Below are positions 1 through 64,000 of a DNA stretch of 64,000 bases, piece by piece (position 1 is the stretch's first letter; each line of letters opens with the position of its first letter). The notes beneath the pieces were generated by a model. The model searched no databases. It saw only the letters and a list, made by a program, of their open reading frames with translations, and was not told where the DNA came from. The position numbers were made by a program, and so were the translations under genes. The stretch covers positions 134,588 through 198,587 of the forward strand of contig CAVYTU010000006.1 of NCBI GenBank assembly GCA_963771465.1, written 5' to 3'. The stretch is from an uncultured delta proteobacterium (GTDB lineage Bacteria; Desulfobacterota; Binatia; UBA9968).

Positions 1-559
1 TTGCTGAGGACTCCTCTAGCGACGGATCCATCGAGCGCAGGGCGCCCGCCAACAATAGAAACATCACCGGCACTTGGCGCAGACCTGCTACCAAAATCAT
101 TCCATACATCGAATGGATATCCAGTGGCGACTGGCTCAAACTCAAAGTCTTGATCAGCGCCAAGTTAATGAGTCCGATGCGAGGATGAAGCAGCATTATC
201 CAGGCGATCGAAGCGATCATGCCGGGGACGATCGTCGCCACGATGGCCATTACGTAAGCGAGGTTACGAAGCGGCGTGTTGGTGCGCTCGACCAACCACG
301 CCATCATAAACGCAAAGAAGAAAGCGAAGAGCGTGCTTCCCGTCGCGAAAACTAAACTGTTTTTTAAGAGCGGATAAAGCGCAGGATCGGCATACGCTTT
401 GGAGAAGTTGACGAAAGTTAATGCACCGGGAACGCCGGGCGGAGTGGTTTTCAAACTGTTCCAAATGAGCATGCCGAGGGGTGTCAGCACGAGATAAACA
501 ACCAACATGCTGACGCAAAACAGAAATAACCTGTCGGATGGGATTTTTTGTCTTGCCAT
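1..559 (-). CDS. Iron(III)/thiamine-type ABC transporter permease (FbpB-like), 3' part runs off the window
   Basis: Absent from the ORF track because it has no stop in the window. Manual translation from ATG at 559: MARQKIPSDRLFLFCVSMLVVYLVLTPLGMLIWNSL...AWLVERTNTPLR...LRSMDPSLEESSA (EAA loop). Lies downstream of an SBP on the same strand. Confidence 0.85.
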   Translation of the reverse strand, partial: MARQKIPSDRLFLFCVSMLVVYLVLTPLGMLIWNSLKTTPPGVPGALTFVNFSKAYADPALYPLLKNSLVFATGSTLFAFFFAFMMAWLVERTNTPLRNLAYVMAIVATIVPGMIASIAWIMLLHPRIGLINLALIKTLSLSQSPLDIHSMYGMILVAGLRQVPVMFLLLAGALRSMDPSLEESSA

Positions 560-761
560 CGTAAGCACGTAGGACTTTAGCGATGAAGCGACTGTTGAGC
601 CGAGTTATTGACGCCTTGGCAAGCGCGAGCAATATGCCTCGCCGGGCGATGCCCAAGGACCTGTGCCTTGAGATGCCGGCAAGCTCCACCTAATGACACA
701 ACCCGTCGTAAGGACGAAAGCGCTGCCACGTCTGCCGAGCCGGCGTGACCGGCGCGGCCAA

Positions 762-1817
762 CTATTTCAAGAATAAATCGCGCCAGATGCTTTCGGCCTC
801 GCTGCCGTACATCGCAATCTCGGGCGGAGGCACAGTGAGTTTCTGCCCGCGTACCGCGTCTGCCGTCGGGCCTTTAACCCGGGAGTCTGGAACCAAGCGG
901 CCGGTGACATCCGTAAATGTTTGCTGTCCTTCCAAAGACGTGAACCAGTTGGCAAACAGCAGCGCAGTGTTGGGGTGTGGCGCGCGCTCGGCAATCAGTA
1001 GCGGGGTGGCCTTTGCCAAAATAGGATTGGTTCGCAACCACTCAACCGGCGCGCCTTTCTTCTGATACTGGAGAACACGGTAGAGATTGAGCCGTAGATC
1101 AATCTTGAATGCGCCGGCGCCGAGCATCTCGAGCCGTGCGGTTTGACCTGCGCCAAAAACGATTTCGTTTTTGGCGAGCGCCCTTAAATAATTAATAGCC
1201 TTTTCCTTGCCCCAGGCGGCCCACAGCATGAGCACCCACTCTGCGGCATCCCGATCCATCGATATGGAGCCGCGCCATTTTGGGTTGAGAAGATCATCCC
1301 AGTTTTTCGGCGCTTCGGCGGCGGAGACTAGATTTGTGTTGTAAACCACCACGATGCCGTTGATGTTGCTGGCAACCCAATAACCTTCGGGATCTTTGTG
1401 CTGGGGCGACCAAGTCGAGGTGTTGGGCCAACCGTACTTTTTTGCCAGGCCGGCTTTTTTGAGCTCTGAAATCAGGTTGATCTCGCTCGATGCGATATCA
1501 ACGTTTTGAATTCCGGCTCTCGCTTCGGACATCATTTTTTGATGCAGCTGCGAATCCTCCGAAGCGCGCCAGTATTCAACATTCAAGAATGGATATCTTT
1601 GCTTAAATTTAGCGAACATTTGCTCCAATTCGTTGGCGGTCCAGCCGTTGATCCAGAAAGCCAGCTTGCCTTCTTTTTTGGCGCCCTCGACCAGCCGTGC
1701 TTCGCTTGGCGTTTCGGCCGGCGGCGATGCCGCGAGCACTTTTGCGATCACTGCAAAGTCAAATGTCAGAGCGGCCACAATTAGGAACCCACGCGATAGC
1801 ATTCCTCGCCTTTGCAT
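762..1817 (-). CDS. ABC transporter substrate-binding protein (Fe3+/thiamine/polyamine class)
   Basis: Signal peptide and motifs GAKKEGKL, YNTNLV..APKNWDDLLNPKWRG, APHPNTALLF. Start moved to the ATG at 1817 behind an AGGAGG RBS. Confidence 0.85.
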   Translation of the reverse strand: MQRRGMLSRGFLIVAALTFDFAVIAKVLAASPPAETPSEARLVEGAKKEGKLAFWINGWTANELEQMFAKFKQRYPFLNVEYWRASEDSQLHQKMMSEARAGIQNVDIASSEINLISELKKAGLAKKYGWPNTSTWSPQHKDPEGYWVASNINGIVVVYNTNLVSAAEAPKNWDDLLNPKWRGSISMDRDAAEWVLMLWAAWGKEKAINYLRALAKNEIVFGAGQTARLEMLGAGAFKIDLRLNLYRVLQYQKKGAPVEWLRTNPILAKATPLLIAERAPHPNTALLFANWFTSLEGQQTFTDVTGRLVPDSRVKGPTADAVRGQKLTVPPPEIAMYGSEAESIWRDLFLK

Positions 1818-1933
1818 CTTGAGTCCTCCTTTACAGCGGCACGAAGTTGACATGTTGGTCTTTCGGCGCAGCGCCGGATGGCTTGCGATATTTCCTACGA
1901 TGGACCAAACCGGCTTCATCGCAGATCATTTCT

Positions 1934-3916
1934 TCACGTAAATGCAGTTGTTCTGGCCGCTGCGATAATTTTCTCGGCGTCTTCCGGCAATAGGTATCTA
2001 TCCTCGACCAGCGCGCGCGCGGCGCGGCTTACCTTTTCCACATAGTCATTGTGGTCCTTGTAGCGCTCTTCGAGGGAAAGCCGCGGATCACCATTTTGGG
2101 TTCGTTCTTCCTTGCTTCGCGCGAACGGAATATAAGAGCCGAACAAACCGCAAAGCTCATCTTCGGCTAAACCCTCGCTCCAAAGATTCCATCCGGTATA
2201 AGTTGCCAGAGGCACTCGAGTCGCCGGCAAGCGAATACCCGCCAAATCGTTGCCATCGGCGTCTACCTTTGTCACCAAAATTTTGTATTCACCATTCTTG
2301 ATCTGTTGGGGCGGATGGACTGCGATTTTTCCGCGCCGAAGATCTGGACCATAGTCCAAGAACGATTGGCGATTGTACAACGCCGTGTAACGCACGCCGG
2401 GAATGTTGGGAAAACCGGTGGTCTTTTGCTGCGACGCCACCAAGGTGCCATCTTTCACACGTGGAAACTGACTCGGTGGAGGCAGTGTTCCTTCGCAGAC
2501 CCACCGATCCATCGCTACCATTAGAGCTCGCAGCACCTCACCATGAGGCAACGGGTTTGTGAGGTTCTGGGAATTGTACCGTTTGGGCACCAGACCAGGT
2601 GCAAACCGGTGCGGCGCACTCGAAATCACATAGATCCGCACTTTTTCAGGGACGGGTACGTCCTTGCCTTTTCCATCGGTATGCGCCAAGGCGCCGCGCT
2701 TTTGCCGGTATTCGGTAGAAGTCTGCACGTGCATGACGTAGGGATCGGTTCGCGGATGCTTGAGAATACCGTCCTTTCGGCCGGTCTGCGGATCTTTCAT
2801 TACGTTGTAGGCAAAAGGAAAAAGTTCCGGATCGAGTTGATCGTTGTGCTGCTGCGACGATGTTACAGGCCGGGCAAACTCGTAGTTGAGAAACATTCTT
2901 CCGCCGCCGGCGACGTAGGGGCAGACCGCCTCGAAAACTTGGCGGTGCGATTCGTCTTCATTGGCACCATGGTAAACAAGATCCCGAATGAACCTGGCAC
3001 TAACAGACCGGCCCCAAGCATAGGCGCGACGGATTCCGCGGTGATTTTCATCGGGCGCTAGCGGGTTCGGATTTCCTGCTTTGTCTTTCTTTTCATAGCG
3101 GAGGAAAGAAACCGTATCACGAACCGCGGCGAAGCCGAGCCCCAGGACCAAAGGATTCTTGGCCGTGTATATGAACTCATAGATATGATTGGGTTTGAAC
3201 CCGGAGCGGAGGTAGAGGTCCGTGGTACTCGGCCGAACCACTTCGTTTCCGGCGGGGTCTTTTTCGTAAGCGGCAAATTCCCAGTCTGAGTGGGGTATGG
3301 CGATGCGAGCGTCGTAGGATTTTTCTCGCACGGTCAATGACGCCGTCGATTTGTCGGTAGTAACGGTTTCGTAGCTTGCGATCCGAGGGTCGGCGCTCAG
3401 AGGCATGGAGAAAACTCCGTCTTCGTCGGCGACGATCTCGGTGCGAACTACGCCAACGATCTCTTTGCCTTTGTCCTTCGCCACGGGCACATCCATGACC
3501 ACGAAATTCTTGCCGCTCAGACCGCCATGCCATCCGCCCCAAACGATGGCGTAACCCTGGCGCATGAGAAAGCCGTTGCCGGCGTCTTTCAGCGTCGACG
3601 GGTCATTGTTCGACGGCGCATCATTGAGCAAAGCCAAGATATGCTTTCCCCCTCGGTTCGGAGGGTCGAAAAAAATCTTGCCGTTGCCTCGACTCATATC
3701 CACGGGCTTAAGAATATAAACATCGGCCGAGTATTCGACGCGGCGCCGTGAATTTGTCGGCGCCTTATCTAGATTGACAATGACTCTATTGAGAGGGTTC
3801 TTGGGATCCACTTCTCCGTAGACTTTGCCGACCAGCTTTTCATAGGCTCCCGTGATCGGAAACTCGTATCCTTCAGCAAACGGCTCTCGTGTATGTATGG
3901 CAATCTTGGTGATCAT
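1934..3916 (-). CDS. Alpha/beta-hydrolase-domain protein (Abhydrolase_10-like)
   Basis: Motifs GAYEKLVG..GEVDP, YAWGRSVSARF, VDADGNDLAGIRLP..PLATYTGWN, GDPRLSLEERY. Start at MITKIAI behind GAGGAGG. Confidence 0.75.
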   Translation of the reverse strand: MITKIAIHTREPFAEGYEFPITGAYEKLVGKVYGEVDPKNPLNRVIVNLDKAPTNSRRRVEYSADVYILKPVDMSRGNGKIFFDPPNRGGKHILALLNDAPSNNDPSTLKDAGNGFLMRQGYAIVWGGWHGGLSGKNFVVMDVPVAKDKGKEIVGVVRTEIVADEDGVFSMPLSADPRIASYETVTTDKSTASLTVREKSYDARIAIPHSDWEFAAYEKDPAGNEVVRPSTTDLYLRSGFKPNHIYEFIYTAKNPLVLGLGFAAVRDTVSFLRYEKKDKAGNPNPLAPDENHRGIRRAYAWGRSVSARFIRDLVYHGANEDESHRQVFEAVCPYVAGGGRMFLNYEFARPVTSSQQHNDQLDPELFPFAYNVMKDPQTGRKDGILKHPRTDPYVMHVQTSTEYRQKRGALAHTDGKGKDVPVPEKVRIYVISSAPHRFAPGLVPKRYNSQNLTNPLPHGEVLRALMVAMDRWVCEGTLPPPSQFPRVKDGTLVASQQKTTGFPNIPGVRYTALYNRQSFLDYGPDLRRGKIAVHPPQQIKNGEYKILVTKVDADGNDLAGIRLPATRVPLATYTGWNLWSEGLAEDELCGLFGSYIPFARSKEERTQNGDPRLSLEERYKDHNDYVEKVSRAARALVEDRYLLPEDAEKIIAAARTTAFT

Positions 3917-4217
3917 AGGTTGAGTATGAACCTCCTCTTGCGTCGGTGAGAGTTGGACGATGATCGCGGCGAACTGTACTCGGGCTCGTGGTTCTTTGTC
4001 AAACCGTGGCAGCGAAAAAAAGCGCCTGCTCTGTCGCTTAACTTTTCGAAAAGGAGTTCGGTTTTTCCGCGGTCTCATGCCGTAGAAATTCCTCGGCACG
4101 CTCTGCAGTCGCGCTCCGCTCGTAATAAACGAAAACGCTGAGAGTCGGCATCAGGCTTTTTCTTCTGCTTTGACTAGCGTTTCACCTACTAGAAATGCTT
4201 CAATACTCACAGCATTT

Positions 4218-5255
4218 ATGCGCCGCGGTTACTCTGCAATCTTTTTTTTGATCTTGGTCATCGCCTGTGCGGGTGTGGAAAACGAGCCGATCGCCGGGCA
4301 ACCCGCGCATCATTTGGTGGGCGGGTTTCGTAATACCAATTCGGATTTCCGCCGACCTTCCGCATGGACGCGCTGGAGTTTCGTTGTGCGCCGATTGTGG
4401 ACGGGTGCCATCTCACCGCGGAGCTTCGTTGCGCCGCGCGTCGCCAATGACGGCGCCATCCTGCGCACCGGCAGTGTGAATCCGAGCATAACCTGGATCG
4501 GCCACTCGACCCTGTTGGTCCAGATCAATGGCGTCAATATTTTAACCGACCCGCAGTGGAGCGAACGAGCAAGTCCGGTGTCTTGGGGCGGCCCGCGCCG
4601 CCTGAGCCCTCCCGGACTCGCATTCGAAGATTTGCCGCGCATCGATGTTGTCTTGATCTCTCACGATCACTACGACCATTTAGATCTAAACACCGTGAAG
4701 CGCCTTGCCGCGGCGCGCGATCCACTCTTTTTGGTTCCGCTCGGTCTCAAGGCGTGGTTTGCCGAGAACGGCATGACACGGGTCGAAGAGTTGGACTGGT
4801 GGCAGGAGCGCGAATATCGCGCCGTGAAATTCGTCTGCGTGCCGGCGCAGCATTTTTCTCAACGAACATTGTCGGACGCCAACGAACGACTCTGGGCGTC
4901 ATGGGCCATGGCGAGCCCCGAGCGACGGCTTTATTTCTCGGGCGATACCGGTTATTTCCCGGGATTCAAAGAAGCCGGTCAGCGGCTCGGTCCGTTCGAC
5001 GTCGCGGCGCTCGCCATCGGCGCCTATCTACCTCCAGAAATCATGAAAGCCGTGCATCTCACACCGGAAGAAGCGGTGCAGGCGTTCATCGACCTCAAAG
5101 CCCGCACGCTCCTCGGCATCCACTGGGGCACCTTCGATCTTGCGGACGAGCCGCTCGACGAGCCACCGCAACGTCTGCTAGCCGATATCCGCCGCCGCAA
5201 CATCGATTCGTCACGCGCCTGGATCTTCAAGCTCGGCGAAACGCGTGCCTGGTAA
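4218..5255 (+). CDS. MBL-fold metallo-hydrolase (NAPE-PLD/RomA-like), probably exported
   Basis: Motifs ITWIGHST, SHDHYDHLD, PAQHFS, YFSGDTG, IHWGTF. Hydrophobic N-terminus ending in Cys. Confidence 0.85.
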   Translation: MRRGYSAIFFLILVIACAGVENEPIAGQPAHHLVGGFRNTNSDFRRPSAWTRWSFVVRRLWTGAISPRSFVAPRVANDGAILRTGSVNPSITWIGHSTLLVQINGVNILTDPQWSERASPVSWGGPRRLSPPGLAFEDLPRIDVVLISHDHYDHLDLNTVKRLAAARDPLFLVPLGLKAWFAENGMTRVEELDWWQEREYRAVKFVCVPAQHFSQRTLSDANERLWASWAMASPERRLYFSGDTGYFPGFKEAGQRLGPFDVAALAIGAYLPPEIMKAVHLTPEEAVQAFIDLKARTLLGIHWGTFDLADEPLDEPPQRLLADIRRRNIDSSRAWIFKLGETRAW

Positions 5256-5402
5256 AATCAATTCAGAAAGTTCAGCTGGCAGCAAGATTAACAGCTGCTG
5301 GCAGTGGGATCGGCTAGCGTGGTCAGACGAATATCAGTATGATGCGTTGGAGTTTTTGGGAAGGGAACGGGCTTAAATTGTTATGCAGTTAAGGAGGACA
5401 AC

Positions 5403-6410
5403 ATGCAGAGATTTGTTATCGCTCTGTTAGCGGCTTTGGCTTTCTGGGCGGCGCCACTATTAGCTCGTGCCGCCAGCCCCGAAACTATCGAAGGCGCAAA
5501 GAAAGAGGGAGAGGTCGTCTGGTACGGCGGCGGCTCAGGCGAGATTGATGAAGTTCTCGGCAAGAATTTTTCCAAAAAATATCCGTTTCTCCAGGTAAAG
5601 AAGTCGCGCATCCAGAGCCAGCGGCTGCTCGTCCGTTTTGAGGCCGAAAGCAGAGCGGGAAAACATATCGCCGATATCGTACGCACCACCGATTGGTACA
5701 TCGACCTCTTTAAGCAAAAGGGTCTCTTGATGAAGTATGAATCACCCGAAAGAAAAGCCTTCGTCAACGAGCTTAAAGACCGTGACGGATTTTACACAGC
5801 TCTCTACAAGCAACTTCATGCCATCGCCTACAACACCCGAATGGTGCGCAAGCAGGACTTGCCCCGTTCCTATGACGGCTTGCTGGACCCTAAATGGAAA
5901 GGACAGATGGGGTTGGAAGACGCCGCTTATGTGTGGTTCGTCAATATGCTGAAGATCAGAGGAGAGAGTCAGGGAATCGATTTCATGAAGAGGCTCGCGC
6001 GCCAGAACGTGAGCCTGCGCTCAGGCACTACGCTGCTGACCAATTTGGTCGTGGCGGGAGAAATTCCTCTCGTGATCGACATCTACGCCTACACGGTCGA
6101 CCGCGCAAAAAAGAACGGCGCGCCGATAGACTTTCATGTTGTCGAACCCGCGATCGTGCACACGATTGCCGGCGGCATCAGCAAGAACGCGCCGCATCCC
6201 AACGCCGCCAAGCTCTTCATGGATTATTTGCTGTCTGAGGAAGGTCAACGAACCTATCTCTCCGAGAGCCTTGAGCCGGCGCGGACCGGAATGGATCCGG
6301 CGTGGGTGCCCAAGGGGATTAAGCTTCACGTCAATAGCCCCGAGATCGGCGACAAGATTGGTTACTATCAAAAACTTTTTGCCGACATCTTCGGCGCGGC
6401 GGCTAGCTAG
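5403..6410 (+). CDS. ABC transporter substrate-binding protein (Fe3+/polyamine class)
   Basis: Signal peptide, GAKKEGEVVWY, YNT..LPRSYDGLLDPKWKG, APHPNAAKLFMDYLLS. Strong AAGGAGG RBS. Confidence 0.85.
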   Translation: MQRFVIALLAALAFWAAPLLARAASPETIEGAKKEGEVVWYGGGSGEIDEVLGKNFSKKYPFLQVKKSRIQSQRLLVRFEAESRAGKHIADIVRTTDWYIDLFKQKGLLMKYESPERKAFVNELKDRDGFYTALYKQLHAIAYNTRMVRKQDLPRSYDGLLDPKWKGQMGLEDAAYVWFVNMLKIRGESQGIDFMKRLARQNVSLRSGTTLLTNLVVAGEIPLVIDIYAYTVDRAKKNGAPIDFHVVEPAIVHTIAGGISKNAPHPNAAKLFMDYLLSEEGQRTYLSESLEPARTGMDPAWVPKGIKLHVNSPEIGDKIGYYQKLFADIFGAAAS

Positions 6411-6444
6411 TGTACCGAGAGCCTTCCATCCAGAGGAACTGAAG

Positions 6445-8142
6445 ATGGGCTATGACTTGGTGTTTCGTGGTGGTCGCGTAGTGGATGGTTCCGGTTTACC
6501 GTCCTACCTAGCCGATGTCGCGATCAAGGACGGAAAGATCGTTGAGATTGGGCGGGTGCAAGAAAACAGCAACAGAACCATCGACGTGCATGGGATGGTC
6601 GTTGCGCCGGGATTCATCGATCATCACACCCATATGGATGCTCAGATCCAATGGGATCCTTACGCCACCGCTGAGCCCGAGCATGGCATCACATCTATTG
6701 TCATGGGCAACGATGGTTTGGCGCTTGCTCCTGTGAAGAGCGGCGACGAACACGAACTGCTAACCAGTTTTGTGCGATTTGAGGCGATGCCGCGTGACGC
6801 TTTGGAAAAAGGCATTCCGTGGGGCTGGCATTCCTATGGTGATTATCTTGACGGTTTGGAAGGCCGCCTAGGGATCAACGTTGGTGGCTTGGTGGGCCAC
6901 ATACCGATACGTCATTGGGTGATGGGCCAGGAAGCCGCTGACCGTGCCGCGAAACCGGCGGAAATCCAAAGCATGAAACAGTTGGTGACCGAGGCAATGA
7001 AAGGCGGCGCGCTCGGCTTTTCAACCAATCGTAACGAGAGACACATGCAAGAGGGCAGCAAGCCCATACCCAGTGGGCTCGCCGACGACGAGGAATTCTT
7101 CACCTTGTGCGATGCTCTGGGAGAGTTGAACGCCGGCGTGATCCAGTCCCATCTGGGACAGCATAAGATCAGTCAATTCGAAACATACGATCGGCTGGTT
7201 CGTCGTACCGGCCGCCCAAGCATAGGACAACCGGTCGTGCACCGTGCGGCTGCGCCGGAGCGTTGGAAGCAGCAGCTCAACGCTGTCGCGCCGACGTTTC
7301 GTGACGGCTATCTTCCCTACCTGCGCACCAATACGATTCCCGATTTTCAACATTTTACATTGAAGAACGCCCGAGCCTTCGACCAGTTCGAGACGTGGAA
7401 GAACCTGATGTTCGAGGAGGAAGAAACGCGCAAGCGAGCCTTCGGCGATCCGCAAATCCGCCATCGGTTGCGCGAGGAACTAGAAAGTCCTCGGCAAACG
7501 GCGTTTCGTCGTGTGTGGGATACTGTAACGGTCGCGGCGGTGGCAAACCCGCAGAACCAGAAGTACGCAGGAAAGAGTGTAGAAGAAGTTGGCAGGATAC
7601 GAAATCAAGATCCCCTGGATGCTTTTCTCGACTTGGCGCTGGAGGAAAATCTGGAAACCACCTTCGGAAAATACGACTCCGGAGGCGACGCAAAAGCGAT
7701 GGCTGAGATTCTGCGGAGTCCTTACATCCTGGTGGGAAATTCAGACGCTGGCTCCAAGGTTCAGGTTTCCGCTGACAACGGGTACTGCACGACTTTATTG
7801 GGGTTGTGGGTACGGGAAGAGCGAGTGATGAGTTTGGAGCAGGCCATTCACAAGCTCACCTTTATGGTGGCATCCGTATACGGGCTCGAAGGCAGAGGGT
7901 TGCTGCGCCCCGGATATGCAGCCGATCTCGCGATCTTCGATGCCGCTACGGTGAACGCCGGAGAGGTGGAGTGGCTCCATGACTTTCCCGCCAACACGAA
8001 GCGCTTGATTCACCGTTCTGTTGGGATGCACTACGTCGTCGTCAACGGTCGAGTCATCTATCAGGACGGCAGGTTGACGGGTGATTTACCGGGCCAGGTC
8101 CTTCGTGGCGCCGCCTACAGGGCCGCTGGAGCTGCGGCGTGA
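6445..8142 (+). CDS. Amidohydrolase, N-acyl-D-amino-acid deacylase family
   Basis: Starts MGYDLVFRGGRVVDGSG; motifs APGFIDHHTH, SDAG, GLLRPGYAADL, VVVNG. True start is at 6445; the ORF-track extension overlaps the upstream gene. Confidence 0.85.
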   Translation: MGYDLVFRGGRVVDGSGLPSYLADVAIKDGKIVEIGRVQENSNRTIDVHGMVVAPGFIDHHTHMDAQIQWDPYATAEPEHGITSIVMGNDGLALAPVKSGDEHELLTSFVRFEAMPRDALEKGIPWGWHSYGDYLDGLEGRLGINVGGLVGHIPIRHWVMGQEAADRAAKPAEIQSMKQLVTEAMKGGALGFSTNRNERHMQEGSKPIPSGLADDEEFFTLCDALGELNAGVIQSHLGQHKISQFETYDRLVRRTGRPSIGQPVVHRAAAPERWKQQLNAVAPTFRDGYLPYLRTNTIPDFQHFTLKNARAFDQFETWKNLMFEEEETRKRAFGDPQIRHRLREELESPRQTAFRRVWDTVTVAAVANPQNQKYAGKSVEEVGRIRNQDPLDAFLDLALEENLETTFGKYDSGGDAKAMAEILRSPYILVGNSDAGSKVQVSADNGYCTTLLGLWVREERVMSLEQAIHKLTFMVASVYGLEGRGLLRPGYAADLAIFDAATVNAGEVEWLHDFPANTKRLIHRSVGMHYVVVNGRVIYQDGRLTGDLPGQVLRGAAYRAAGAAA

Positions 8143-8188
8143 TAGGCGCGGCCGCTGAATCGGAACATCATAAGTCAGTGCGGCAACC

Positions 8189-8782
8189 ATGCATTCAATT
8201 TCTGTAATGGCGCGAATCGCGATCGTTGTGATCTCAATCCTTTTGCGCCCGCTGTACGCGGCTTCGAATGCGCCTTTTACTTTGCAGGATTTTCAGACCA
8301 GAGCAGCTTTTGAGCTGACGGTTCATGACTCGAAGCCGCTGCCGTCGGGCAGCAGCAAGCTCGCAACTCAAAGCGCGTTTGTCACGCTTGCACACGGTTT
8401 GGTCCCGGGAAATTCCGACGGACTCGAAATCCAATTCCTTCCTGCGGCAATCACGGAGAAAGTTAAAGCCGACATACTGGAGAATGACGCCAAGGAATCG
8501 AAAAAAACCAGCTACGCCGCTTTCGTCCTCTTTATCGGTAAGGACAATAAGATCTGGCAGGCGAATTTGAGTTATGTAGTACCAGGTACGACAGTGGCGA
8601 GAACCGTGGCGTGGAAATCCGAGGAGCTGCAAAGATATTTTTCTGACTATAGATTCGACGGGAAGCGGCTGGCTCTGAAAAGCAAGGGAAGCTATTCCGA
8701 GTCAGAAAAGGGTGTCGAGAAATTAAGACTGTCCTGGGATGTGGATCTGAATCTTCCCGTCGTTCGTGAAGTTAAGCGCTGA
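8189..8782 (+). CDS. Hypothetical exported protein
   Basis: 197-aa ORF with a signal-peptide-like N-terminus and beta-rich composition; no family recognised. Confidence 0.6.
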   Translation: MHSISVMARIAIVVISILLRPLYAASNAPFTLQDFQTRAAFELTVHDSKPLPSGSSKLATQSAFVTLAHGLVPGNSDGLEIQFLPAAITEKVKADILENDAKESKKTSYAAFVLFIGKDNKIWQANLSYVVPGTTVARTVAWKSEELQRYFSDYRFDGKRLALKSKGSYSESEKGVEKLRLSWDVDLNLPVVREVKR

Positions 8783-8888
8783 AGCGATTCGCTGGTTTTG
8801 GATGATCACATCGCCAAGCAATTTGGCATTGAAGCGACGAGGCATGCCGGCGGTCGTCCGCAGCGAAAGTGAAAGACTCCCGACCCCT
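8783..8888 (+). mobile_element. Probable remnant of a REP-associated tyrosine transposase (RAYT) 3' end plus REP-like motif
   Basis: Reads SDSLVLDDHIAKQFGIEATRHAGGRPQRK*, resembling as I recall RAYT C-termini (..IAxxLGLExTxRxxGRPxK*), immediately followed by AAGACTCCCGACCCCT. Confidence 0.4.
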
Positions 8889-8923
8889 CTTCATTCTGGA
8901 GATGCTACCTAGTCCATTTACCT

Positions 8924-10000
8924 TTACCTTTGCGGTAACGGGTCGGGGCCGGTGAGCTTTTTGAATAGCTCTACGGCTTCCCGGTCGCGGGGCATGTCTT
9001 TGATCGTTTGTTCCAACTCCTCCGGCATTTGCGGTTCGGCCTTTAGGCCGGTGAGCTTTGTATACTCCTTAAGAAACTCAGGGTCTCGATAAGTCTTGCG
9101 CATCGCTTCCTGCAGAATCTGGACTCGGTCTTTCGGCGTGCCCGGGGGCAGAATAAATGGATTGCCGCTGCCGACGAAGGTGCGATAGAGCCGAACAATT
9201 TTTCGGTCCATCTCGGACCGGGCAAAGCTCTCGATGTCGGTAAGTTGGCCAAAGCGGGGATGGCTGTGTTTTCGTCCCTTCGGAATTTCGATAATCCCGT
9301 GGAAGTCCATAAGACCTTTATCGACCCATTGAGGTTTCTCGTGTAGGAGAGAGTCCGCCACGGTTGTCCTGGCGTCTATCTCACCCTGATCGATAGCGAC
9401 ATCGAGTTCGGGTGAGCTGTATCCGGTGACGAATCTGGGTTGCTTCAACCCCATCAGGTAGGCAAAGAATCGGCCGGAGATATAGATCAGGTGTCCCACT
9501 GACTGGGAGCCGATTTTCGTGCCTGAAGCCGCGCGCAGTTTCTCGAGACTGTCGAGGCCGGCTTCCCTGCGCGATATGAAGACATGGTAGCCGCCGCTAT
9601 AGCTGGTCCCCAGATAGCTCACCTTATCGATGTCATAGAGAATCCCACTCTCGCCGAGGATGGGTTGCATCACGAACGGCGTCGACATGCGGCCAATGGT
9701 CAGGCCGTCCGGACGGACCGAATTAAAAATGTGGTTGGCGGCCTTCCGCCCACCGCCGCCATCCATGTACTGAACCACAATGGTGGGATTTCCGGGAATA
9801 TGCTTGTGGAGAAAAGGTACAACTGCTTTGGTCCGCATGCTCCCAACTCCGCCGGGCGCGCTACTCTCGAGGATGGTAACCGTTTTCCCTTGAAAGAAAG
9901 AAGTTTGCGGAAAAGCGACACCGCCGATGAAGAGGCCGAGCAGTAATGCACCAAGAGAGATATTGAGAAACATCACCGATTTGGATCTGTCGTGTCTCAT
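8924..10000 (-). CDS. Tripartite tricarboxylate transporter (Bug/TctC)-like substrate-binding protein
   Basis: Motifs FFQGKTVTI, HIPGNPTIVVQYMDGGGGRKAANH, PDGLTIG, LPPGTPKDRVQIL. Confidence 0.8.
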   Translation of the reverse strand: MRHDRSKSVMFLNISLGALLLGLFIGGVAFPQTSFFQGKTVTILESSAPGGVGSMRTKAVVPFLHKHIPGNPTIVVQYMDGGGGRKAANHIFNSVRPDGLTIGRMSTPFVMQPILGESGILYDIDKVSYLGTSYSGGYHVFISRREAGLDSLEKLRAASGTKIGSQSVGHLIYISGRFFAYLMGLKQPRFVTGYSSPELDVAIDQGEIDARTTVADSLLHEKPQWVDKGLMDFHGIIEIPKGRKHSHPRFGQLTDIESFARSEMDRKIVRLYRTFVGSGNPFILPPGTPKDRVQILQEAMRKTYRDPEFLKEYTKLTGLKAEPQMPEELEQTIKDMPRDREAVELFKKLTGPDPLPQR

Positions 10001-10323
10001 ATGCACCCCCCGTAACATGAGAACTCCGATTTTCGTCAACTCTGTTCCCGTGATCATTCGGCAAACCGCGATAACTTGAGGCCGGACTAACACCTTCGAA
10101 AAAACGTGTCAATGAGACAATTGTTAGAAACGTTATGTTTCTTGCTCCCAGAAATTGTTTTGGGATACCGAGAGCATACGCCGTTGCTATTTTTCTACGA
10201 CAAATGGGACGCGGCCACATTTTAACTTGCGTCAATTGCGGCTCGCCAGATAATCACGCGCTTTAAAAGGCTTGTATCTTTTTCTTTTTCAGAGAAATAT
10301 GGCTCGCACGGCGAAGGAGAAAG

Positions 10324-11460
10324 ATGATGCAAGCCAGATCATTCAAATGTTTTCAATCGGCAATGTCACCCAAGCGATCTGCGATGTCGAAGCGAGTTGC
10401 GCCGGGAGGCCGTCTTTTCTTGATGGCGTCTGTGATGACGGTTTGCGCAATGCTGGCCGCGGCAACGTCATCTGTTTTTGCGCAGACTCCGTTCTATCAG
10501 GGGAAGACCGTGAAAGTAGTCGTCGCTGGGACTCCTGGCGGAACGGCTGATTTTCGGGTTAGGGCGCTGGTTCCATATTTGCGCAAGCACATCCCCGGCA
10601 ATCCTACGGTCCTGCTCGAGTTCATGGACGGCAGCGGCGGGCGGAAAGCGGCGAATTACATGTATGGCAATGCGCGCCCGGACGGTTTCACCGTGGGAGC
10701 GTTAAGCGGCGGCATCGTCGCGCTGCAAATCATGGGCGAATCCGGCGTCATGTACGACGTCGATAAATTTATCTATCTCGGATCGTCGGAAGGCGGCAGT
10801 CACCAGATCATCTATACGAGAAAGGAACTGGGGCTGGACAGTATAGAAAAGCTAAGAGCGGCGTCGGGAATCAGGATCGGCGCCCAGTCCGTCGGGCACG
10901 TCGCCTACGTATCGGGACGGTTATTCGCCTACTTCATCGGTATGAAGGATGCGAAATTTATCGCCGGCTATACGGCTCCCGAGGTGGACGCGGCTTTATT
11001 GCGCGGCGAATTGGATGCGCGGTCGAACAACCCGACCTCGGTGCTACGGCGCAACCCCGAATGGTTGGAAAAAGGCGTGATGAATTTCCACGCCATTCTC
11101 GAAGCGCCGAAAGGAATCAAGCACCCACGCTTTGGCCATTTGCCCGAGATCGAGAGCTTCGCCAAGTCAGAAAAAGAGCTCAGGCTGTTGACGTTATGGC
11201 GCTCTTTCAGAGTGATCGGTTCACCTTACGTTTTGCCGCCGGGCACGCCCCAGGAGCGCGTGAAGATTGTTAAGGAAGCCATCGCGAAAGCCTTTCAGGA
11301 TCGAGAGTTTCATAGCGAATACGAGAAGCTTACTGGTGAGAGCGCGGATCTGATCATGCCGGACACGATGGCGAAAATCATCAAGGAGACGCCGCGCGAC
11401 GCCGAGGTGGTTGACACGCTCAAGAAACTATCCGGCGCCGGGCCACTACCGCCGCGCTAG
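10324..11460 (+). CDS. Bug/TctC-like substrate-binding protein, divergent paralog of 8924..10000
   Basis: Motifs FYQGKTV, HIPGNPTV..GGRKAANY, PDGFTVG, LPPGTPQERV. Start is uncertain and may be 10384. Confidence 0.8.
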   Translation: MMQARSFKCFQSAMSPKRSAMSKRVAPGGRLFLMASVMTVCAMLAAATSSVFAQTPFYQGKTVKVVVAGTPGGTADFRVRALVPYLRKHIPGNPTVLLEFMDGSGGRKAANYMYGNARPDGFTVGALSGGIVALQIMGESGVMYDVDKFIYLGSSEGGSHQIIYTRKELGLDSIEKLRAASGIRIGAQSVGHVAYVSGRLFAYFIGMKDAKFIAGYTAPEVDAALLRGELDARSNNPTSVLRRNPEWLEKGVMNFHAILEAPKGIKHPRFGHLPEIESFAKSEKELRLLTLWRSFRVIGSPYVLPPGTPQERVKIVKEAIAKAFQDREFHSEYEKLTGESADLIMPDTMAKIIKETPRDAEVVDTLKKLSGAGPLPPR

Positions 11461-11544
11461 CAAAAAAACTGTCGTCGGAGCATGCCACGCTGTCAGAAGT
11501 GAGACGGCTATGTCGAACCATAATTCCATCCTTGCAACCAGCCT

Positions 11545-11698
11545 CTTGCAGGCTGCTCTAAAAGATTTAGAGGCGAGTCGCAGACCTAAAAGGATAAGGG
11601 ATAACGGATAAAGGATAAAATTTAGGATTACTTTTATCACTTATCCTTTCGCCTTTAACCTTTTCCCTGTCGGTGGTTCTTTTTCAGCGGCCTGCTAG
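11545..11698. mobile_element. MITE-like element with imperfect terminal inverted repeats
   Basis: Left end CTTGCAGGCTGCTCTAAAAGA matches the reverse complement of the right end, CTAGCAGGCCGCTGAAAAAGA. 154 bp, non-coding, between convergent genes. Confidence 0.5.
11591..11668. repeat. Tandem-repeat hairpin A: (NGGATAA)x4 ... (TTATCCT-like)x5
   Basis: aggataa gggataa cggataa aggataa - aatttaggattact - ttatcac ttatcct ttcgcct ttaacct tttccct. Confidence 0.8.
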
Positions 11699-11747
11699 CG
11701 GATTCGCCTCTGGCCAACGCGCTGCCGCACGCGAGCCACTCAATGAG

Positions 11748-12674
11748 TTAGCTTGCTTTTTCCAATGCATCGTTCCAACCGAACTTTTGCCGCGGTCCAC
11801 CCAGCAGCGCGAGGAAGTCGAGCGCGTTGTGAGATAGCGGCCGGCCCTTGCGGTAAACGATAAAAGATTTGCCGTTGATTCTTCTTAATCCGGCGATTCT
11901 CAGCGTTTTCAGTGAACCGGCTTCGAGCTCCGATTCGACCTGATCGTGGTACAGTATTCCGATGCCCATCCCCTTCATCACGGCGGTCATTATCGCCTGG
12001 CCTGACTCACACTCCATCAGGATGTTGAGCCTGAATCCTTGGCTCTCGATGTGTCTGAGGACATCGGAAGGTTTACCTTGCCGTCCCTTCTTGATGATCA
12101 ACGGTGCCTGGGCGACTTCAGCCAAGCTCAATTCGAATTTCTTGGCTAACGGATGTTTGGCGGAAACAACAACAACGACGTTCTCTTCGCGACAAGGCAA
12201 GATCTGCAGCAAGGGGGATTTTGAAGGATTGGTGATTACGCCGATTTCGATCTGAGATTGGAGTACTAACTGCTCTATTCCGCGGCTCCTTTTGGTGCGA
12301 AAGATGATTTGCGTGTGGGGATGACTTTCTTTGAACCGCGCCAAAAGGGAGGGAATAAGAGCCGCTGAAGGAGCGTGGGAGCCGCCGACCGTGAGCGAGC
12401 CGCCAGTCAGTGGCGGCGCCGCTTGCTTGAATCTTTGGCCAAGTCGCTCGACGCGCAGCAGAATTTCTCGGACGTCGGCCTGGACGAGATGTCCTTCTCG
12501 CGTTAGCTCGATCTGTCTACCGACCTTTCGGTAGAGCCGAACACCGCAGAAGTCTTCCAGTGATTTCACCTGCTTGAAAACCGACGGTTCGCTGATGTCT
12601 AGCGACTCTGCCGCTCTTGTAATGTTGAGATATTTTGAGACCGCCGCGAATGCCCGGATCTGATTGAGTGTCAT
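11748..12674 (-). CDS. LysR-family transcriptional regulator
   Basis: N-terminal HTH MTLNQIRAF..NITRAAESLDISEPSVFKQVKSLE..LTREG followed by a substrate-binding domain. Divergent from the hydrolase pair. Confidence 0.92.
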   Translation of the reverse strand: MTLNQIRAFAAVSKYLNITRAAESLDISEPSVFKQVKSLEDFCGVRLYRKVGRQIELTREGHLVQADVREILLRVERLGQRFKQAAPPLTGGSLTVGGSHAPSAALIPSLLARFKESHPHTQIIFRTKRSRGIEQLVLQSQIEIGVITNPSKSPLLQILPCREENVVVVVSAKHPLAKKFELSLAEVAQAPLIIKKGRQGKPSDVLRHIESQGFRLNILMECESGQAIMTAVMKGMGIGILYHDQVESELEAGSLKTLRIAGLRRINGKSFIVYRKGRPLSHNALDFLALLGGPRQKFGWNDALEKAS

Positions 12675-12870
12675 AACTTCACCATTTGTCTCACATGGGT
12701 TGTTGTACCGACCACCCCGAACGTGGTTACTCCCGCAGCGGATAGAAATCAATAGCCTCCAAGATATAGCAGCAGTTGATGAATGAATATTGGACAGAGC
12801 TGCCGGGAATCAAGTAAGAAGCGTAACGCTCTTAAGCGCCAATAAGACAATTTCGCACCGGAGGATTCCT

Positions 12871-14374
12871 ATGAATCGACTTATCGTCAGGCCGTTATCG
12901 GGATTGACGTTCGCTTTGCTGGCGACAGTGGCATTGGTCTCTACCGCCGCGGCGCAGCTCCAGCCGACCACCAATGTCGTCGTCACCGCGAATCTCAACA
13001 CCGGCGGGCAGACCAATGTCAATGCGGCACGTTTGCGTCGGCCGACCACCAATGTGCTGGCCAAGGCGCATATCGGTGTTTTCGTTATGCACCCGTCTTC
13101 GGGTTATCAGAACAACGGTGTGTGCAATGCCTTGGCCCAACGTGGTTTTACAACAGTGTGCGCTGACAGCGTATTTAACGGGAACGACAACGGTTACTAT
13201 GGCTACGAGCAGCATGCACCGGGAATACGGGCGGGCATCAACTATCTAAGAAGCATCACGGCGACAGCAACCCTGCCGGCAGTTTCCAAAGTGCTTATCT
13301 TCGGCCATAGCATGGGCGCGCCGATGATGGCGTTTTATCAAAACGTCGCTGAAAACGGCGCGGCGATCGCTTGCCAGGGAGCCGAGAAAATCCTCCCTTG
13401 CGTCGATACCAATTTACAGAACCTCCCAAAAGCTGACGGCGTAATGTTGTTCGATGCTCATTTAGGCGATGGATTGGCGACGTTTACTTATGTCGATCCG
13501 GCTCTCAGCAACAATATTTTTTCTTGCGAGCCGCGCAAGCTCCAAAACGATATGTTCACCGCCGCCAATGGCTATATTCGCAATCCCGGCCAATTGGACG
13601 ACAACGGCGCGACCTATTCCAAGCAGTTCAAAAAGACTTTCCTGGTGCATCAAGCCGTGCGCAACGAAGATCTCATCGAAGTGGCGCTCGATCTACTGCA
13701 GCAAAGGAGAATCCAAACCGGCAATCCCAATGACCTGGGCGATGCCATTCCGTTCGTCGTGCCCGGCTCCGATGGCGCGCGTCTCTTTCAGCCGGACACA
13801 AGTCTGCTCAAATATACCAAGAAGAAGCACATACTTTTGGCTCGGGATGGAACTCGTCCCGTGCAAATCATCCAATCGGTTCGGCCGCCGTCAGGCAATC
13901 TCGACGCTTTGGACTGCGATGCCTCGACGCGCGAGGTCAATGTTCATATTTGGCTGGGCTCGAGAGCCTTGCGCGCCACGCCCGGCAAATACAGCCAAAC
14001 ACCGGACGATATCACAGGCATTGACTACGACTCGTCGGCCACCAGCAGCGTTACCAACGTCAAAGGAGTCGGTAAGCATCCCAACGGCAGTCAGGCGACG
14101 ACGCCACTTGCTGATCATTGCCAACACCGGCCACTATTTTCTCCGGCCCGACGAGATCGTTTACGACAATGCCTACAGCACGGATAAGACCTTGGCATTT
14201 TCGGAAGGGGCGGTCCACGGCGGCGGCCCGTGCGCGCAATGCACTCGCATCATCTTAAATGATCCGGCCTTGGCGACGGCAACGGCAAACGCATATTGGA
14301 CGGATCCTGCCGGCAACGGGCCGGCAGAAAGATCTTGGAACTTCATGGCCGAATGGCTGAGTGCGAGGTACTAG
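12871..14374 (+). CDS. Exported alpha/beta-hydrolase, +1 frameshift near 14107 (sequencing error or pseudogene)
   Basis: Signal peptide and GHSMG nucleophile elbow. The C-terminus LLIIANTGHYF..TDK..EGAVH continues in the next frame and aligns with the downstream paralog. Confidence 0.75.
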
Positions 14375-14452
14375 GCGCCGCTACGATCGAGTCGAGTGGT
14401 TCAAGAATTGAATTTAATAATTGTGATTTTTTTTGAGAGGAAGGAATTCATC

Positions 14453-15766
14453 ATGACCGCAATAAAGTTTTCCCTGATATTTAGTTTGCTACTGGTTCTC
14501 TCCGTGCCGGCGACGTTCGCTCAGACGACCACGGACCTTGATTTGGGTGGCGGAGCGCTGGGGCGTTATCGGACGCCGGCAGGTCAGATGTCAAATATCG
14601 CGTTCATCGCGATTCATCGCACCGGAGATTACCGCAACCACGCTTCGACAACGCAGTTGCAGAGCCGCGGCTTCGCCACTCTCGGCATAAGGACTAGATT
14701 CGGTAGTAGCGAAGCCGCTGTGAACTGGGAGCTCATTGCTTTGGATATTCGAAGCGCCGTTCGCTTCCTTAGAAATCAGCCGGGAATTACTAAAGTCGTG
14801 CTGATCGGTCACAGCGGCGGCGGCCCGAGCACGTCGTATTACCAAGCGCTTTCGGAAAATGGTCCTTCGTATTGCCAAGGGGCTAACAAATTAGTTGAGT
14901 GCTCCTTTTCAGAGACCGATTTCCTGCCCTCGGACCGGGCCGATGGGATGGTATTTGTAGAGGCGCACTTAGCGAACGGCATCAATCGGTTGCGGGCGTT
15001 GAACCCTTCCGTGGTCAATGAAGACCAACCCTTTGGTCCCGCGCGTAACAAGACTCTCGATCCCTTTGACCCTAAGAATGGCTACAATCCCAATGGCGAC
15101 TCTGCCTATTCTCAGCATTTTGTCGATACCTACGCGCGCGGGGAGTCGAGACGCATGAATGGTCTGATCCACGATGCTCTTCAAATTAGACACGAAATAG
15201 AACTTGGCCTGCGTGATCCGGCCGATGACGCGTTTGTTTTCTGGCGCGACAGCGCGCGGTTGTCGCAACTTAGCACGGGCGTCCAATGTTGCACTTTCAA
15301 TCCAACTCGATTGATCCAGAATAGCGGTGCCATCGCTAACCCGCAGATCATTCATACGGTGCGAGTTCCTGAGCCGAGCATTAAGGATGATGACGAAGGA
15401 GAGGATGGCAGACAAGACTTGAAAATCACCTCGTTCTTGAGCGCTAATGGTATAAGATCCAATCACTCGTACGACAGCATCGATTGGTGTTCGAGCAACA
15501 ATTCAACGATCTGCGCAGTTCGGACGATCTCGGTGCCGGCTGTGGTGATAGCGGCGCAAGGGCATTACTTTATTCGCGACGGCGAGCAGATCTTTGAAGA
15601 GTTGGCGAGCACCGACAAAGAATTTCTCGTCATCGAAGGGATGAACCACAATCTCGGCAATTGTACGGCCTGCGCGACGTTTCACGGCACCGGCCCTTAC
15701 ACAAATATTCCATTGAATCTGTGGAACTATGTTGCAGCTTGGGCGAATGCGCATATTGGGAACTGA
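14453..15766 (+). CDS. Exported alpha/beta-hydrolase (paralog of the upstream gene)
   Basis: Signal peptide, LIGHSGGG, YQALSENG..CQG, GHYFIRD..STDKEF..EGMNH. Confidence 0.8.
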   Translation: MTAIKFSLIFSLLLVLSVPATFAQTTTDLDLGGGALGRYRTPAGQMSNIAFIAIHRTGDYRNHASTTQLQSRGFATLGIRTRFGSSEAAVNWELIALDIRSAVRFLRNQPGITKVVLIGHSGGGPSTSYYQALSENGPSYCQGANKLVECSFSETDFLPSDRADGMVFVEAHLANGINRLRALNPSVVNEDQPFGPARNKTLDPFDPKNGYNPNGDSAYSQHFVDTYARGESRRMNGLIHDALQIRHEIELGLRDPADDAFVFWRDSARLSQLSTGVQCCTFNPTRLIQNSGAIANPQIIHTVRVPEPSIKDDDEGEDGRQDLKITSFLSANGIRSNHSYDSIDWCSSNNSTICAVRTISVPAVVIAAQGHYFIRDGEQIFEELASTDKEFLVIEGMNHNLGNCTACATFHGTGPYTNIPLNLWNYVAAWANAHIGN

Positions 15767-15784
15767 CGACGAGGCCAAGCAGCG

Positions 15785-15807
15785 ATCTCCGAGCGAAATC
15801 GAGGGAC
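15785..15807. repeat. REP-like short palindromic motif (TCCGAGCGAAATCGAGGGA)
   Basis: Similar to TCCTGAGCGCAGGCGAAGGA at 30121-30145. Confidence 0.35.
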
Positions 15808-15861
15808 TTTCTAAGTGGAATATGAATCGGCGAGCGGCGTCATGATCACCACTGGATTGCG

Positions 15862-16330
15862 TCAGTTTTTTAGGGCAAGGTCCGCGATCGTCTTGCGGTA
15901 GCTTATGGTGAGGGCGCCTGCACCCGCAAGGACCGCGTTCATACGTCCCTTGGATGCAGCACGGAATGCGCTTTCGAAATTCGGGTTAGGAGCTTGCAGT
16001 TCCATCGATTGAAGTTGAATTTTTAAGGCGCGCGCTGCAGCCTCGTAGTAAGTAAAACTGCTTCCCGTTGTCTGGCGCCTCTCATCCGAAAGGACGCCAA
16101 CGCGCGATATTCGCGGCACCTCCTTTAGCAACTGCAGCCGCTTTCCGCTTAGCTATGGGGTGCGTCGGGTGAGACCCGTGATATTTCCCCGGGCTGCTAG
16201 GCTATCGATTAGCCCAGCCGCGACTAGATCAGCAGTGGTGATCATGACGATGGGAATCGTTTTGGTCACCTCTTTCGCCGCACAAACTCCTCGTATAGTT
16301 CCGGAAACAATCACGTCGACTTTTAGCGAC
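15862..16330 (-). pseudogene. Fragmented ABC_sub_bind-type substrate-binding protein
   Basis: Fragments LKVDVIV..AAKEVTKTIPIVM..DLVAAGLIDSLA.RGNITGLT and LKEVPRISRVGVL..AARALKIQLQ..FESAFRAA lie in different frames; both ends are truncated. Confidence 0.8.
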
Positions 16331-16481
16331 CTCGGAGCCGAAGTAAATCTGCCCGCGCTCAAGAAATGGCTCCCAGCCGTTTCTCGATTGTAATTTCCGA
16401 ATTTAGAATAATCGACGTGCTTTTCAGTCGCGATTTTGATTAAGATGTTTTCGCTAAAAGATTCAGAAAGGGGATTTTGGT

Positions 16482-17048
16482 ATGGCAGACATTGCACCGC
16501 AAAAAATCGCCGTAATCATTCTCGATATGGCCAAAGGGTACGGCTGGAAGCCCGGCAGTTTCGGCTACGATATGGTGGCGCAGGTGCGCCAGCTCAAAGA
16601 CGCAGCGTACGCCGCCGGCGCGCAGGTGATTCACGTCAATAGCATGCGCCGCCCGACGGACCACGTCAATGAAAACTCTCGCATGATGGTGGGAAGCGAA
16701 GGGCTTGAAGTGATCGCGGAGCTCCAGCCGATCGACAAAGACATCATAGTCTACAAGCGCTACTTGAGCGGCTTCTCGCACAACGATCTGGACTACACGC
16801 TCAGAACGATGGGTTGCGAGACGGTAATCGTAGCCGGAGCGTCGACCGACAATACCGTGCTTTGGACCTGTGCCGACGCTCATCAGAACCGCTACAAAGT
16901 TGTGGTGGTCGAGGACTGCACGATTGTCCATCGCGAGAAGGAGCCGCCGGGAGCCAAGGAGGGCGCGCTGCGAATTATCCGCAACGTTTTGAAAGGCGAG
17001 GTGTTGCCGTTAGCAGCGATCAAAGACAAATACCTCAAACCAAAATGA
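16482..17048 (+). CDS. Isochorismatase/cysteine-hydrolase family protein
   Basis: Motifs AVIILDM, YKRYLSGF, LDYTLR..AGASTDNTVLWT.ADA, VVVVEDC. Confidence 0.85.
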   Translation: MADIAPQKIAVIILDMAKGYGWKPGSFGYDMVAQVRQLKDAAYAAGAQVIHVNSMRRPTDHVNENSRMMVGSEGLEVIAELQPIDKDIIVYKRYLSGFSHNDLDYTLRTMGCETVIVAGASTDNTVLWTCADAHQNRYKVVVVEDCTIVHREKEPPGAKEGALRIIRNVLKGEVLPLAAIKDKYLKPK

Positions 17049-17162
17049 ATCACGCACCGTCCTCAAGCATGGCGGTAACGGTTGTCATCCTTCCATCCTG
17101 ACATAATCACGTTGCCGTTACTCCTGTTATAATCACTTTGCTACAACACCGAGATCAAAACC

Positions 17163-17191
17163 TTGACAACATCCAGCTCGCTAACTAGTGT
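17163..17191 (+). promoter_or_regulatory. Candidate sigma70 promoter for the MEDS-kinase operon
   Basis: TTGACA-17 nt-TAGTGT. Confidence 0.45.
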
Positions 17192-17324
17192 GATAGCAGT
17201 TGAAACGAGTTTCGTCGCTTGCTTCTACTGAGGACCGCTACTGTCAGCGGTCACCTCCTATTAAGACTCCGCTATTAGCGGCCGACGGACCCGCGATGGC
17301 AAACAATTAATTGGAGGAATAGCA

Positions 17325-18128
17325 ATGAATCATGAGCTTGAAGCGGACAGTCAGCCTTGGCACCCACTTTTGACCAACGCGGCACCGCGCGATCACATCG
17401 TACAGCTTTACCAGGATCAAGACTTTCTCAATCGCGCTGTCTGTCGGTTCGCGGCCGCTGCGCTCGCGAACGGCGAGGGTTTGATCCTGGTGCCGACGAG
17501 CGCCCACTGGAATGCCTTCCGCCCTCGGCTGGAGGCTGGAGGCGTGGATGTCAAGGCGGCACAGGAGCGCGGCCAGCTAACCGTCGTTGACGCCGATGAG
17601 TTGCTGCCAAGCTTCATGCGCGAAGCCATGCCCGACGCGCCGGTGTTCCTCGGCGTAGCGGCGGACGTCATCACACGGGCCCGCGGAGCGGGCCATTACC
17701 CGAAAGTGCGCTGGTGGGGCGAAATGGTCAATGTCCTTTGGGAGCGCGGGGACGTAGCCGGCAGCATGAGCCTCGAGGATCTGTTCGATCAGCTCGGCCA
17801 CGAGCAGGAGGTGGCGATCTTCTGCTCGTTTGTAATGGATAACTTCAACGGCGAGATGCACACTCGCATGCTGCCAAGGCTCGGGGAGAACCACTCTCAC
17901 TTGATCCCGGTGGAAGATTATGCGCGGCTCGAGCGTGCCGTAGCCGAAGCTCTGCGCGAGACAGTCGGCTCGGTCGAGGCCTCTGTCCTCGAAGGGCAGC
18001 TCCTCTCGCGCTATCCGGCGTCGTTCCAGATGCCGCGACCTCAGGCGCTGCTCTTGGCATTGCATCAGGCTCTGCCGGCTGTAGCTGACGCCGTGCTGCA
18101 ACGGAGTCGTACTTTGTACGAAGCTTAG
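17325..18128 (+). CDS. MEDS (DcmR-like sensory) domain protein
   Basis: HIVQLY, AALANGEG, GQLTVVDA, VRWWGEMVNVLW..LEDLFDQL, IFCSF, HSHLIP. GGAGG RBS. Confidence 0.8.
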   Translation: MNHELEADSQPWHPLLTNAAPRDHIVQLYQDQDFLNRAVCRFAAAALANGEGLILVPTSAHWNAFRPRLEAGGVDVKAAQERGQLTVVDADELLPSFMREAMPDAPVFLGVAADVITRARGAGHYPKVRWWGEMVNVLWERGDVAGSMSLEDLFDQLGHEQEVAIFCSFVMDNFNGEMHTRMLPRLGENHSHLIPVEDYARLERAVAEALRETVGSVEASVLEGQLLSRYPASFQMPRPQALLLALHQALPAVADAVLQRSRTLYEA

Positions 18129-18142
18129 AACGTGCCAGATCG

Positions 18143-20596
18143 ATGACGATACGATTGCAGGCAGATGATGACCGGTCTAGCGACGCCGCTCGGGTGCATA
18201 ACGACGCTGCGAGTGCCGACTCGGTCAGCGCTGACCTCGTCGATATTTTTGACACTATCGATCTTTCCATAGTGGTGGTTGGCCGCGACTTCACTGTGAC
18301 CCGCTTCAACATCGGCGCGGCAGCGCTGCTCGGCCTCACGCCATCGGACATTGGCCGCTCTCCCCGTGACATCCACCTCCTGACAGCCGTCATCGATCTC
18401 GAGAAGCTCTGCGCGCAAGTGATTGCCGACCGCTCACCGTTCCGGCGCGAAGTCCGGGACGGGGACCGGTGGTTCCTTCTTCGGATAGCTCCGTACACAA
18501 GAAGCGATGGGCAGATTGGCGGCACCGTGCTCACGTTCACAAACGTGACGGCTTTCCGTGCCAGTCTGGAGCAGGCAATTTACGAACGGGAGTACACAAA
18601 AGCGATCCTCAACACGGTGATCGAACCCTTGGTGGTCCTCGACGCCGACCTGCGGCTACAGACGGCCAATCGGGCCTTTTATGCGATGTTCCAGGTCTCG
18701 CGTGAGGAAACGCAAAATATTCCGCTCTATGATCTGGTGAACTATGAGTGGAATACTCCCCGGTTGTGGTCGCTCCTGAAAGAGATCATTTCCGACAATA
18801 GTGAGTTCCAAACCCTCGAGGCCGAGCACACCTTCCCCGTGATTGGACGCCGGACGCTCCTGCTCGATGCACGCCGGTTATCTCGAGAAAGTAATGTCGG
18901 CCAAATGATTCTCCTGGCGTTTCAGGATATCACCGAGCGCTCGGCGGCGGAGGAAGTACGCGCCACCCTCGCCGCCATTGTCGAATCTTCGGACGATGCC
19001 ATCATTAGCAAAGACCTCAGTGGCGTCATCACTAGCTGGAACAAGAGCGCCGAAGGGCTGTTCGGCTACACAGCCGACGAAACGGTCGGGCGACCGATCA
19101 CGTTGCTTATTCCCCCTGATCGACTCGACGAGGAGCGGAAGATTCTCGAGCAACTCAAGCGCGGCGAGCGGGTTGATCACTTCGAAACGGTGCGGATGCG
19201 AAAAGACGGCTCACGGCTGGACATCTCGCTAACCATCTCGCCTGTTAAAGGCGCCGATGGACGCATTGTCGGCGCGTCGAAAGTCGCACGCGACATTACC
19301 GATCGCAAGCTGGCCGAGAAGGCGCTGCGCGAGTACGCCGAGCAGTTGAAAGATGCCGACCGGCGCAAGGACGAGTTTCTGGCGACCTTGGCGCACGAGC
19401 TGAGAAATCCCTTGGCGCCTATCCGCAATGCCGTCGAGCTGCTGAAGCGACCCAATCTGACGGCCGAGAATTTCCAGCTGGCGCGCGAGATCACCGAGAG
19501 TCAGCTTAACCAAATGGTGCGCCTGGTCGACGATCTTTTGGATCTCAGCCGCATCAGCCAAGGCAAGATCGAATTGAAGAAGGAACGGGTAACGCTGAAG
19601 GCGATCCTCGATCAAGCGCTGGAAACTTCGCGGCCGCATGTGGAAGCGGCGGGACACAAGCTTTCGGTGTCGTTGCCGCCACGCAATGTATACCTCGATG
19701 CCGACCCCTTGCGGCTCGCGCAGGTGTTGTCAAACCTGATCAACAACGCATGCAAGTACAGCGCGAACAATGGCAACATTGAGATCAAGGCGGACCTGGA
19801 AACAGCGATCGAGAATAAAAGGAGCCAAGGAGACGCTGAGAACGGCAGAGGAGAAGCGGTTGCGGAACCCACAATCGTAAGCTCAATAGCCGAAATCGAA
19901 TCGGTTTCCGCATCCAAAGGCGAAATACCGAAATCCACAATGGCATTGGTCCTCTCCGTCAAAGACACGGGTATTGGCATCGCACCCGAGCATTTGCCGC
20001 GGATCTTCGGGATGTTCTCACAGGTTGGCTCGGCGCTGAATCGCTCGCAAGGCGGACTCGGTATCGGCCTCGCTCTGGTGCGCGGTTTGGTTGAACAGCA
20101 TGGAGGCAGTGTCGAAGCTCGCAGTGAAGGACTTGGCAAAGGCAGTGAGTTCATCGTGCGCTTGCCAGCAGCGCCCACCTTCGCGGAAGAATCAGCGATG
20201 CGTTCCGGCGACGAGAGTGTCCCAAACATCCCGTCTCGTCAAAAGCGTATTCTCGTGGTCGACGACAACAAAATTCAGGCGCGAAGTCTTGCGCTCTTGC
20301 TCAATGCCTTAGGTTTCGATGCTCGGTCGGTATACGACGCCAAGAGCGCGCTGGCGATACTTGACGAATTCACACCGCAAGTGGCATTGATTGATATAGG
20401 GCTACCGGATATCAACGGCTACGAGCTTGCACGCCGCTTACGAGGACTAACGCAGCTGAAAGGGATTACGTTGATCGCTCAAACCGGGTGGGGACGAGAC
20501 ACGGATCGCGAAGAGTCAAAACAAGCGGGATTTGATCATCATCTCACAAAGCCTATCAATCATCAGGTTTTGCAGAATCTCCTATTCTCAGAATAA
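18143..20596 (+). CDS. Multi-PAS hybrid sensor histidine kinase with C-terminal receiver
   Basis: Three PAS-like domains, H box FLATLAHELRNPLAPI, N box NLINNACKY, G boxes DTGIGI and GGLGIGL, receiver ILVVDD..LIDIGLP..TKP. Confidence 0.92.
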   Translation: MTIRLQADDDRSSDAARVHNDAASADSVSADLVDIFDTIDLSIVVVGRDFTVTRFNIGAAALLGLTPSDIGRSPRDIHLLTAVIDLEKLCAQVIADRSPFRREVRDGDRWFLLRIAPYTRSDGQIGGTVLTFTNVTAFRASLEQAIYEREYTKAILNTVIEPLVVLDADLRLQTANRAFYAMFQVSREETQNIPLYDLVNYEWNTPRLWSLLKEIISDNSEFQTLEAEHTFPVIGRRTLLLDARRLSRESNVGQMILLAFQDITERSAAEEVRATLAAIVESSDDAIISKDLSGVITSWNKSAEGLFGYTADETVGRPITLLIPPDRLDEERKILEQLKRGERVDHFETVRMRKDGSRLDISLTISPVKGADGRIVGASKVARDITDRKLAEKALREYAEQLKDADRRKDEFLATLAHELRNPLAPIRNAVELLKRPNLTAENFQLAREITESQLNQMVRLVDDLLDLSRISQGKIELKKERVTLKAILDQALETSRPHVEAAGHKLSVSLPPRNVYLDADPLRLAQVLSNLINNACKYSANNGNIEIKADLETAIENKRSQGDAENGRGEAVAEPTIVSSIAEIESVSASKGEIPKSTMALVLSVKDTGIGIAPEHLPRIFGMFSQVGSALNRSQGGLGIGLALVRGLVEQHGGSVEARSEGLGKGSEFIVRLPAAPTFAEESAMRSGDESVPNIPSRQKRILVVDDNKIQARSLALLLNALGFDARSVYDAKSALAILDEFTPQVALIDIGLPDINGYELARRLRGLTQLKGITLIAQTGWGRDTDREESKQAGFDHHLTKPINHQVLQNLLFSE

Positions 20597-20703
20597 GATT
20601 TGGCCGAACCGGTTGGTCTACCTCTTCCATGGCTGCCATCGAAGAGGCTTGCTCATCTGAGCTCACATCGACAATATTGTGCGCTAGTAGGCTGGAGGAA
20701 TCC

Positions 20704-22281
20704 ATGAACCGCTCTTGCAGCATTCGCAGCATTTGCAAATTGGCTTTGGTCCTTTTTATTTCCTCGTTCAGTGCGCAAGCTGCGCATGCGGCAGCGGCGG
20801 AGCCGAAGCGCGGCGGCACTATCACCGTCGGCGTTACCCGCGACATTTCGGTCATGAACCCTTTGGTGGACACCGGTTCAACCCAGAAGCGAATTCGCGA
20901 TTTGATGTTCGAGCCGCTCTTGGCAATCGATCTCAAAGGCAACCTCCAGCCCGCACTGGCGGAAGGGTGGGAGGTTTCCAAGGACGGCAAGCTCTACACC
21001 ATCCGGCTGCGCAAGGGAGTGAAGTTTCACAATGGCCAGGAGATGACCGCCGAAGACGCAAAGTTCGCCATCGATTACAGCATGAACGCCAAGAATGGCG
21101 CGCGCGGCTTTGCCGAACTGTCTATCGTCGATCGCGCCGAGGCGCGTGACAAGTATACCCTAAACATTTACTTGAAAAGCTCTGCGCCCGGATTTAAATA
21201 CGCTCTCGCTCGAATCGAAACCTTTTCGGTCATCCCCAAAGAGTCGGTTGCAGAGGGCATGAAAAATCCAAACAGATTTCCTCCCGGCACCGGCCCTTTC
21301 AAATTTGTCGAATGGCAATCGCAGCAACGCATCGTCTTCGAACGATTCCCCGACTACTGGGGGCACAAAGCCTACGTCGATCGGGCGATCCTGCGGATTA
21401 TTGGCGACACCACGGTGGCTTTCACCGCGCTGCGCGCCGGCGATATCGATATGACGGAGAGGGCGCCCTACGAGTGGATCAAGGAAATTGGCGATGGAAA
21501 GCTCAAGGGCATTGGCTTCGCCGAATCGCGCTATTCCGCCGGTCGCGCCATCGAATTCAACGTCGCCGATCCACCCTTCAACAACAAGAAACTGCGTTTG
21601 GCCGTTGCCCATGCCATCGACCGCAAGGAAATTCTTCAGGCGGCTTACTTTGGCTTTGGCGAGCCGTCGGATCAAATTTATCCGAAGGGACACAAGTGGT
21701 ATTTCGAGGGCGTGCCGTCGCCTGCCTATGATCTCAATAAAGCCAGGGCATTGCTGAAGGAGGCGGGCTACAAGGGTGAGGAAATCGAAATGCTCGGCAG
21801 CATGGGCGGAACCCAGGAGGTCGAGATCGCAACGGTGCAGGCCCAACTAAAAAAAATCGGCATGAACATCAAGATCAGAATGGCGGAGCGTGGGTCCAAT
21901 GTTCAAATGCGGCGCAAGGGCCAATACGCTTTCAAGCTCTCCGGCGATCCCGGCGTCAATCCCAACCCCGTGGATCTTTACTTGCCGATCCATGCTTGTG
22001 AATCCGATCCGAGAAATCGCAATCAGAACGAATCCGGCTATTGCGACAAGGAGGTTGACGCGCTCTTGAAAGCAGCGGCCGAGGAACACGATGAAAAACA
22101 GTTGCGCGCCTTGATGCGAAAAGTCGTTGCCCGTTTGCAGGATGATGTGCCCACTGTGAATATCGGCCATACATCGCGCTTCTTCGCGCTGCGCGACCAC
22201 GTCAAAGGCTTTACGACTGCTTATGACGGAGAGTTCGTGTGGGGTGGTGGAGGATTGAATCGGGCCTGGCTAGATAAATGA
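20704..22281 (+). CDS. ABC peptide/nickel-type substrate-binding protein (family 5)
   Basis: PKRGGTI, LAEGWEVSKDG..LRKGVKFHNG, GTGPFKFVEW, LRLAVAHAIDR. Confidence 0.9.
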   Translation: MNRSCSIRSICKLALVLFISSFSAQAAHAAAAEPKRGGTITVGVTRDISVMNPLVDTGSTQKRIRDLMFEPLLAIDLKGNLQPALAEGWEVSKDGKLYTIRLRKGVKFHNGQEMTAEDAKFAIDYSMNAKNGARGFAELSIVDRAEARDKYTLNIYLKSSAPGFKYALARIETFSVIPKESVAEGMKNPNRFPPGTGPFKFVEWQSQQRIVFERFPDYWGHKAYVDRAILRIIGDTTVAFTALRAGDIDMTERAPYEWIKEIGDGKLKGIGFAESRYSAGRAIEFNVADPPFNNKKLRLAVAHAIDRKEILQAAYFGFGEPSDQIYPKGHKWYFEGVPSPAYDLNKARALLKEAGYKGEEIEMLGSMGGTQEVEIATVQAQLKKIGMNIKIRMAERGSNVQMRRKGQYAFKLSGDPGVNPNPVDLYLPIHACESDPRNRNQNESGYCDKEVDALLKAAAEEHDEKQLRALMRKVVARLQDDVPTVNIGHTSRFFALRDHVKGFTTAYDGEFVWGGGGLNRAWLDK

Positions 22282-22309
22282 AAAGTGATATGGCGCGAGC
22301 TGTTAAATT

Positions 22310-22331
22310 CCGATGGGAGATACTCCATCGG
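22310..22331 (+). terminator. Hairpin after the SBP gene (possible terminator)
   Basis: CCGATGG-gagatact-CCATCGG; weak U-tail. Confidence 0.3.
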
Positions 22332-22637
22332 TTGCGTCGTCACTATTAGTGCTAGCCCGGATCATTCGCGGTAAGAAAGCGATCGAGGTGCAACCCTTCC
22401 GGAACGAAGGCAAGGCAGTTGTGCCTTGAAGATGCATACGATACGAGTTGCTGATGAGATCAACAGTGACAAGGTCAAACATGGTGCTTCTCTCGTTGCA
22501 TGAATAATCCGGCCTAGCTTTCGACGGTGGAACGACAGGAACTGCTGAACATTCGCTTTGCAATATTTTTATTCGCGCCAGCTTAGTTTAATCTATTGTC
22601 GCCGCGTAACCCGCGAACCGAAACTTAGTATGGAGGA

Positions 22638-23780
22638 ATGATGGACTACACGCGTTTTGCTCACGTGAGACCCACGCCTTTTGAAACCTGGGTCCAAGCC
22701 GAAGGGCTGAAAGTAATTACGACGCACACCGTCCCCGATGTTTTAACCGTAGAGCTGGAACCCTGGAAGCGAACCGGCTGCTTGGGCGCGCTGCTGGATA
22801 TGACCCATGACCCGTCGGAGAAAGCCATGATCAACAACCAGGGAACCACTCGCTATATTGTCGAGATCCCGCCGGGGGGCACCTTCAAGCCGGAAAAGCA
22901 CATGTACGAGGAAATCTTCTACGTCGTGAAGGGGCGCGGCGCCACCGTTGTCTGGAACGAAGGAACACCCAAACTGACCTTCGAATGGGAAGAGGACGCC
23001 GTCTTTGCCATACCCTTGAATACGTGGCACGAGATCCACAACGGCAGCGGATCGGAATCCGTTCGCCTCTACGCGGCGAGCAACATGCCGACGCCCTTCA
23101 ATCTCTACGGCAGCCCGGAATTCATTTTTAACTGCGCCAATACTTTCAACGATCGTTTCGACCCCAATGACGAAACGTTTTTCAATCGCAAGGCGACGAA
23201 GCTTGAGGATCGGCTATTGCAATCGAATTTCATTCCCAGCGTGACAAAGTTGGCTCTCGACAATTGGGCATACCGCGGGCCAGGGACCAATATGCATGTC
23301 CTGATGTCCGGCGGCCGCTTTGTTTGCCATGTGTCGGAGTTTCCGCCGGCGTCCTACAAGAAGGGGCACGGCTTCGTGGACGGGCAGGCAACCGGCGGTC
23401 GCAACAGAACCGGTCTCACCAACGAGAACAGCTATCTTTTTCTCAGCGGCGAAGGCTACGACCTGCAGTGGAAGCCGGGAGTAATGCCGGGGCCGGGAGT
23501 ACCCTTCGAGCGGTTCAATTTCAAAAGGGGGTCGCTGATGACCAACGGTCAGGCGGGCCATCAGCATTTCAACCCGAGCAATGAAGCCGCGCGATATCTC
23601 GTCCTGCGCTATGGCAACGATCGTTTCGGTCTGCGCGAAGGGCAAATGCCAGCAGGCAAGAATCCGGAGCGCTGGCGCAGGCCGCAGATCGAGTACAAGG
23701 AAGAGCAGCCAGAAATCCGCCCTTTGTTCGAGGAAGAGTGCCGAAAGCGCGGCGTCACATCCAGGATGTCCGACTTATGA
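22638..23780 (+). CDS. Bicupin-domain protein
   Basis: KHMYEEIFYVVKGRG..IPLNTWHEIHN, plus a second cupin-like half with HQHFN..ARYL. Confidence 0.75.
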   Translation: MMDYTRFAHVRPTPFETWVQAEGLKVITTHTVPDVLTVELEPWKRTGCLGALLDMTHDPSEKAMINNQGTTRYIVEIPPGGTFKPEKHMYEEIFYVVKGRGATVVWNEGTPKLTFEWEEDAVFAIPLNTWHEIHNGSGSESVRLYAASNMPTPFNLYGSPEFIFNCANTFNDRFDPNDETFFNRKATKLEDRLLQSNFIPSVTKLALDNWAYRGPGTNMHVLMSGGRFVCHVSEFPPASYKKGHGFVDGQATGGRNRTGLTNENSYLFLSGEGYDLQWKPGVMPGPGVPFERFNFKRGSLMTNGQAGHQHFNPSNEAARYLVLRYGNDRFGLREGQMPAGKNPERWRRPQIEYKEEQPEIRPLFEEECRKRGVTSRMSDL

Positions 23781-23940
23781 GAGCACCGCGCGAGGGGTGA
23801 AATTCAGAACCGCGACAACAACGTGAAACAACTTAGTGCCTTTCATTAGGCAAATGATATATGGCTATAGCGGGATGGCGCGGCCGGAGATTGGCCGGTC
23901 TCTCTCTTTCCAATCGGCAATCTAAACACGGAGGTGATTC

Positions 23941-24708
23941 ATGGCACAGCGAGTTTGGGATCAATATTTAACCGAACGAGACCGGGCGCATTTGGCGATG
24001 CGGCCGCCGCGCCGGCGCGGTTTCGGCGAGAAGCCGGCTTTGCTCCTCATCGATCTCTATCGCTGGGTCTTCGGCGACAAACCGGAACCTATTTTAGAAG
24101 CGATGAAAAAATGGCCGAGTAGCTGTGGCCTGGATGGGTGGAACGCTGTCCCACAAATTCAAAAACTTTTAGCTAAGGCGCGCGAGGTGGCCATTCCGAT
24201 CGTGCACATGACGGGGTTGGATGGCGCCGGTGTGGTGTCGCGCTCGCCCCAGCGTGAGGCGGGCCTTCAGGGCGATCGAGACCCTGAAGCACAAGACCGC
24301 CTCAGGCGCCGCTTCGATATTATCGACGAGGTAGCGCCGCTGCCCGGCGAGGCGGTGCTGCGCAAGGCTTCTCCCAGCGCATTCTGGGGTACGCCGCTGG
24401 TGGGACATCTCAATGCGCTCCATATCGACACGATTATTACTTGCGGCGAGAGCACAAGCGGATGCGTGCGCGCCAGCGTCGTTGATGGATCCACTTATCG
24501 TTTCCGGATGGTGGTCGCGGAGGAATGCGTGTTTGATCGTCACCAGGCGACGCACGCTATGAATCTATTCGACATGAATCAAAAGTATGCCGAGGTCTTG
24601 GCGCTGCAGGAGGTGTTGGACTATTTAGACCGTTTAGCGCCGCCGGCCGCGCGGCGGTCAAATCAATCAGTAGGGAAACAGGATCAAACTGAGGCTAGCT
24701 CACTCTGA
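23941..24708 (+). CDS. Isochorismatase-family amidohydrolase (maleamate/N-carbamoylsarcosine amidase-like)
   Basis: GFGEKPALLLID, K.SPSAFWGT, GESTSGCVRASVVD, NLFDMNQKY. Confidence 0.85.
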   Translation: MAQRVWDQYLTERDRAHLAMRPPRRRGFGEKPALLLIDLYRWVFGDKPEPILEAMKKWPSSCGLDGWNAVPQIQKLLAKAREVAIPIVHMTGLDGAGVVSRSPQREAGLQGDRDPEAQDRLRRRFDIIDEVAPLPGEAVLRKASPSAFWGTPLVGHLNALHIDTIITCGESTSGCVRASVVDGSTYRFRMVVAEECVFDRHQATHAMNLFDMNQKYAEVLALQEVLDYLDRLAPPAARRSNQSVGKQDQTEASSL

Positions 24709-24771
24709 CCTCTCCGCCATCTTCGTCGCAACGCGCAGATGTGAAACTCACACCGGAAGAGGAAAACAACA

Positions 24772-25878
24772 ATGACGCAATTCGAGCCATTACGCGTAGG
24801 TCTCATTGGAGCTGGTGGTAGATGGGGGCCGCGGGCGCATGTGCCGGCGCTGAAGGGCGTGGCCGAAGCCGAGCTTTATGCCGTGTGCACAGCGCATGCG
24901 GATACCGCGCAGGCGGCGGCTGATAAGTTCGGCGTGACGCGCGCGTACGGCAGCGACAAGGCGTTGCACGCCGACCCGCAAGTCGAAGCCGTGGCGGTCG
25001 CGGTGCGCGTGCCGGCGCACTATGAGCTTAGCAAAAATGCCATTGAAGCGGGCAAGCACGTTTTCTGCGAATGGCCCCTCGGTGCGAATACCAAAGAGGC
25101 CGAAGAACTGGCGGCGTTGGCGCGCCAGAAAAACGTCCGCACCATGGTCGGCTTGCAGCGCCGCGCGTCGCCCGCTTATCTATACATGCGCGAACTGATC
25201 CAGCAAGGGTACGTCGGCCAGGTGCTGTCGGTGAACCTGACGCTGATGAACAGCGGCGTGTTGACCCGGCCCTCGGATCGCACCTGGCAGCGCGATGTGA
25301 CACTGGGCGCGAACACGCTGACGATTACCTTCGGTCACGTGCTTGATGCCATGTGCATGGTGGTCGGCGAGCTGACCGAAGTGTCCGCCATCGTTGCCAC
25401 GCAAGTGCCGCAGTGGTTCGAGACCGATACGAAAAAATATGTTGATGTCACCTCGCCCGACAACATCATGGTTCATGGCCGGCTCGAAAACGGTGCCATC
25501 GTCAATGCCTACACCGGCGTGCATCCGTACCACGGCAGCGGCCACCGCTTGGAGATTTACGGCAAGGACGGCACGCTGTCGATGATCGGTGGCGGCGAGG
25601 GCGGCGAGGAGCGCCGGCGCAAGGTCATGGGGGGACGCAAAGACGACAAGGCGCTGAAAGAGTTGCCCGTGCCGGAACAATTCACCTGGGTGCCGCAAGC
25701 CGTGCGCGAAGGCGGTGCCGCCTACGACGTGGGCCAGATGTGGGTCAAGTTTGCCCAAGCGATACGCACGGGCTCGAATATTGAATCCGACTTCGATCAC
25801 GCGCTGCGCCGCCACCGAACGTTGGATGCCATCGTGCGCGCTTCACAGACCGGGCAACGGCAAAAAGTTGTCTTGTAG
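24772..25878 (+). CDS. Gfo/Idh/MocA family oxidoreductase
   Basis: RVGLIGAG, AGKHVFCEWPL, VGLQRR, FGHVLD. Confidence 0.9.
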   Translation: MTQFEPLRVGLIGAGGRWGPRAHVPALKGVAEAELYAVCTAHADTAQAAADKFGVTRAYGSDKALHADPQVEAVAVAVRVPAHYELSKNAIEAGKHVFCEWPLGANTKEAEELAALARQKNVRTMVGLQRRASPAYLYMRELIQQGYVGQVLSVNLTLMNSGVLTRPSDRTWQRDVTLGANTLTITFGHVLDAMCMVVGELTEVSAIVATQVPQWFETDTKKYVDVTSPDNIMVHGRLENGAIVNAYTGVHPYHGSGHRLEIYGKDGTLSMIGGGEGGEERRRKVMGGRKDDKALKELPVPEQFTWVPQAVREGGAAYDVGQMWVKFAQAIRTGSNIESDFDHALRRHRTLDAIVRASQTGQRQKVVL

Positions 25879-26064
25879 GTCGATCAGCTAGGGCGACCTC
25901 TCCCGTAACGGCCGCACTCGGCGCGTATGCTCGTTCATTCCAACGATAAAGTGTGATTGCTTGACCTGGCCGCGAAGTCCTTTGACAGCGTGTCTTGAGT
26001 GCTCCGGATGCGAATCAGCCGATTGTTCGGTGCAATTATTTTCCGCGACAATGGGGACAATTTA

Positions 26065-27126
26065 ATGCTGGCAAAGAATAGTCTTCCATCCCTGAGGTTT
26101 CTTGCGGCCGCTCTGTGGATCTATCTCTTCGTCTCAGCGGGATTGGCCTGGGCACAGCCCGCTTATTATCAAGGGAAGACCCTGACGATTCTCCGCGGTG
26201 GAACGCCGGGCGGTTACGGCGATTTACAGGCCCGCGCCCTGATTCCGTACTTAAAAAAATATATTCCTGGCGAACCCACCATCATTGTCGAGCACAAGCA
26301 GGGTGCCGCTGGTCGAACCGCGGCAAACTACATTTACTCCGGGGCTAAACCGGATGGGCTCATGATCGGGGCCATCGGTAACGTTCTGGTCGCCGGGCCG
26401 ATCCTTGGCTTGGAGGGAAGTAACTACGATCTGGACAAGCTGATTTATCTCGGCTCCACGGAAAGCGGTAGTCCCACGTCATTCGTCACTCGAAAAGAGG
26501 CCGGATTCTCCAGTCTGGAGAAGCTACGCGGCGCCGCGGGGATTCGCATCGGCGCCAACTCGGTGGGACATATCACCTACATCAACGGGCGCCTCGCCGC
26601 ATATTTGCTGGGATTGAAGGAGCCAAAATTCGTGGTCGGTTACTCATCTCCGGAGCGCGACGTGGCGCTGCTGCAAGGAGAGGTGGACGGCGGATCCATG
26701 TCGAGCGCAACGATCCAGCAAAATCCTTCCCTGATGGATAAGGTGCACTTTCACACCATCATCACCGTGCCCAAGGGCCGATACATTCCACCCTACACGC
26801 GGGACACGGCCGAAATCGATAGCTTTGCCAAGAGCGAGAAGGAACATCGGTTGCTAAGCTTGTATCGGGCGTTCGACTATCCGCGCTGGCCTTACATCGT
26901 GCCACCTGGCACGCCGAAAGAGCTGGTAAATATTTTGCGCGACGCCATGGTGAAATCATTCAAAGATCCCGGCTTCGCCAAGGAATTTAAAAAACTCACG
27001 GGTGTCGATCCCTCGCCCATCACAGCGGAAGCGATAGAGGCGGCGATAAAAGAACTACCGCGTGACGCCGAGACGATTGCGCTCTACAAGCACCTCGCCG
27101 ACCACCGCCCGATGCCGCCGCGCTGA
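26065..27126 (+). CDS. Bug/TctC-like substrate-binding protein
   Basis: YYQGKTL, YIPGEPTI..AANYIY..PDGL, VPPGTPKE; third paralog in the window. Confidence 0.8.
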   Translation: MLAKNSLPSLRFLAAALWIYLFVSAGLAWAQPAYYQGKTLTILRGGTPGGYGDLQARALIPYLKKYIPGEPTIIVEHKQGAAGRTAANYIYSGAKPDGLMIGAIGNVLVAGPILGLEGSNYDLDKLIYLGSTESGSPTSFVTRKEAGFSSLEKLRGAAGIRIGANSVGHITYINGRLAAYLLGLKEPKFVVGYSSPERDVALLQGEVDGGSMSSATIQQNPSLMDKVHFHTIITVPKGRYIPPYTRDTAEIDSFAKSEKEHRLLSLYRAFDYPRWPYIVPPGTPKELVNILRDAMVKSFKDPGFAKEFKKLTGVDPSPITAEAIEAAIKELPRDAETIALYKHLADHRPMPPR

Positions 27127-27385
27127 CAGCGAAGCGTATTTGCACGATTGGAAGGAAAGCACTTGAGATGAAACGGTCGATTCGCGGGTCGAATCTTTGC
27201 CGGTGACATTCTTACGAAACCAAACCCTAGTGTGGCTTCATCCCATCCGTGTATTACGGAGCGATATTTGTTTGCCCACCAAGACTTCGTCCAGCAAGGA
27301 GGCACCGATCAATTATGCCGCTTGATAAGGGGATGCGACTAGGATATTCGAGCGGTTAATCAGATTAGAAAGCGAGCGGCATAAC

Positions 27386-28108
27386 ATGTACTACGGATCG
27401 CGTGGAATTGTCGGGTTGGTTAAGCCGACTTATCGGCCGGGGTCGATGGAGAGTTTTATCAAGCTGATGCCGGAAGGCGTCGGTTTTATTCCCGCGCATG
27501 CCGGTATCCGGGCGGGGAATGAGAAGGAGCTGCAAGACGCCTTGACGGTGGCGGAAAAGAAAGTCGCGCGCTTGGCTGAGCTCGGCGCGGACGTGGTGAT
27601 GATCATGGGCGCGCCGCCGACCATGGTGCGCGGCCATGGGGCGGATCGGGAGATCGCCGATTCGCTGACCAAGAAATACAAGATTCCGGTCACCGTCGCG
27701 ACGATCGCGCAGGTGGATGCGTTTCGCGCATTGGGCATGAAGACGCTGGTCGGTATCACTTATTTTCAAGACGACATGAACGACCGCTTCGCCAAGTTCC
27801 TGCGCGACGACGGCTTCGTCGTCAACGCCATGAAGGGTATCGAAGTGCCGTTCAAGGACGCCGGCAAGCTGGCGCCGGAAGCGATTTACAATTTCGCCAA
27901 GAAAGTATTTCTGGAACATGGACCGGCGGACGGTATCTATATGCTCGGCGCCGGCTGGCACAATCTGCCGGTGATCGAGATGCTGGAGAAGGATTTGAAG
28001 ACCACCGTGCTGTCGAGCATTCCCGCGCAGGTGTGGGCGACCAAGAAGATTCTAAATTTGAACGAGCCAGTTCAAGGCTACGGACGGCTGTTGGCGGAGA
28101 TGCCATGA
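27386..28108 (+). CDS. Maleate isomerase/arylmalonate decarboxylase (Asp/Glu racemase superfamily)-fold protein lacking cysteines
   Basis: GIVGLVKP, A..AFRALG, ADGIY, VIEMLEKDL..VLSS..QVW, GYGRLL. Confidence 0.75.
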   Translation: MYYGSRGIVGLVKPTYRPGSMESFIKLMPEGVGFIPAHAGIRAGNEKELQDALTVAEKKVARLAELGADVVMIMGAPPTMVRGHGADREIADSLTKKYKIPVTVATIAQVDAFRALGMKTLVGITYFQDDMNDRFAKFLRDDGFVVNAMKGIEVPFKDAGKLAPEAIYNFAKKVFLEHGPADGIYMLGAGWHNLPVIEMLEKDLKTTVLSSIPAQVWATKKILNLNEPVQGYGRLLAEMP

Positions 28109-29140
28109 AGAATCATTTCATGGGATGCTGGAGTAATTGCCGTAATGGCGAAGACTTGCGAACGCTGGCCGCGATAGCGGTTTTATTAATGGCGTCCAGC
28201 GCCATCGCGCAGGACGTCAGGACGCTCGCTGAGGCGGAAGGAAAGTTGATGTTTTACGCTTCCTTCAACGCCACCGACACGAAGTTGCTGATCGATGGCT
28301 TCAAGCAGCTCTATCCCAAAATCGACGCGACTTTTTACCGAGCCACCGACGCGCAATTGATGGAGCGCATCCTCACCGAGGGACGCGCTGGCCGAAAGAT
28401 TTGGGACGTGATGATGAGTTCGAGCTTCTATGGCTACAATTTGAAGAAACGCGGCATGCTGATGGCCTACGATTCTCCCGAGCGAAAATTTTATCGCGAC
28501 GGCTACAAAGATCCGCAAGGGACGTGGACGTCGATCTTCACAAATTACGGCGCGTTCGGTTACAACACGCGCAATGTTCCGAAGGCGAGCATTCCCAAAA
28601 GCTACAACGATTTGCTCAAGCCGGAATGGAAGGGCAACATCGGCATCGATAGTCGGGCTTATGAATGGTTCGGCACGATGGTCAAGGCGATGGGCGATGA
28701 AAAGGGATTAGCTTACATGCGCGAGTTGGCCAAGCAGGCCGGCTTGCGCAATGGCCGGACGATTCTCTCGCAACTGGTTGCTGCCGGAGAATACAAAGGT
28801 GCCTTGAGCGCCTATTCAGCGCAAATTCGAACAGATGAAAACCAACGGCGCGCCGACGGACTGGGTTTATTTGAATCCGGTTTTTGCTAACATTCATCCC
28901 ACCGGCATCTCCGCCAAAGCGCCCCATCCCAACGCAGGCAAGTTGTTCGTTGATTTCGTCCTGTCCAAGCGCGGCCAGGAGTTGGTTCGCAGCATGAACC
29001 GCATCCCCGACCGCATCGACACGCCGCCGGAGCAACCGCGCTTCATCGAAGGCGTCAAGCCCGCGTTTGCACCTAACGAAGTGCTGGAAAACTTCGAAGG
29101 CTACGCCAAAACCTTTCACGAAATCTTCGGCGGGCGGTAA
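28105..29140 (+). CDS. ABC substrate-binding protein (Fe3+/polyamine class), +1 frameshift near 28816-28826
   Basis: AEAEGKLMFY, PKSYNDLLKPEWKG. The C-terminus (GAPTDW..APHPNAGKLFVDFVLS) is in the next frame. ATGA overlap with the upstream gene. Confidence 0.8.
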
Positions 29141-29195
29141 CGCGCGAAGCGCGCGTCCAATGTGAAGCTGGAAGATTTTCTCGGGCAGGGATTTG

Positions 29196-29274
29196 CACCA
29201 CGAAGGCACGAAGGACACGAAGGTTTTGAAAAAACTCAATTCCGAACTTCGTGCTCTTCGTGTTCTTCGTGGTG
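29196..29274. repeat. Tandem-repeat hairpin B: 9-nt unit (CACGAAGNN) arms, ATTCCGAA core
   Basis: caccacgaaggcacgaaggacacgaagg...attccgaa-cttcgtgctcttcgtgttcttcgtggtg. Confidence 0.85.
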
Positions 29275-29293
29275 AATCCATAGGGTCGTAGAT

Positions 29294-30070
29294 ATGAAAG
29301 TCGTCGTTCACAGCGTTACCAAAGAGTTCGTTACCGCCACGGGGACGACGCGGGCGATCGGCGGCGTCAATCTTGAGGTGCGCGACCGGGAGTTCTTCGG
29401 CATCATCGGCCCCACGGGCTGCGGCAAGACGACGCTATTGCACATCATTGCCGGTTTGGAAAAACCGACCCAGGGCACGGTCGAATTCGTCGGCGAGAAA
29501 CGGACGAAATCGATGGTGTCGATGGTGTTTCAAGAATCGGCGCTGATGCCGTGGCGCACGGTTGAAGAAAATGTTCCGCTCGGCGCGGAATTTCGCCAAG
29601 AAGAACCGTCGGTTTATAAAAGGGTGAGCCGGTTTTTTCTCGAAGTCGTCAAGTTGCTGGACTTCGCCGGCGCGCAGACCCATGAGCTGTCGGGCGGCAT
29701 GAAGCAGAAAGTTGCCATCGCGCGCGCCCTGGCCAATGATCCGGAAGTTATCTTGATGGACGAGCCTTTCGCCAGCTTGGATGCGCAGACTCGCTTGCTC
29801 ATGCGCGAGGAGCTGTTGCGTATCTGGGAGCGCGACAAGAAGACCGTTATTCTCGTGACGCACAATTTGGATGAGGCCGTGATGCTGTGCGACCGCATCG
29901 CGGTAATGAGCGCCCGTCCGGGATTGATCAAGAGCGTCGTCACCGTCGATGTGCCGCGGCCGCGCACGATGAAAAGCATGAAAGATCCCGATTTCTCCAT
30001 CTGCATGGATAAGATCTGGAACCTGCTCAAGCACGATGTCGAGCACGCGCTGGATCGCGCCCGGCCGTGA
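29294..30070 (+). CDS. ABC transporter ATP-binding protein (SsuB/TauB class)
   Basis: Walker A GPTGCGKT, signature LSGGMKQ, Walker B ILMDEPF, VTH. Confidence 0.92.
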   Translation: MKVVVHSVTKEFVTATGTTRAIGGVNLEVRDREFFGIIGPTGCGKTTLLHIIAGLEKPTQGTVEFVGEKRTKSMVSMVFQESALMPWRTVEENVPLGAEFRQEEPSVYKRVSRFFLEVVKLLDFAGAQTHELSGGMKQKVAIARALANDPEVILMDEPFASLDAQTRLLMREELLRIWERDKKTVILVTHNLDEAVMLCDRIAVMSARPGLIKSVVTVDVPRPRTMKSMKDPDFSICMDKIWNLLKHDVEHALDRARP

Positions 30071-30120
30071 CGCGATAGAGTGAGCTGCAAGCGAAAACGA
30101 TCAGAGATTTAGCCGCAAAA

Positions 30121-30145
30121 GCTTGTCCTGAGCGCAGGCGAAGGA
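30121..30145. repeat. REP-like motif GCTTGTCCTGAGCGCAGGCGAAGGA
   Basis: Intergenic imperfect palindrome related to 15785-15807. Confidence 0.4.
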
Positions 30146-30275
30146 ACTTCCGTTGCGCCAAAGTCACAATACAAAATTCAGATTTGTCGGGGTCGGTTGC
30201 AAACTCGCCCTGATTACTTGCAATTCTTTTTCCAATCACTAAAGTTGGGCGAAACATCCACTCACGGAAGGAGTC

Positions 30276-31001
30276 TTGATGAATCTCTGGGTTGCAAAAC
30301 AATTTCGCTCGCTGGTTGTTCTTTTCTCGATGGCTGTGCTCGCGGCATGCTCGGCATCGGCCCCGGATTACACGGCGATCGTTGCCAGCGCGGACCGTCC
30401 GGCCAACGAGCGCGAACTTGACGCGACGCGCAAGCCGGCTGAAGTGATGGCTTTTTACGGTGTGAAGCGAGGCGATAAAGTCGCCGATCTTTGGGCCGGC
30501 CGCGGTTACTATACGGCGATTCTTTCCGAGATCGTCGGCCCCGAAGGTGTCGTATATTCCGTCAATCCAACATCGCGCGACGAGATCAATCAGCGCTGGA
30601 AGGCGCCGAAATTCGCCAACGTCAAAATCGCCGATGGGCCATTCGATAAGATCGCGCTGCCGCAAGACGCGTCTCTGGATTTTGTCCTGATTCATCTCAA
30701 TTACCATGACGTCGATCCGGGCGTGCGCGTCGCGATGAATAAACGGATTATCGCCTCGCTCAAACGCGGCGGCATTTTCGCGGTGGTCGATCATTCGGCG
30801 AAAGAGGGCTCGGGCAATGAAGCAAACAAGACGCTCCATCGCATCGACAGGCTCCAAGTGATCAAGGAAGTCACGGCCGCCGGATTCGGCCTGGCGAAGG
30901 AAGGCACCATGCTGCGCCAGCCGGAGGACCCGCGCGATTTCAGCGTTACCAAAGAACGCAACAAAGACGATCGTTTCGTGTTGGCTTTCCAAAAACCATA
31001 A
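30276..31001 (+). CDS. Predicted class I methyltransferase-fold lipoprotein (COG4798-like)
   Basis: Lipobox LAAC, D..RKPAEVMAF, VADLWAGRGYYT, LKRGG..VVDH, LHRID, DRFVLAF.KP. Confidence 0.8.
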   Translation: MMNLWVAKQFRSLVVLFSMAVLAACSASAPDYTAIVASADRPANERELDATRKPAEVMAFYGVKRGDKVADLWAGRGYYTAILSEIVGPEGVVYSVNPTSRDEINQRWKAPKFANVKIADGPFDKIALPQDASLDFVLIHLNYHDVDPGVRVAMNKRIIASLKRGGIFAVVDHSAKEGSGNEANKTLHRIDRLQVIKEVTAAGFGLAKEGTMLRQPEDPRDFSVTKERNKDDRFVLAFQKP

Positions 31002-31029
31002 TTTCCTATTCACCCGAAGGAGAATTCCA

Positions 31030-31755
31030 ATGACGCTACGAAATTTCGGCTGGACAAAGTCGCTGGCGTGGTCGTTTGCGTTAATGTTGGTGGCGGGATG
31101 CGCGGCATCGTCGACGCCGAACTACAGCGATATCCTGGCGAATCCAAATCGTCCTGACGCGGAGCGGGCGTTGGATGCCGTGCGCAAGCCGCACGAAGTG
31201 ATGGCGTTCTATGAAGTGAAGAAAGGCGACCGAGTCGCCGATCTGCTGGCGGCGCGGGGATATTATACGGCGGTCCTTTCACAACTGGTCGGCACGGAAG
31301 GATTGGTCTATTCGGCGAACACGGCGCCGCGTCAAGAACTGCACGACCGAGTGAAACATCCGAGCATGGCGAATGTCCGCGTGATCGACGGCCCGTTCGA
31401 TAAAATCGCCTTGCCGCAGGATGGCTCCCTGGATTTTGTTTTCATCCATCTCGACTACCATGAAGTCGCCGTCGACGTGCGCGCGGCGATGAACCGCCGG
31501 GTCTTGGCTGCGCTGAAGCGCGGTGGCGTATACGGCATCGTCGACCATTCGGCGGCACCGGGCCGGGGCGATCAAGATGCAAAAACTTTTCACCGCATGG
31601 AGAAGGATCTGGTCGTCAAAGAAGGCCTGGCCGCCGGCTTCCGTCTGGAAAAAGAAGGCAACATGCTTAGCCGCGCCGACGATACGCGGGATTTCAGCGT
31701 GACCAAGCTACGCGATCGCAGCGATCGCTTCGTGCTGAAGTTTGTGAAGCCGTAA
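31030..31755 (+). CDS. Predicted class I methyltransferase-fold lipoprotein (tandem paralog)
   Basis: Lipobox VAGC, VADLLAARGYYT; DGPFDKIALPQD is shared with the upstream paralog. Confidence 0.8.
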   Translation: MTLRNFGWTKSLAWSFALMLVAGCAASSTPNYSDILANPNRPDAERALDAVRKPHEVMAFYEVKKGDRVADLLAARGYYTAVLSQLVGTEGLVYSANTAPRQELHDRVKHPSMANVRVIDGPFDKIALPQDGSLDFVFIHLDYHEVAVDVRAAMNRRVLAALKRGGVYGIVDHSAAPGRGDQDAKTFHRMEKDLVVKEGLAAGFRLEKEGNMLSRADDTRDFSVTKLRDRSDRFVLKFVKP

Positions 31756-31850
31756 CTGGCCTAATTTTCACAGTGAGCATGGGTCGCTAAAACTGACTGG
31801 AAGCCCCGTGCAGTCACATAGGCCTACTGACCATTCCCAGAAGCGAGCTC

Positions 31851-32630
31851 ATGAAACGAATTTGGTTCGGCGCCCTGGCTGCGCTGCTATTAGCATTGCT
31901 TGTTCATCCGGTTTTTGCTGCATCTTCCGAAGTCGGCGTGGTTCTCATGCACGGCAAGTGGGGGTCGCCACAGAGCATGTCGTCCCTCGCGCGCGACTTG
32001 GAGTCAAAGGGCTTTCTCGTGAGCAATGCGGAAATGGCGTGGTCCGGCAGACGGCTATACGACGTCGACTATCCGACTGCGCTGAAGGAAGTCGCGCAGC
32101 AGGTCCAGCAGCTGCGTGCGAAAGGTGCCAAGCGCGTAGTCGTAGCCGGGCAAAGCATAGGTTCCAACGCGGCGGTGGCCTACGCTTCATCCGGCTTCGA
32201 TCTCGACGGTCTGGTCATCTTGTCCCCGGGACATTTCCCCGAGGGCGGCATGGGGAAGCGGCTGCGCTCTAGCGTCGAGCGGGCAAGAAGCATGGTCGCG
32301 GCGAACCGAGGCGCTGACTCCGAATCCTTCGATGACATCAATCAAGGCAAGCAGAGGTCGCTCAAGATGCCCGCCGTAAACTACGTTTCCTATTTCGACC
32401 CGGACGGTCTCGGCGCGATTACGAAGAATATCAAAAAACTCTCGAAGCCCGTTCCCGTGCTCCTGGTCATTGGCACAGGGGATCCTTTTTATCCCGAGTC
32501 GAAAGCGATGTTCAATTCGGCCCCGGCCAACCCTGCCAGCCGGTACGTCGCGCTGGATACCGATCATTTCAACATGCCGAACGTGGTCGCGGCCGAGTTA
32601 CTTAAGTGGCTCGATGCGTTTGCGCAATGA
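31851..32630 (+). CDS. Exported alpha/beta-hydrolase
   Basis: Signal peptide, VVLMHGK, GQSIG nucleophile motif, G..DP, C-terminal His. Confidence 0.8.
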   Translation: MKRIWFGALAALLLALLVHPVFAASSEVGVVLMHGKWGSPQSMSSLARDLESKGFLVSNAEMAWSGRRLYDVDYPTALKEVAQQVQQLRAKGAKRVVVAGQSIGSNAAVAYASSGFDLDGLVILSPGHFPEGGMGKRLRSSVERARSMVAANRGADSESFDDINQGKQRSLKMPAVNYVSYFDPDGLGAITKNIKKLSKPVPVLLVIGTGDPFYPESKAMFNSAPANPASRYVALDTDHFNMPNVVAAELLKWLDAFAQ

Positions 32631-32702
32631 AGCGGGAATCAGAAACAGCGACTCGAAGCCGCGCCGACGAAGCGAGAAACTATCTCGCTAATTTCTCACC
32701 AA

Positions 32703-33779
32703 CTAGCGTAGCGCCGGCACGACTTGCTCGGCCAACAAATTGATCGCCTCGTCATAATCCGGTCCGAGTTTCGCGAAGGCGACGTGGTCGTAGCCGAGTT
32801 GGCCGGCTGCGCCGACCAGCTCGATGATTTGATCTCTGACTTCTTCCGGCGTGCCGGCGGCATAGTAGGTTTTCACCATATGTTCGGTGACCAAGGCCGA
32901 TGCCTGTTCGACCGTCGCGCCGGATTCGAACGCGGCTTTCAACTTTAATACTTGTTCGCGCGCGACACCCATCCGGCCATACTCCTCCGGCGTGAATCCG
33001 AGCGCTTCCCATTGCAGGATCGAGTGAGCGACTTGGCGCTTGGGGAATTCGATCGCTCGCTCGCGATGACTGGAAACCGAAACGTTTAGTTCGCAGACTT
33101 TGCGCAGACGCTTGTTCGGATTCGCTTCCTTCGCGGCGTTGTCCGCCGTCGCAATCATGCCAGGCAAGCGGCCGGCCTTGAGCATCGGGATGTAAGTTCC
33201 CGAGCTGAGCAGTCCGTCCATGACTTGGCCGCACATGCGCAGCGCCTGCGGGCCGTTGCCGCCGCCGTAGAATTTGAAACTTGCTTGCGGCTTGAAGGCG
33301 AGTTGAAATTGGCCGGCGCGATTGAGGTGATAGAAATCGCTTAGCGTTGGAAACTCGGCATAGGGAATTGCGTCCTCGGCGAGAGCGCGGCGCAGAAACT
33401 CCGCGGTCTCGCGCACGAAGGCCACGGGCTTTATCGCTTGAACATGCTGCGGCGCTTGGCCTAAATCACCGCGGGCGATGCCGATGCTGATCTCTTGGTT
33501 TGGCCGCAATTCCGATAACGCGCCGAGGGAGTCGGCGACGTCCAGAGGATTGTGAAAATAAGGCACCATCACCGCCGTGCCGAGACGAATCGGCACCCGT
33601 GCGGCGACCGCGGCCATGACGACAAATTGATTGCGGTAACGGATATTGTCGTTAAACCAGAGCTGGCAGAAGCCTTTGTCCTTGGCGATCTCGGCGAGGC
33701 GGATCAACTCCGGGACGGTGTAATGATTGGCCAGATGGGTGACGAATTGGAGGCCAAGCTCGCCGGTGAAAATGCTCAC
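32703..33779 (-). CDS. LLM-class flavin-dependent oxidoreductase
   Basis: LIRLAEIA..GF..LW, IRLGTAV..P, IGIARG, GP.AL..G...DG, AGTPEEV. GTG start inferred at 33779. Confidence 0.75.
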   Translation of the reverse strand: MSIFTGELGLQFVTHLANHYTVPELIRLAEIAKDKGFCQLWFNDNIRYRNQFVVMAAVAARVPIRLGTAVMVPYFHNPLDVADSLGALSELRPNQEISIGIARGDLGQAPQHVQAIKPVAFVRETAEFLRRALAEDAIPYAEFPTLSDFYHLNRAGQFQLAFKPQASFKFYGGGNGPQALRMCGQVMDGLLSSGTYIPMLKAGRLPGMIATADNAAKEANPNKRLRKVCELNVSVSSHRERAIEFPKRQVAHSILQWEALGFTPEEYGRMGVAREQVLKLKAAFESGATVEQASALVTEHMVKTYYAAGTPEEVRDQIIELVGAAGQLGYDHVAFAKLGPDYDEAINLLAEQVVPALR

Positions 33780-33790
33780 GGGTCGTCGCT

Positions 33791-34732
33791 CTAGATCTCG
33801 GTCACTTTGCGCAATTTCATTTTCTTGCGTTTCGCCTGATCGACGACATATTTCCCGACGGCCAAATCTTCGTCGGCGATGCCGTTGGATTGAAAAAGTA
33901 TTCGCTTTGGCCGTGGCTGCGGCGGGCCGTCGGCGACGACTCTTTCCAGAGCGGCGATATCTTCCCAGCGAGCGATGCCGCTTTGACAAGCCTCGACCAG
34001 GTCGCCGCTGTCAGCTTTCGCCGCGGCGATATCGTCGGTGACGATGTAGTCCATGCGGCGGATCAGACTATTCGACACTTCATGCTTCACCGTCGCGTTG
34101 GCGCCGATGGAGGCAACCAGCACTTCGTCTTTGAGGCTGCCGCCGCTGGCGACCGGCGAGTTGGAGTCGGTGGAGACGACGACAATGTCGGCAAGGCTTT
34201 CGACGTCGTCCACCGTGGCGACCTGGTTCCAGTCCACTTTGACGACCTTGCTCATTTGCTTGATGAAATCTTTGGCGCGCTTGGGCGTGCGGCCCCAAAC
34301 TACCACTTGTTCGATGTCGCAGGTTTCCATGATGGCCTCGACTTGAAATGTCGCTTGCCAGCCGGGACCGATGATGCCGAGCACTTTGCTGTTGGCCGGC
34401 GCGAGATACTTGGCGGCAACGCCGCTCGCCGCGCCGGTGCGCAGGCTGCTCAAGAACTTCATATTGACGATGGCCTGAATGGCGCCGCTCTTACCGTTAT
34501 AAAGGGTGACGGTGTTGGCGGCACCCGCGTAGGAGCGTAAGCAGATCAAATCCAAGTCTTGATGCCAAGCGGCCATCATGTTGAGTTGCTTGTCGCTGCC
34601 TTTGAGGCGGCGGCGCGGGACGCTGCGCATCTTGCCGGCGGCGCGGTCGCGAAACATTTTGTCGAGTAGGGTGACGGCTTGGGCCATGTTAATCAACTTG
34701 CGGCTCTGCGGTTCGCTAACGATCAATGCCAT
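33791..34732 (-). CDS. Ornithine cyclodeaminase/mu-crystallin family protein
   Basis: LRTGAASGVAAKYLA, LGIIGPGWQA, SIGAN, LFQSNGIA.ED. Start behind GGAGGA. Confidence 0.88.
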   Translation of the reverse strand: MALIVSEPQSRKLINMAQAVTLLDKMFRDRAAGKMRSVPRRRLKGSDKQLNMMAAWHQDLDLICLRSYAGAANTVTLYNGKSGAIQAIVNMKFLSSLRTGAASGVAAKYLAPANSKVLGIIGPGWQATFQVEAIMETCDIEQVVVWGRTPKRAKDFIKQMSKVVKVDWNQVATVDDVESLADIVVVSTDSNSPVASGGSLKDEVLVASIGANATVKHEVSNSLIRRMDYIVTDDIAAAKADSGDLVEACQSGIARWEDIAALERVVADGPPQPRPKRILFQSNGIADEDLAVGKYVVDQAKRKKMKLRKVTEI

Positions 34733-34919
34733 GATTGAAAAATCCTCCATGGGTTCTATAGCTTAAGGGTAGAGTGCGGGCAAGGTGTTAGAAATTGGAT
34801 TGTCCTTCGTCTAACTAAGCGTTAACTTGACCCACGGCCTCGGCAGTGAGGATTATCAAGATGGGAAATCGCCAAGCAGCCCGCAGCGATATTTTTCGGC
34901 TTCGCATGAGGAGCAACTC

Positions 34920-35717
34920 ATGGTGCAAGTGACGCCTCAAGCCAGACTATGTCCGCACTGTGCCAATAGCATTCCCGCGGACGCGAGCAAGTGTTCGTAC
35001 TGCAAGAGGGAATTGCAACCGATGCCGGCTCATGAGTGGCCGCAGCGCGATTCGCAGCGGGCCGCAACGATGGCCGCTCCGGCGCGCGAGCGACGCTCGT
35101 TGGCGTGGATCGGTTTACTCGCCTTCGGATTGCTGATCTTCGGCGTGGGCGCATTTTATCTTTTCGGTCAACGCGAGGGCGGCGATAGCGGCCCGGCCTT
35201 GGCTGAAAAGATTAAGGAGCTTCAGGAGAAGGATCAGAAGATTCAAACCCTGGAATCCGAATTGGCCAAGCTGCGCGAGGGCAATCAGGGCAGCTCCAGC
35301 CAGTTCGACGAGATCAAGGCTAAGCTCGATGAGCGAGAAAGGGATCTGGTCGCGGCGCAGCGCAAACTGGCCGATGCCAATCACGAGATCGAGCGCCTGA
35401 ACTCAAATCGAATTGCCGCGGCGCCGCCACGGTCGGCGTCGCGTGAAGTACTGCCGCCGCCAGTGCCGCCCCCATCTCCATCGTCTTCCGCACCCACACG
35501 AAGAGGCGCGGAGCCGGGTGTCTACGCAACTCTTCGCGTGACGCCGGTTTACGACGAGCCGCTCGGCTCCGCCCGCGTGGTGAACCAGATTGCCAAAGGA
35601 ACCGACGTGACCGTCGTGCGCTCGGTCGGCGACTGGCTCGAGGTGCGTTCGAAGCACGGCAACCCGCCTGGCTTTATTCGCGCCGATGATGCTATGTTAG
35701 TTCGTAGAGCCAACTGA
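34920..35717 (+). CDS. Zinc-ribbon / TM / coiled-coil / Pro-rich / SH3b membrane protein
   Basis: CPHC..CSYC, one TM helix, heptad-rich coiled coil, poly-Pro linker, C-terminal GDWLEV..GFI. Confidence 0.7.
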   Translation: MVQVTPQARLCPHCANSIPADASKCSYCKRELQPMPAHEWPQRDSQRAATMAAPARERRSLAWIGLLAFGLLIFGVGAFYLFGQREGGDSGPALAEKIKELQEKDQKIQTLESELAKLREGNQGSSSQFDEIKAKLDERERDLVAAQRKLADANHEIERLNSNRIAAAPPRSASREVLPPPVPPPSPSSSAPTRRGAEPGVYATLRVTPVYDEPLGSARVVNQIAKGTDVTVVRSVGDWLEVRSKHGNPPGFIRADDAMLVRRAN

Positions 35718-35805
35718 GCGACGGCGGCCGGTCTTTGAGTAATTCTTTTACACGCTAGATCCCCGCATATTTCCAATTGCATTTTCCCTCAGATCAACCT
35801 TCGCG

Positions 35806-37137
35806 TTGCTGGCTCGAATCATCAGTCGGCATCGACGAAAGGCCAAGTTTCTATTGGAAGAGCGTGCGAGTATTGAAGGGGAGAGCGCCGCCGGCGCGTC
35901 CGCGAACGGTTTTTTCGCCAAGACTTTCTCTTCGCTAAGACATCGAAACTACCGCTACCTCTGGGTCGGCACGGTATGCATGAGTGCCGGGCAGTGGGTG
36001 CAGAACGTGACTTTGGGCTGGCTGATCTACGATATCACCGGCTCGTCTGTGCTTTTGGGTTTGCTCAATGGCCTGCGCGCGTTGCCGTTTCTGATCACGA
36101 GCCCCATCGCCGGTGTGATTGCCGACCGCTCGGATCGGCGCAACATCCTGATCGTTTGCCAATATATTCTCATGACCGCGACTTTCATCATGGGCATGCT
36201 GGTCGCCGCGGGATACGAGCGCGTCTGGCAGATTTTTGTCTTTACACTTATCACTGCAGTGGCTTGGTCATTCGTCGATCCGGTGCGTCAAAGCATGGTG
36301 CCTACCTTGGTGCCAAAAGCAGAATTGATGAATGCCGTGGCGCTCAACTCCGCGGCATTCAATATGACCAAGATCGTCGGACCGTCGATCGGCGGCTTGC
36401 TGATCGCGCTGTTCGGCGCGAGCGGTAATTTTTTCGTTCAAGGCGTGGCCTACGGCGGCGTATTGCTGTCGCTTTATTGGATGACGGCGCCGCCGCGATC
36501 TATCGAAGCTAACCGGACATCGGCGGTTGCCAATCTTAAAGAAGGGTTGAACTACGTTTGGTCGACTCCGGCTGTGTTGGCATTGATGACCAGCGCGTTG
36601 ATTCCGAGAATCATCGCTGTGCCTTATCAGACCTTGATGCCGGTATTTCAAAAGGACGTGCTGAAAGTCGGCCCGGAGGGTTTGGGATTTTTACTGGCGG
36701 CGCCCGGCTTGGGCGCTTGCCTCGCCGGTTTCGCATTGGCGACCCTATCGAGCCGGCTCAAACGGCAGGGTATCGTTTTGATCGTGAGCTTGATCGCGCT
36801 CGGCGTCTGCTTGAATCTGTTCGCTTGGACCACGTCTTTTCCGGTGGCGCTGGTCGTGTTGGTAGCAACCGGAGTGTTTCAATTAATGTACATGGCGACG
36901 ACCAACACGATGCTTCAGGTGATCGTTCCCGATCATTTGCGCGGCCGGGTGATGAGTATCTATATGCTCGACCGAGGTCTGATGCCGATCGGCCAGATGA
37001 CAGCTGGCGTAAGCGCGCATTGGATCGGCGCGCCGGCGACTGTGAGCTACATGGGGCTGGCCGTCATTGTCCTCGCGATAGTTCTGGCCTGGCGCGCCCC
37101 CGTGATACGCCGATTAGCGATCAACATGGAAGGTTGA
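35806..37137 (+). CDS. MFS transporter (MFS_3/EntS-like)
   Basis: SLRHRNYRYLW, GVIADRSDRR, AVALNS, LRGRVMS; about 12 TM helices. Start uncertain. Confidence 0.88.
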   Translation: MLARIISRHRRKAKFLLEERASIEGESAAGASANGFFAKTFSSLRHRNYRYLWVGTVCMSAGQWVQNVTLGWLIYDITGSSVLLGLLNGLRALPFLITSPIAGVIADRSDRRNILIVCQYILMTATFIMGMLVAAGYERVWQIFVFTLITAVAWSFVDPVRQSMVPTLVPKAELMNAVALNSAAFNMTKIVGPSIGGLLIALFGASGNFFVQGVAYGGVLLSLYWMTAPPRSIEANRTSAVANLKEGLNYVWSTPAVLALMTSALIPRIIAVPYQTLMPVFQKDVLKVGPEGLGFLLAAPGLGACLAGFALATLSSRLKRQGIVLIVSLIALGVCLNLFAWTTSFPVALVVLVATGVFQLMYMATTNTMLQVIVPDHLRGRVMSIYMLDRGLMPIGQMTAGVSAHWIGAPATVSYMGLAVIVLAIVLAWRAPVIRRLAINMEG

Positions 37138-37184
37138 CTTACCCCAGCCGACCTTCCTATGATGCGCTGTCAATCGGAGGCGTT

Positions 37185-38306
37185 ATGAAGTTAGTAGCGC
37201 TGCTGGCAGTCGTTGCGTGCTTTTTTTCTGATCCGGTCGTCGCACAAATGCAAGGATTTCGCGGCGCTCCCGGCGGCAATCACGGCAGTGGATCGATTCA
37301 ATCGTCATCCCCCGCGACTCAGCCCCGCCAAGGATTCGCCAACGGCCAGGTCGGGAATTCCATAACCCAGAGAACCTGGTCAACGCCACAGGGAACCCAG
37401 GTTCAGCCAGCAGCACCGATCAGCGCGCCACGGACCAGCGCAAATCCAAACCACCTCGGCGGAGCGATCGTCGCGCCCACTCCGGTGCATCCGCAGAGAA
37501 CCTGGTCAACGCCGCAGGGAAACCATGTTCAGCCGGCACCACTGGTCATCGCGCCCAGGATAATTTCTAATCCGCACCACCGCGGCGGTGCGTTCGTTGG
37601 GCCGCAGCGGGTGCACCGCCGGCCCACGTTAGCGATCGTCGGCGTCGTGCCGCACCATCACCACCGGCCGTGGTTTTTTAATCGGTTTCCCATAGCTACT
37701 ATCGTCGAATGGCCTTACGCCTACTCGCCTACCGTGATTACCCAAATTGCCCCTGGCGTCATCAGCGCGTCACCGCGTTACGCCGAAGAACCGCCGAGCG
37801 AAGCAAGAACGAGAAGCCCAGAACAATTGGCGCCCTTCGATCCGACGCCGCAGGAAGTGGTCGCGCGCATGCTGCAGTTGGCCAATTTGAAATCGAGCGA
37901 CGTGCTCTACGATCTCGGCGCCGGCGACGGCCGGGTCGTGATTGCTGCGGCAAAGAAGTACGGTATCCGAGCTGTCGGCTACGAGATCGATCCGGGGTTG
38001 GCGAAGTTAGCGCGTGAAAACGCGCGCCAAGCGGGCGTGGAGCGATTGGTCGAAATCCGCGAGCAAGACTTTCTCACGGCGGACTTATCGAGCGCATCGG
38101 TGGTGACGCTTTACTTGTCTTACGACGGCAATCTCGCGCTGCGGCCGCAACTCATGAGGCAGCTCAAGCCGGGCGCGCGCATCGTCTCCTATACTTTTGA
38201 CATGGGCGAGTGGCAGCCGAAGATAAGCGAAACCTATCGCGACGCCGGCGGGGATGCACACGCAATTTACTTCTGGCAAATCGGTGACACGATTGCTTTC
38301 CGTTAG
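37185..38306 (+). CDS. SAM-dependent methyltransferase with signal peptide and repeat-containing disordered N-region
   Basis: Start MKLVALL behind GGAGG; C-terminal APFDPTP..ML, LYDLGAGDGR, GYEIDP, VVTLYL, LKPGARIVS. Confidence 0.8.
   Translation: MKLVALLAVVACFFSDPVVAQMQGFRGAPGGNHGSGSIQSSSPATQPRQGFANGQVGNSITQRTWSTPQGTQVQPAAPISAPRTSANPNHLGGAIVAPTPVHPQRTWSTPQGNHVQPAPLVIAPRIISNPHHRGGAFVGPQRVHRRPTLAIVGVVPHHHHRPWFFNRFPIATIVEWPYAYSPTVITQIAPGVISASPRYAEEPPSEARTRSPEQLAPFDPTPQEVVARMLQLANLKSSDVLYDLGAGDGRVVIAAAKKYGIRAVGYEIDPGLAKLARENARQAGVERLVEIREQDFLTADLSSASVVTLYLSYDGNLALRPQLMRQLKPGARIVSYTFDMGEWQPKISETYRDAGGDAHAIYFWQIGDTIAFR
37368..37619 (+). repeat. Two tandem 126-bp (42-aa) intragenic repeats
   Basis: QRTWSTPQG..VQPA..APR..NP.H.GGA.V.P..VH starting at 37368 and 37494. 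Confidence 0.8.
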
Positions 38307-38470
38307 CGAGTTCGAGATTTTGGTATTCGCAGCCAGTTGCGATTTATTTCGCTAGGTTTCTATTCTCGACACTGGGTGGTCAAGAACCCATTCCCGTCTC
38401 ATTCCCATGTTCAAAAAGAAACATGGCAAACAAACGATATTTCATCTGCTTTGAAACGGATTGAATCGGC

Positions 38471-39415
38471 CTACGCGTACAACTGATCGATAAATCCCGT
38501 GTCGTCGATCTTGCGTAAATAATGTAGGTCCCACGGCTCCATCGGGCCGATGTGATGCATCTTGGGATCTTTGCCGACGTCGAGATCGTAAACGTTCTGG
38601 ATTGCCGCCGGCAATGGGTAAGGCTTTTTTGATAGCAGCTTGGCCCATTCGCGCTGGAGGTGAATGTAATATTCGTCCTCTTGCAGGCCGTAGCGCGCTG
38701 CTAAATTGTTCTTCAGGATCGCCACGACTTCCGCCGGTTTGGTTTTGAAGTAGTGCAGCGCTTCGATGAAGCCTTTGATAAAAGCATAAACCGTTTCTTC
38801 ATTCTCTCTAATGTAATCGCTGGTCGCGAGCAGCGTCGTGTTGTGGATCACCGGTCGGTCCGGCAGTTCGACGACGTGTAATCCCTTTTTAATACCGTAG
38901 AGATCGAAGGGCATGTCGACCAGCGCGGCCACGGCCTTGCCGGAGGTGATCTCGTCGACGAAGTCCAAAAACTTTCCGGATGTGTCGTCGATCACGTCCA
39001 TATTGATTTCTTCCGGTTTGAGCCCGCAGTCTTGCAACACCGCGCGCAGATTGCCGGATACGCATGGCGCTTTCGAATGACAGACGATCTTGCGGCCTTT
39101 GAGATCGTTGACGGTTTTGATCTCGGGCAACGCCACCAACCGATCGTCCCAGTTGTTCTGCGCTTGGGCCAGATAGGTGAGCCGTTTTTCACCCTTGGCG
39201 CGCTCGCGATAGGTTTCGTGGTGCAGGCCGCTCAAAAAGTCGATCTCGCCGGCCAGCGCGAGTTTGGCGCGGTGCGCCATGGTTGGCGCCTTGGCGCCGC
39301 CGACGATATGCAGATCGATTTCAAAGCCGTATTTTTCCATGACCTTGGATTCTTTGAAAACGTACAGGAAGGGTAGATGAGACGAGTCGCTGGCGAGTAG
39401 GTCTAGAGTGCGCAT
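38471..39415 (-). CDS. NMT1/SsuA-type periplasmic-binding-fold protein without signal peptide
   Basis: IKTVNDLKGRKI, FIKGFIEALHYFKT, DDTGFIDQLY. Starts MRTLDL behind AGGAG with no hydrophobic leader. Confidence 0.7.
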   Translation of the reverse strand: MRTLDLLASDSSHLPFLYVFKESKVMEKYGFEIDLHIVGGAKAPTMAHRAKLALAGEIDFLSGLHHETYRERAKGEKRLTYLAQAQNNWDDRLVALPEIKTVNDLKGRKIVCHSKAPCVSGNLRAVLQDCGLKPEEINMDVIDDTSGKFLDFVDEITSGKAVAALVDMPFDLYGIKKGLHVVELPDRPVIHNTTLLATSDYIRENEETVYAFIKGFIEALHYFKTKPAEVVAILKNNLAARYGLQEDEYYIHLQREWAKLLSKKPYPLPAAIQNVYDLDVGKDPKMHHIGPMEPWDLHYLRKIDDTGFIDQLYA

Positions 39416-39456
39416 GGTACTCTCCTAATTTTTATTCAGTGAGCGATAAAGCTTTT

Positions 39457-39505
39457 GTTCAAAACGTTCAAGTCGTTCAAGCGTTCCGCTCCGTTCCAAA
39501 TCGTT
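39457..39505. repeat. Single-arm 8-10-nt tandem repeat (CGTTCAA-based)
   Basis: gttcaaaac gttcaagtc gttcaagc gttccgctcc gttccaaatc gtt. Confidence 0.6.
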
Positions 39506-40250
39506 AGAAATCCCTTTTACCCGTGTTCCACTCCTGGGCTTTGATTACTTTCCCTGTAATTGTCGGTTGATCTTGCCCGGCCAAATGCAGCACCAGCGGC
39601 ACCACGACTTCAGGGGCTTGGCCGCCGCGGCCGTCGACATTCACTCTGCCGCCGGGATGGATCGCGTTGGCGCTGATGCCGTGTGGCTGCATTTCCTTGG
39701 CAACGGTTTTCATCAAGCCCTCGACGGCGTGTTTTGAAGCGACGTAGGCGCATTTGCCGGCGACGCCTTGGTGGCCGGCGTTGGATGAGATACCGATGAT
39801 CACGCCGTGCTTCTGCTTGATCATGTGCGGTAAGGCGAAATGCGTGCAGAGATAAGCGGCGCGCAGATTCACTGCCATGAGCAGATCCCAATCGCTCACT
39901 GGCACTTCGTGGGTCGGCCTTTGACGCAAGCAGCGCCAGTCCTCGTAGACGCCGTCGTCGTGCACTTCCATGCGCAAGCCGGCGTTGTTGATCAGTATGT
40001 TAAGGCGGCCGAATTTCGCCGCGCAGAAATCGACTAATTGCCGCGCGGAAAACTCCTGGCTCAAGTCGCCGGCAAAAGTTTCCGCCGTTCCAGCTTGCGA
40101 GGTAATTTCTTGCTGCACTTTGCGGGCGTGCTCTTCGCGCACGTCGGCGAGCATGACTCGTGCGCCTGCGCTGGCGAGCCCGAGCGCCATGGCGCGGCCA
40201 AGACCTCTGCCGGCGCCGGTGACGATGGCGACTTGCTCGGCGATGTTCAT
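39504..40250 (-). CDS. SDR family oxidoreductase
   Basis: TGAGRGLG, NNAG, YVASK. Confidence 0.92.
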   Translation of the reverse strand: MNIAEQVAIVTGAGRGLGRAMALGLASAGARVMLADVREEHARKVQQEITSQAGTAETFAGDLSQEFSARQLVDFCAAKFGRLNILINNAGLRMEVHDDGVYEDWRCLRQRPTHEVPVSDWDLLMAVNLRAAYLCTHFALPHMIKQKHGVIIGISSNAGHQGVAGKCAYVASKHAVEGLMKTVAKEMQPHGISANAIHPGGRVNVDGRGGQAPEVVVPLVLHLAGQDQPTITGKVIKAQEWNTGKRDF

Positions 40251-40272
40251 GGTTGCCTCGACTTGTTCATGG

Positions 40273-40385
40273 GAAAAATCTCCCCTGGCCCCTCTTTTTC
40301 AAAGAGGGGAATTCGACCACTGTAACTCGACCCTTCTCCGGTATGCACATCCCCCTTTTAAAAAGGGGGACCGAGGGGGATTTTC
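40273..40385. repeat. REPIN-like inverted doublet of CCCCTCTTT/AAAGAGGGG hairpins
   Basis: gaaaaatctcccctggcccctctttttcaaagagggga ... tcccccttttaaaaagggggaccgagggggattttc. Confidence 0.75.
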
Positions 40386-40413
40386 TTTATGCGATAAGAA
40401 TTCTGCGCCATTG

Positions 40414-41367
40414 TTAGATCCCCAACTCCCGCAGCACTTCGCGCAAAAGCGTCATGTCATGGGCGACGCTAACCGGCACATGGTTCTTCTTGGTCTGCTG
40501 CTGAATGAAACCCCACTCGATACTTAGATCGTCGTCGGTGAGCATGCCGTTTCTGCTAAGGCCCGGTTTGGCGAGATCCAGTGAGCGCGCGGCGTCTTTT
40601 TCATTGGCTCGCGTCCAGTCCATGAGAATCTTGGTCGTTTCGCGCGGATTCATCTGTAGCAGCTGCAAGCTCTTCAGCGTCGCGCGCATCACCCGCTTGA
40701 TCAGCTCGGGATCTTTTCTGATTTTGTCTTCGTGCACGCCGAGACCGGCGATCGGATGAGCGACGATCTCGGCGGTGTTGCCGAGCAAGCGGTAGCCGCG
40801 GTTTTCCATCTGCACATTGGTCGGCAGCGGCATCAAGCTGCCTTGCGCGATATTTTTTTCCATCGCGGCGACGCGCGCCGGCGTCGCCCCCATCGCCAGT
40901 AACTGGTATTCGCCTTTCTTCAGTCCTAGATGTTGCAGATGCTTTTCGGTGAGGATCGCTTGGGTGTTGCCGAATGAGCTAACCGCGAAGACTTTGCCTC
41001 TCAATTCGGCAGTCGAGCCGATCTCCGGTCGAACGACGAGAGAGAAGAACGGACGCGAGTTGAGGGCCGCCACAAGTTTGGTGCCGAGACCCTGTATCGC
41101 GCCGTTGAGCACGGGAGAAATATTCAAGGAAAAATCGCTGTGGCCGTTGGCCAATGCGACGGTAGCGACGTTGCCGTTCATCTGAATCAGCTGCGCTTCG
41201 ATGCCTTCGCTGCGAAAGAAGCCTTTCTCCACAGCCACCTTGACGGGAAACCAGGTCATGCTCACGGCGGAATAAGAAAATGTAACCTTCCGCGCTTCGG
41301 CGCCGGCGGCTAGGTTTGACTGAGTTAGCGCCAGTCCGCACAGGGAAAGGAGCAGAATGACTCTCAT
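40414..41367 (-). CDS. ABC substrate-binding protein (SsuA/NMT1 class)
   Basis: Signal peptide, VAVEKGFF..EGI, ELRGK.FAVSS.G. TAATG overlap with the upstream gene. Confidence 0.85.
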   Translation of the reverse strand: MRVILLLSLCGLALTQSNLAAGAEARKVTFSYSAVSMTWFPVKVAVEKGFFRSEGIEAQLIQMNGNVATVALANGHSDFSLNISPVLNGAIQGLGTKLVAALNSRPFFSLVVRPEIGSTAELRGKVFAVSSFGNTQAILTEKHLQHLGLKKGEYQLLAMGATPARVAAMEKNIAQGSLMPLPTNVQMENRGYRLLGNTAEIVAHPIAGLGVHEDKIRKDPELIKRVMRATLKSLQLLQMNPRETTKILMDWTRANEKDAARSLDLAKPGLSRNGMLTDDDLSIEWGFIQQQTKKNHVPVSVAHDMTLLREVLRELGI

Positions 41368-42197
41368 TATTTTTTCTGCGGAATTTCCACAGGCAGATCG
41401 GCCCGGTCGCCCCATTCTTTCCAGGAGCCGATGTAATTGCGCACTTTGGAAAAGCCGAGCAAGCGCAGCGCGATGTAACTATGCGCGGCGCGGTAGCCGC
41501 CTTGGCAGTAGGAGACGACTTCCTTGTCGGCGGTGACGCCGGCATCGTCGTACATCGCTTTTAGTTCTGCGTTCGATTTGAACTTGCCGCTCGGGTCGAG
41601 ATTGTCGGTCCATTCGATATGAATCGAGCCGGGAATCGACCCGCCGCGCGCCGCGCGCACCTGGGTGCCCAAGTGCTCGCCTTGGCTGCGCGTGTCGAGA
41701 ATCGCCACGTCCTTTTTGTCGAGCGAATGGAGCACGTCGTCGACGGTGGCCAGGACTTCGCGCCGCTCGGCGATCTTAAACGTCGCGCTTTTAGGCGTAA
41801 TGCCGTCGCGCGTGACCGGACCCTTGGCTTCTTGCCAAGCGTGAAAGCCGCCGTCGAGCATCTTCACATTGGGATGGCCGTAATATTCCAAGAACCACAC
41901 GCCGCGCGCCGCGCGCATATCGGAATGGGTCCCATAAAAAACGATTTCTTTCGCCTCATTGACGCCGCGCAGCTCGAAGACGTGATGGATCATGAACATG
42001 AATGCTTTAAGTGGCGCATCGGTGGTGTCGACCAGGCTCAAGCCGAAAAGATCGAAGTGTGTCGCGCCCGGAATATGTCCTTGGGCATAGTCTTCGGCCG
42101 GCCGCGTGTCGATGACGCAGAGATTTGCTGCGCTGAGTTTTTTTTGTAACTCGGCCGCGGTTATGAGCAAGGTTTCGCGTGTGTATTGCTTTTCCAT
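41367..42197 (-). CDS. Two-domain sulfurtransferase (rhodanese)
   Basis: GHIPGA, LDGGF..W, GSIPGS, YCQGGYRAA, YIGSWKEW. Confidence 0.9.
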   Translation of the reverse strand: MEKQYTRETLLITAAELQKKLSAANLCVIDTRPAEDYAQGHIPGATHFDLFGLSLVDTTDAPLKAFMFMIHHVFELRGVNEAKEIVFYGTHSDMRAARGVWFLEYYGHPNVKMLDGGFHAWQEAKGPVTRDGITPKSATFKIAERREVLATVDDVLHSLDKKDVAILDTRSQGEHLGTQVRAARGGSIPGSIHIEWTDNLDPSGKFKSNAELKAMYDDAGVTADKEVVSYCQGGYRAAHSYIALRLLGFSKVRNYIGSWKEWGDRADLPVEIPQKK

Positions 42198-42221
42198 AGG
42201 CTCCCTATAGCATTTGTCCAA

Positions 42222-43340
42222 ATGACACTGCAAATTACGCGGCGGGCAATTACATTTCCACGATTTCTCTCGCTGCTCGTTGGCCTCGGCGTCTGTTGGC
42301 TCATGGCGACGAGCTTCACCTATCAGTCGGCTTTGCCGGGACGAAAGCTATCGTTTCCCGCCGATCACTACGCTCATCGCGATTTCAAAACCGAGTGGTG
42401 GTATTACACGGGGCACTTGGAAACGGCGAGCGGTAAGCGCTACGGTTATCAAGTGACTTTCTTCCGCTTCGGCCTGCGCGACCGGCAGAAAGAGGCAAAG
42501 GAGCAGCCTTTGTTTACCGAATTGTATATGGCGCACTTCGCGCTGTCGGACATTGCGGCGAAGAAATTTAGTTTCCGCGAACGCATCAATCGCGGTCGCG
42601 GCGACAAAGCCGGCGCGGCAACCGATCGCTTTTTGGTTTGGAACGAGGATTGGAAAGTCGAGGGCGATGAGAAAAATCACGCGATTCAAGTCAACGACCG
42701 CGGCACGCAATTGCGGTTACAACTTCGCTCACTCAAAGCACCCGTGCTCCATGGTCAGAATGGACTGAGTCAGAAAGGCGAAGGCGAAGGCCGAGCGTCG
42801 TATTACTATTCTCTGACACGCATGCAGACCGACGGCGAGCTGACGATCCACGGCAAGAAAGAGCAAGTCCGCGGCCTCACTTGGATGGACCACGAGTTCG
42901 GCAGCAATCAGCTGCGCGAAGATCAGGTCGGCTGGGATTGGTTTAGCATCCAGCTCGATAATCAGACCGAGGTAATGCTGTATTTGATGCGCCGCAAGGA
43001 CGGCTCTGTCGATCCCTATTCGAGCGGCACGCTGGTCAGCGCCAATGGCGCGAGCAAACATCTCGGGTTGAAAGATTTTCAAGTTGGAGTGTCAGAGCGA
43101 TGGAAGAGCCCGAAGAGCGGCGCCAACTATCCCATGAAATGGCAAGTGACGATTCCCGGCGACGAGATTGAACTAGAAATCACCCCGGCATTTCCCGAGC
43201 AGGAACTGATCACGAACAGAAGCACGCGCGTGACCTACTGGGAAGGCGCCGCACAGATTCGCGCCAAAGTTCGCGGCCAGCCTGTGAATGGCAACGGTTA
43301 CGTCGAGATGACCGGATACGCCGGGAAGCTGACGATTTAG
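42222..43340 (+). CDS. CrtC/AttH-like lipocalin-fold hydrolase/hydratase
   Basis: FPADH..H.DFKTEWWYYTG, SYYYS, WMDHEF, GWDWF, YWEG, GYVEMTGY. Confidence 0.85.
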   Translation: MTLQITRRAITFPRFLSLLVGLGVCWLMATSFTYQSALPGRKLSFPADHYAHRDFKTEWWYYTGHLETASGKRYGYQVTFFRFGLRDRQKEAKEQPLFTELYMAHFALSDIAAKKFSFRERINRGRGDKAGAATDRFLVWNEDWKVEGDEKNHAIQVNDRGTQLRLQLRSLKAPVLHGQNGLSQKGEGEGRASYYYSLTRMQTDGELTIHGKKEQVRGLTWMDHEFGSNQLREDQVGWDWFSIQLDNQTEVMLYLMRRKDGSVDPYSSGTLVSANGASKHLGLKDFQVGVSERWKSPKSGANYPMKWQVTIPGDEIELEITPAFPEQELITNRSTRVTYWEGAAQIRAKVRGQPVNGNGYVEMTGYAGKLTI

Positions 43341-43346
43341 ATTGAA

Positions 43347-44768
43347 ATGAAGATCATCGATTCCGCCTTTGAGTTCATTTTCGCCGGCGGAATTTTCGCG
43401 CCCTGCGACCGCGTTCTCGTCGCGGTCTCCGGCGGGCCGGATTCGGTGGCGTTGTTGCGCTTGCTTGTTGAACTGCGCGATGAGCTGCAGCTTCATCTCG
43501 AAGTGGCTCATTTACAGCACGGCATTCGCGGTGCTGAGGCGCGGGAAGATGCGCGTTTTGTCGGCGCGTTGGCCGACCAGTTTGGGCTGACGTTTCATCT
43601 CAAGGAAGTTAGTGTGCCGGAGATTCGCGCCGCGGCGGGGAAGGGTAACTTGGAAGCCTTGGCTCGACTCGAGCGATATCGCTTTCTTGCCGAAGTGGCA
43701 CGCGCGCGTGGGCTTGGTAAAGTCGCTACCGCGCACACGCTGGACGATCAGGCGGAGACGGTTTTGATGCGGTTTCTACGCGGTAGCGGCATGAAAGGGC
43801 TCGGCGGCATGGCGCCGCTGCAGGTGATGGAGTCGATCGGCGGCGAGTTGATTAAGCTTACTATTGTGCGCCCATTGCTCGAAACGTCTAAGGCAGAGAT
43901 CATCAATTACTTGACGCAAAAGAATCAGCTTTATCGGCTGGACCGGACTAACCAGGACAAAACCTACTTGCGCAACTGGGTTCGTCTGGAGTTGTTGCCC
44001 AAGATTCGCGAGCGGGTTGACAGCCGATTAGGCGAGCGCTTGGGGCAGCAGGCGGAATTGCTGCGCGACGAGGACGAGTTTCTCTCTGAGTTGGCGCGCC
44101 GCAAGCTTGTAGAAATTTCTCATGCCCACGACGGACTAAGCCGGATCGGGCTTCTCGGGGAACCAATCGCGTTGCAGCGCCGATTGCTGCGGCTTTGGAT
44201 CGAAGCGGCGCGCGGGAACCTGCGCGGCTTGGATTTCGTTCATATCGATGAGCTCCTTCGTCTAATTAAAGTGGGTCCGCCGCAAGGCCGGCTGGCGATC
44301 CCCGGCGGTTGGGAGTTGGCGCGCGAATACGATGTTCTCAAACTGCTTCGGCGCTTAGTTCGGATCGAGCGCGAGTGCTATAGTTATGATTTTACGGTGG
44401 GCTCGACGTTGCAAATTCCCGAAGCCGGGCGCGAACTTCAGGGCGAAGTCGTCATGCCGCCCCTGGCCGAGCTGCCGGCCAATTTGTCCGAGGCGGTGTT
44501 TGATGCAGTTTGCTTGACCGAGCCTCTGACCGTGCGCAACTTTCGTCAGGGCGACTGTTTTAAGCCTTTGGGCATGACGGGGCACAAGAAAATCAAGGAT
44601 CTGTTCATCGACAATAAGGTGGCGCTTTCAGTGCGCGCAAAGTTGCCGTTTTTGCTCCTCGGTCAGGAGATCATTTGGGTGCCTGGCTACGGCCGCAGCA
44701 GGATCGCTCGGGTGAGCGCCGACACTAAGTTAATTTTGCGTCTGAAATTAGTGACTTTGGCCGCTTAG
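43347..44768 (+). CDS. tilS: tRNA(Ile)-lysidine synthetase
   Basis: VAVSGGPDS, AHTLDDQAET, RPLL, D.TN..YLRN, C-terminal TilS_C domain. Confidence 0.95.
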   Translation: MKIIDSAFEFIFAGGIFAPCDRVLVAVSGGPDSVALLRLLVELRDELQLHLEVAHLQHGIRGAEAREDARFVGALADQFGLTFHLKEVSVPEIRAAAGKGNLEALARLERYRFLAEVARARGLGKVATAHTLDDQAETVLMRFLRGSGMKGLGGMAPLQVMESIGGELIKLTIVRPLLETSKAEIINYLTQKNQLYRLDRTNQDKTYLRNWVRLELLPKIRERVDSRLGERLGQQAELLRDEDEFLSELARRKLVEISHAHDGLSRIGLLGEPIALQRRLLRLWIEAARGNLRGLDFVHIDELLRLIKVGPPQGRLAIPGGWELAREYDVLKLLRRLVRIERECYSYDFTVGSTLQIPEAGRELQGEVVMPPLAELPANLSEAVFDAVCLTEPLTVRNFRQGDCFKPLGMTGHKKIKDLFIDNKVALSVRAKLPFLLLGQEIIWVPGYGRSRIARVSADTKLILRLKLVTLAA

Positions 44769-44844
44769 CAAGTTAAACTCTATATTGATCGACTGGGTAG
44801 CGTATGTTAGAGTTTCTCTGGTTTTAGCTAATTAGGAGGGTCGG

Positions 44845-46683
<1,839 letters not shown>

Positions 46684-46697
46684 ACTTTTACTTGCCG

Positions 46698-46718
46698 AGG
46701 GGGCGAATGCTCCCTTTT
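46698..46718 (+). terminator. Candidate intrinsic terminator after ftsH
   Basis: AGGGGGC-gaat-GCTCCCT followed by TTT. Confidence 0.4.
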
Positions 46719-46855
46719 ATAGCCTCCACCTTTCCCATCAGTAGCGAAATTGCCGTCTTGGCTGCTTTGCCTGGCGAGTTTGTGGTGAACTGTCTTTCGA
46801 TGCCGGATGGCATTGACTAAAGGGTTTCGAAAAGATTCCTCCGTCACTGCGGGTC

Positions 46856-47776
46856 ATGTCCAATCAATATCCAACCGATGTAAGTCGATTGAGCAATCCG
46901 TTGGCGCCGCTAGTGCCGGCTTTAGCGGCCCAACGCAGTCTTCAAACCCGTCACGGCGAACTGGACTTTACTCGACGCACGTTGATCATGGGGATCGTCA
47001 ACGTCACGCCGGATTCGTTCTATGACGGCGGCCGGCGTTTCGACGCGGGGCAAGCGGTGGCGCATGGATTGGCGATGGCGGCAAGCGGCGCCGACATCGT
47101 CGACATCGGCGGTGAATCGTCCCGTCCCGGCGCCGAGCCGGTATCCGCAGACGACGAGCTGGCCCGGGTGATTCCGGTGATTGAAAGCTTGCGTAAACAA
47201 AGCGCGGTGCCGATCTCCATCGACACTTACAAAGCCCAAGTCGCCCGCGCAGCGCTCTATGCCGGCGCGGACATCGTCAATGACATCAGCGCCTTGCGTT
47301 TCGATTCGGCGATGACTTCGGTGATCGCTGAAGAAAAAGTGCCGGTTGTTCTCATGCATATGCAAGGCACGCCGCGCACCATGCAGGCCGAGCCGCGCTA
47401 TCAGGACGTGGTGCGCGAAGTGAGAGACTTTCTCGCCGCGCAACTTTATGAAGCGCTGGACGCCGGCGTAGCGCCGCAGGCGATCGTCATCGATCCGGGC
47501 ATCGGCTTCGGCAAAAATCTCGAGCACAATCTGCAACTGCTACGCGGTCTGCCTGCCTTGGCGGTACTCGGCCAGCCGCTTTTGGTCGGTGTTTCGCGCA
47601 AGGCTTTCATCGGCAAGATTTTGAAGCTGGAAGCCGACCAACGCTTGGAGGGCAGTCTCGCCGCTGCGGTTGCCGCGGTGCTCGCCGGCGCGAATATTCT
47701 TCGTGTGCATGACGTGGCCGAGAGCGCCAAGGCCGCGCGCATGGCCGACGCGATCCGCTTTGGCGTAACCCAGTGA
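46856..47776 (+). CDS. folP: Dihydropteroate synthase
   Basis: MGIVNVTPDSF.DGG, IGGESSRPG, DPGIGFGK, SRK, RVHDV. Confidence 0.96.
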   Translation: MSNQYPTDVSRLSNPLAPLVPALAAQRSLQTRHGELDFTRRTLIMGIVNVTPDSFYDGGRRFDAGQAVAHGLAMAASGADIVDIGGESSRPGAEPVSADDELARVIPVIESLRKQSAVPISIDTYKAQVARAALYAGADIVNDISALRFDSAMTSVIAEEKVPVVLMHMQGTPRTMQAEPRYQDVVREVRDFLAAQLYEALDAGVAPQAIVIDPGIGFGKNLEHNLQLLRGLPALAVLGQPLLVGVSRKAFIGKILKLEADQRLEGSLAAAVAAVLAGANILRVHDVAESAKAARMADAIRFGVTQ

Positions 47777-47789
47777 ACAGGCAGCACCG

Positions 47790-48545
47790 ATGTTGGATCT
47801 CATTGGACAAATTCGCTGGCAAGACCTGCTCGACATCGGCATTATTGCCTTTCTAGTTTATCGCGCGTTGCACATCGTGCGCGGCAGCCGGGCGATGCAG
47901 ATGATCATCGGCTTGGCTGTGATCCTGGTCGCTTACGTCTCGTCGCGCGCGCTCGGGTTATTTACGCTCAACTGGATCCTCGACAACTTTCTCGCGTCGA
48001 TTATTCTCGTCATTATCGTCATCTTCCAGAGCGATATTCGCCGCGCCCTCACTCAAGTGGGCACCGCGCCTTTGTTCACCGCGGCCGAACGCATGGTGCA
48101 GCGGCGCGAGGATATCATCGACGAAGCGGTTCAAGGCGCGCTGGCGCTGGCAGCCAAGCATGTCGGCGGCCTGATCGTTTTCGAACGGGAAGTGGGGCTC
48201 AATGAATACATGGAGATCGGCACGCGGCTCGACGCGCGGGTGAGTCACGAGTTGTTGGAAAGCGTTTTTATGCCGCACTCGCCGATCCACGATGGCGCCT
48301 TGGTGATTCAGAACCGCAGAGTGACCGCAGTACGCTGTCTGTTGCCGTTGAGTACCAACCCCAATCTTAAGAAAACCTGGGGTACGCGCCACCGCGCCGC
48401 CCTTGGCGTTACCGAAGAAACCGATGCGGTGGCGGTGGTGGTCTCGGAGCAGGAAGGCACGGTGACTTTGGTGGTCGGCGGCAACGTGACTGAAAACGTC
48501 GATGGCGCCAGGCTCCGCTCGGTGCTGCAAGATCTGGTCAAGTAA
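47790..48545 (+). CDS. cdaA: Diadenylate cyclase CdaA
   Basis: Three N-terminal TM helices, FQSDIRRAL, catalytic HDGA and GTRHRAA motifs. Confidence 0.95.
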   Translation: MLDLIGQIRWQDLLDIGIIAFLVYRALHIVRGSRAMQMIIGLAVILVAYVSSRALGLFTLNWILDNFLASIILVIIVIFQSDIRRALTQVGTAPLFTAAERMVQRREDIIDEAVQGALALAAKHVGGLIVFEREVGLNEYMEIGTRLDARVSHELLESVFMPHSPIHDGALVIQNRRVTAVRCLLPLSTNPNLKKTWGTRHRAALGVTEETDAVAVVVSEQEGTVTLVVGGNVTENVDGARLRSVLQDLVK

Positions 48546-49474
48546 TGAAACAGCTTTGGGAAAAAATAGTCGCACTGGCTGGCAGCAACTTCGGCCTCAA
48601 AGTGCTCGCCCTGGTGATCGCCGTCGGATTGTGGGTCGCCGGCCACCGCGACACCGAGCGCGCCATCGAAGTGCCGGTGGAGTTTCGCAATATTCCCGCC
48701 GATTTGGTGGTTATGGATAATCGCATCGACTACGTCGTGTTGCGTCTGATGGGGCCGCGCACGTTGGTGTCGACCATCGATTCCGACGACTTGAAGCTGC
48801 TGCTCGATTTGAACGGCGCGAAATCGGGCGCCGTCAGCTATCCCTTGGGAACGAGCTCGTTTAATATTCCGCGCGGCGTCACGGTGGCGCGCGTCACGCC
48901 GCCGGTGGTGCATCTACGGCTGGAACCCGTGGTGCATCGCTCGCTGCCGGTGAGTGTAAAACTAGCCGGTAAACCCGCCGCTGGCTACCAAATCGCGCGC
49001 ACCATCGCGCGGCCGGAAAATGTTTCGGTATCGGGACCGGCGGAAGAAGTGCGCCGGTTGACGGCGGTGGAAACCTTGCCGGTGGACTTCGATGAAAAGC
49101 GCGGCGTCGACAAGCACAAGGTGCGTTTGTCGGCTGACGGCAAGCTGTTATCGATCATGCCTGAGCAGGTAGAAGTTTCAGTGACGATCGAGGAAGAAGA
49201 AGCGAGTCGGGATTTCAACGGCGTCAGCCTGCGGGCGAAAGATTTCAAGGGCGTCTACACTGTGTTGCCGGCGGCGATCGCGCTCCGTGTTGCCGGCGCC
49301 AAATCCATCATCGATAAGCTAGAATTAACCGGCGGAGAGGTTTACTTAGAGCTCAATGGCCTGCCTGCCGGCGAGCATACTTTGCCGATATCGTTTGAAT
49401 TGCCGGCGGGTGTTCGGATACTGGAGCAAAAACCGGCGCGAGTCCGGGTGCGGATCACCAAGCCTGGAAATTAA
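48545..49474 (+). CDS. cdaR: CdaR/YbbR-like regulator
   Basis: N.GLK.LAL..A..LW anchor and repeated YbbR-like beta domains; lies between cdaA and glmM. Confidence 0.85.
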   Translation: MKQLWEKIVALAGSNFGLKVLALVIAVGLWVAGHRDTERAIEVPVEFRNIPADLVVMDNRIDYVVLRLMGPRTLVSTIDSDDLKLLLDLNGAKSGAVSYPLGTSSFNIPRGVTVARVTPPVVHLRLEPVVHRSLPVSVKLAGKPAAGYQIARTIARPENVSVSGPAEEVRRLTAVETLPVDFDEKRGVDKHKVRLSADGKLLSIMPEQVEVSVTIEEEEASRDFNGVSLRAKDFKGVYTVLPAAIALRVAGAKSIIDKLELTGGEVYLELNGLPAGEHTLPISFELPAGVRILEQKPARVRVRITKPGN

Positions 49475-49501
49475 CCATCATTTGGAGAGGAGTCACCGTC
49501 G

Positions 49502-50953
49502 ATGCAACAGCCTCGAGTAAAAACGCAATCACATAAACGCCGGCTTTTTGGCACCGATGGCGTGCGCGGTGTGGCGAACCAAGAACCGATGACTTCGGAG
49601 ATGGCGCTGAAGCTCGGCCGCGCGATCGCTAAAGTCTTGCACGAATCGAAACCATCGGAACAATCCGGCCGTATGCCGCCGCCGTCCTTCGCGGTCAAGA
49701 ACGGCGAGACCGATAAACATCGCTTCAAGATTCTCATCGGCAAAGATACCCGGCTCTCCGGTTATATGCTGGAGACGGCGTTGGCTTCCGGCATCGTTTC
49801 CATGGGCGCAGACGTGCTGTTGGTCGGGCCGTTGCCGACGCCGGGAGTGGCGTTTTTGACGCGCAGCATGCGCGCCGACGCCGGCGTGGTGATTTCGGCG
49901 TCGCATAATCCCTATCAGGACAATGGCATCAAGTTTTTTTCCTGGGATGGATTTAAGCTGCCCGACGAAGTCGAAGCGCGCATGGAAGAGTTGATCTTCG
50001 GCGGCGAGTTGGAAGATGCGCGGCCCACCGCCAGCGCCATCGGCAAAGCCTTTCGTATTCCCGACGCCGTGGGCCGGTACAATGTATTTCTCAAGAATAG
50101 TTTCCCGCGTCATCTAACCTTGGAGGGTTTAAAAATCGTCGTCGACTGCGGCAACGGCGCGGCCTACAAAGTCGTGCCCGAAGTGTTAGCCGAACTGGGC
50201 GCGGAGATATTGCCGGTCGGCGTCCAGCCCGACGGCGAGAACATCAACCGGCGTTGCGGCGCGCTCCATCCCGAATCGGCGCGTGAAGTGCTGCTGCACG
50301 AGAATGCCGATTTCGCCGTGTCCCTCGACGGCGATGCCGACCGCGCGGTGTTCATCGACGAGACCGGCGAGATTATCGACGGCGATCATGTCTTGGCGAT
50401 CTGCGCCCTCGACATGCAGGAGAAAGGCATTCTCAAAGGCGGCGGTGTGGTCGCCACGGTGATGAGTAATTTGGGCCTCGATCTCGCCATGCAGAAAGCC
50501 GGTCTTGAAGTCGTGCGCGCGCAGGTCGGCGACCGTTATGTGGTCGAGAAGATGATCGAAGGCAACTTCAATCTTGGCGGGGAGCAGTCGGGCCATATTC
50601 TTTTCTTGGATCACAATAGTACCGGTGACGGCGCGATCACTTGCTTGCAGATGCTTGCGCTGATGGTCGAGAAGCGCCAACGCTTGAGCGAGCTGCACGG
50701 CGTGATGCGGCGGCTGCCGCAAGTGCTGATCAATATCGACGTCAAAGAGCGAAAAGAATTGTCGCAGATGCCGAAGGTGATAAAGAAGATCGACGAGATC
50801 GAAAAAAGCTTGGCCGGCCGCGGCCGAGTGTTGGTGCGCTATTCCGGCACCGAGCTGTTGGCGCGGGTGATGTTGGAAGGCGAGGACCAAAAAAAGATTC
50901 GCGCCATGGCCGACGCCATCGCCAACGAGATCCGCGCCGAGGTGGGCAAGTAA
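49502..50953 (+). CDS. glmM: Phosphoglucosamine mutase
   Basis: [34 protein letters not shown]. Confidence 0.96.
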
Positions 50954-50982
50954 ACGATCTAACTCCGCGTTGTAGAAACGTT

Positions 50983-51066
50983 TTCACCACGAAGGACACG
51001 AAGAGCACGAAGTTCGGAATATTGATTATCTGAATCCTTCGTGTCCTTCGTGCTTTTCGTGGTGAA
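50983..51066. repeat. Tandem-repeat hairpin C: 9-nt unit arms, TTCGGAAT core (inverted relative of B)
   Basis: ttcaccacgaaggacacgaagagcacgaag-ttcggaat...ccttcgtgtccttcgtgcttttcgtggtgaa. Confidence 0.85.
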
Positions 51067-51122
51067 TAAATCAGTTTGAACCTTACACCTTGTCGAAACA
51101 AACGTCTGAAGACCGGCACACC

Positions 51123-51848
51123 ATGATTCGCCTTGGCATCAACGTCGATCACGTAGCGACCTTGCGCCAGGCGCGCGGCATCGACGTGCCCGATCCGGTT
51201 GCGGCCGCATTGCTTGCGGAAAAGGCCGGCGCGGACGGCATTACGGTGCACCTGCGCGAAGATCGGCGCCATATTCAGGAGCGCGATGTAAAACTTTTGC
51301 GCCAGCGGGCGCGGAGCAAGATCAATCTCGAAATGGCGCTGACGCCGGCGATGGTCAAGTTCGCCGCAAAGCTTCGTCCGGACGACGCTTGCTTCGTGCC
51401 GGAGAAACGCCAGGAGCTCACCACCGAAGGCGGTCTGGATATCGTCGCGCACAAGCAGAGAGTCAAAGACGCCGTCGCCAGGCTGGACGATCGCGGCATT
51501 CACGTCGCGTTGTTTATCGATCCGGTGAAGGCGCAAATCGATTGTGCCAAAGAAGTCGGCGCCCACGCCATTGAGATTCATACCGGAAGTTACTGCAACG
51601 CGACGGGCGCGAAACGCGAGAAGGAGCGGCGCGTAATCGCCGCCGCGGCGAAACTGGCGCAAAGCTTCGGCTTGGAAGTGCATGGCGGCCATGGGCTCAA
51701 TTACGATAACGTCAGACCGATCGCGAAGATTCCCGAGATGGTCGAGCTCAACATCGGTCACAGCATCATCGCCCGGGCGCTCTTTGTCGGCATGGAGCGA
51801 GCGGTGCGCGAGATGAAAGAATTGCTCGATCGTGCTCGTGGCTCGTGA
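51123..51848 (+). CDS. pdxJ: Pyridoxine 5'-phosphate synthase
   Basis: [40 protein letters not shown]. Confidence 0.97.
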
Positions 51849-51913
51849 TCGTGTCGGTTTCGGAATCTGAATATCTGTTGGAGTATCTCACGCACACGAA
51901 TAACGAACACGAA
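51830..51913. repeat. Tandem-repeat hairpin D: 6-nt unit (TCGTGN / CACGAA), TTCGGAAT core; overlaps the pdxJ stop
   Basis: tcgtgc tcgtgg ctcgtga tcgtgt cggt-ttcggaat...cacgca cacgaa taacgaa cacgaa. Confidence 0.7.
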
Positions 51914-51930
51914 TAAGATTTCGATCCGTC

Positions 51931-53487
51931 ATGCTAATTGTCACTGCTGAACAGATGCGCGAACTGGATCGCTTGACGATTCAGCGCTCCGGCGTGCCGA
52001 GCTTGACCTTGATGGAGCGCGCCGGGGAAAGCATCGCCGCGGCAATTCTCAAACACTTCGGCCGCAACGCCAAGAAGGGCGTGGTGATCGTCGCCGGCAA
52101 AGGTAATAACGGCGGCGACGGTTTTGTCGTGGCGCGGCTGCTCAAGAAAAAACGTATTCCTTGTGAGGTTGCCCTGTTAGCGCGGCAGGACGAACTATCG
52201 CCCGATGCGGCGCACAATCTACGCGCCTTTTTAAAACTCAAAGGTAAAGTCACCGAGATCGCCGCTGGCAATTTGCCTTTCTTCAGCCAACGATTGACCA
52301 AGAATGGTCTTATCGTCGACGCCATTTTGGGCACCGGCATGAGAAACGACGTGCGCGGTTTGTTCGCCGATGGGATCGCGCGGATGAACGCGGCGGGTTT
52401 GCCGATCATCGCCGTCGATATGCCTTCCGGTCTCCATACCGACAAAGGGACGCCGCTCGGCGTGGCGATCCAAGCGGCGATGACCGTGGCGCTCGGCTAT
52501 GCGAAGTTGGGTCAGGTGATCTATCCAGGCTTGAATTTCGTCGGTGCTCTCGTTGTCGCCGACATCGGTATCGATCCGCGCGCGGTCGCTGAAATCGCGC
52601 CGCGCACGGAACTCTTGGCGCGCGAAGAGATCAGCCGGCTGGTGCCGCGCCGGCAGGCCGACACTCATAAGGGAACGTATGGCCATCTGCTCGTCTGCGC
52701 CGGCTCGCGCGGCAAGACCGGCGCGGCGATTCTCGCCTGCCGCGCCGCGATGCGCAGCGGCGCGGGATTGGTGACGCTGGCGGCGCCGCGCTCGCTCAAT
52801 GCTATCTTCGCGACTTCTTTAATCGAAGTGATGACCGAGCCGTTGGGTGAGAATTCACGCGAAGAAATGGCAGCGCTAAGCGATGACGAATGGCACAGGT
52901 TGCTTGAACGTAAGAACGCCTTTCTCTTCGGTCCCGGTATCGGCGTAAACGATGCGACGCAAAATGCCCTGCGTTGGCTGTTGCGAAACTTAGACATGCC
53001 TTGGGTGATCGACGCCGACGGGCTCAATAATTTGGCGCTTGAGCTTAACCGTCTGCGCCGCGCCAGGACGGCGCCGATCTTGACGCCGCATCCCGGTGAG
53101 ATGGCGCGGCTGATCGGCAAAGATACCGCTGCGGTCAATGCCGACCGCGTTGGCATCGCCCGCTCGTTCGCCATCGAGCACCGATGTCATTTAGTTCTCA
53201 AGGGCGCTCGAACCGTGATCGCCAGCGCGGACGGCAAAGTTTTTATTAATCAGACCGGCAATCCCGGCATGGCCAGCGGCGGCATGGGCGATGTCCTGGC
53301 CGGAATGCTCACGGCGCTGTTGGGGCAAGGCTTATCTGCTGAGGATGCCATGAAGCTCGGCGTCTATTGGCATGGCTTCGCGGGCGATCGCGTCGCGGCC
53401 GCCCAAAGTGAAATCGGACTGATTGCGTCGGATATCATCGATCACCTGCCAGCGGCATTGACCGCCCTCGCCGCGCGAATTTCCTAG
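51931..53487 (+). CDS. nnr: Bifunctional NAD(P)H-hydrate epimerase/dehydratase
   Basis: GKGNNGGDG, HKGTYG, DADGL, LTPHPGEM, GMGDVLAG. Confidence 0.95.
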   Translation: MLIVTAEQMRELDRLTIQRSGVPSLTLMERAGESIAAAILKHFGRNAKKGVVIVAGKGNNGGDGFVVARLLKKKRIPCEVALLARQDELSPDAAHNLRAFLKLKGKVTEIAAGNLPFFSQRLTKNGLIVDAILGTGMRNDVRGLFADGIARMNAAGLPIIAVDMPSGLHTDKGTPLGVAIQAAMTVALGYAKLGQVIYPGLNFVGALVVADIGIDPRAVAEIAPRTELLAREEISRLVPRRQADTHKGTYGHLLVCAGSRGKTGAAILACRAAMRSGAGLVTLAAPRSLNAIFATSLIEVMTEPLGENSREEMAALSDDEWHRLLERKNAFLFGPGIGVNDATQNALRWLLRNLDMPWVIDADGLNNLALELNRLRRARTAPILTPHPGEMARLIGKDTAAVNADRVGIARSFAIEHRCHLVLKGARTVIASADGKVFINQTGNPGMASGGMGDVLAGMLTALLGQGLSAEDAMKLGVYWHGFAGDRVAAAQSEIGLIASDIIDHLPAALTALAARIS

Positions 53488-53540
53488 GCTCGAATTCTTC
53501 CGAAAAATATACTAGTTGTACTGCAGAGGCCCGTTTAACC

Positions 53541-54020
53541 ATGGGTTTGTGTACGGTTGTTTCTAAGTCAGCGCGCCAAACCATGAGTTGGGGCAAAAAA
53601 TTAGGGAAGCTAATTCAAGGCGGTGAAATTATTGGCCTTGTCGGTGAGCTGGGGGCCGGCAAGACCTGTTTCGTGCGGGGCTTCGCCGAAGGCATCGGGG
53701 TTGGCAAAGACGCCTGGGTGCGCAGCCCGACCTTTACTCTGATCAACGAATACAACGGCCGTCTGCCCGTCTATCACATCGACCTCTATCGGGTTGGCGA
53801 GCGCGCCCAGCAGGACGGGCTCAATCTGCGCGAGTATCTGTACGGTGACGGCGTTAGCTTGATCGAGTGGTTTGAGTATCTTCCCGCCGACGAAGTCGAC
53901 GAGTTTTTAGAAATCACTATGGCGCATCTCGGCGGCGCCAAGCGGGAGCTGAAGTTTAGCGCGCATGGGAAGCGGTACGAGAGTTTATTGAAAGATTTAC
54001 ACTTGGAGACAGCTAAGTAA
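53541..54020 (+). CDS. tsaE: tRNA t6A biosynthesis ATPase TsaE
   Basis: [23 protein letters not shown]. Confidence 0.95.
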
Positions 54021-54113
54021 TTTTGGATTTTAGATTTTGGATTGGGGGAGCCGAGGGACCAATCTGAATTCCGATTCCGACAATCCAAAATCGGCAATCC
54101 GAAATCCAAAATT
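54019..54113. repeat. Tandem-repeat hairpin E: 7-nt unit (ATTTTGG / AATCCAA), ATTCCGATTCCGA core
   Basis: aattttggattttagattttggattg...attccgattccga-caatccaaaatcggcaatccgaaatccaaaatt. Confidence 0.85.
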
Positions 54114-54131
54114 GGTTGCGGGGTCATTTGC

Positions 54132-55343
54132 GTGGGTTTGTTAGTGCAGAAATACGGCGGCACGTCCGTCGCCTCGATCGAGCGGATCAAGCTTGTAGCC
54201 GCAAAGGTCGCGGCGGCGAAACGAGCGGGGAAAGACGTCATCGTCGTAGTTTCGGCGATGGCCGGCGAGACCAATCGATTGATCGCGTTAGCGCAGCAGA
54301 TTTCCCAGCTACCGGACGAGCGCGAGAAGGATGTCTTGATCGCCACCGGCGAGCAGGTGACGGTGGCGTTGTTGAGCCTGGCGCTCAAAGAGATCGGCCA
54401 GCCGGCACGTTCGTATCTTGGCCACCAAGTGCGCATTGAGACCGACAACGCTTATGGCAAAGCGCGGATCTTGAGCATCGATTCGACGAAGATCGTCGAA
54501 GCGCTCAAAACCGGCGAGGTGGTGGTCATCGCGGGATTTCAAGGCGTCGATGTAGACGACAACATCACGACTCTCGGCCGCGGCGGCTCGGATACCAGCG
54601 CGGTGGCGCTGGCGGCGTTTCTTAACGCCGAGGCGTGCGAGATTTACACCGATGTCGAAGGGGTTTTTAGCACGGACCCGCGGATTTGTCCGAAGGCGAA
54701 AAAGCTCGGCAAGGTTTCCTACGACGAGATGATCGAGCTGGCGAGCACCGGCGCCAAGGTTTTGGAGATTCGCTCCGTCGAGTTCGCCAAAAAGTTCGCC
54801 GTTCGGGTGCACGTACGTTCGACATTTACCGAACTTGAAGGGACTTGGTTAGTCGAGGAGGATGAGAGTATGAGCGATGTGTTGGTTTCCGGCGTGGCCT
54901 GCGACAAGAACGAGGCAAAAATTACGCTGTTGCGCGTGCCCGACAAGCCGGGGTTAGCAGCCCAGCTGTTTGGCCCCATCGCGGACGCCCACATCGTCGT
55001 CGACATGATCATTCAAAACGCCAGCGAAGATGGCACGACCGACCTGACCTTCACGGTTCCCAAGGCCGACCATCAACGAGCGCTGGCGATCGTCGAGAAG
55101 GCGTTACCGGCGGTGCATGCCAAAGGCATTAAGGTTGATCCCGATATCGCCAAAATTTCCGTCGTCGGTGTCGGCATGCGCACCCATGCGGGCGTGGCGG
55201 CGACGATGTTTCAAGTGCTGGCGCGCGAGCAGATCAACATCCAGATGATTTCGACATCGGAAATCAAGATTTCCGTGGTGATCGCCGCCGGGCAAGCGGA
55301 TCAAGCCGTGCGCGCGCTGCACGAAGCCTTTATCACCCACTAG
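54132..55343 (+). CDS. lysC: Aspartate kinase
   Basis: VQKYGGTSV, TTLGRGGSD, YTDVEG, two ACT domains. GTG start at 54132; the ORF-track extension is the repeat element. Confidence 0.96.
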   Translation: MGLLVQKYGGTSVASIERIKLVAAKVAAAKRAGKDVIVVVSAMAGETNRLIALAQQISQLPDEREKDVLIATGEQVTVALLSLALKEIGQPARSYLGHQVRIETDNAYGKARILSIDSTKIVEALKTGEVVVIAGFQGVDVDDNITTLGRGGSDTSAVALAAFLNAEACEIYTDVEGVFSTDPRICPKAKKLGKVSYDEMIELASTGAKVLEIRSVEFAKKFAVRVHVRSTFTELEGTWLVEEDESMSDVLVSGVACDKNEAKITLLRVPDKPGLAAQLFGPIADAHIVVDMIIQNASEDGTTDLTFTVPKADHQRALAIVEKALPAVHAKGIKVDPDIAKISVVGVGMRTHAGVAATMFQVLAREQINIQMISTSEIKISVVIAAGQADQAVRALHEAFITH

Positions 55344-55351
55344 AGGATTCC

Positions 55352-56932
55352 ATGAAAGATGTTTTACTTTACGATACGACATTGAGAGACGGCTGTCAGG
55401 CCGAGGACGTTTCATTCACGCTTGAAGATAAACTTCGTATCGCTGCGAAGCTTGAAGAACTCGGCATCGATTACATCGAAGGCGGCTATCCCGGCTCCAA
55501 CTCGCGCGATGCCGACTTCTTCACTCAAGTAAAGAAGTTGAAACTCAAGCACGCCAAGGTGGCGTCCTTTGGCACGACCCGAAAATTCGGCGCCAAACCG
55601 TCGCAAGACATTAATTTGAAAGTATTGCTCCAGGCTGACACACCGGTGGTCACGTTGGTGGGCAAGACTTGGGATCTCCACGTGCGCGACGATCTGCGCA
55701 TCAGCCAAAAGGCCAATTTGGAACTGATTGCCGATTCCATCGCGTACATGAAAAAGCGCGTCGATGAAGTGATATTCGACGCGGAGCATTTTTTCGACGG
55801 CTTTCGCGCCAATCCGGAGCACGCCATCGATTGTCTCAAAGCGGCCCAAGAAGGTGGCGCCGATTGGATCGTGCTCTGCGAAACCAATGGCGGGCGGCTG
55901 CCCGGCGATATTCGCGACGCGCTCAACCACGTCAATCGCGCGATCAAGACGCCCCTCGGCATTCATTGCCACAACGACGGCGAACTGGCGGTAGCCAACA
56001 CCATGGCCGGCGTCGAGATGGGCGTGACTCAAGTCCAGGGCACCATCAACGGTTTTGGCGAGCGCTGCGGCAACATGAATTTGATCTCCATCATCGGCAA
56101 CTTGCAGCTCAAGATGGGCAAGAAGTGCGTGACGGCGGCGCAACTCAAAAAATTGCGCGAGGTGTCGCAGCTATTCTACGAGTTGGCCAATATCCATCCG
56201 AACAAACGCCAGGCCTACGTCGGTGACAGTGCCTTTGCCCATAAAGGCGGCTTGCATGTTTCCGGCGTGCTTAAGAACCGCGAGACCTATGAGCATATCG
56301 ATCCCGACTTGGTTGGCAACCGCCAGCGCGTGTTGGTGTCCGACCTCTCCGGGCGCAGTAACGTGGTCTACAAAGGCAAGGAGTACGATATCGATCTGAA
56401 AGACAAGGGCGACGCGGTGAAAGATATCTTGCGCCGGACTAAGGAACTTGAAAGCCAGGGCTTCGAGTTCCAAGCGGCGGAAGCGTCGTTTGAGCTGTTG
56501 ATTCAAGAAGCGCTGGGCAAGAAGAAGAAAAACTTTCAGCTGATCGGCTTTCGCGTCATCGACGAAAAGCGCAAGGAAGGCGAAGCGCCGATCTCGGAAG
56601 CGACGATTCAAGTGCAAGTGGACGGCGTGTTGGAGCACGCCGCGGCAATGGGCAACGGCCCGGTGAATGCGCTCGATCAGGCGCTCAGGCGCGCGCTGAC
56701 GAAATTCTATCCCGCGCTCAAGCAAGTGGAGTTGCTCGACTACAAGGTCCGCGTGTTGTCCTCCGGCGAAGGCACCGGCGCGGTGGTGCGCGTATTGATC
56801 GAATCGGGCGACGGCAAGGAACGCTGGGGCACGGTCGGCGTATCGCACAACGTGATCGAGGCGAGCTGGCAAGCGTTGGTCGACAGCATCGATTACAAGC
56901 TTTATAAGGACGCGAGACATCGGGCGAATTAA
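55352..56932 (+). CDS. cimA: Citramalate synthase
   Basis: YDTTLRDG.Q, GKTWDLHV, FDAEHFFDG, HCHND, AFAHKGG, NVIEASWQAL. Confidence 0.93.
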   Translation: MKDVLLYDTTLRDGCQAEDVSFTLEDKLRIAAKLEELGIDYIEGGYPGSNSRDADFFTQVKKLKLKHAKVASFGTTRKFGAKPSQDINLKVLLQADTPVVTLVGKTWDLHVRDDLRISQKANLELIADSIAYMKKRVDEVIFDAEHFFDGFRANPEHAIDCLKAAQEGGADWIVLCETNGGRLPGDIRDALNHVNRAIKTPLGIHCHNDGELAVANTMAGVEMGVTQVQGTINGFGERCGNMNLISIIGNLQLKMGKKCVTAAQLKKLREVSQLFYELANIHPNKRQAYVGDSAFAHKGGLHVSGVLKNRETYEHIDPDLVGNRQRVLVSDLSGRSNVVYKGKEYDIDLKDKGDAVKDILRRTKELESQGFEFQAAEASFELLIQEALGKKKKNFQLIGFRVIDEKRKEGEAPISEATIQVQVDGVLEHAAAMGNGPVNALDQALRRALTKFYPALKQVELLDYKVRVLSSGEGTGAVVRVLIESGDGKERWGTVGVSHNVIEASWQALVDSIDYKLYKDARHRAN

Positions 56933-56937
56933 GGGGA

Positions 56938-57016
56938 AGGCAGTAGGCATTAGGCAACAGGCATATCCGGAATTCGTACTCCGATACTATCGCCTAATGC
57001 CTCTTGCCTAATGCCT
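56938..57016. repeat. Tandem-repeat hairpin F: 7-nt unit (AGGCANN / NNTGCCT), TCCGGAAT...TCCGA core
   Basis: aggcagt aggcatt aggcaac aggcata-tccggaattcgtactccgat...gcctaat gcctctt gcctaat gcct. Confidence 0.85.
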
Positions 57017-57023
57017 GGCCGCC

Positions 57024-57758
57024 ATGTGGCAATCGATTAAAGAAGATTTCAAAGTTATCGCTCAGCGCGATCCGGCGTTGCGCTCGGTGTGGGAGATTGC
57101 GCTCGCTTATCCCGGATTTCACGCCATCGTGCTGCACCGCTGGGCGCATTGGCTGTGGGGTCGGAAGCTGACCACGCTGGCGCGTTTTGTGAGTCACGTT
57201 GGACGATTTATTACCGGCATCGAAATCCATCCCGGTGCGACGATCGGCCGGCGCTTTTTTATCGATCATGGCATGGGCGTGGTGATCGGTGAAACCGCCG
57301 AGATCGGCGACGACGTAACGCTCTACCAAGGTGTCACTCTCGGCGGCACCTCGACGCAGCGGATCAAGCGCCATCCGACGATCGAAGATTCGGTCACCAT
57401 TTTTAGCGGTGCGGCGGTGCTCGGGCCGGTGACGGTGGGCCGCCATAGCCGCATCGGCGCCGGTTCGGTGCTCGTGACCTCGGTGCCGGCACATTCGACC
57501 GTGGTCGGTATTCCCGGCAGGATCGTCAAGAGCGAAGCGCAGCATACCGAGACGGGCAAGGCGATTATCGATCTCAACGCCGCCGATCTACCCGATCCGG
57601 TCACCAAGGCGTTTAGCGCTTTGGGCGACTATATGGAAAAGTTGGAAAAGAAAGTCGACGAACTGAGCGCGCGCCAGGGCGGGTTAGAAGAAAAAACCGC
57701 CGAAGAAAGTGAAGCGCTCAATAAGATCAAAGAGCTGTTGCGGAATGCGGGAAGCTGA
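57024..57758 (+). CDS. cysE: Serine O-acetyltransferase
   Basis: [36 protein letters not shown]. Confidence 0.95.
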
Positions 57759-57761
57759 AAA

Positions 57762-57805
57762 AGGCGTGAGGCTTGAGGCAACAGCTGCGAGCCGGATTCG
57801 CTCGC
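57762..57805. repeat. Partial element G: 7-nt unit (AGGCNTG) arm plus small hairpin with CGGAT loop
   Basis: aggcgtg aggcttg aggcaac ag; gcgagc-cggattc-gctcgc. Confidence 0.5.
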
Positions 57806-57824
57806 CATCAATCAGCGATTACAC

Positions 57825-58887
57825 ATGACTTCGAAGAGAACCAAAATTGTCGTCGCCATGAGCGGCGGCGTCGATAGCTCGGTGAGCGCGGCACTGCTGG
57901 TGGAGCAGGGCTATGACGTGCACGGCGTGTCGCTGCGCATGTGGGAAGGCGAGCGCGGGCCGCGGGTCTGCTCGGATCATCGCGGCGCGGAGGAAGTCGC
58001 CGCGCATCTCGGCATTCCCCACACGTTGCTCGATTTGCGCGGGCAATTTGCCGAGACCGTGGTCAAACCGTTCGCGCAAGATTATCTGCGCGGCCGCACG
58101 CCCAATCCCTGCATCGCGTGCAATCGTGATTTCAAACTCGGCACGTTGCTGCGCTGGGCCAAGGAGCATGACGCGGAGTACGTCGCCACCGGTCATTACG
58201 CCAACATCATTCACGGCCAGAACGCCGAGCGTGTGGCGCTGCTGCGCGGGGCGGATCGAAGCAAAGATCAGTCCTATTTTTTGTTCGCCTTATCGCAGGA
58301 ACAACTGGCGCACACTATGTTTCCGCTCGGCGAGCATGCAGAAAACCGATGTGCGCGAGAAAGCCCGCGCCCTCGGATTGCCGGCGGCGGAACGTCTAGA
58401 GAGTCAGGATATTTGCTTCGGTGATTACAAAGCTCTGGTGGCGAGCTACGCCGAAGAGAGCGAGCTTCAAGGCGGCGAGGTCGTTGACCGCGGCGGTAAA
58501 GTGCTTGGCCAGCATGGCGGCGTGCACACGGTTACCGTCGGCCAGCGACGTGGCTTGGGTATTTCAGCCACGGAACCGCTTTACGTCGTCGACATCGACG
58601 AGCAGGCCAAGCGCGTCGTTGTCGGTAAGAAAAGTGAATTGAGCTCCGGCGGGCTGATCGCGCGTTCGGTCAATTGGCTCGAAGAGCCGGATGCAGAAAT
58701 TAGCGCTGAAGTGCAGATTCGTTACCGTGCGCCCGCGGTCCGGTGCAGGATTCGACCGGAATCCAATGGAACCTGCGAAGTCCGTTTCGCCGAGGCGTTT
58801 CCGGCGGTGACGCCGGGCCAAGCGGCGGTGTTTTACCGCGGCGATCAAGTGTTAGGCGGGGGATGGATTGAGCGCGCGCTGCGCTAG
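57825..58887 (+). CDS. mnmA: tRNA-specific 2-thiouridylase, +1 frameshift near 58335
   Basis: AMSGGVDS, TPNPC..CN, ATGHY, KDQSYFL, FPLG; continues MQKTDVR..ESQDICF..TVGQRRGLG..PGQAAVFY in the next frame. Confidence 0.92.
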
Positions 58888-58900
58888 CGCAGCGCACGCG

Positions 58901-58976
58901 ATTACAAATTCTAGATTACAAATTGCAAATTTCGGATTCCGAAAAATCTGGAATCTGTAATTTGTAATTGGGAATT
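58901..58976. repeat. Tandem-repeat hairpin H: 7-nt unit (ATTACAA / TTGTAAT), TTTCGGA-T-TCCGAAA core
   Basis: attacaa attctag attacaa attgcaa a-tttcggattccgaaa-a atctgga atctgta atttgta attggga att. Confidence 0.85.
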
Positions 58977-58991
58977 TTACGAAGTGAAGAC

Positions 58992-60335
58992 ATGAGAATC
59001 GCGATTACCACGTTCGGTTGCAAGATCAACCAATATGATTCGGCGGTGATTCAGAACCGTTTGGAAGGGAATCATTCGTTCGTACCCTTCGACGAGCATG
59101 CCGATTGCTACGTGATCAACACTTGCACGGTGACCGACCGCGCCGATTGGGAGGCGCGCCAACTGGTGCGCCGCGCTAAGCGTTTGAATCCAGCGGCGAA
59201 GGTTGTCGTTACCGGTTGCTATGCGCAGGTCAATCCCGACGAGGTGGCGGGTGTCGCCGGCGTCGATGTCGTCGTCGGCCTCAATCGCTTGGACGATCTT
59301 TTAGGTTTCGTCGCCGCGCCGATGACCGGCGCAAGCCAGATCGCGGTGAGCGACGTGAAGCGCGAGCGCGGCGTGGCGGTGCTCGGTACGCGCGCGCTAC
59401 CGGGTCATACCCGGGCGTTTGTCAAAATCCAAGAAGGCTGCAACTACACTTGCACCTATTGCATCATTCCGACGGCGCGCGGCTTGAGCCGCAGCGTCGC
59501 GCCGGGCGCGGTGATGGAGCAGGTCAAACAACTTGCCGATGGCGGTTATAAGGAAATTGTTTTGACCGGTATCCATCTCGGCGGTTACGGCCACGATCTC
59601 AGTCCCAAAATCGACCTGACGGCCTTGGTGGAAATGATCGCTGCCAGCGGACTGATGGCGCGGTTGCGCTTGAGCTCGCTTGACCCGCGCGAGGTGCCGG
59701 ACCGATTGTTAGATCTAGTCGCCGGCTCCGACGTAATTTGCCCTCACTTGCATATTTGCGCTCAGGCGGGCGACGACTCGATTCTCAAGGCGATGCGGCG
59801 CAATTACGATACGGCGTACTATCGCGATTTACTTTCTCGTGTGCGCGAGCGGCTGCCCAACGCCGCGCTGGGAAGCGATATCATCGTCGGTTTTCCCGGC
59901 GAGAGCGACGCGCAGTTTGAAAATTCGCTGGAATATTTTGCTTCGCTGCCGTTAACCTACTTTCACGTTTTTCCGTATTCGTCGCGCCGTACTACGGCGG
60001 CGGCAGAGCTGCCGGACCCAGTGCCCCACGTGGTCAAGAAGTCGCGCAGCCGGCGCATGCGCGAGCTCGGCGGGCAGAAGAAGCTAGAATTCTACTCGCG
60101 CTTTCTCGGCCAACGAGCATCGGTGTTGCTCGAAGAAAAAATCCATCGTGCGAGCGGTACCCGGCGCGGCTTTACGCGCAATTATCTTTCGGTCGCCGTC
60201 GTCGATTGCGCCGAGTCCGCCAATCGAGAAATCAATGTAAGCCTGACGAACATTCGTAATGGTTGGTTGACCGGCGAAGTTGACCCTTGCGGCCGGGACG
60301 CGGATCGAATTACCGCACGGCCCGCCGTTAACTAG
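58992..60335 (+). CDS. mtaB: tRNA t6A methylthiotransferase MtaB
   Basis: TFGCKINQ, NTCTVT, TGCYAQ, radical-SAM motif CNYTCTYC, HVFPYS. Confidence 0.92.
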   Translation: MRIAITTFGCKINQYDSAVIQNRLEGNHSFVPFDEHADCYVINTCTVTDRADWEARQLVRRAKRLNPAAKVVVTGCYAQVNPDEVAGVAGVDVVVGLNRLDDLLGFVAAPMTGASQIAVSDVKRERGVAVLGTRALPGHTRAFVKIQEGCNYTCTYCIIPTARGLSRSVAPGAVMEQVKQLADGGYKEIVLTGIHLGGYGHDLSPKIDLTALVEMIAASGLMARLRLSSLDPREVPDRLLDLVAGSDVICPHLHICAQAGDDSILKAMRRNYDTAYYRDLLSRVRERLPNAALGSDIIVGFPGESDAQFENSLEYFASLPLTYFHVFPYSSRRTTAAAELPDPVPHVVKKSRSRRMRELGGQKKLEFYSRFLGQRASVLLEEKIHRASGTRRGFTRNYLSVAVVDCAESANREINVSLTNIRNGWLTGEVDPCGRDADRITARPAVN

Positions 60336-60349
60336 AGATTGAGCGCACT

Positions 60350-61042
60350 ATGAGCGCCGATACGCAACTGGAGCAACTGCAAAAATCGCTGGGCTATCGT
60401 TTCAAAGATCGCCCGCTGCTGTTGCGCTGCTTGACGCACGTCTCCTTCGAGCGGAAAAAGACCGACGGGCATAACGAAGTGCTGGAATTTCTCGGCGACG
60501 CGGTGCTCGATCTGGCGGTGAGCGATTTATTGATGCGCGAGAATCCGGACAAGAGCGAAGGCGATCTGTCGCGCATGCGCGCCGCGCTGGTGAATTCCAT
60601 TGTGCTGGCGGAAAAGGCGGCGGATCTCAACCTTGGCGCACTGCTCCGTCTCGGCAAAGGTGAAGAGCGCAGCGACGGGCGCAACAAGCCGTCCATCCTT
60701 GCCGGCGCTTTCGAGGCGTTGCTCGGCGGCATCTACCAGGACGGCGGCTACGAAGCGGCGCGCAATGTCGTCGAACGGTTTTTTCTCACCGATGTCTCGG
60801 GCAAACAGCTCGGCCAGCGGGATTACAAGACCCGGCTTCAGGAAATCAGCCAACTGCTGTTTCACTCGCCGCCGAGCTATCGAGTGGTCGCCGAGAGCGG
60901 GCCGGATCACGAAAAATTTTTCGTTACCGAAATCAGCGTCGGCGGCAAGGTGCTCGGCAAAGGCGAAGGCCGGAGTAAAAAGCAGTCCGAACAGGAAGCG
61001 GCGAAGCTAGCGCTCGTGGAGCTTCAGCGCGTCGGTAGTTAA
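60350..61042 (+). CDS. rnc: Ribonuclease III
   Basis: NEVLEFLGDAVL, FEALLG.IY.DGG, DYKT.LQE, dsRBD. Confidence 0.96.
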   Translation: MSADTQLEQLQKSLGYRFKDRPLLLRCLTHVSFERKKTDGHNEVLEFLGDAVLDLAVSDLLMRENPDKSEGDLSRMRAALVNSIVLAEKAADLNLGALLRLGKGEERSDGRNKPSILAGAFEALLGGIYQDGGYEAARNVVERFFLTDVSGKQLGQRDYKTRLQEISQLLFHSPPSYRVVAESGPDHEKFFVTEISVGGKVLGKGEGRSKKQSEQEAAKLALVELQRVGS

Positions 61043-61140
61043 TCGTCTCGTGCTCGTGTTCATGTTCGTGCTCGTGGCATCACTGGAATTGCGAGCCGCT
61101 ATTTCCGAAAGCGAGCACGACCACGAGCCACGAACACGAA
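61043..61140. repeat. Tandem-repeat hairpin I: 6-nt unit (TCGTGN / CACGAN), TGGAAT...TTCCGAA core
   Basis: tcgtgc tcgtgt tcatgt tcgtgc tcgtgg...ctggaat...atttccgaa...gcgagc acgacc acgagcc acgaac acgaa. Confidence 0.8.
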
Positions 61141-61147
61141 ATTTCCC

Positions 61148-62851
61148 ATGGATCATCTCTCTACAGAGGTTCTCATCGTCGGTGCCGGCGGCGCCGGTAT
61201 GTATGCGGCGATTGCGGCGGCGCGGGGCGGCGCGTCGGTTCTGCTCCTCGACAAGAGCCAGGTCGGCCGCGGTGGCGCGACGATCATGGCGCAAATGACG
61301 GTGGCTGTTGCCTTGGGCGAGCAGGAACCGGATTCCATCCAACTTCATCTCCAAGACACTTTGAATGCCGGGCGCGGTCTTTGTAACGAAGAACTCTCAC
61401 TGCTGCTCTGTGAAGACGGGCCAACGCGCATTCGCGAAATGGAAAGCTGGGGCACGCGCTGGGCGCGCGAGGACAACCACATCAAACAGGAGATGGCGCC
61501 CGGCCACAGCGTCAAGCGCTGTTGTTACGTCGATTTTCTCAACACCGGTCCGGCGGTGGCCGCCACGCTCCGGCGCAAGATTGGCGAGATTTCTGCCATC
61601 CGCCGCATCAGCAACCTCGCTGTCGTCGAGATTCTCGTTGGCGACGGCAAAGCCGTCGGCGCGCTCGCGCTCAATCCCGTCGACGGACAACTTATTTCAA
61701 TTCAATCCAAGGCAGTGATTCTCGCCGCCGGCGGTTTGACCAAACTGTTCGCGCGCAACAGCGCGTCGGCGAACATGGGCGGCGAAGCTTACGCGCTGGC
61801 GCTCTGGGCCGGGGCGCAATTGATCGATATGGAATTTGTCCAGTTTTTTCCCATCGGTCATCTGGCGCCGCGCCTGGTCGGTATGGACCCGATCATGTGG
61901 GATCCATTTCGCTACAAGCTCGGCGGCAAGTTGCTCAATGGCAATTTCGACGAGTTCATCGACCGCTACGGCAGCACCGACTTCGGCAAGTACAACGCGA
62001 CCCGCGATGTCGCCGCCTACGCAATTCTAAAAGAAGTCGAAGCCGGCCGCGGCACGCCGCATGGCGGCGCCTATCTCGACTTTCGTCATATTGCCGAAGC
62101 GCAACTGCGCGGCGCCTTTGGTCCGGTGATCGATCGCCTGCTCGCCAACGGCATCGATCTGACCAAAACTCCCGTCGAAGTCGGACCGATGGCGCACTAT
62201 CATATGGGCGGCGTGCGCGTCGATGCCAACATGCACACGCGGATCGAAGGGCTTTACGGCGCCGGCGAAGCGGTCGGTGGTGCCAACGGCGCCAACCGAT
62301 TATCCGGCAACGCGATTACCGAAGCATTGGTGTTCGGCGAACGAGCGGGTTCGCGCGCCGCTGAATATTCGACAAAAATGACCGCGAAGTGGAACGACAC
62401 GATTGCGCGTGAAGCGATCGATCGCATAAGCCAAGCGCGCGTCCCACATTCAACCGACACGGCAACGCCGATTTCGCTGCAAGCCGAGCTCCAAAATCTC
62501 ATGTGGGAAATGGCGGGTCCATTTCGTACGGGCGAGAAACTTAGCGCAGCGCTCTGGCGCATCGGGCAAATGCAGCAGCAGTTGCCGCGGCTTCGCATCG
62601 GTGGTGAAAAGCACTTCAACCTCGACCTGCAAGATTGGTTCGAGCTCCGCGCGATGCTGACGACGGCGCAAGCGATCGTGCAGTCGGCATTGGCGCGGAC
62701 AGAAAGCCGCGGCGCGCACCAGCGCGAAGATTTTTCCGCGCCGGACAATGCTCTGCTCAAAAACCAAGTATTGGAATTGCAGGACGGTGCGCTCGCGACA
62801 ACTTGGATCGATCCGGTTCGTCTGCAAAAGAATAATTTTCAACATGACTGA
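61148..62851 (+). CDS. SdhA/FrdA/NadB-family FAD-binding flavoprotein (non-canonical)
   Basis: GAGGAG, DMEFVQF.P, TRDV, HYHMGG, GANRLSGN, ESRGAH.R.DF. Confidence 0.85.
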   Translation: MDHLSTEVLIVGAGGAGMYAAIAAARGGASVLLLDKSQVGRGGATIMAQMTVAVALGEQEPDSIQLHLQDTLNAGRGLCNEELSLLLCEDGPTRIREMESWGTRWAREDNHIKQEMAPGHSVKRCCYVDFLNTGPAVAATLRRKIGEISAIRRISNLAVVEILVGDGKAVGALALNPVDGQLISIQSKAVILAAGGLTKLFARNSASANMGGEAYALALWAGAQLIDMEFVQFFPIGHLAPRLVGMDPIMWDPFRYKLGGKLLNGNFDEFIDRYGSTDFGKYNATRDVAAYAILKEVEAGRGTPHGGAYLDFRHIAEAQLRGAFGPVIDRLLANGIDLTKTPVEVGPMAHYHMGGVRVDANMHTRIEGLYGAGEAVGGANGANRLSGNAITEALVFGERAGSRAAEYSTKMTAKWNDTIAREAIDRISQARVPHSTDTATPISLQAELQNLMWEMAGPFRTGEKLSAALWRIGQMQQQLPRLRIGGEKHFNLDLQDWFELRAMLTTAQAIVQSALARTESRGAHQREDFSAPDNALLKNQVLELQDGALATTWIDPVRLQKNNFQHD

Positions 62852-63185
62852 ATTACCAACCAGGACTGCGACCTTGCGTGTCCGTCGCGGCGCGCCAGGA
62901 GAAGCGGCGCATTACGACGGCTTCGCGGTGCCCTACGAAGACGGCATGTCCGTGCTCGATGCGCTGCGCTGGATTCGCATTCATTTAGACAGCACGCTGG
63001 CGATCCGCTACAGCTGCATCAACGCGAACGCTTGTAAGACCTGTATGGCGCTGGTCAACGGCGAGGTGGAGTACACCTGCATCGCGAAATTGTCGCCGGA
63101 TGTGACGACGGTCGAGCCGCTAGCCAAGCGGCCGCTGATTCGCGATCTGGTGACGGACATCCTGCCGGAGGACGAGAAGTTTTGA
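62844..63185 (+). CDS. 2Fe-2S protein homologous to the N-terminal domain of SdhB
   Basis: SVLDAL..I..D.TLA.RYSC....CKTC...VNG....TC, EPL...P.IRDLV.D, then stop. Confidence 0.85.
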   Translation: MTELPTRTATLRVRRGAPGEAAHYDGFAVPYEDGMSVLDALRWIRIHLDSTLAIRYSCINANACKTCMALVNGEVEYTCIAKLSPDVTTVEPLAKRPLIRDLVTDILPEDEKF

Positions 63186-63216
63186 CCGTGCGAAATGGGG
63201 AACTGGTTAATACAAT

Positions 63217-63570
63217 ATGGCTGAACTTAACCTAAAGCATTTTCTGTTTCAGGTCGTTATCTGGTTAGTCGTTGCGGTTGGCGTGCTAAGCATCGAAGGT
63301 CCGTTTAACCTACCACGGGTGCTGTTAGGCTCGCTGCTTTTGACTCTCTTCCTTGGCTTCGTCGCTTTTAGGTTATTTTGGTGTTTCGACCGAGAACAAA
63401 GGTTCATTGCGATCGGAGTGACATTATCATCCTCGGTCGTTCTACTCTTGTTGACCGTAAAGTTTTATTGGTTCGACATCGAGCTAAAAGCGTTACATTT
63501 CATCGGCATCTTTCTCCTTCCTTTGGTCGTGAGCGCGTTGACCAATGGTTGGCAGAAAATCAAAAAATAA
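63217..63570 (+). CDS. Small hypothetical membrane protein (about 4 TM helices)
   Basis: Four hydrophobic segments; DNA is more AT-rich than the neighbours. Confidence 0.55.
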   Translation: MAELNLKHFLFQVVIWLVVAVGVLSIEGPFNLPRVLLGSLLLTLFLGFVAFRLFWCFDREQRFIAIGVTLSSSVVLLLLTVKFYWFDIELKALHFIGIFLLPLVVSALTNGWQKIKK

Positions 63571-63650
63571 CCTGTCGAATATTCCAGGGGTCATGACGGA
63601 GAGTTTTGGCAAACCCGTATCACCGCGCGATAATTGTTTCGACGCGGCAG

Positions 63651-64000
63651 CTACTGCATGCCCATCAAGCGGGCAGGATTGAGCGAGGCGACTTGGTTTA
63701 CTTCGCTGCTGCTCAGGCCGCCTTCGTGCAGCATGCCTAAATACATTCTAAATAACTCGGCGGGATTCGGACTATACGGCCGGAAGTAGTCGGTGCTGGC
63801 GATGATTTGCCGGAGACCGACTTGGCGGAACTGGGCAACTAGCTCCGGTGAGTCCATGCGGCCAGGCGCCACCGCATTCCAGCACGCTTCGAGAAAGGCA
63901 CCCATCTCGGCGGCGCGCTTCATCGCATCGACGGGCATAGCGATGATGTGGCTTTGCACGTGATTGACAACGACGCGATGGGCGTAGGCCATATCGCGCG
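63651..64000 (-). CDS. Amidohydrolase-fold (DUF6282-like) protein, C-terminal part
   Basis: VVVNH, GAFLE, IIASTD, NPARLMG C-terminus; the 5' end lies outside the window. Confidence 0.55.
   Translation of the reverse strand, partial: RDMAYAHRVVVNHVQSHIIAMPVDAMKRAAEMGAFLEACWNAVAPGRMDSPELVAQFRQVGLRQIIASTDYFRPYSPNPAELFRMYLGMLHEGGLSSSEVNQVASLNPARLMGMQ

Follow-up and report, generated by a model that had tools for sequence, protein, structure and literature searches.

Tandem-word hairpins after stop codons as probable gene-less relatives of small four-helix-bundle and GxxExxY cassettes

Introduction

What produces a series of intergenic hairpins that share one architecture, tandem copies of a short word followed by the same word inverted, when the word itself differs from one hairpin to the next? 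In REP/REPIN sequences with RAYT genes and in MITEs with IS elements, many short intergenic hairpins occur alongside few gene-bearing versions, and each family is tied to a cognate gene. The abundance of intergenic repeats of 6-9 nt is an open question, and two protein families that figure below, PF05635/TIGR02436 and GxxExxY, are widespread and have no function assigned to them.

Hairpin elements in the window

The window (the whole 64-kb stretch of DNA that was analysed) was read directly, and all eight complete hairpins of the initial annotation were present at the places and with the units it had given (Table 1). The two copies that it had called partial, at 57762 and 39457, also exist, each as a single arm only. 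Folding z-scores against base shuffles range from -4.0 to -9.3 for the complete elements, except for D (-1.9); those of the single arms are +1.3 (39457) and -1.5 (57762). Rfam covariance models gave no match in the window at the gathering score, and an rRNA match was also absent. The GGATAA unit of element A has two further gene-less members elsewhere in the genome.

Table 1. Hairpin elements and single arms in the window
Feature	Position	Arms	Location	Core and remarks
A	11589-11660	GGATAA-7, inverted tandem	between convergent genes 10324-11460 (+) and LysR-family 11748-12752 (-)	no exact core
B	29196-29274	CACGAAG-9	between two + genes, before ABC ATPase gene	TCCGA at 29241
Single arm	39457-39510	GTTCAA-9		loop segment typical of GTTCAA family present; second arm missing
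C	50983-51064	CACGAAG-9	glmM/pdxJ	TCGGA at 51014, pairs with TCTGA
D	51830-51915	TCGTG-6/7	pdxJ/nnr	TCGGA at 51860
E	54019-54112	TTTGGAT-7	tsaE/lysC	TCCGA at 54070 and 54076
F	56938-57017	AGGCA-7	cimA/cysE	TCCGA at 56980
Single arm and small hairpin	57762-57815	AGGC-7	cysE/mnmA	no right arm, no exact core
H	58901-58978	CAAATT-7	mnmA/mtaB	TCGGA at 58932 and TCCGA at 58938, a 15-nt near-palindrome
I	61043-61140	TCGTG-6/7	rnc/flavoprotein gene, starting directly 3' of the rnc stop	TCCGA at 61104

Word families at gene ends throughout the genome

Searching the whole genome with trained unit profiles recovered at least 211 elements in 11 unit families, against 5, 0, 2, 2 and 1 in the controls; this census leaves out 9 of the 20 seeded units, whose profiles did not train, that of element A among them. 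A scan for inverted tandem pairs sharing at least two words and lying 3-90 nt apart found 123, where displaced windows gave 3 and 6. The arm sequence had been thought to vary within one set of elements, the reverse of REP/REPIN and MITE families; instead, each unit proves to be a constant family of its own, with up to 36 copies.

Placement is strongly biased. Directly downstream of a gene end, after the stop codon, lie 188 of 193 elements, and most of those in tandem context begin no more than about 20 nt from the stop codon. Two of the 193 are inside called genes, and three lie in gaps flanked by divergent genes, a class that makes up 761 of 4006 gaps in the background. No target-site duplication was found: direct 4-, 5- and 6-mers occur in the flanks of 49, 14 and 2 of 193 elements, compared with 49.3, 11.5 and 2.5 after permutation, with element ends that are approximate. 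Upstream gene ends are no closer to the resident word than to other words (p 0.09), and on this ground a targeting of elements to gene ends that resemble their word was rejected.

The same comparison bears on the idea that there are no element families and that each hairpin arose in place, through slippage of the polymerase and a strand-switch inversion at the gene end; slippage is suggested as a cause of the heptamer excess in PMC4692102. A local origin would suit element D, whose left arm consists of the last codons of pdxJ itself (stop ending at 51848), but gene ends in general show no such closeness, and the same few words turn up at unrelated sites by the hundred and, together with cognate genes, in different phyla. 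The shared words and loops largely refute this origin, and we give it hardly any credence.

Cassettes that carry a gene between the same arms

In a full cassette, a 6-9 nt word repeated two to four times in tandem precedes one small gene, and the word returns in inverted form behind it. The cargo is either a four-helix-bundle protein (PF05635/TIGR02436) or a GxxExxY PD-(D/E)XK nuclease (TIGR04256; PF13366); PF05635 is described as Avd-like in PMC10053308, and PF13366 is listed as 'unknown; multiple transfers' in PMC3424549. Within this genome (G000), inverted word arms bracket all six cargo genes over the cut-off, five of five for PF05635 and one of one for GxxExxY, which bears out the statement in the initial annotation that genes of these two kinds are often flanked by similar inverted repeats. 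The bracketing words include CACGAAG (the GxxExxY cassette and elements B and C), TCGTG (D and I) and GTTCAA (the single arm at 39457), and no full PF05635-bearing form lies inside the window. Among GxxExxY relatives from many phyla, arms were found in 44 of 80, against 0 of 71 controls; the remaining 36 distant genes failed the strict arm test.

The GxxExxY proteins have five invariant residues (D63, E73, K75, Q87 and Y91), and their model has a PD-(D/E)XK fold, with middling scores (best Z 7.6, to Cas4 SSO0001). Solved relatives were found neither by sequence nor by Foldseek at E 0.001. A four-helix cargo protein of the genus matches PDB 2GSC, the Xcc0516 pentamer (E 9e-14); four-helix proteins of this kind are not known to have catalytic activity. 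No reverse transcriptase (RVT_1, PF00078) was found at E 0.001 in G000, which is 99% complete, a search that divergent enzymes could escape. The genome has two Y1_Tnp (PF01797) genes, with the nearest elements 6.2 and 16.2 kb off.

Deletion relics and gene-less forms

Gene-less copies far exceed full ones, by 30 to 1 for CACGAAG in this genome, and several sites preserve traces of a lost gene. The first GxxExxY codons are fused to the right arm at G241:C293, the final bases of such a four-helix cargo gene survive with arm remnants at C14:398245 of G000, and a gene fragment is kept with its arms at C18:9883-9963; C15:814116 and C17:705169 of G000 hold arm remnants where relatives carry a full cassette. 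Of the 11 junctions at which relatives have a full cassette and G000 has no gene, at least 4 retain arm remnants. The arms are thus common to full and gene-less copies, some of which keep gene stubs, in keeping with the earlier suggestion that the hairpins are 'empty forms'; on balance, we regard them as gene-less (non-autonomous) members of small cassette families.

These relics would equally be expected if full cassettes inserted at gene ends by horizontal transfer and every empty form were an in-place scar that never moves, word and protein covarying by linkage. Under such a history, too, scars should be more numerous in genomes that have, or once had, the cognate gene. But the gene-less CACGAAG elements at unrelated sites have one loop length and one loop consensus, common to different sites and genomes and unlike the gene ends of local cassettes, and therefore descend from one another. 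Moreover, neither a cargo gene nor a full cassette was found at any of ten junctions of the window operons (24-30 genomes each), despite many switches of word there. We consider it unlikely that scars account for the empty forms on their own.

Word and protein clade

What is conserved and linked to the protein is the word, not the core: word and cargo clade stay together in different phyla. Among 79 four-helix proteins, 15 of 16 multi-member words each correspond to one monophyletic clade, and on the tree of 82 GxxExxY proteins the words require 15 label changes, compared with at least 33 when shuffled. Eight of the 16 four-helix words occur at two or more sites; because the other eight each occur at a single orthologous site, word and protein may in those cases be tied by descent only.

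Word counts also differ with the cognate gene. Where a GxxExxY gene has CACGAAG arms (10 genomes), the median of CACGAAG matches per Mb is 6.6, against 0.27 in 21 others (p 2e-4), and TGGAGT matches per Mb are 6.9 in 7 genomes with the cognate four-helix gene and 3.4 in 24 (p 0.016), while the cross-tests of each word against the other family's gene are not significant (0.14 and 0.20). Under phylogenetic control, the link is lost, with independent pairs of 4:0 and about 3:0 (p 0.125 and 0.25) in a small sample, and counts of the two words are mutually correlated (rho 0.43). There are exceptions in both directions: G006 has CACGAAG-armed GxxExxY genes yet 3 matches, and G020 has 63 matches and no clean cognate. 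For the large families TGGAGT, GAGGAT, AGGCA, CAAATT and TTTGGA, the cognate gene is absent from G000.

The TCGGA/TCCGA core

The initial annotation had also noted a TCGGA/TCCGA core in the loops, which occurs in exact form in seven of the eight complete window elements (not in A) and in neither partial copy. Its enrichment holds genome-wide: 68 of 189 loops contain it, where 10.6 (max 19) would be expected from intergenic DNA matched for length and 26.4 (max 37) from dinucleotide-shuffled sequence, and with the CACGAAG family left out it is present in 44 of 160 loops against 20.8 (max 31). Its universality does not, since both halves are exact in only 10 of the 68 core-bearing loops and the core is nearly absent from the large GAGGAT family (1 of 34 loops).

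The annotation had gone on to propose that one enzyme recognises this core and makes or mobilises elements with interchangeable arms. A good deal would fit: the core is the top 5-mer of the loops, reaches at least 20% of them in 7 of 11 families, and is polarised 72 to 12, with TCGGA by the left arm and TCCGA by the right. Near-match core pairs number 46 of 150 against 5.5, TGGAGT loops carry the core in 24 of 31 congeners, TCCGA follows 9 of 29 four-helix cargo genes of the genus (opposite polarity 0), and hybrids carry the core between unlike arms. In other intergenic DNA, observed over expected is 1.02, and 0.81 in coding DNA, values on which the core was rejected as a genome-wide repeat; outside the arms, it stands beside 9 and 5 of 193 elements against about 4.7, no clear enrichment. 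Against the proposal, the core is lineage-specific, being present in 15 of 19 loops of near kin and in 8 of 112 others, and in 1-5 of 80 cargo flanks of other lineages, where identical CACGAAG arms have different loops. Besides the near-absence from GAGGAT, its place within the loop varies, and the arm word follows the cargo clade. Enriched yet lineage-specific, the core is therefore not a general recognition signal, and a core-reading enzyme with interchangeable arms strikes us as very improbable. Most likely, the core is a host- or lineage-specific signal, or a homology patch, common to all families here and not a determinant of family.

Other readings of the core were considered. A cUUCGg tetraloop was rejected, T preceding TCGGA in 23 of 52 non-CACGAAG cases. 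By eye, a relic of a gene start or stop fits the TCTGA that adjoins the right arm of CACGAAG cassettes; this reading does not account for the other families. None of 131 loops from metagenomes and viruses matched a gene-stub pattern.

Replacement at orthologous junctions

Among relatives, the word switches at least nine times at pdxJ/nnr, where GTTCAA elements are resident in 16 of 30 genomes, and at least six times at cimA/cysE, where TGGAGT-8 elements are resident in 10 of 29. The replaced tract is about 100-130 nt, and nested and hybrid elements occur. Co-conversion of flanks reaches no further than 4-16 codons from the stop of pdxJ and was not detected at cimA/cysE; with this flank signal absent, lateral transfer of long junction alleles was rejected.

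A stem is nearly always present at both junctions while its word changes, as would be expected if hosts selected RNA stems that are useful at operon junctions for RNase III processing, segmental mRNA stability or translation coupling. Any family would then serve, host recombination would swap copies, the cargo would be word-specific RNA-binding regulators or passengers, and the core, common to families yet lineage-specific, would be the determinant of a host enzyme. The position after stop codons and the scarcity between divergent genes agree with this, and RNase III cuts within the repeat-bearing stem of the 23S intervening sequence (IVS) described in PMC4990558. Folding, however, has no sense-strand advantage (76 of 153 elements; p 0.53), 17 of 28 orthologous glmM/pdxJ junctions have no element at all, congeners differ in burst-like fashion in their matches to a single family (0 to 165), and one cargo family is a predicted nuclease with an intact motif. 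Two public RNA runs consisting of assembled contigs (share 0.32 and 0.10), which cannot show ends, strand or excision, contained no informative joint. We judge host selection of stems to be rather unlikely as the main explanation.

A possible route of spread

We lean towards the view that the elements are non-autonomous, REPIN-like forms of IVS-like cassettes, whose spread would be aided by the cognate protein; their mobility is inferred. Gene-less forms would arise by internal deletion and then be copied by themselves. The cognate protein may recognise its own word on a folded stem, either RNA or extruded DNA, and act in trans. A nuclease, GxxExxY itself or a host enzyme recruited by the four-helix pentamer, would open a hairpin-bearing junction, into which short-patch repair from another copy would write the new element. 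Operons could tolerate the long stem because the host reads through it or processes it, in the way that RNase III acts on the 23S rRNA IVS. The gene-less hairpins and their fast replacement point to an undescribed spreading route of tiny selfish DNAs.

The lineage-specific TCGGA..TCCGA inner stem sits on top of this arm design. More speculatively, the elements might form a selfish class free of transposase and reverse transcriptase, in which each protein subfamily reads its own 6-9 nt word and drives gene-less copying to the stop-codon side of genes, rivals overwrite one another, and the inner stem is a shared point of entry or exchange; we put this forward as a tentative possibility. If true, the word code would tell what two very large uncharacterised protein families do and why heptamers are in excess in bacterial genomes. 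In this genus, about 20 words pair with one protein clade apiece, a natural code table that allows binding and cleavage to be compared directly between cognate and non-cognate pairs.

Comparison with known systems

One close likeness is to the ORF-bearing 23S rRNA IVS (S23p, PF05635), described for Coxiella burnetii in PMC4990558: there, terminal inverted repeats pairing into a long stem enclose a four-helix-bundle gene, two to three tandem heptamers precede the ORF, the element is a selfish one in transcribed DNA and the ORF decays. The cassettes and empties here differ in standing after stop codons of protein genes rather than in rRNA, in their at least 20 word families, second cargo (GxxExxY) and hundreds of gene-less copies, and in being replaced at fixed junctions.

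In REP sequences, a GTAG/CGTC-type tetranucleotide adjoins a single palindrome. Against the general definition of REP/REPIN-RAYT and MITE families in PMC4692102, the 211 elements resemble the former as many short intergenic palindromes, but their arms are tandem words, and they flank PF05635 and PF13366 genes, not Y1 (HUH) genes, the cognate genes being neither HUH nor DDE transposases. With MITEs, they have in common inverted terminal repeats around a non-coding core, common with a gene-bearing partner; unlike MITEs, they show no target-site duplication, and the partners are TIGR04256 and TIGR02436/PF05635 instead of a transposase.

The cyanobacterial STRR are comparable short tandem repeats. 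PMC4692102, which speaks of the lack of a detailed literature on heptamers, describes the Xanthomonas GGGAATC and Nostoc heptamers as intergenic arrays of about four degenerate units near the upstream gene, with 70 inverted pairs in Xcc. The GGGAATC repeats are thus similar as degenerate intergenic tandem units, often in inverted pairs near the upstream gene; as presented there, however, these heptamers are simple repeats of the G-quadruplex type with one word per genome and no link to cargo, whereas this genome has 11 or more words, each 6-9 nt long. Nor do the trained units have GGG runs.

Homing endonuclease elements place a small nuclease gene in a removable insert, patchy at fixed sites, with many horizontal transfers; the enzyme cleaves the allele that has no insert, and the flanks are co-converted. 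A nuclease with intact motif is predicted, from sequence and fold, for the GxxExxY cassette only. At the two junctions compared, no flank co-conversion was detected beyond the last codons; most copies are gene-less and most families carry a non-nuclease gene. The match of the genus four-helix cargo to 2GSC relates it to the DGR accessory protein Avd/Xcc0516; here no reverse transcriptase was found and the genes stand alone within their arms. A search of the openly accessible literature found no published description of a cassette-plus-empty system. The fast swaps at core-operon junctions, which reach even the last codons of pdxJ, imply short-patch editing that no described element explains.

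Periodic internal loops were seen in this genome and not at other loci, and were rejected as a general feature; CACGAAG linkers at other loci are paired in 37 of 213 cases against 26.1, with no avoidance. In G000, facing linkers avoid pairing in CACGAAG (1 of 26 paired against 7.1), TGGAGT (1 of 28 against 4.7) and ATGGA (5 of 32 against 10.0).

The elements and their distribution

The initial annotation had described eight hairpin elements in the window, each with an arm of tandem words of 6, 7 or 9 nt, a loop and the same word inverted, and all eight were found as described. Six of them, together with one single arm, follow one another from junction to junction in a housekeeping operon (glmM-pdxJ-nnr-tsaE-lysC-cimA-cysE-mnmA-mtaB-rnc-flavoprotein gene). 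Here nnr is our own label for a gene of NAD(P)H-hydrate repair, and the flavoprotein gene at the end scores under every curated cut-off. Folding z-scores range from -4.0 to -9.3 for seven elements and reach -1.9 for element D. No Rfam family matched in the window. Seven census elements lie there in addition to element A, whereas the average is about 2 per 64 kb.

Across the genome (G000), a word-based scan found 123 inverted tandem pairs with at least two common words, compared with 3 and 6 in displaced windows. Unit profiles, trainable for 11 of 20 seeded words, identified 211 elements that do not overlap, while controls yielded 5, 0, 2, 2 and 1; this census is a lower bound, and 270 strong arms without a partner lie beyond it. 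By word, it comprises GAGGAT (36), CACGAAG (30), TGGAGT (30), ATGGA (21), GTTCAA (20), TCGTG (20), CAAATT (18), CGCAAAG (15), TTTGGA (7), AGGCA (7) and CTGAG (7). The elements are real and fall outside every family tested.

Scored with our own rough gene calls, the 193 best elements lie in tandem (153), convergent (35) and divergent (3) gaps or within genes (2). The background gaps number 2705, 540 and 761, respectively, and the elements thus follow stop codons. Processing stems selected by the host would suit this placement, but we consider that reading unlikely. In G000, facing variable linker bases avoid pairing in the CACGAAG, TGGAGT and ATGGA stems, leaving periodic internal loops; no such avoidance was seen beyond G000.

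Features with coordinates in the window, G000 and one other genome
Sequence	Position	Feature
Window	37368-37619	Intergenic tandem duplication, 126 bp, 78% match
Window	39457	Single arm
Window	57762	Single arm
Window	57825-58887	mnmA, interrupted near 58335 by a frameshift of one base; probably an assembly error, as one RNA-run contig lacks one base at that point
G000 C5	85118-85327	Longer four-helix-related gene, under the Pfam cut-off; the same short repeats upstream and within the coding sequence
G000 C7	32526-34200	GGATAA arms (the word of element A) around a small ORF, winged-helix-like by eye; more arms after two other small ORFs; possibly other cargo
G000 C10	49124-49282	Rod-like element, 160-200 bp class, CGAAAT-7 arms; TCCGA within left arm, opposite in polarity to the core
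G000 C14	1061991-1062195	As for C10
G000 C15	60548-60708	As for C10
G000 C17	198727	Nested or hybrid element
G241 C293		First codons of a GxxExxY gene fused to the right arm

Full cassettes and gene-less forms

A link to four-helix-bundle (PF05635/TIGR02436) and GxxExxY (PF13366/TIGR04256) genes, raised in the initial annotation, holds in G000, where inverted word arms surround all five PF05635 genes over cut-off and the sole GxxExxY gene. The arm words of these six cargo genes are GTTCAA, TCGTG, CTGAG, ATGGA, AAAATT and CACGAAG; the ATGGA- and AAAATT-armed genes appear frameshifted in the assembly. One further PF05635 match, under cut-off, carries short repeats of a different kind. Arms are visible by eye at most of the 58 cargo loci of the genus (60 fetched, two without a match). 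A strict test for arms was passed by 44 of 80 GxxExxY relatives, which span many phyla, against 0 of 71 controls.

The GxxExxY protein of G000 belongs to TIGR04256 and shares D63, E73, K75, Q87 and Y91 with 62 of 62 aligned relatives. The best folds for its structure model (pLDDT 95) are PD-(D/E)XK nucleases, with middling scores (Cas4 SSO0001, Z 7.6, rmsd 3.8, 97 aligned; Hjc, Z 6.2). One four-helix cargo protein matches the Xcc0516 structure.

The suggestion that the hairpins are empty forms of such cassettes is supported. Of the 58 genus loci, 42 map to 13 junctions in G000, two full and 11 gene-less; at least four of the latter retain arm remnants (by eye), including one with the gene's last bases and one with a word unlike that of its relatives. 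A gene-start relic survives in G241 (table). At the window-operon junctions of 24-30 genomes, by contrast, no cargo gene was found. Immobile scars would account for remnants of this kind but are quite improbable. Copy number within a single family spans 0 to 165 overlapping matches across congeners, and copies are more numerous in genomes that have the cognate gene (CACGAAG, p 2e-4; TGGAGT, p 0.016) but not in cross-tests with the non-cognate gene (p 0.14 and 0.20). Phylogenetically independent pairs give a non-significant 4:0 and ~3:0, and five families (TGGAGT, GAGGAT, AGGCA, CAAATT and TTTGGA) have no cognate gene in G000.

Arm words and protein clades

For the four-helix tree, 92 loci yielded 83 proteins, 79 of them with arms labelled by eye before tree building. 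Sixteen words have at least two members, and 15 of these correspond to one protein clade each (14 starred); GTTCAA owes its paraphyly solely to the nesting of GTTCCA within it. Related words form sister clades (AGGC with RRGTRA, CAAATT with TGAGAT). Eight of the 16 words occur at one orthologous site and the other eight at 2 to 6. For GxxExxY, labels on 82 of 129 rows, with a distant set retrieved by a CACGAAG-type query, require 15 word changes on the tree, whereas none of 200 shuffles needed fewer than 33; 41 of 43 CACGAAG proteins, from at least five phyla, share one weakly supported clade. Linkage alone could explain this pairing; we infer that the cognate protein recognizes the word.

Replacement at orthologous junctions

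Unit switching had been proposed, and the word does differ among relatives at two operon junctions. By eye, pdxJ|nnr carries TCGTG in nine of 30 genomes, GTTCAA types in 16, composites in three and others in two, while cimA|cysE carries AGGCA in 16 of 29, TGGAGT in 10 and others in three; at glmM|pdxJ, 10 genomes carry an element, 17 lack one and one is unscored. Mapped onto a tree built from eight operon proteins, the minimum changes are nine (25 genomes), six (26) and two (27), respectively, including a word change between the sisters G012 and G025. Apart from the last pdxJ codons, no flanking DNA tracks the resident word, so the replaced tract is hardly longer than the element. A search of the flanks revealed no target-site duplication. 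G000 and five relatives (G009, G020, G024, G026 and G028) carry nested and hybrid elements, and the word differences may reflect differential loss from a composite ancestor. Slippage as the origin of the elements is barely credible.

In one relative (G020, locus L023, glmM|pdxJ), a CACGAAG element harbours in its left arm a 220-bp CGCAAAG-type element, which carries a small terminal GC hairpin; G000 has weak relatives of this longer subfamily. At cysE|mnmA, three relatives (loci L013, L016 and L025) carry a 1.3-1.5 kb insert after the left arm, with one gene that presumably resembles an ABC substrate-binding protein. In relatives (L013-L052), the right arms at pdxJ|nnr and cimA|cysE frequently reach to within a few bases of the start codon, so that inspection by eye shows no obvious ribosome-binding site.

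The loop core

The shared TCGGA/TCCGA motif proved to be enriched: it occurs in 68 of 189 loops (the 193 best elements minus four without a loop), compared with 10.6 expected from intergenic DNA and 26.4 from dinucleotide shuffles, and in 44 of 160 against 20.8 when the CACGAAG family is removed. It is the top 5-mer of the loops, reaches at least 20% in 7 of 11 families and is not enriched in the remaining intergenic DNA of G000. In 72 of 84 occurrences the polarity is the same, with TCGGA near the left arm and TCCGA near the right, and the core thus prolongs the stem inward. An enzyme driven by the core would fit the enrichment but is highly improbable. Only one of 34 GAGGAT loops has the core and only 10 loops carry both halves exactly, both of which count against a central role.

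The core is instead a lineage mark common to unrelated arm families. In 131 distinct loops, taken from at least 142 CACGAAG-armed loci of metagenomes and viruses, it occurs, among the loops listed, in 15 of the 19 with flanks matching G000 proteins at 75% identity or more, and in 8 of the remaining 112. Within the genus, 24 of 31 genomes have it in their TGGAGT loops, where its position varies. CACGAAG hairpins also occur on 20 viral contigs (L315-L334), a possible transfer route; none of the distinct hairpins there has the core.

Proposed mechanism and known systems

We lean slightly towards the elements being non-autonomous forms of word-armed cassettes, copied with the cognate protein's help. 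Empties would be born through internal deletion of full cassettes and copied with that help, short-patch repair would write a new element into hairpin-bearing gene ends, and the stem would be tolerated via host RNA processing; the analysis establishes the cassette anatomy, pairing of word with protein, deletion relics, placement and word replacement, whereas recognition, cutting, copying and RNA processing are what we infer. Protein-driven, word-coded mobility, if true, would be categorically new, a possible but doubtful outcome.

The closest known system is the 23S IVS cassette, described as having an S23p ORF, a 28-bp terminal stem, 2-3 tandem heptamers and cutting of the stem by RNase III (PMC4990558). 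For Xanthomonas, 186 heptamer arrays are reported, 70 of them inverted pairs near the upstream gene, along with the remark that detailed work on heptamers is lacking (PMC4692102). Other papers tie PF05635 to Avd (PMC10053308), place its genes within cas loci (PMC3936711) and enter PF13366 as of unknown function with multiple transfers (PMC3424549); a bioRxiv RT paper mentions GxxExxY in passing. A literature search largely outside subscription journals found no published account of a cassette-plus-empty system.

The elements' way of working appears REPIN/MITE-like, but with unusual partners. REP/RAYT, MITE, homing and STRR systems are compared here by their general definitions.

Loops often contain, and arms often adjoin, dispersed repeats of other kinds, among them REP-like GC-rich palindromes and longer pieces resembling MITEs, both in G000 and at relatives' loci L016, L026, L029 and L037.
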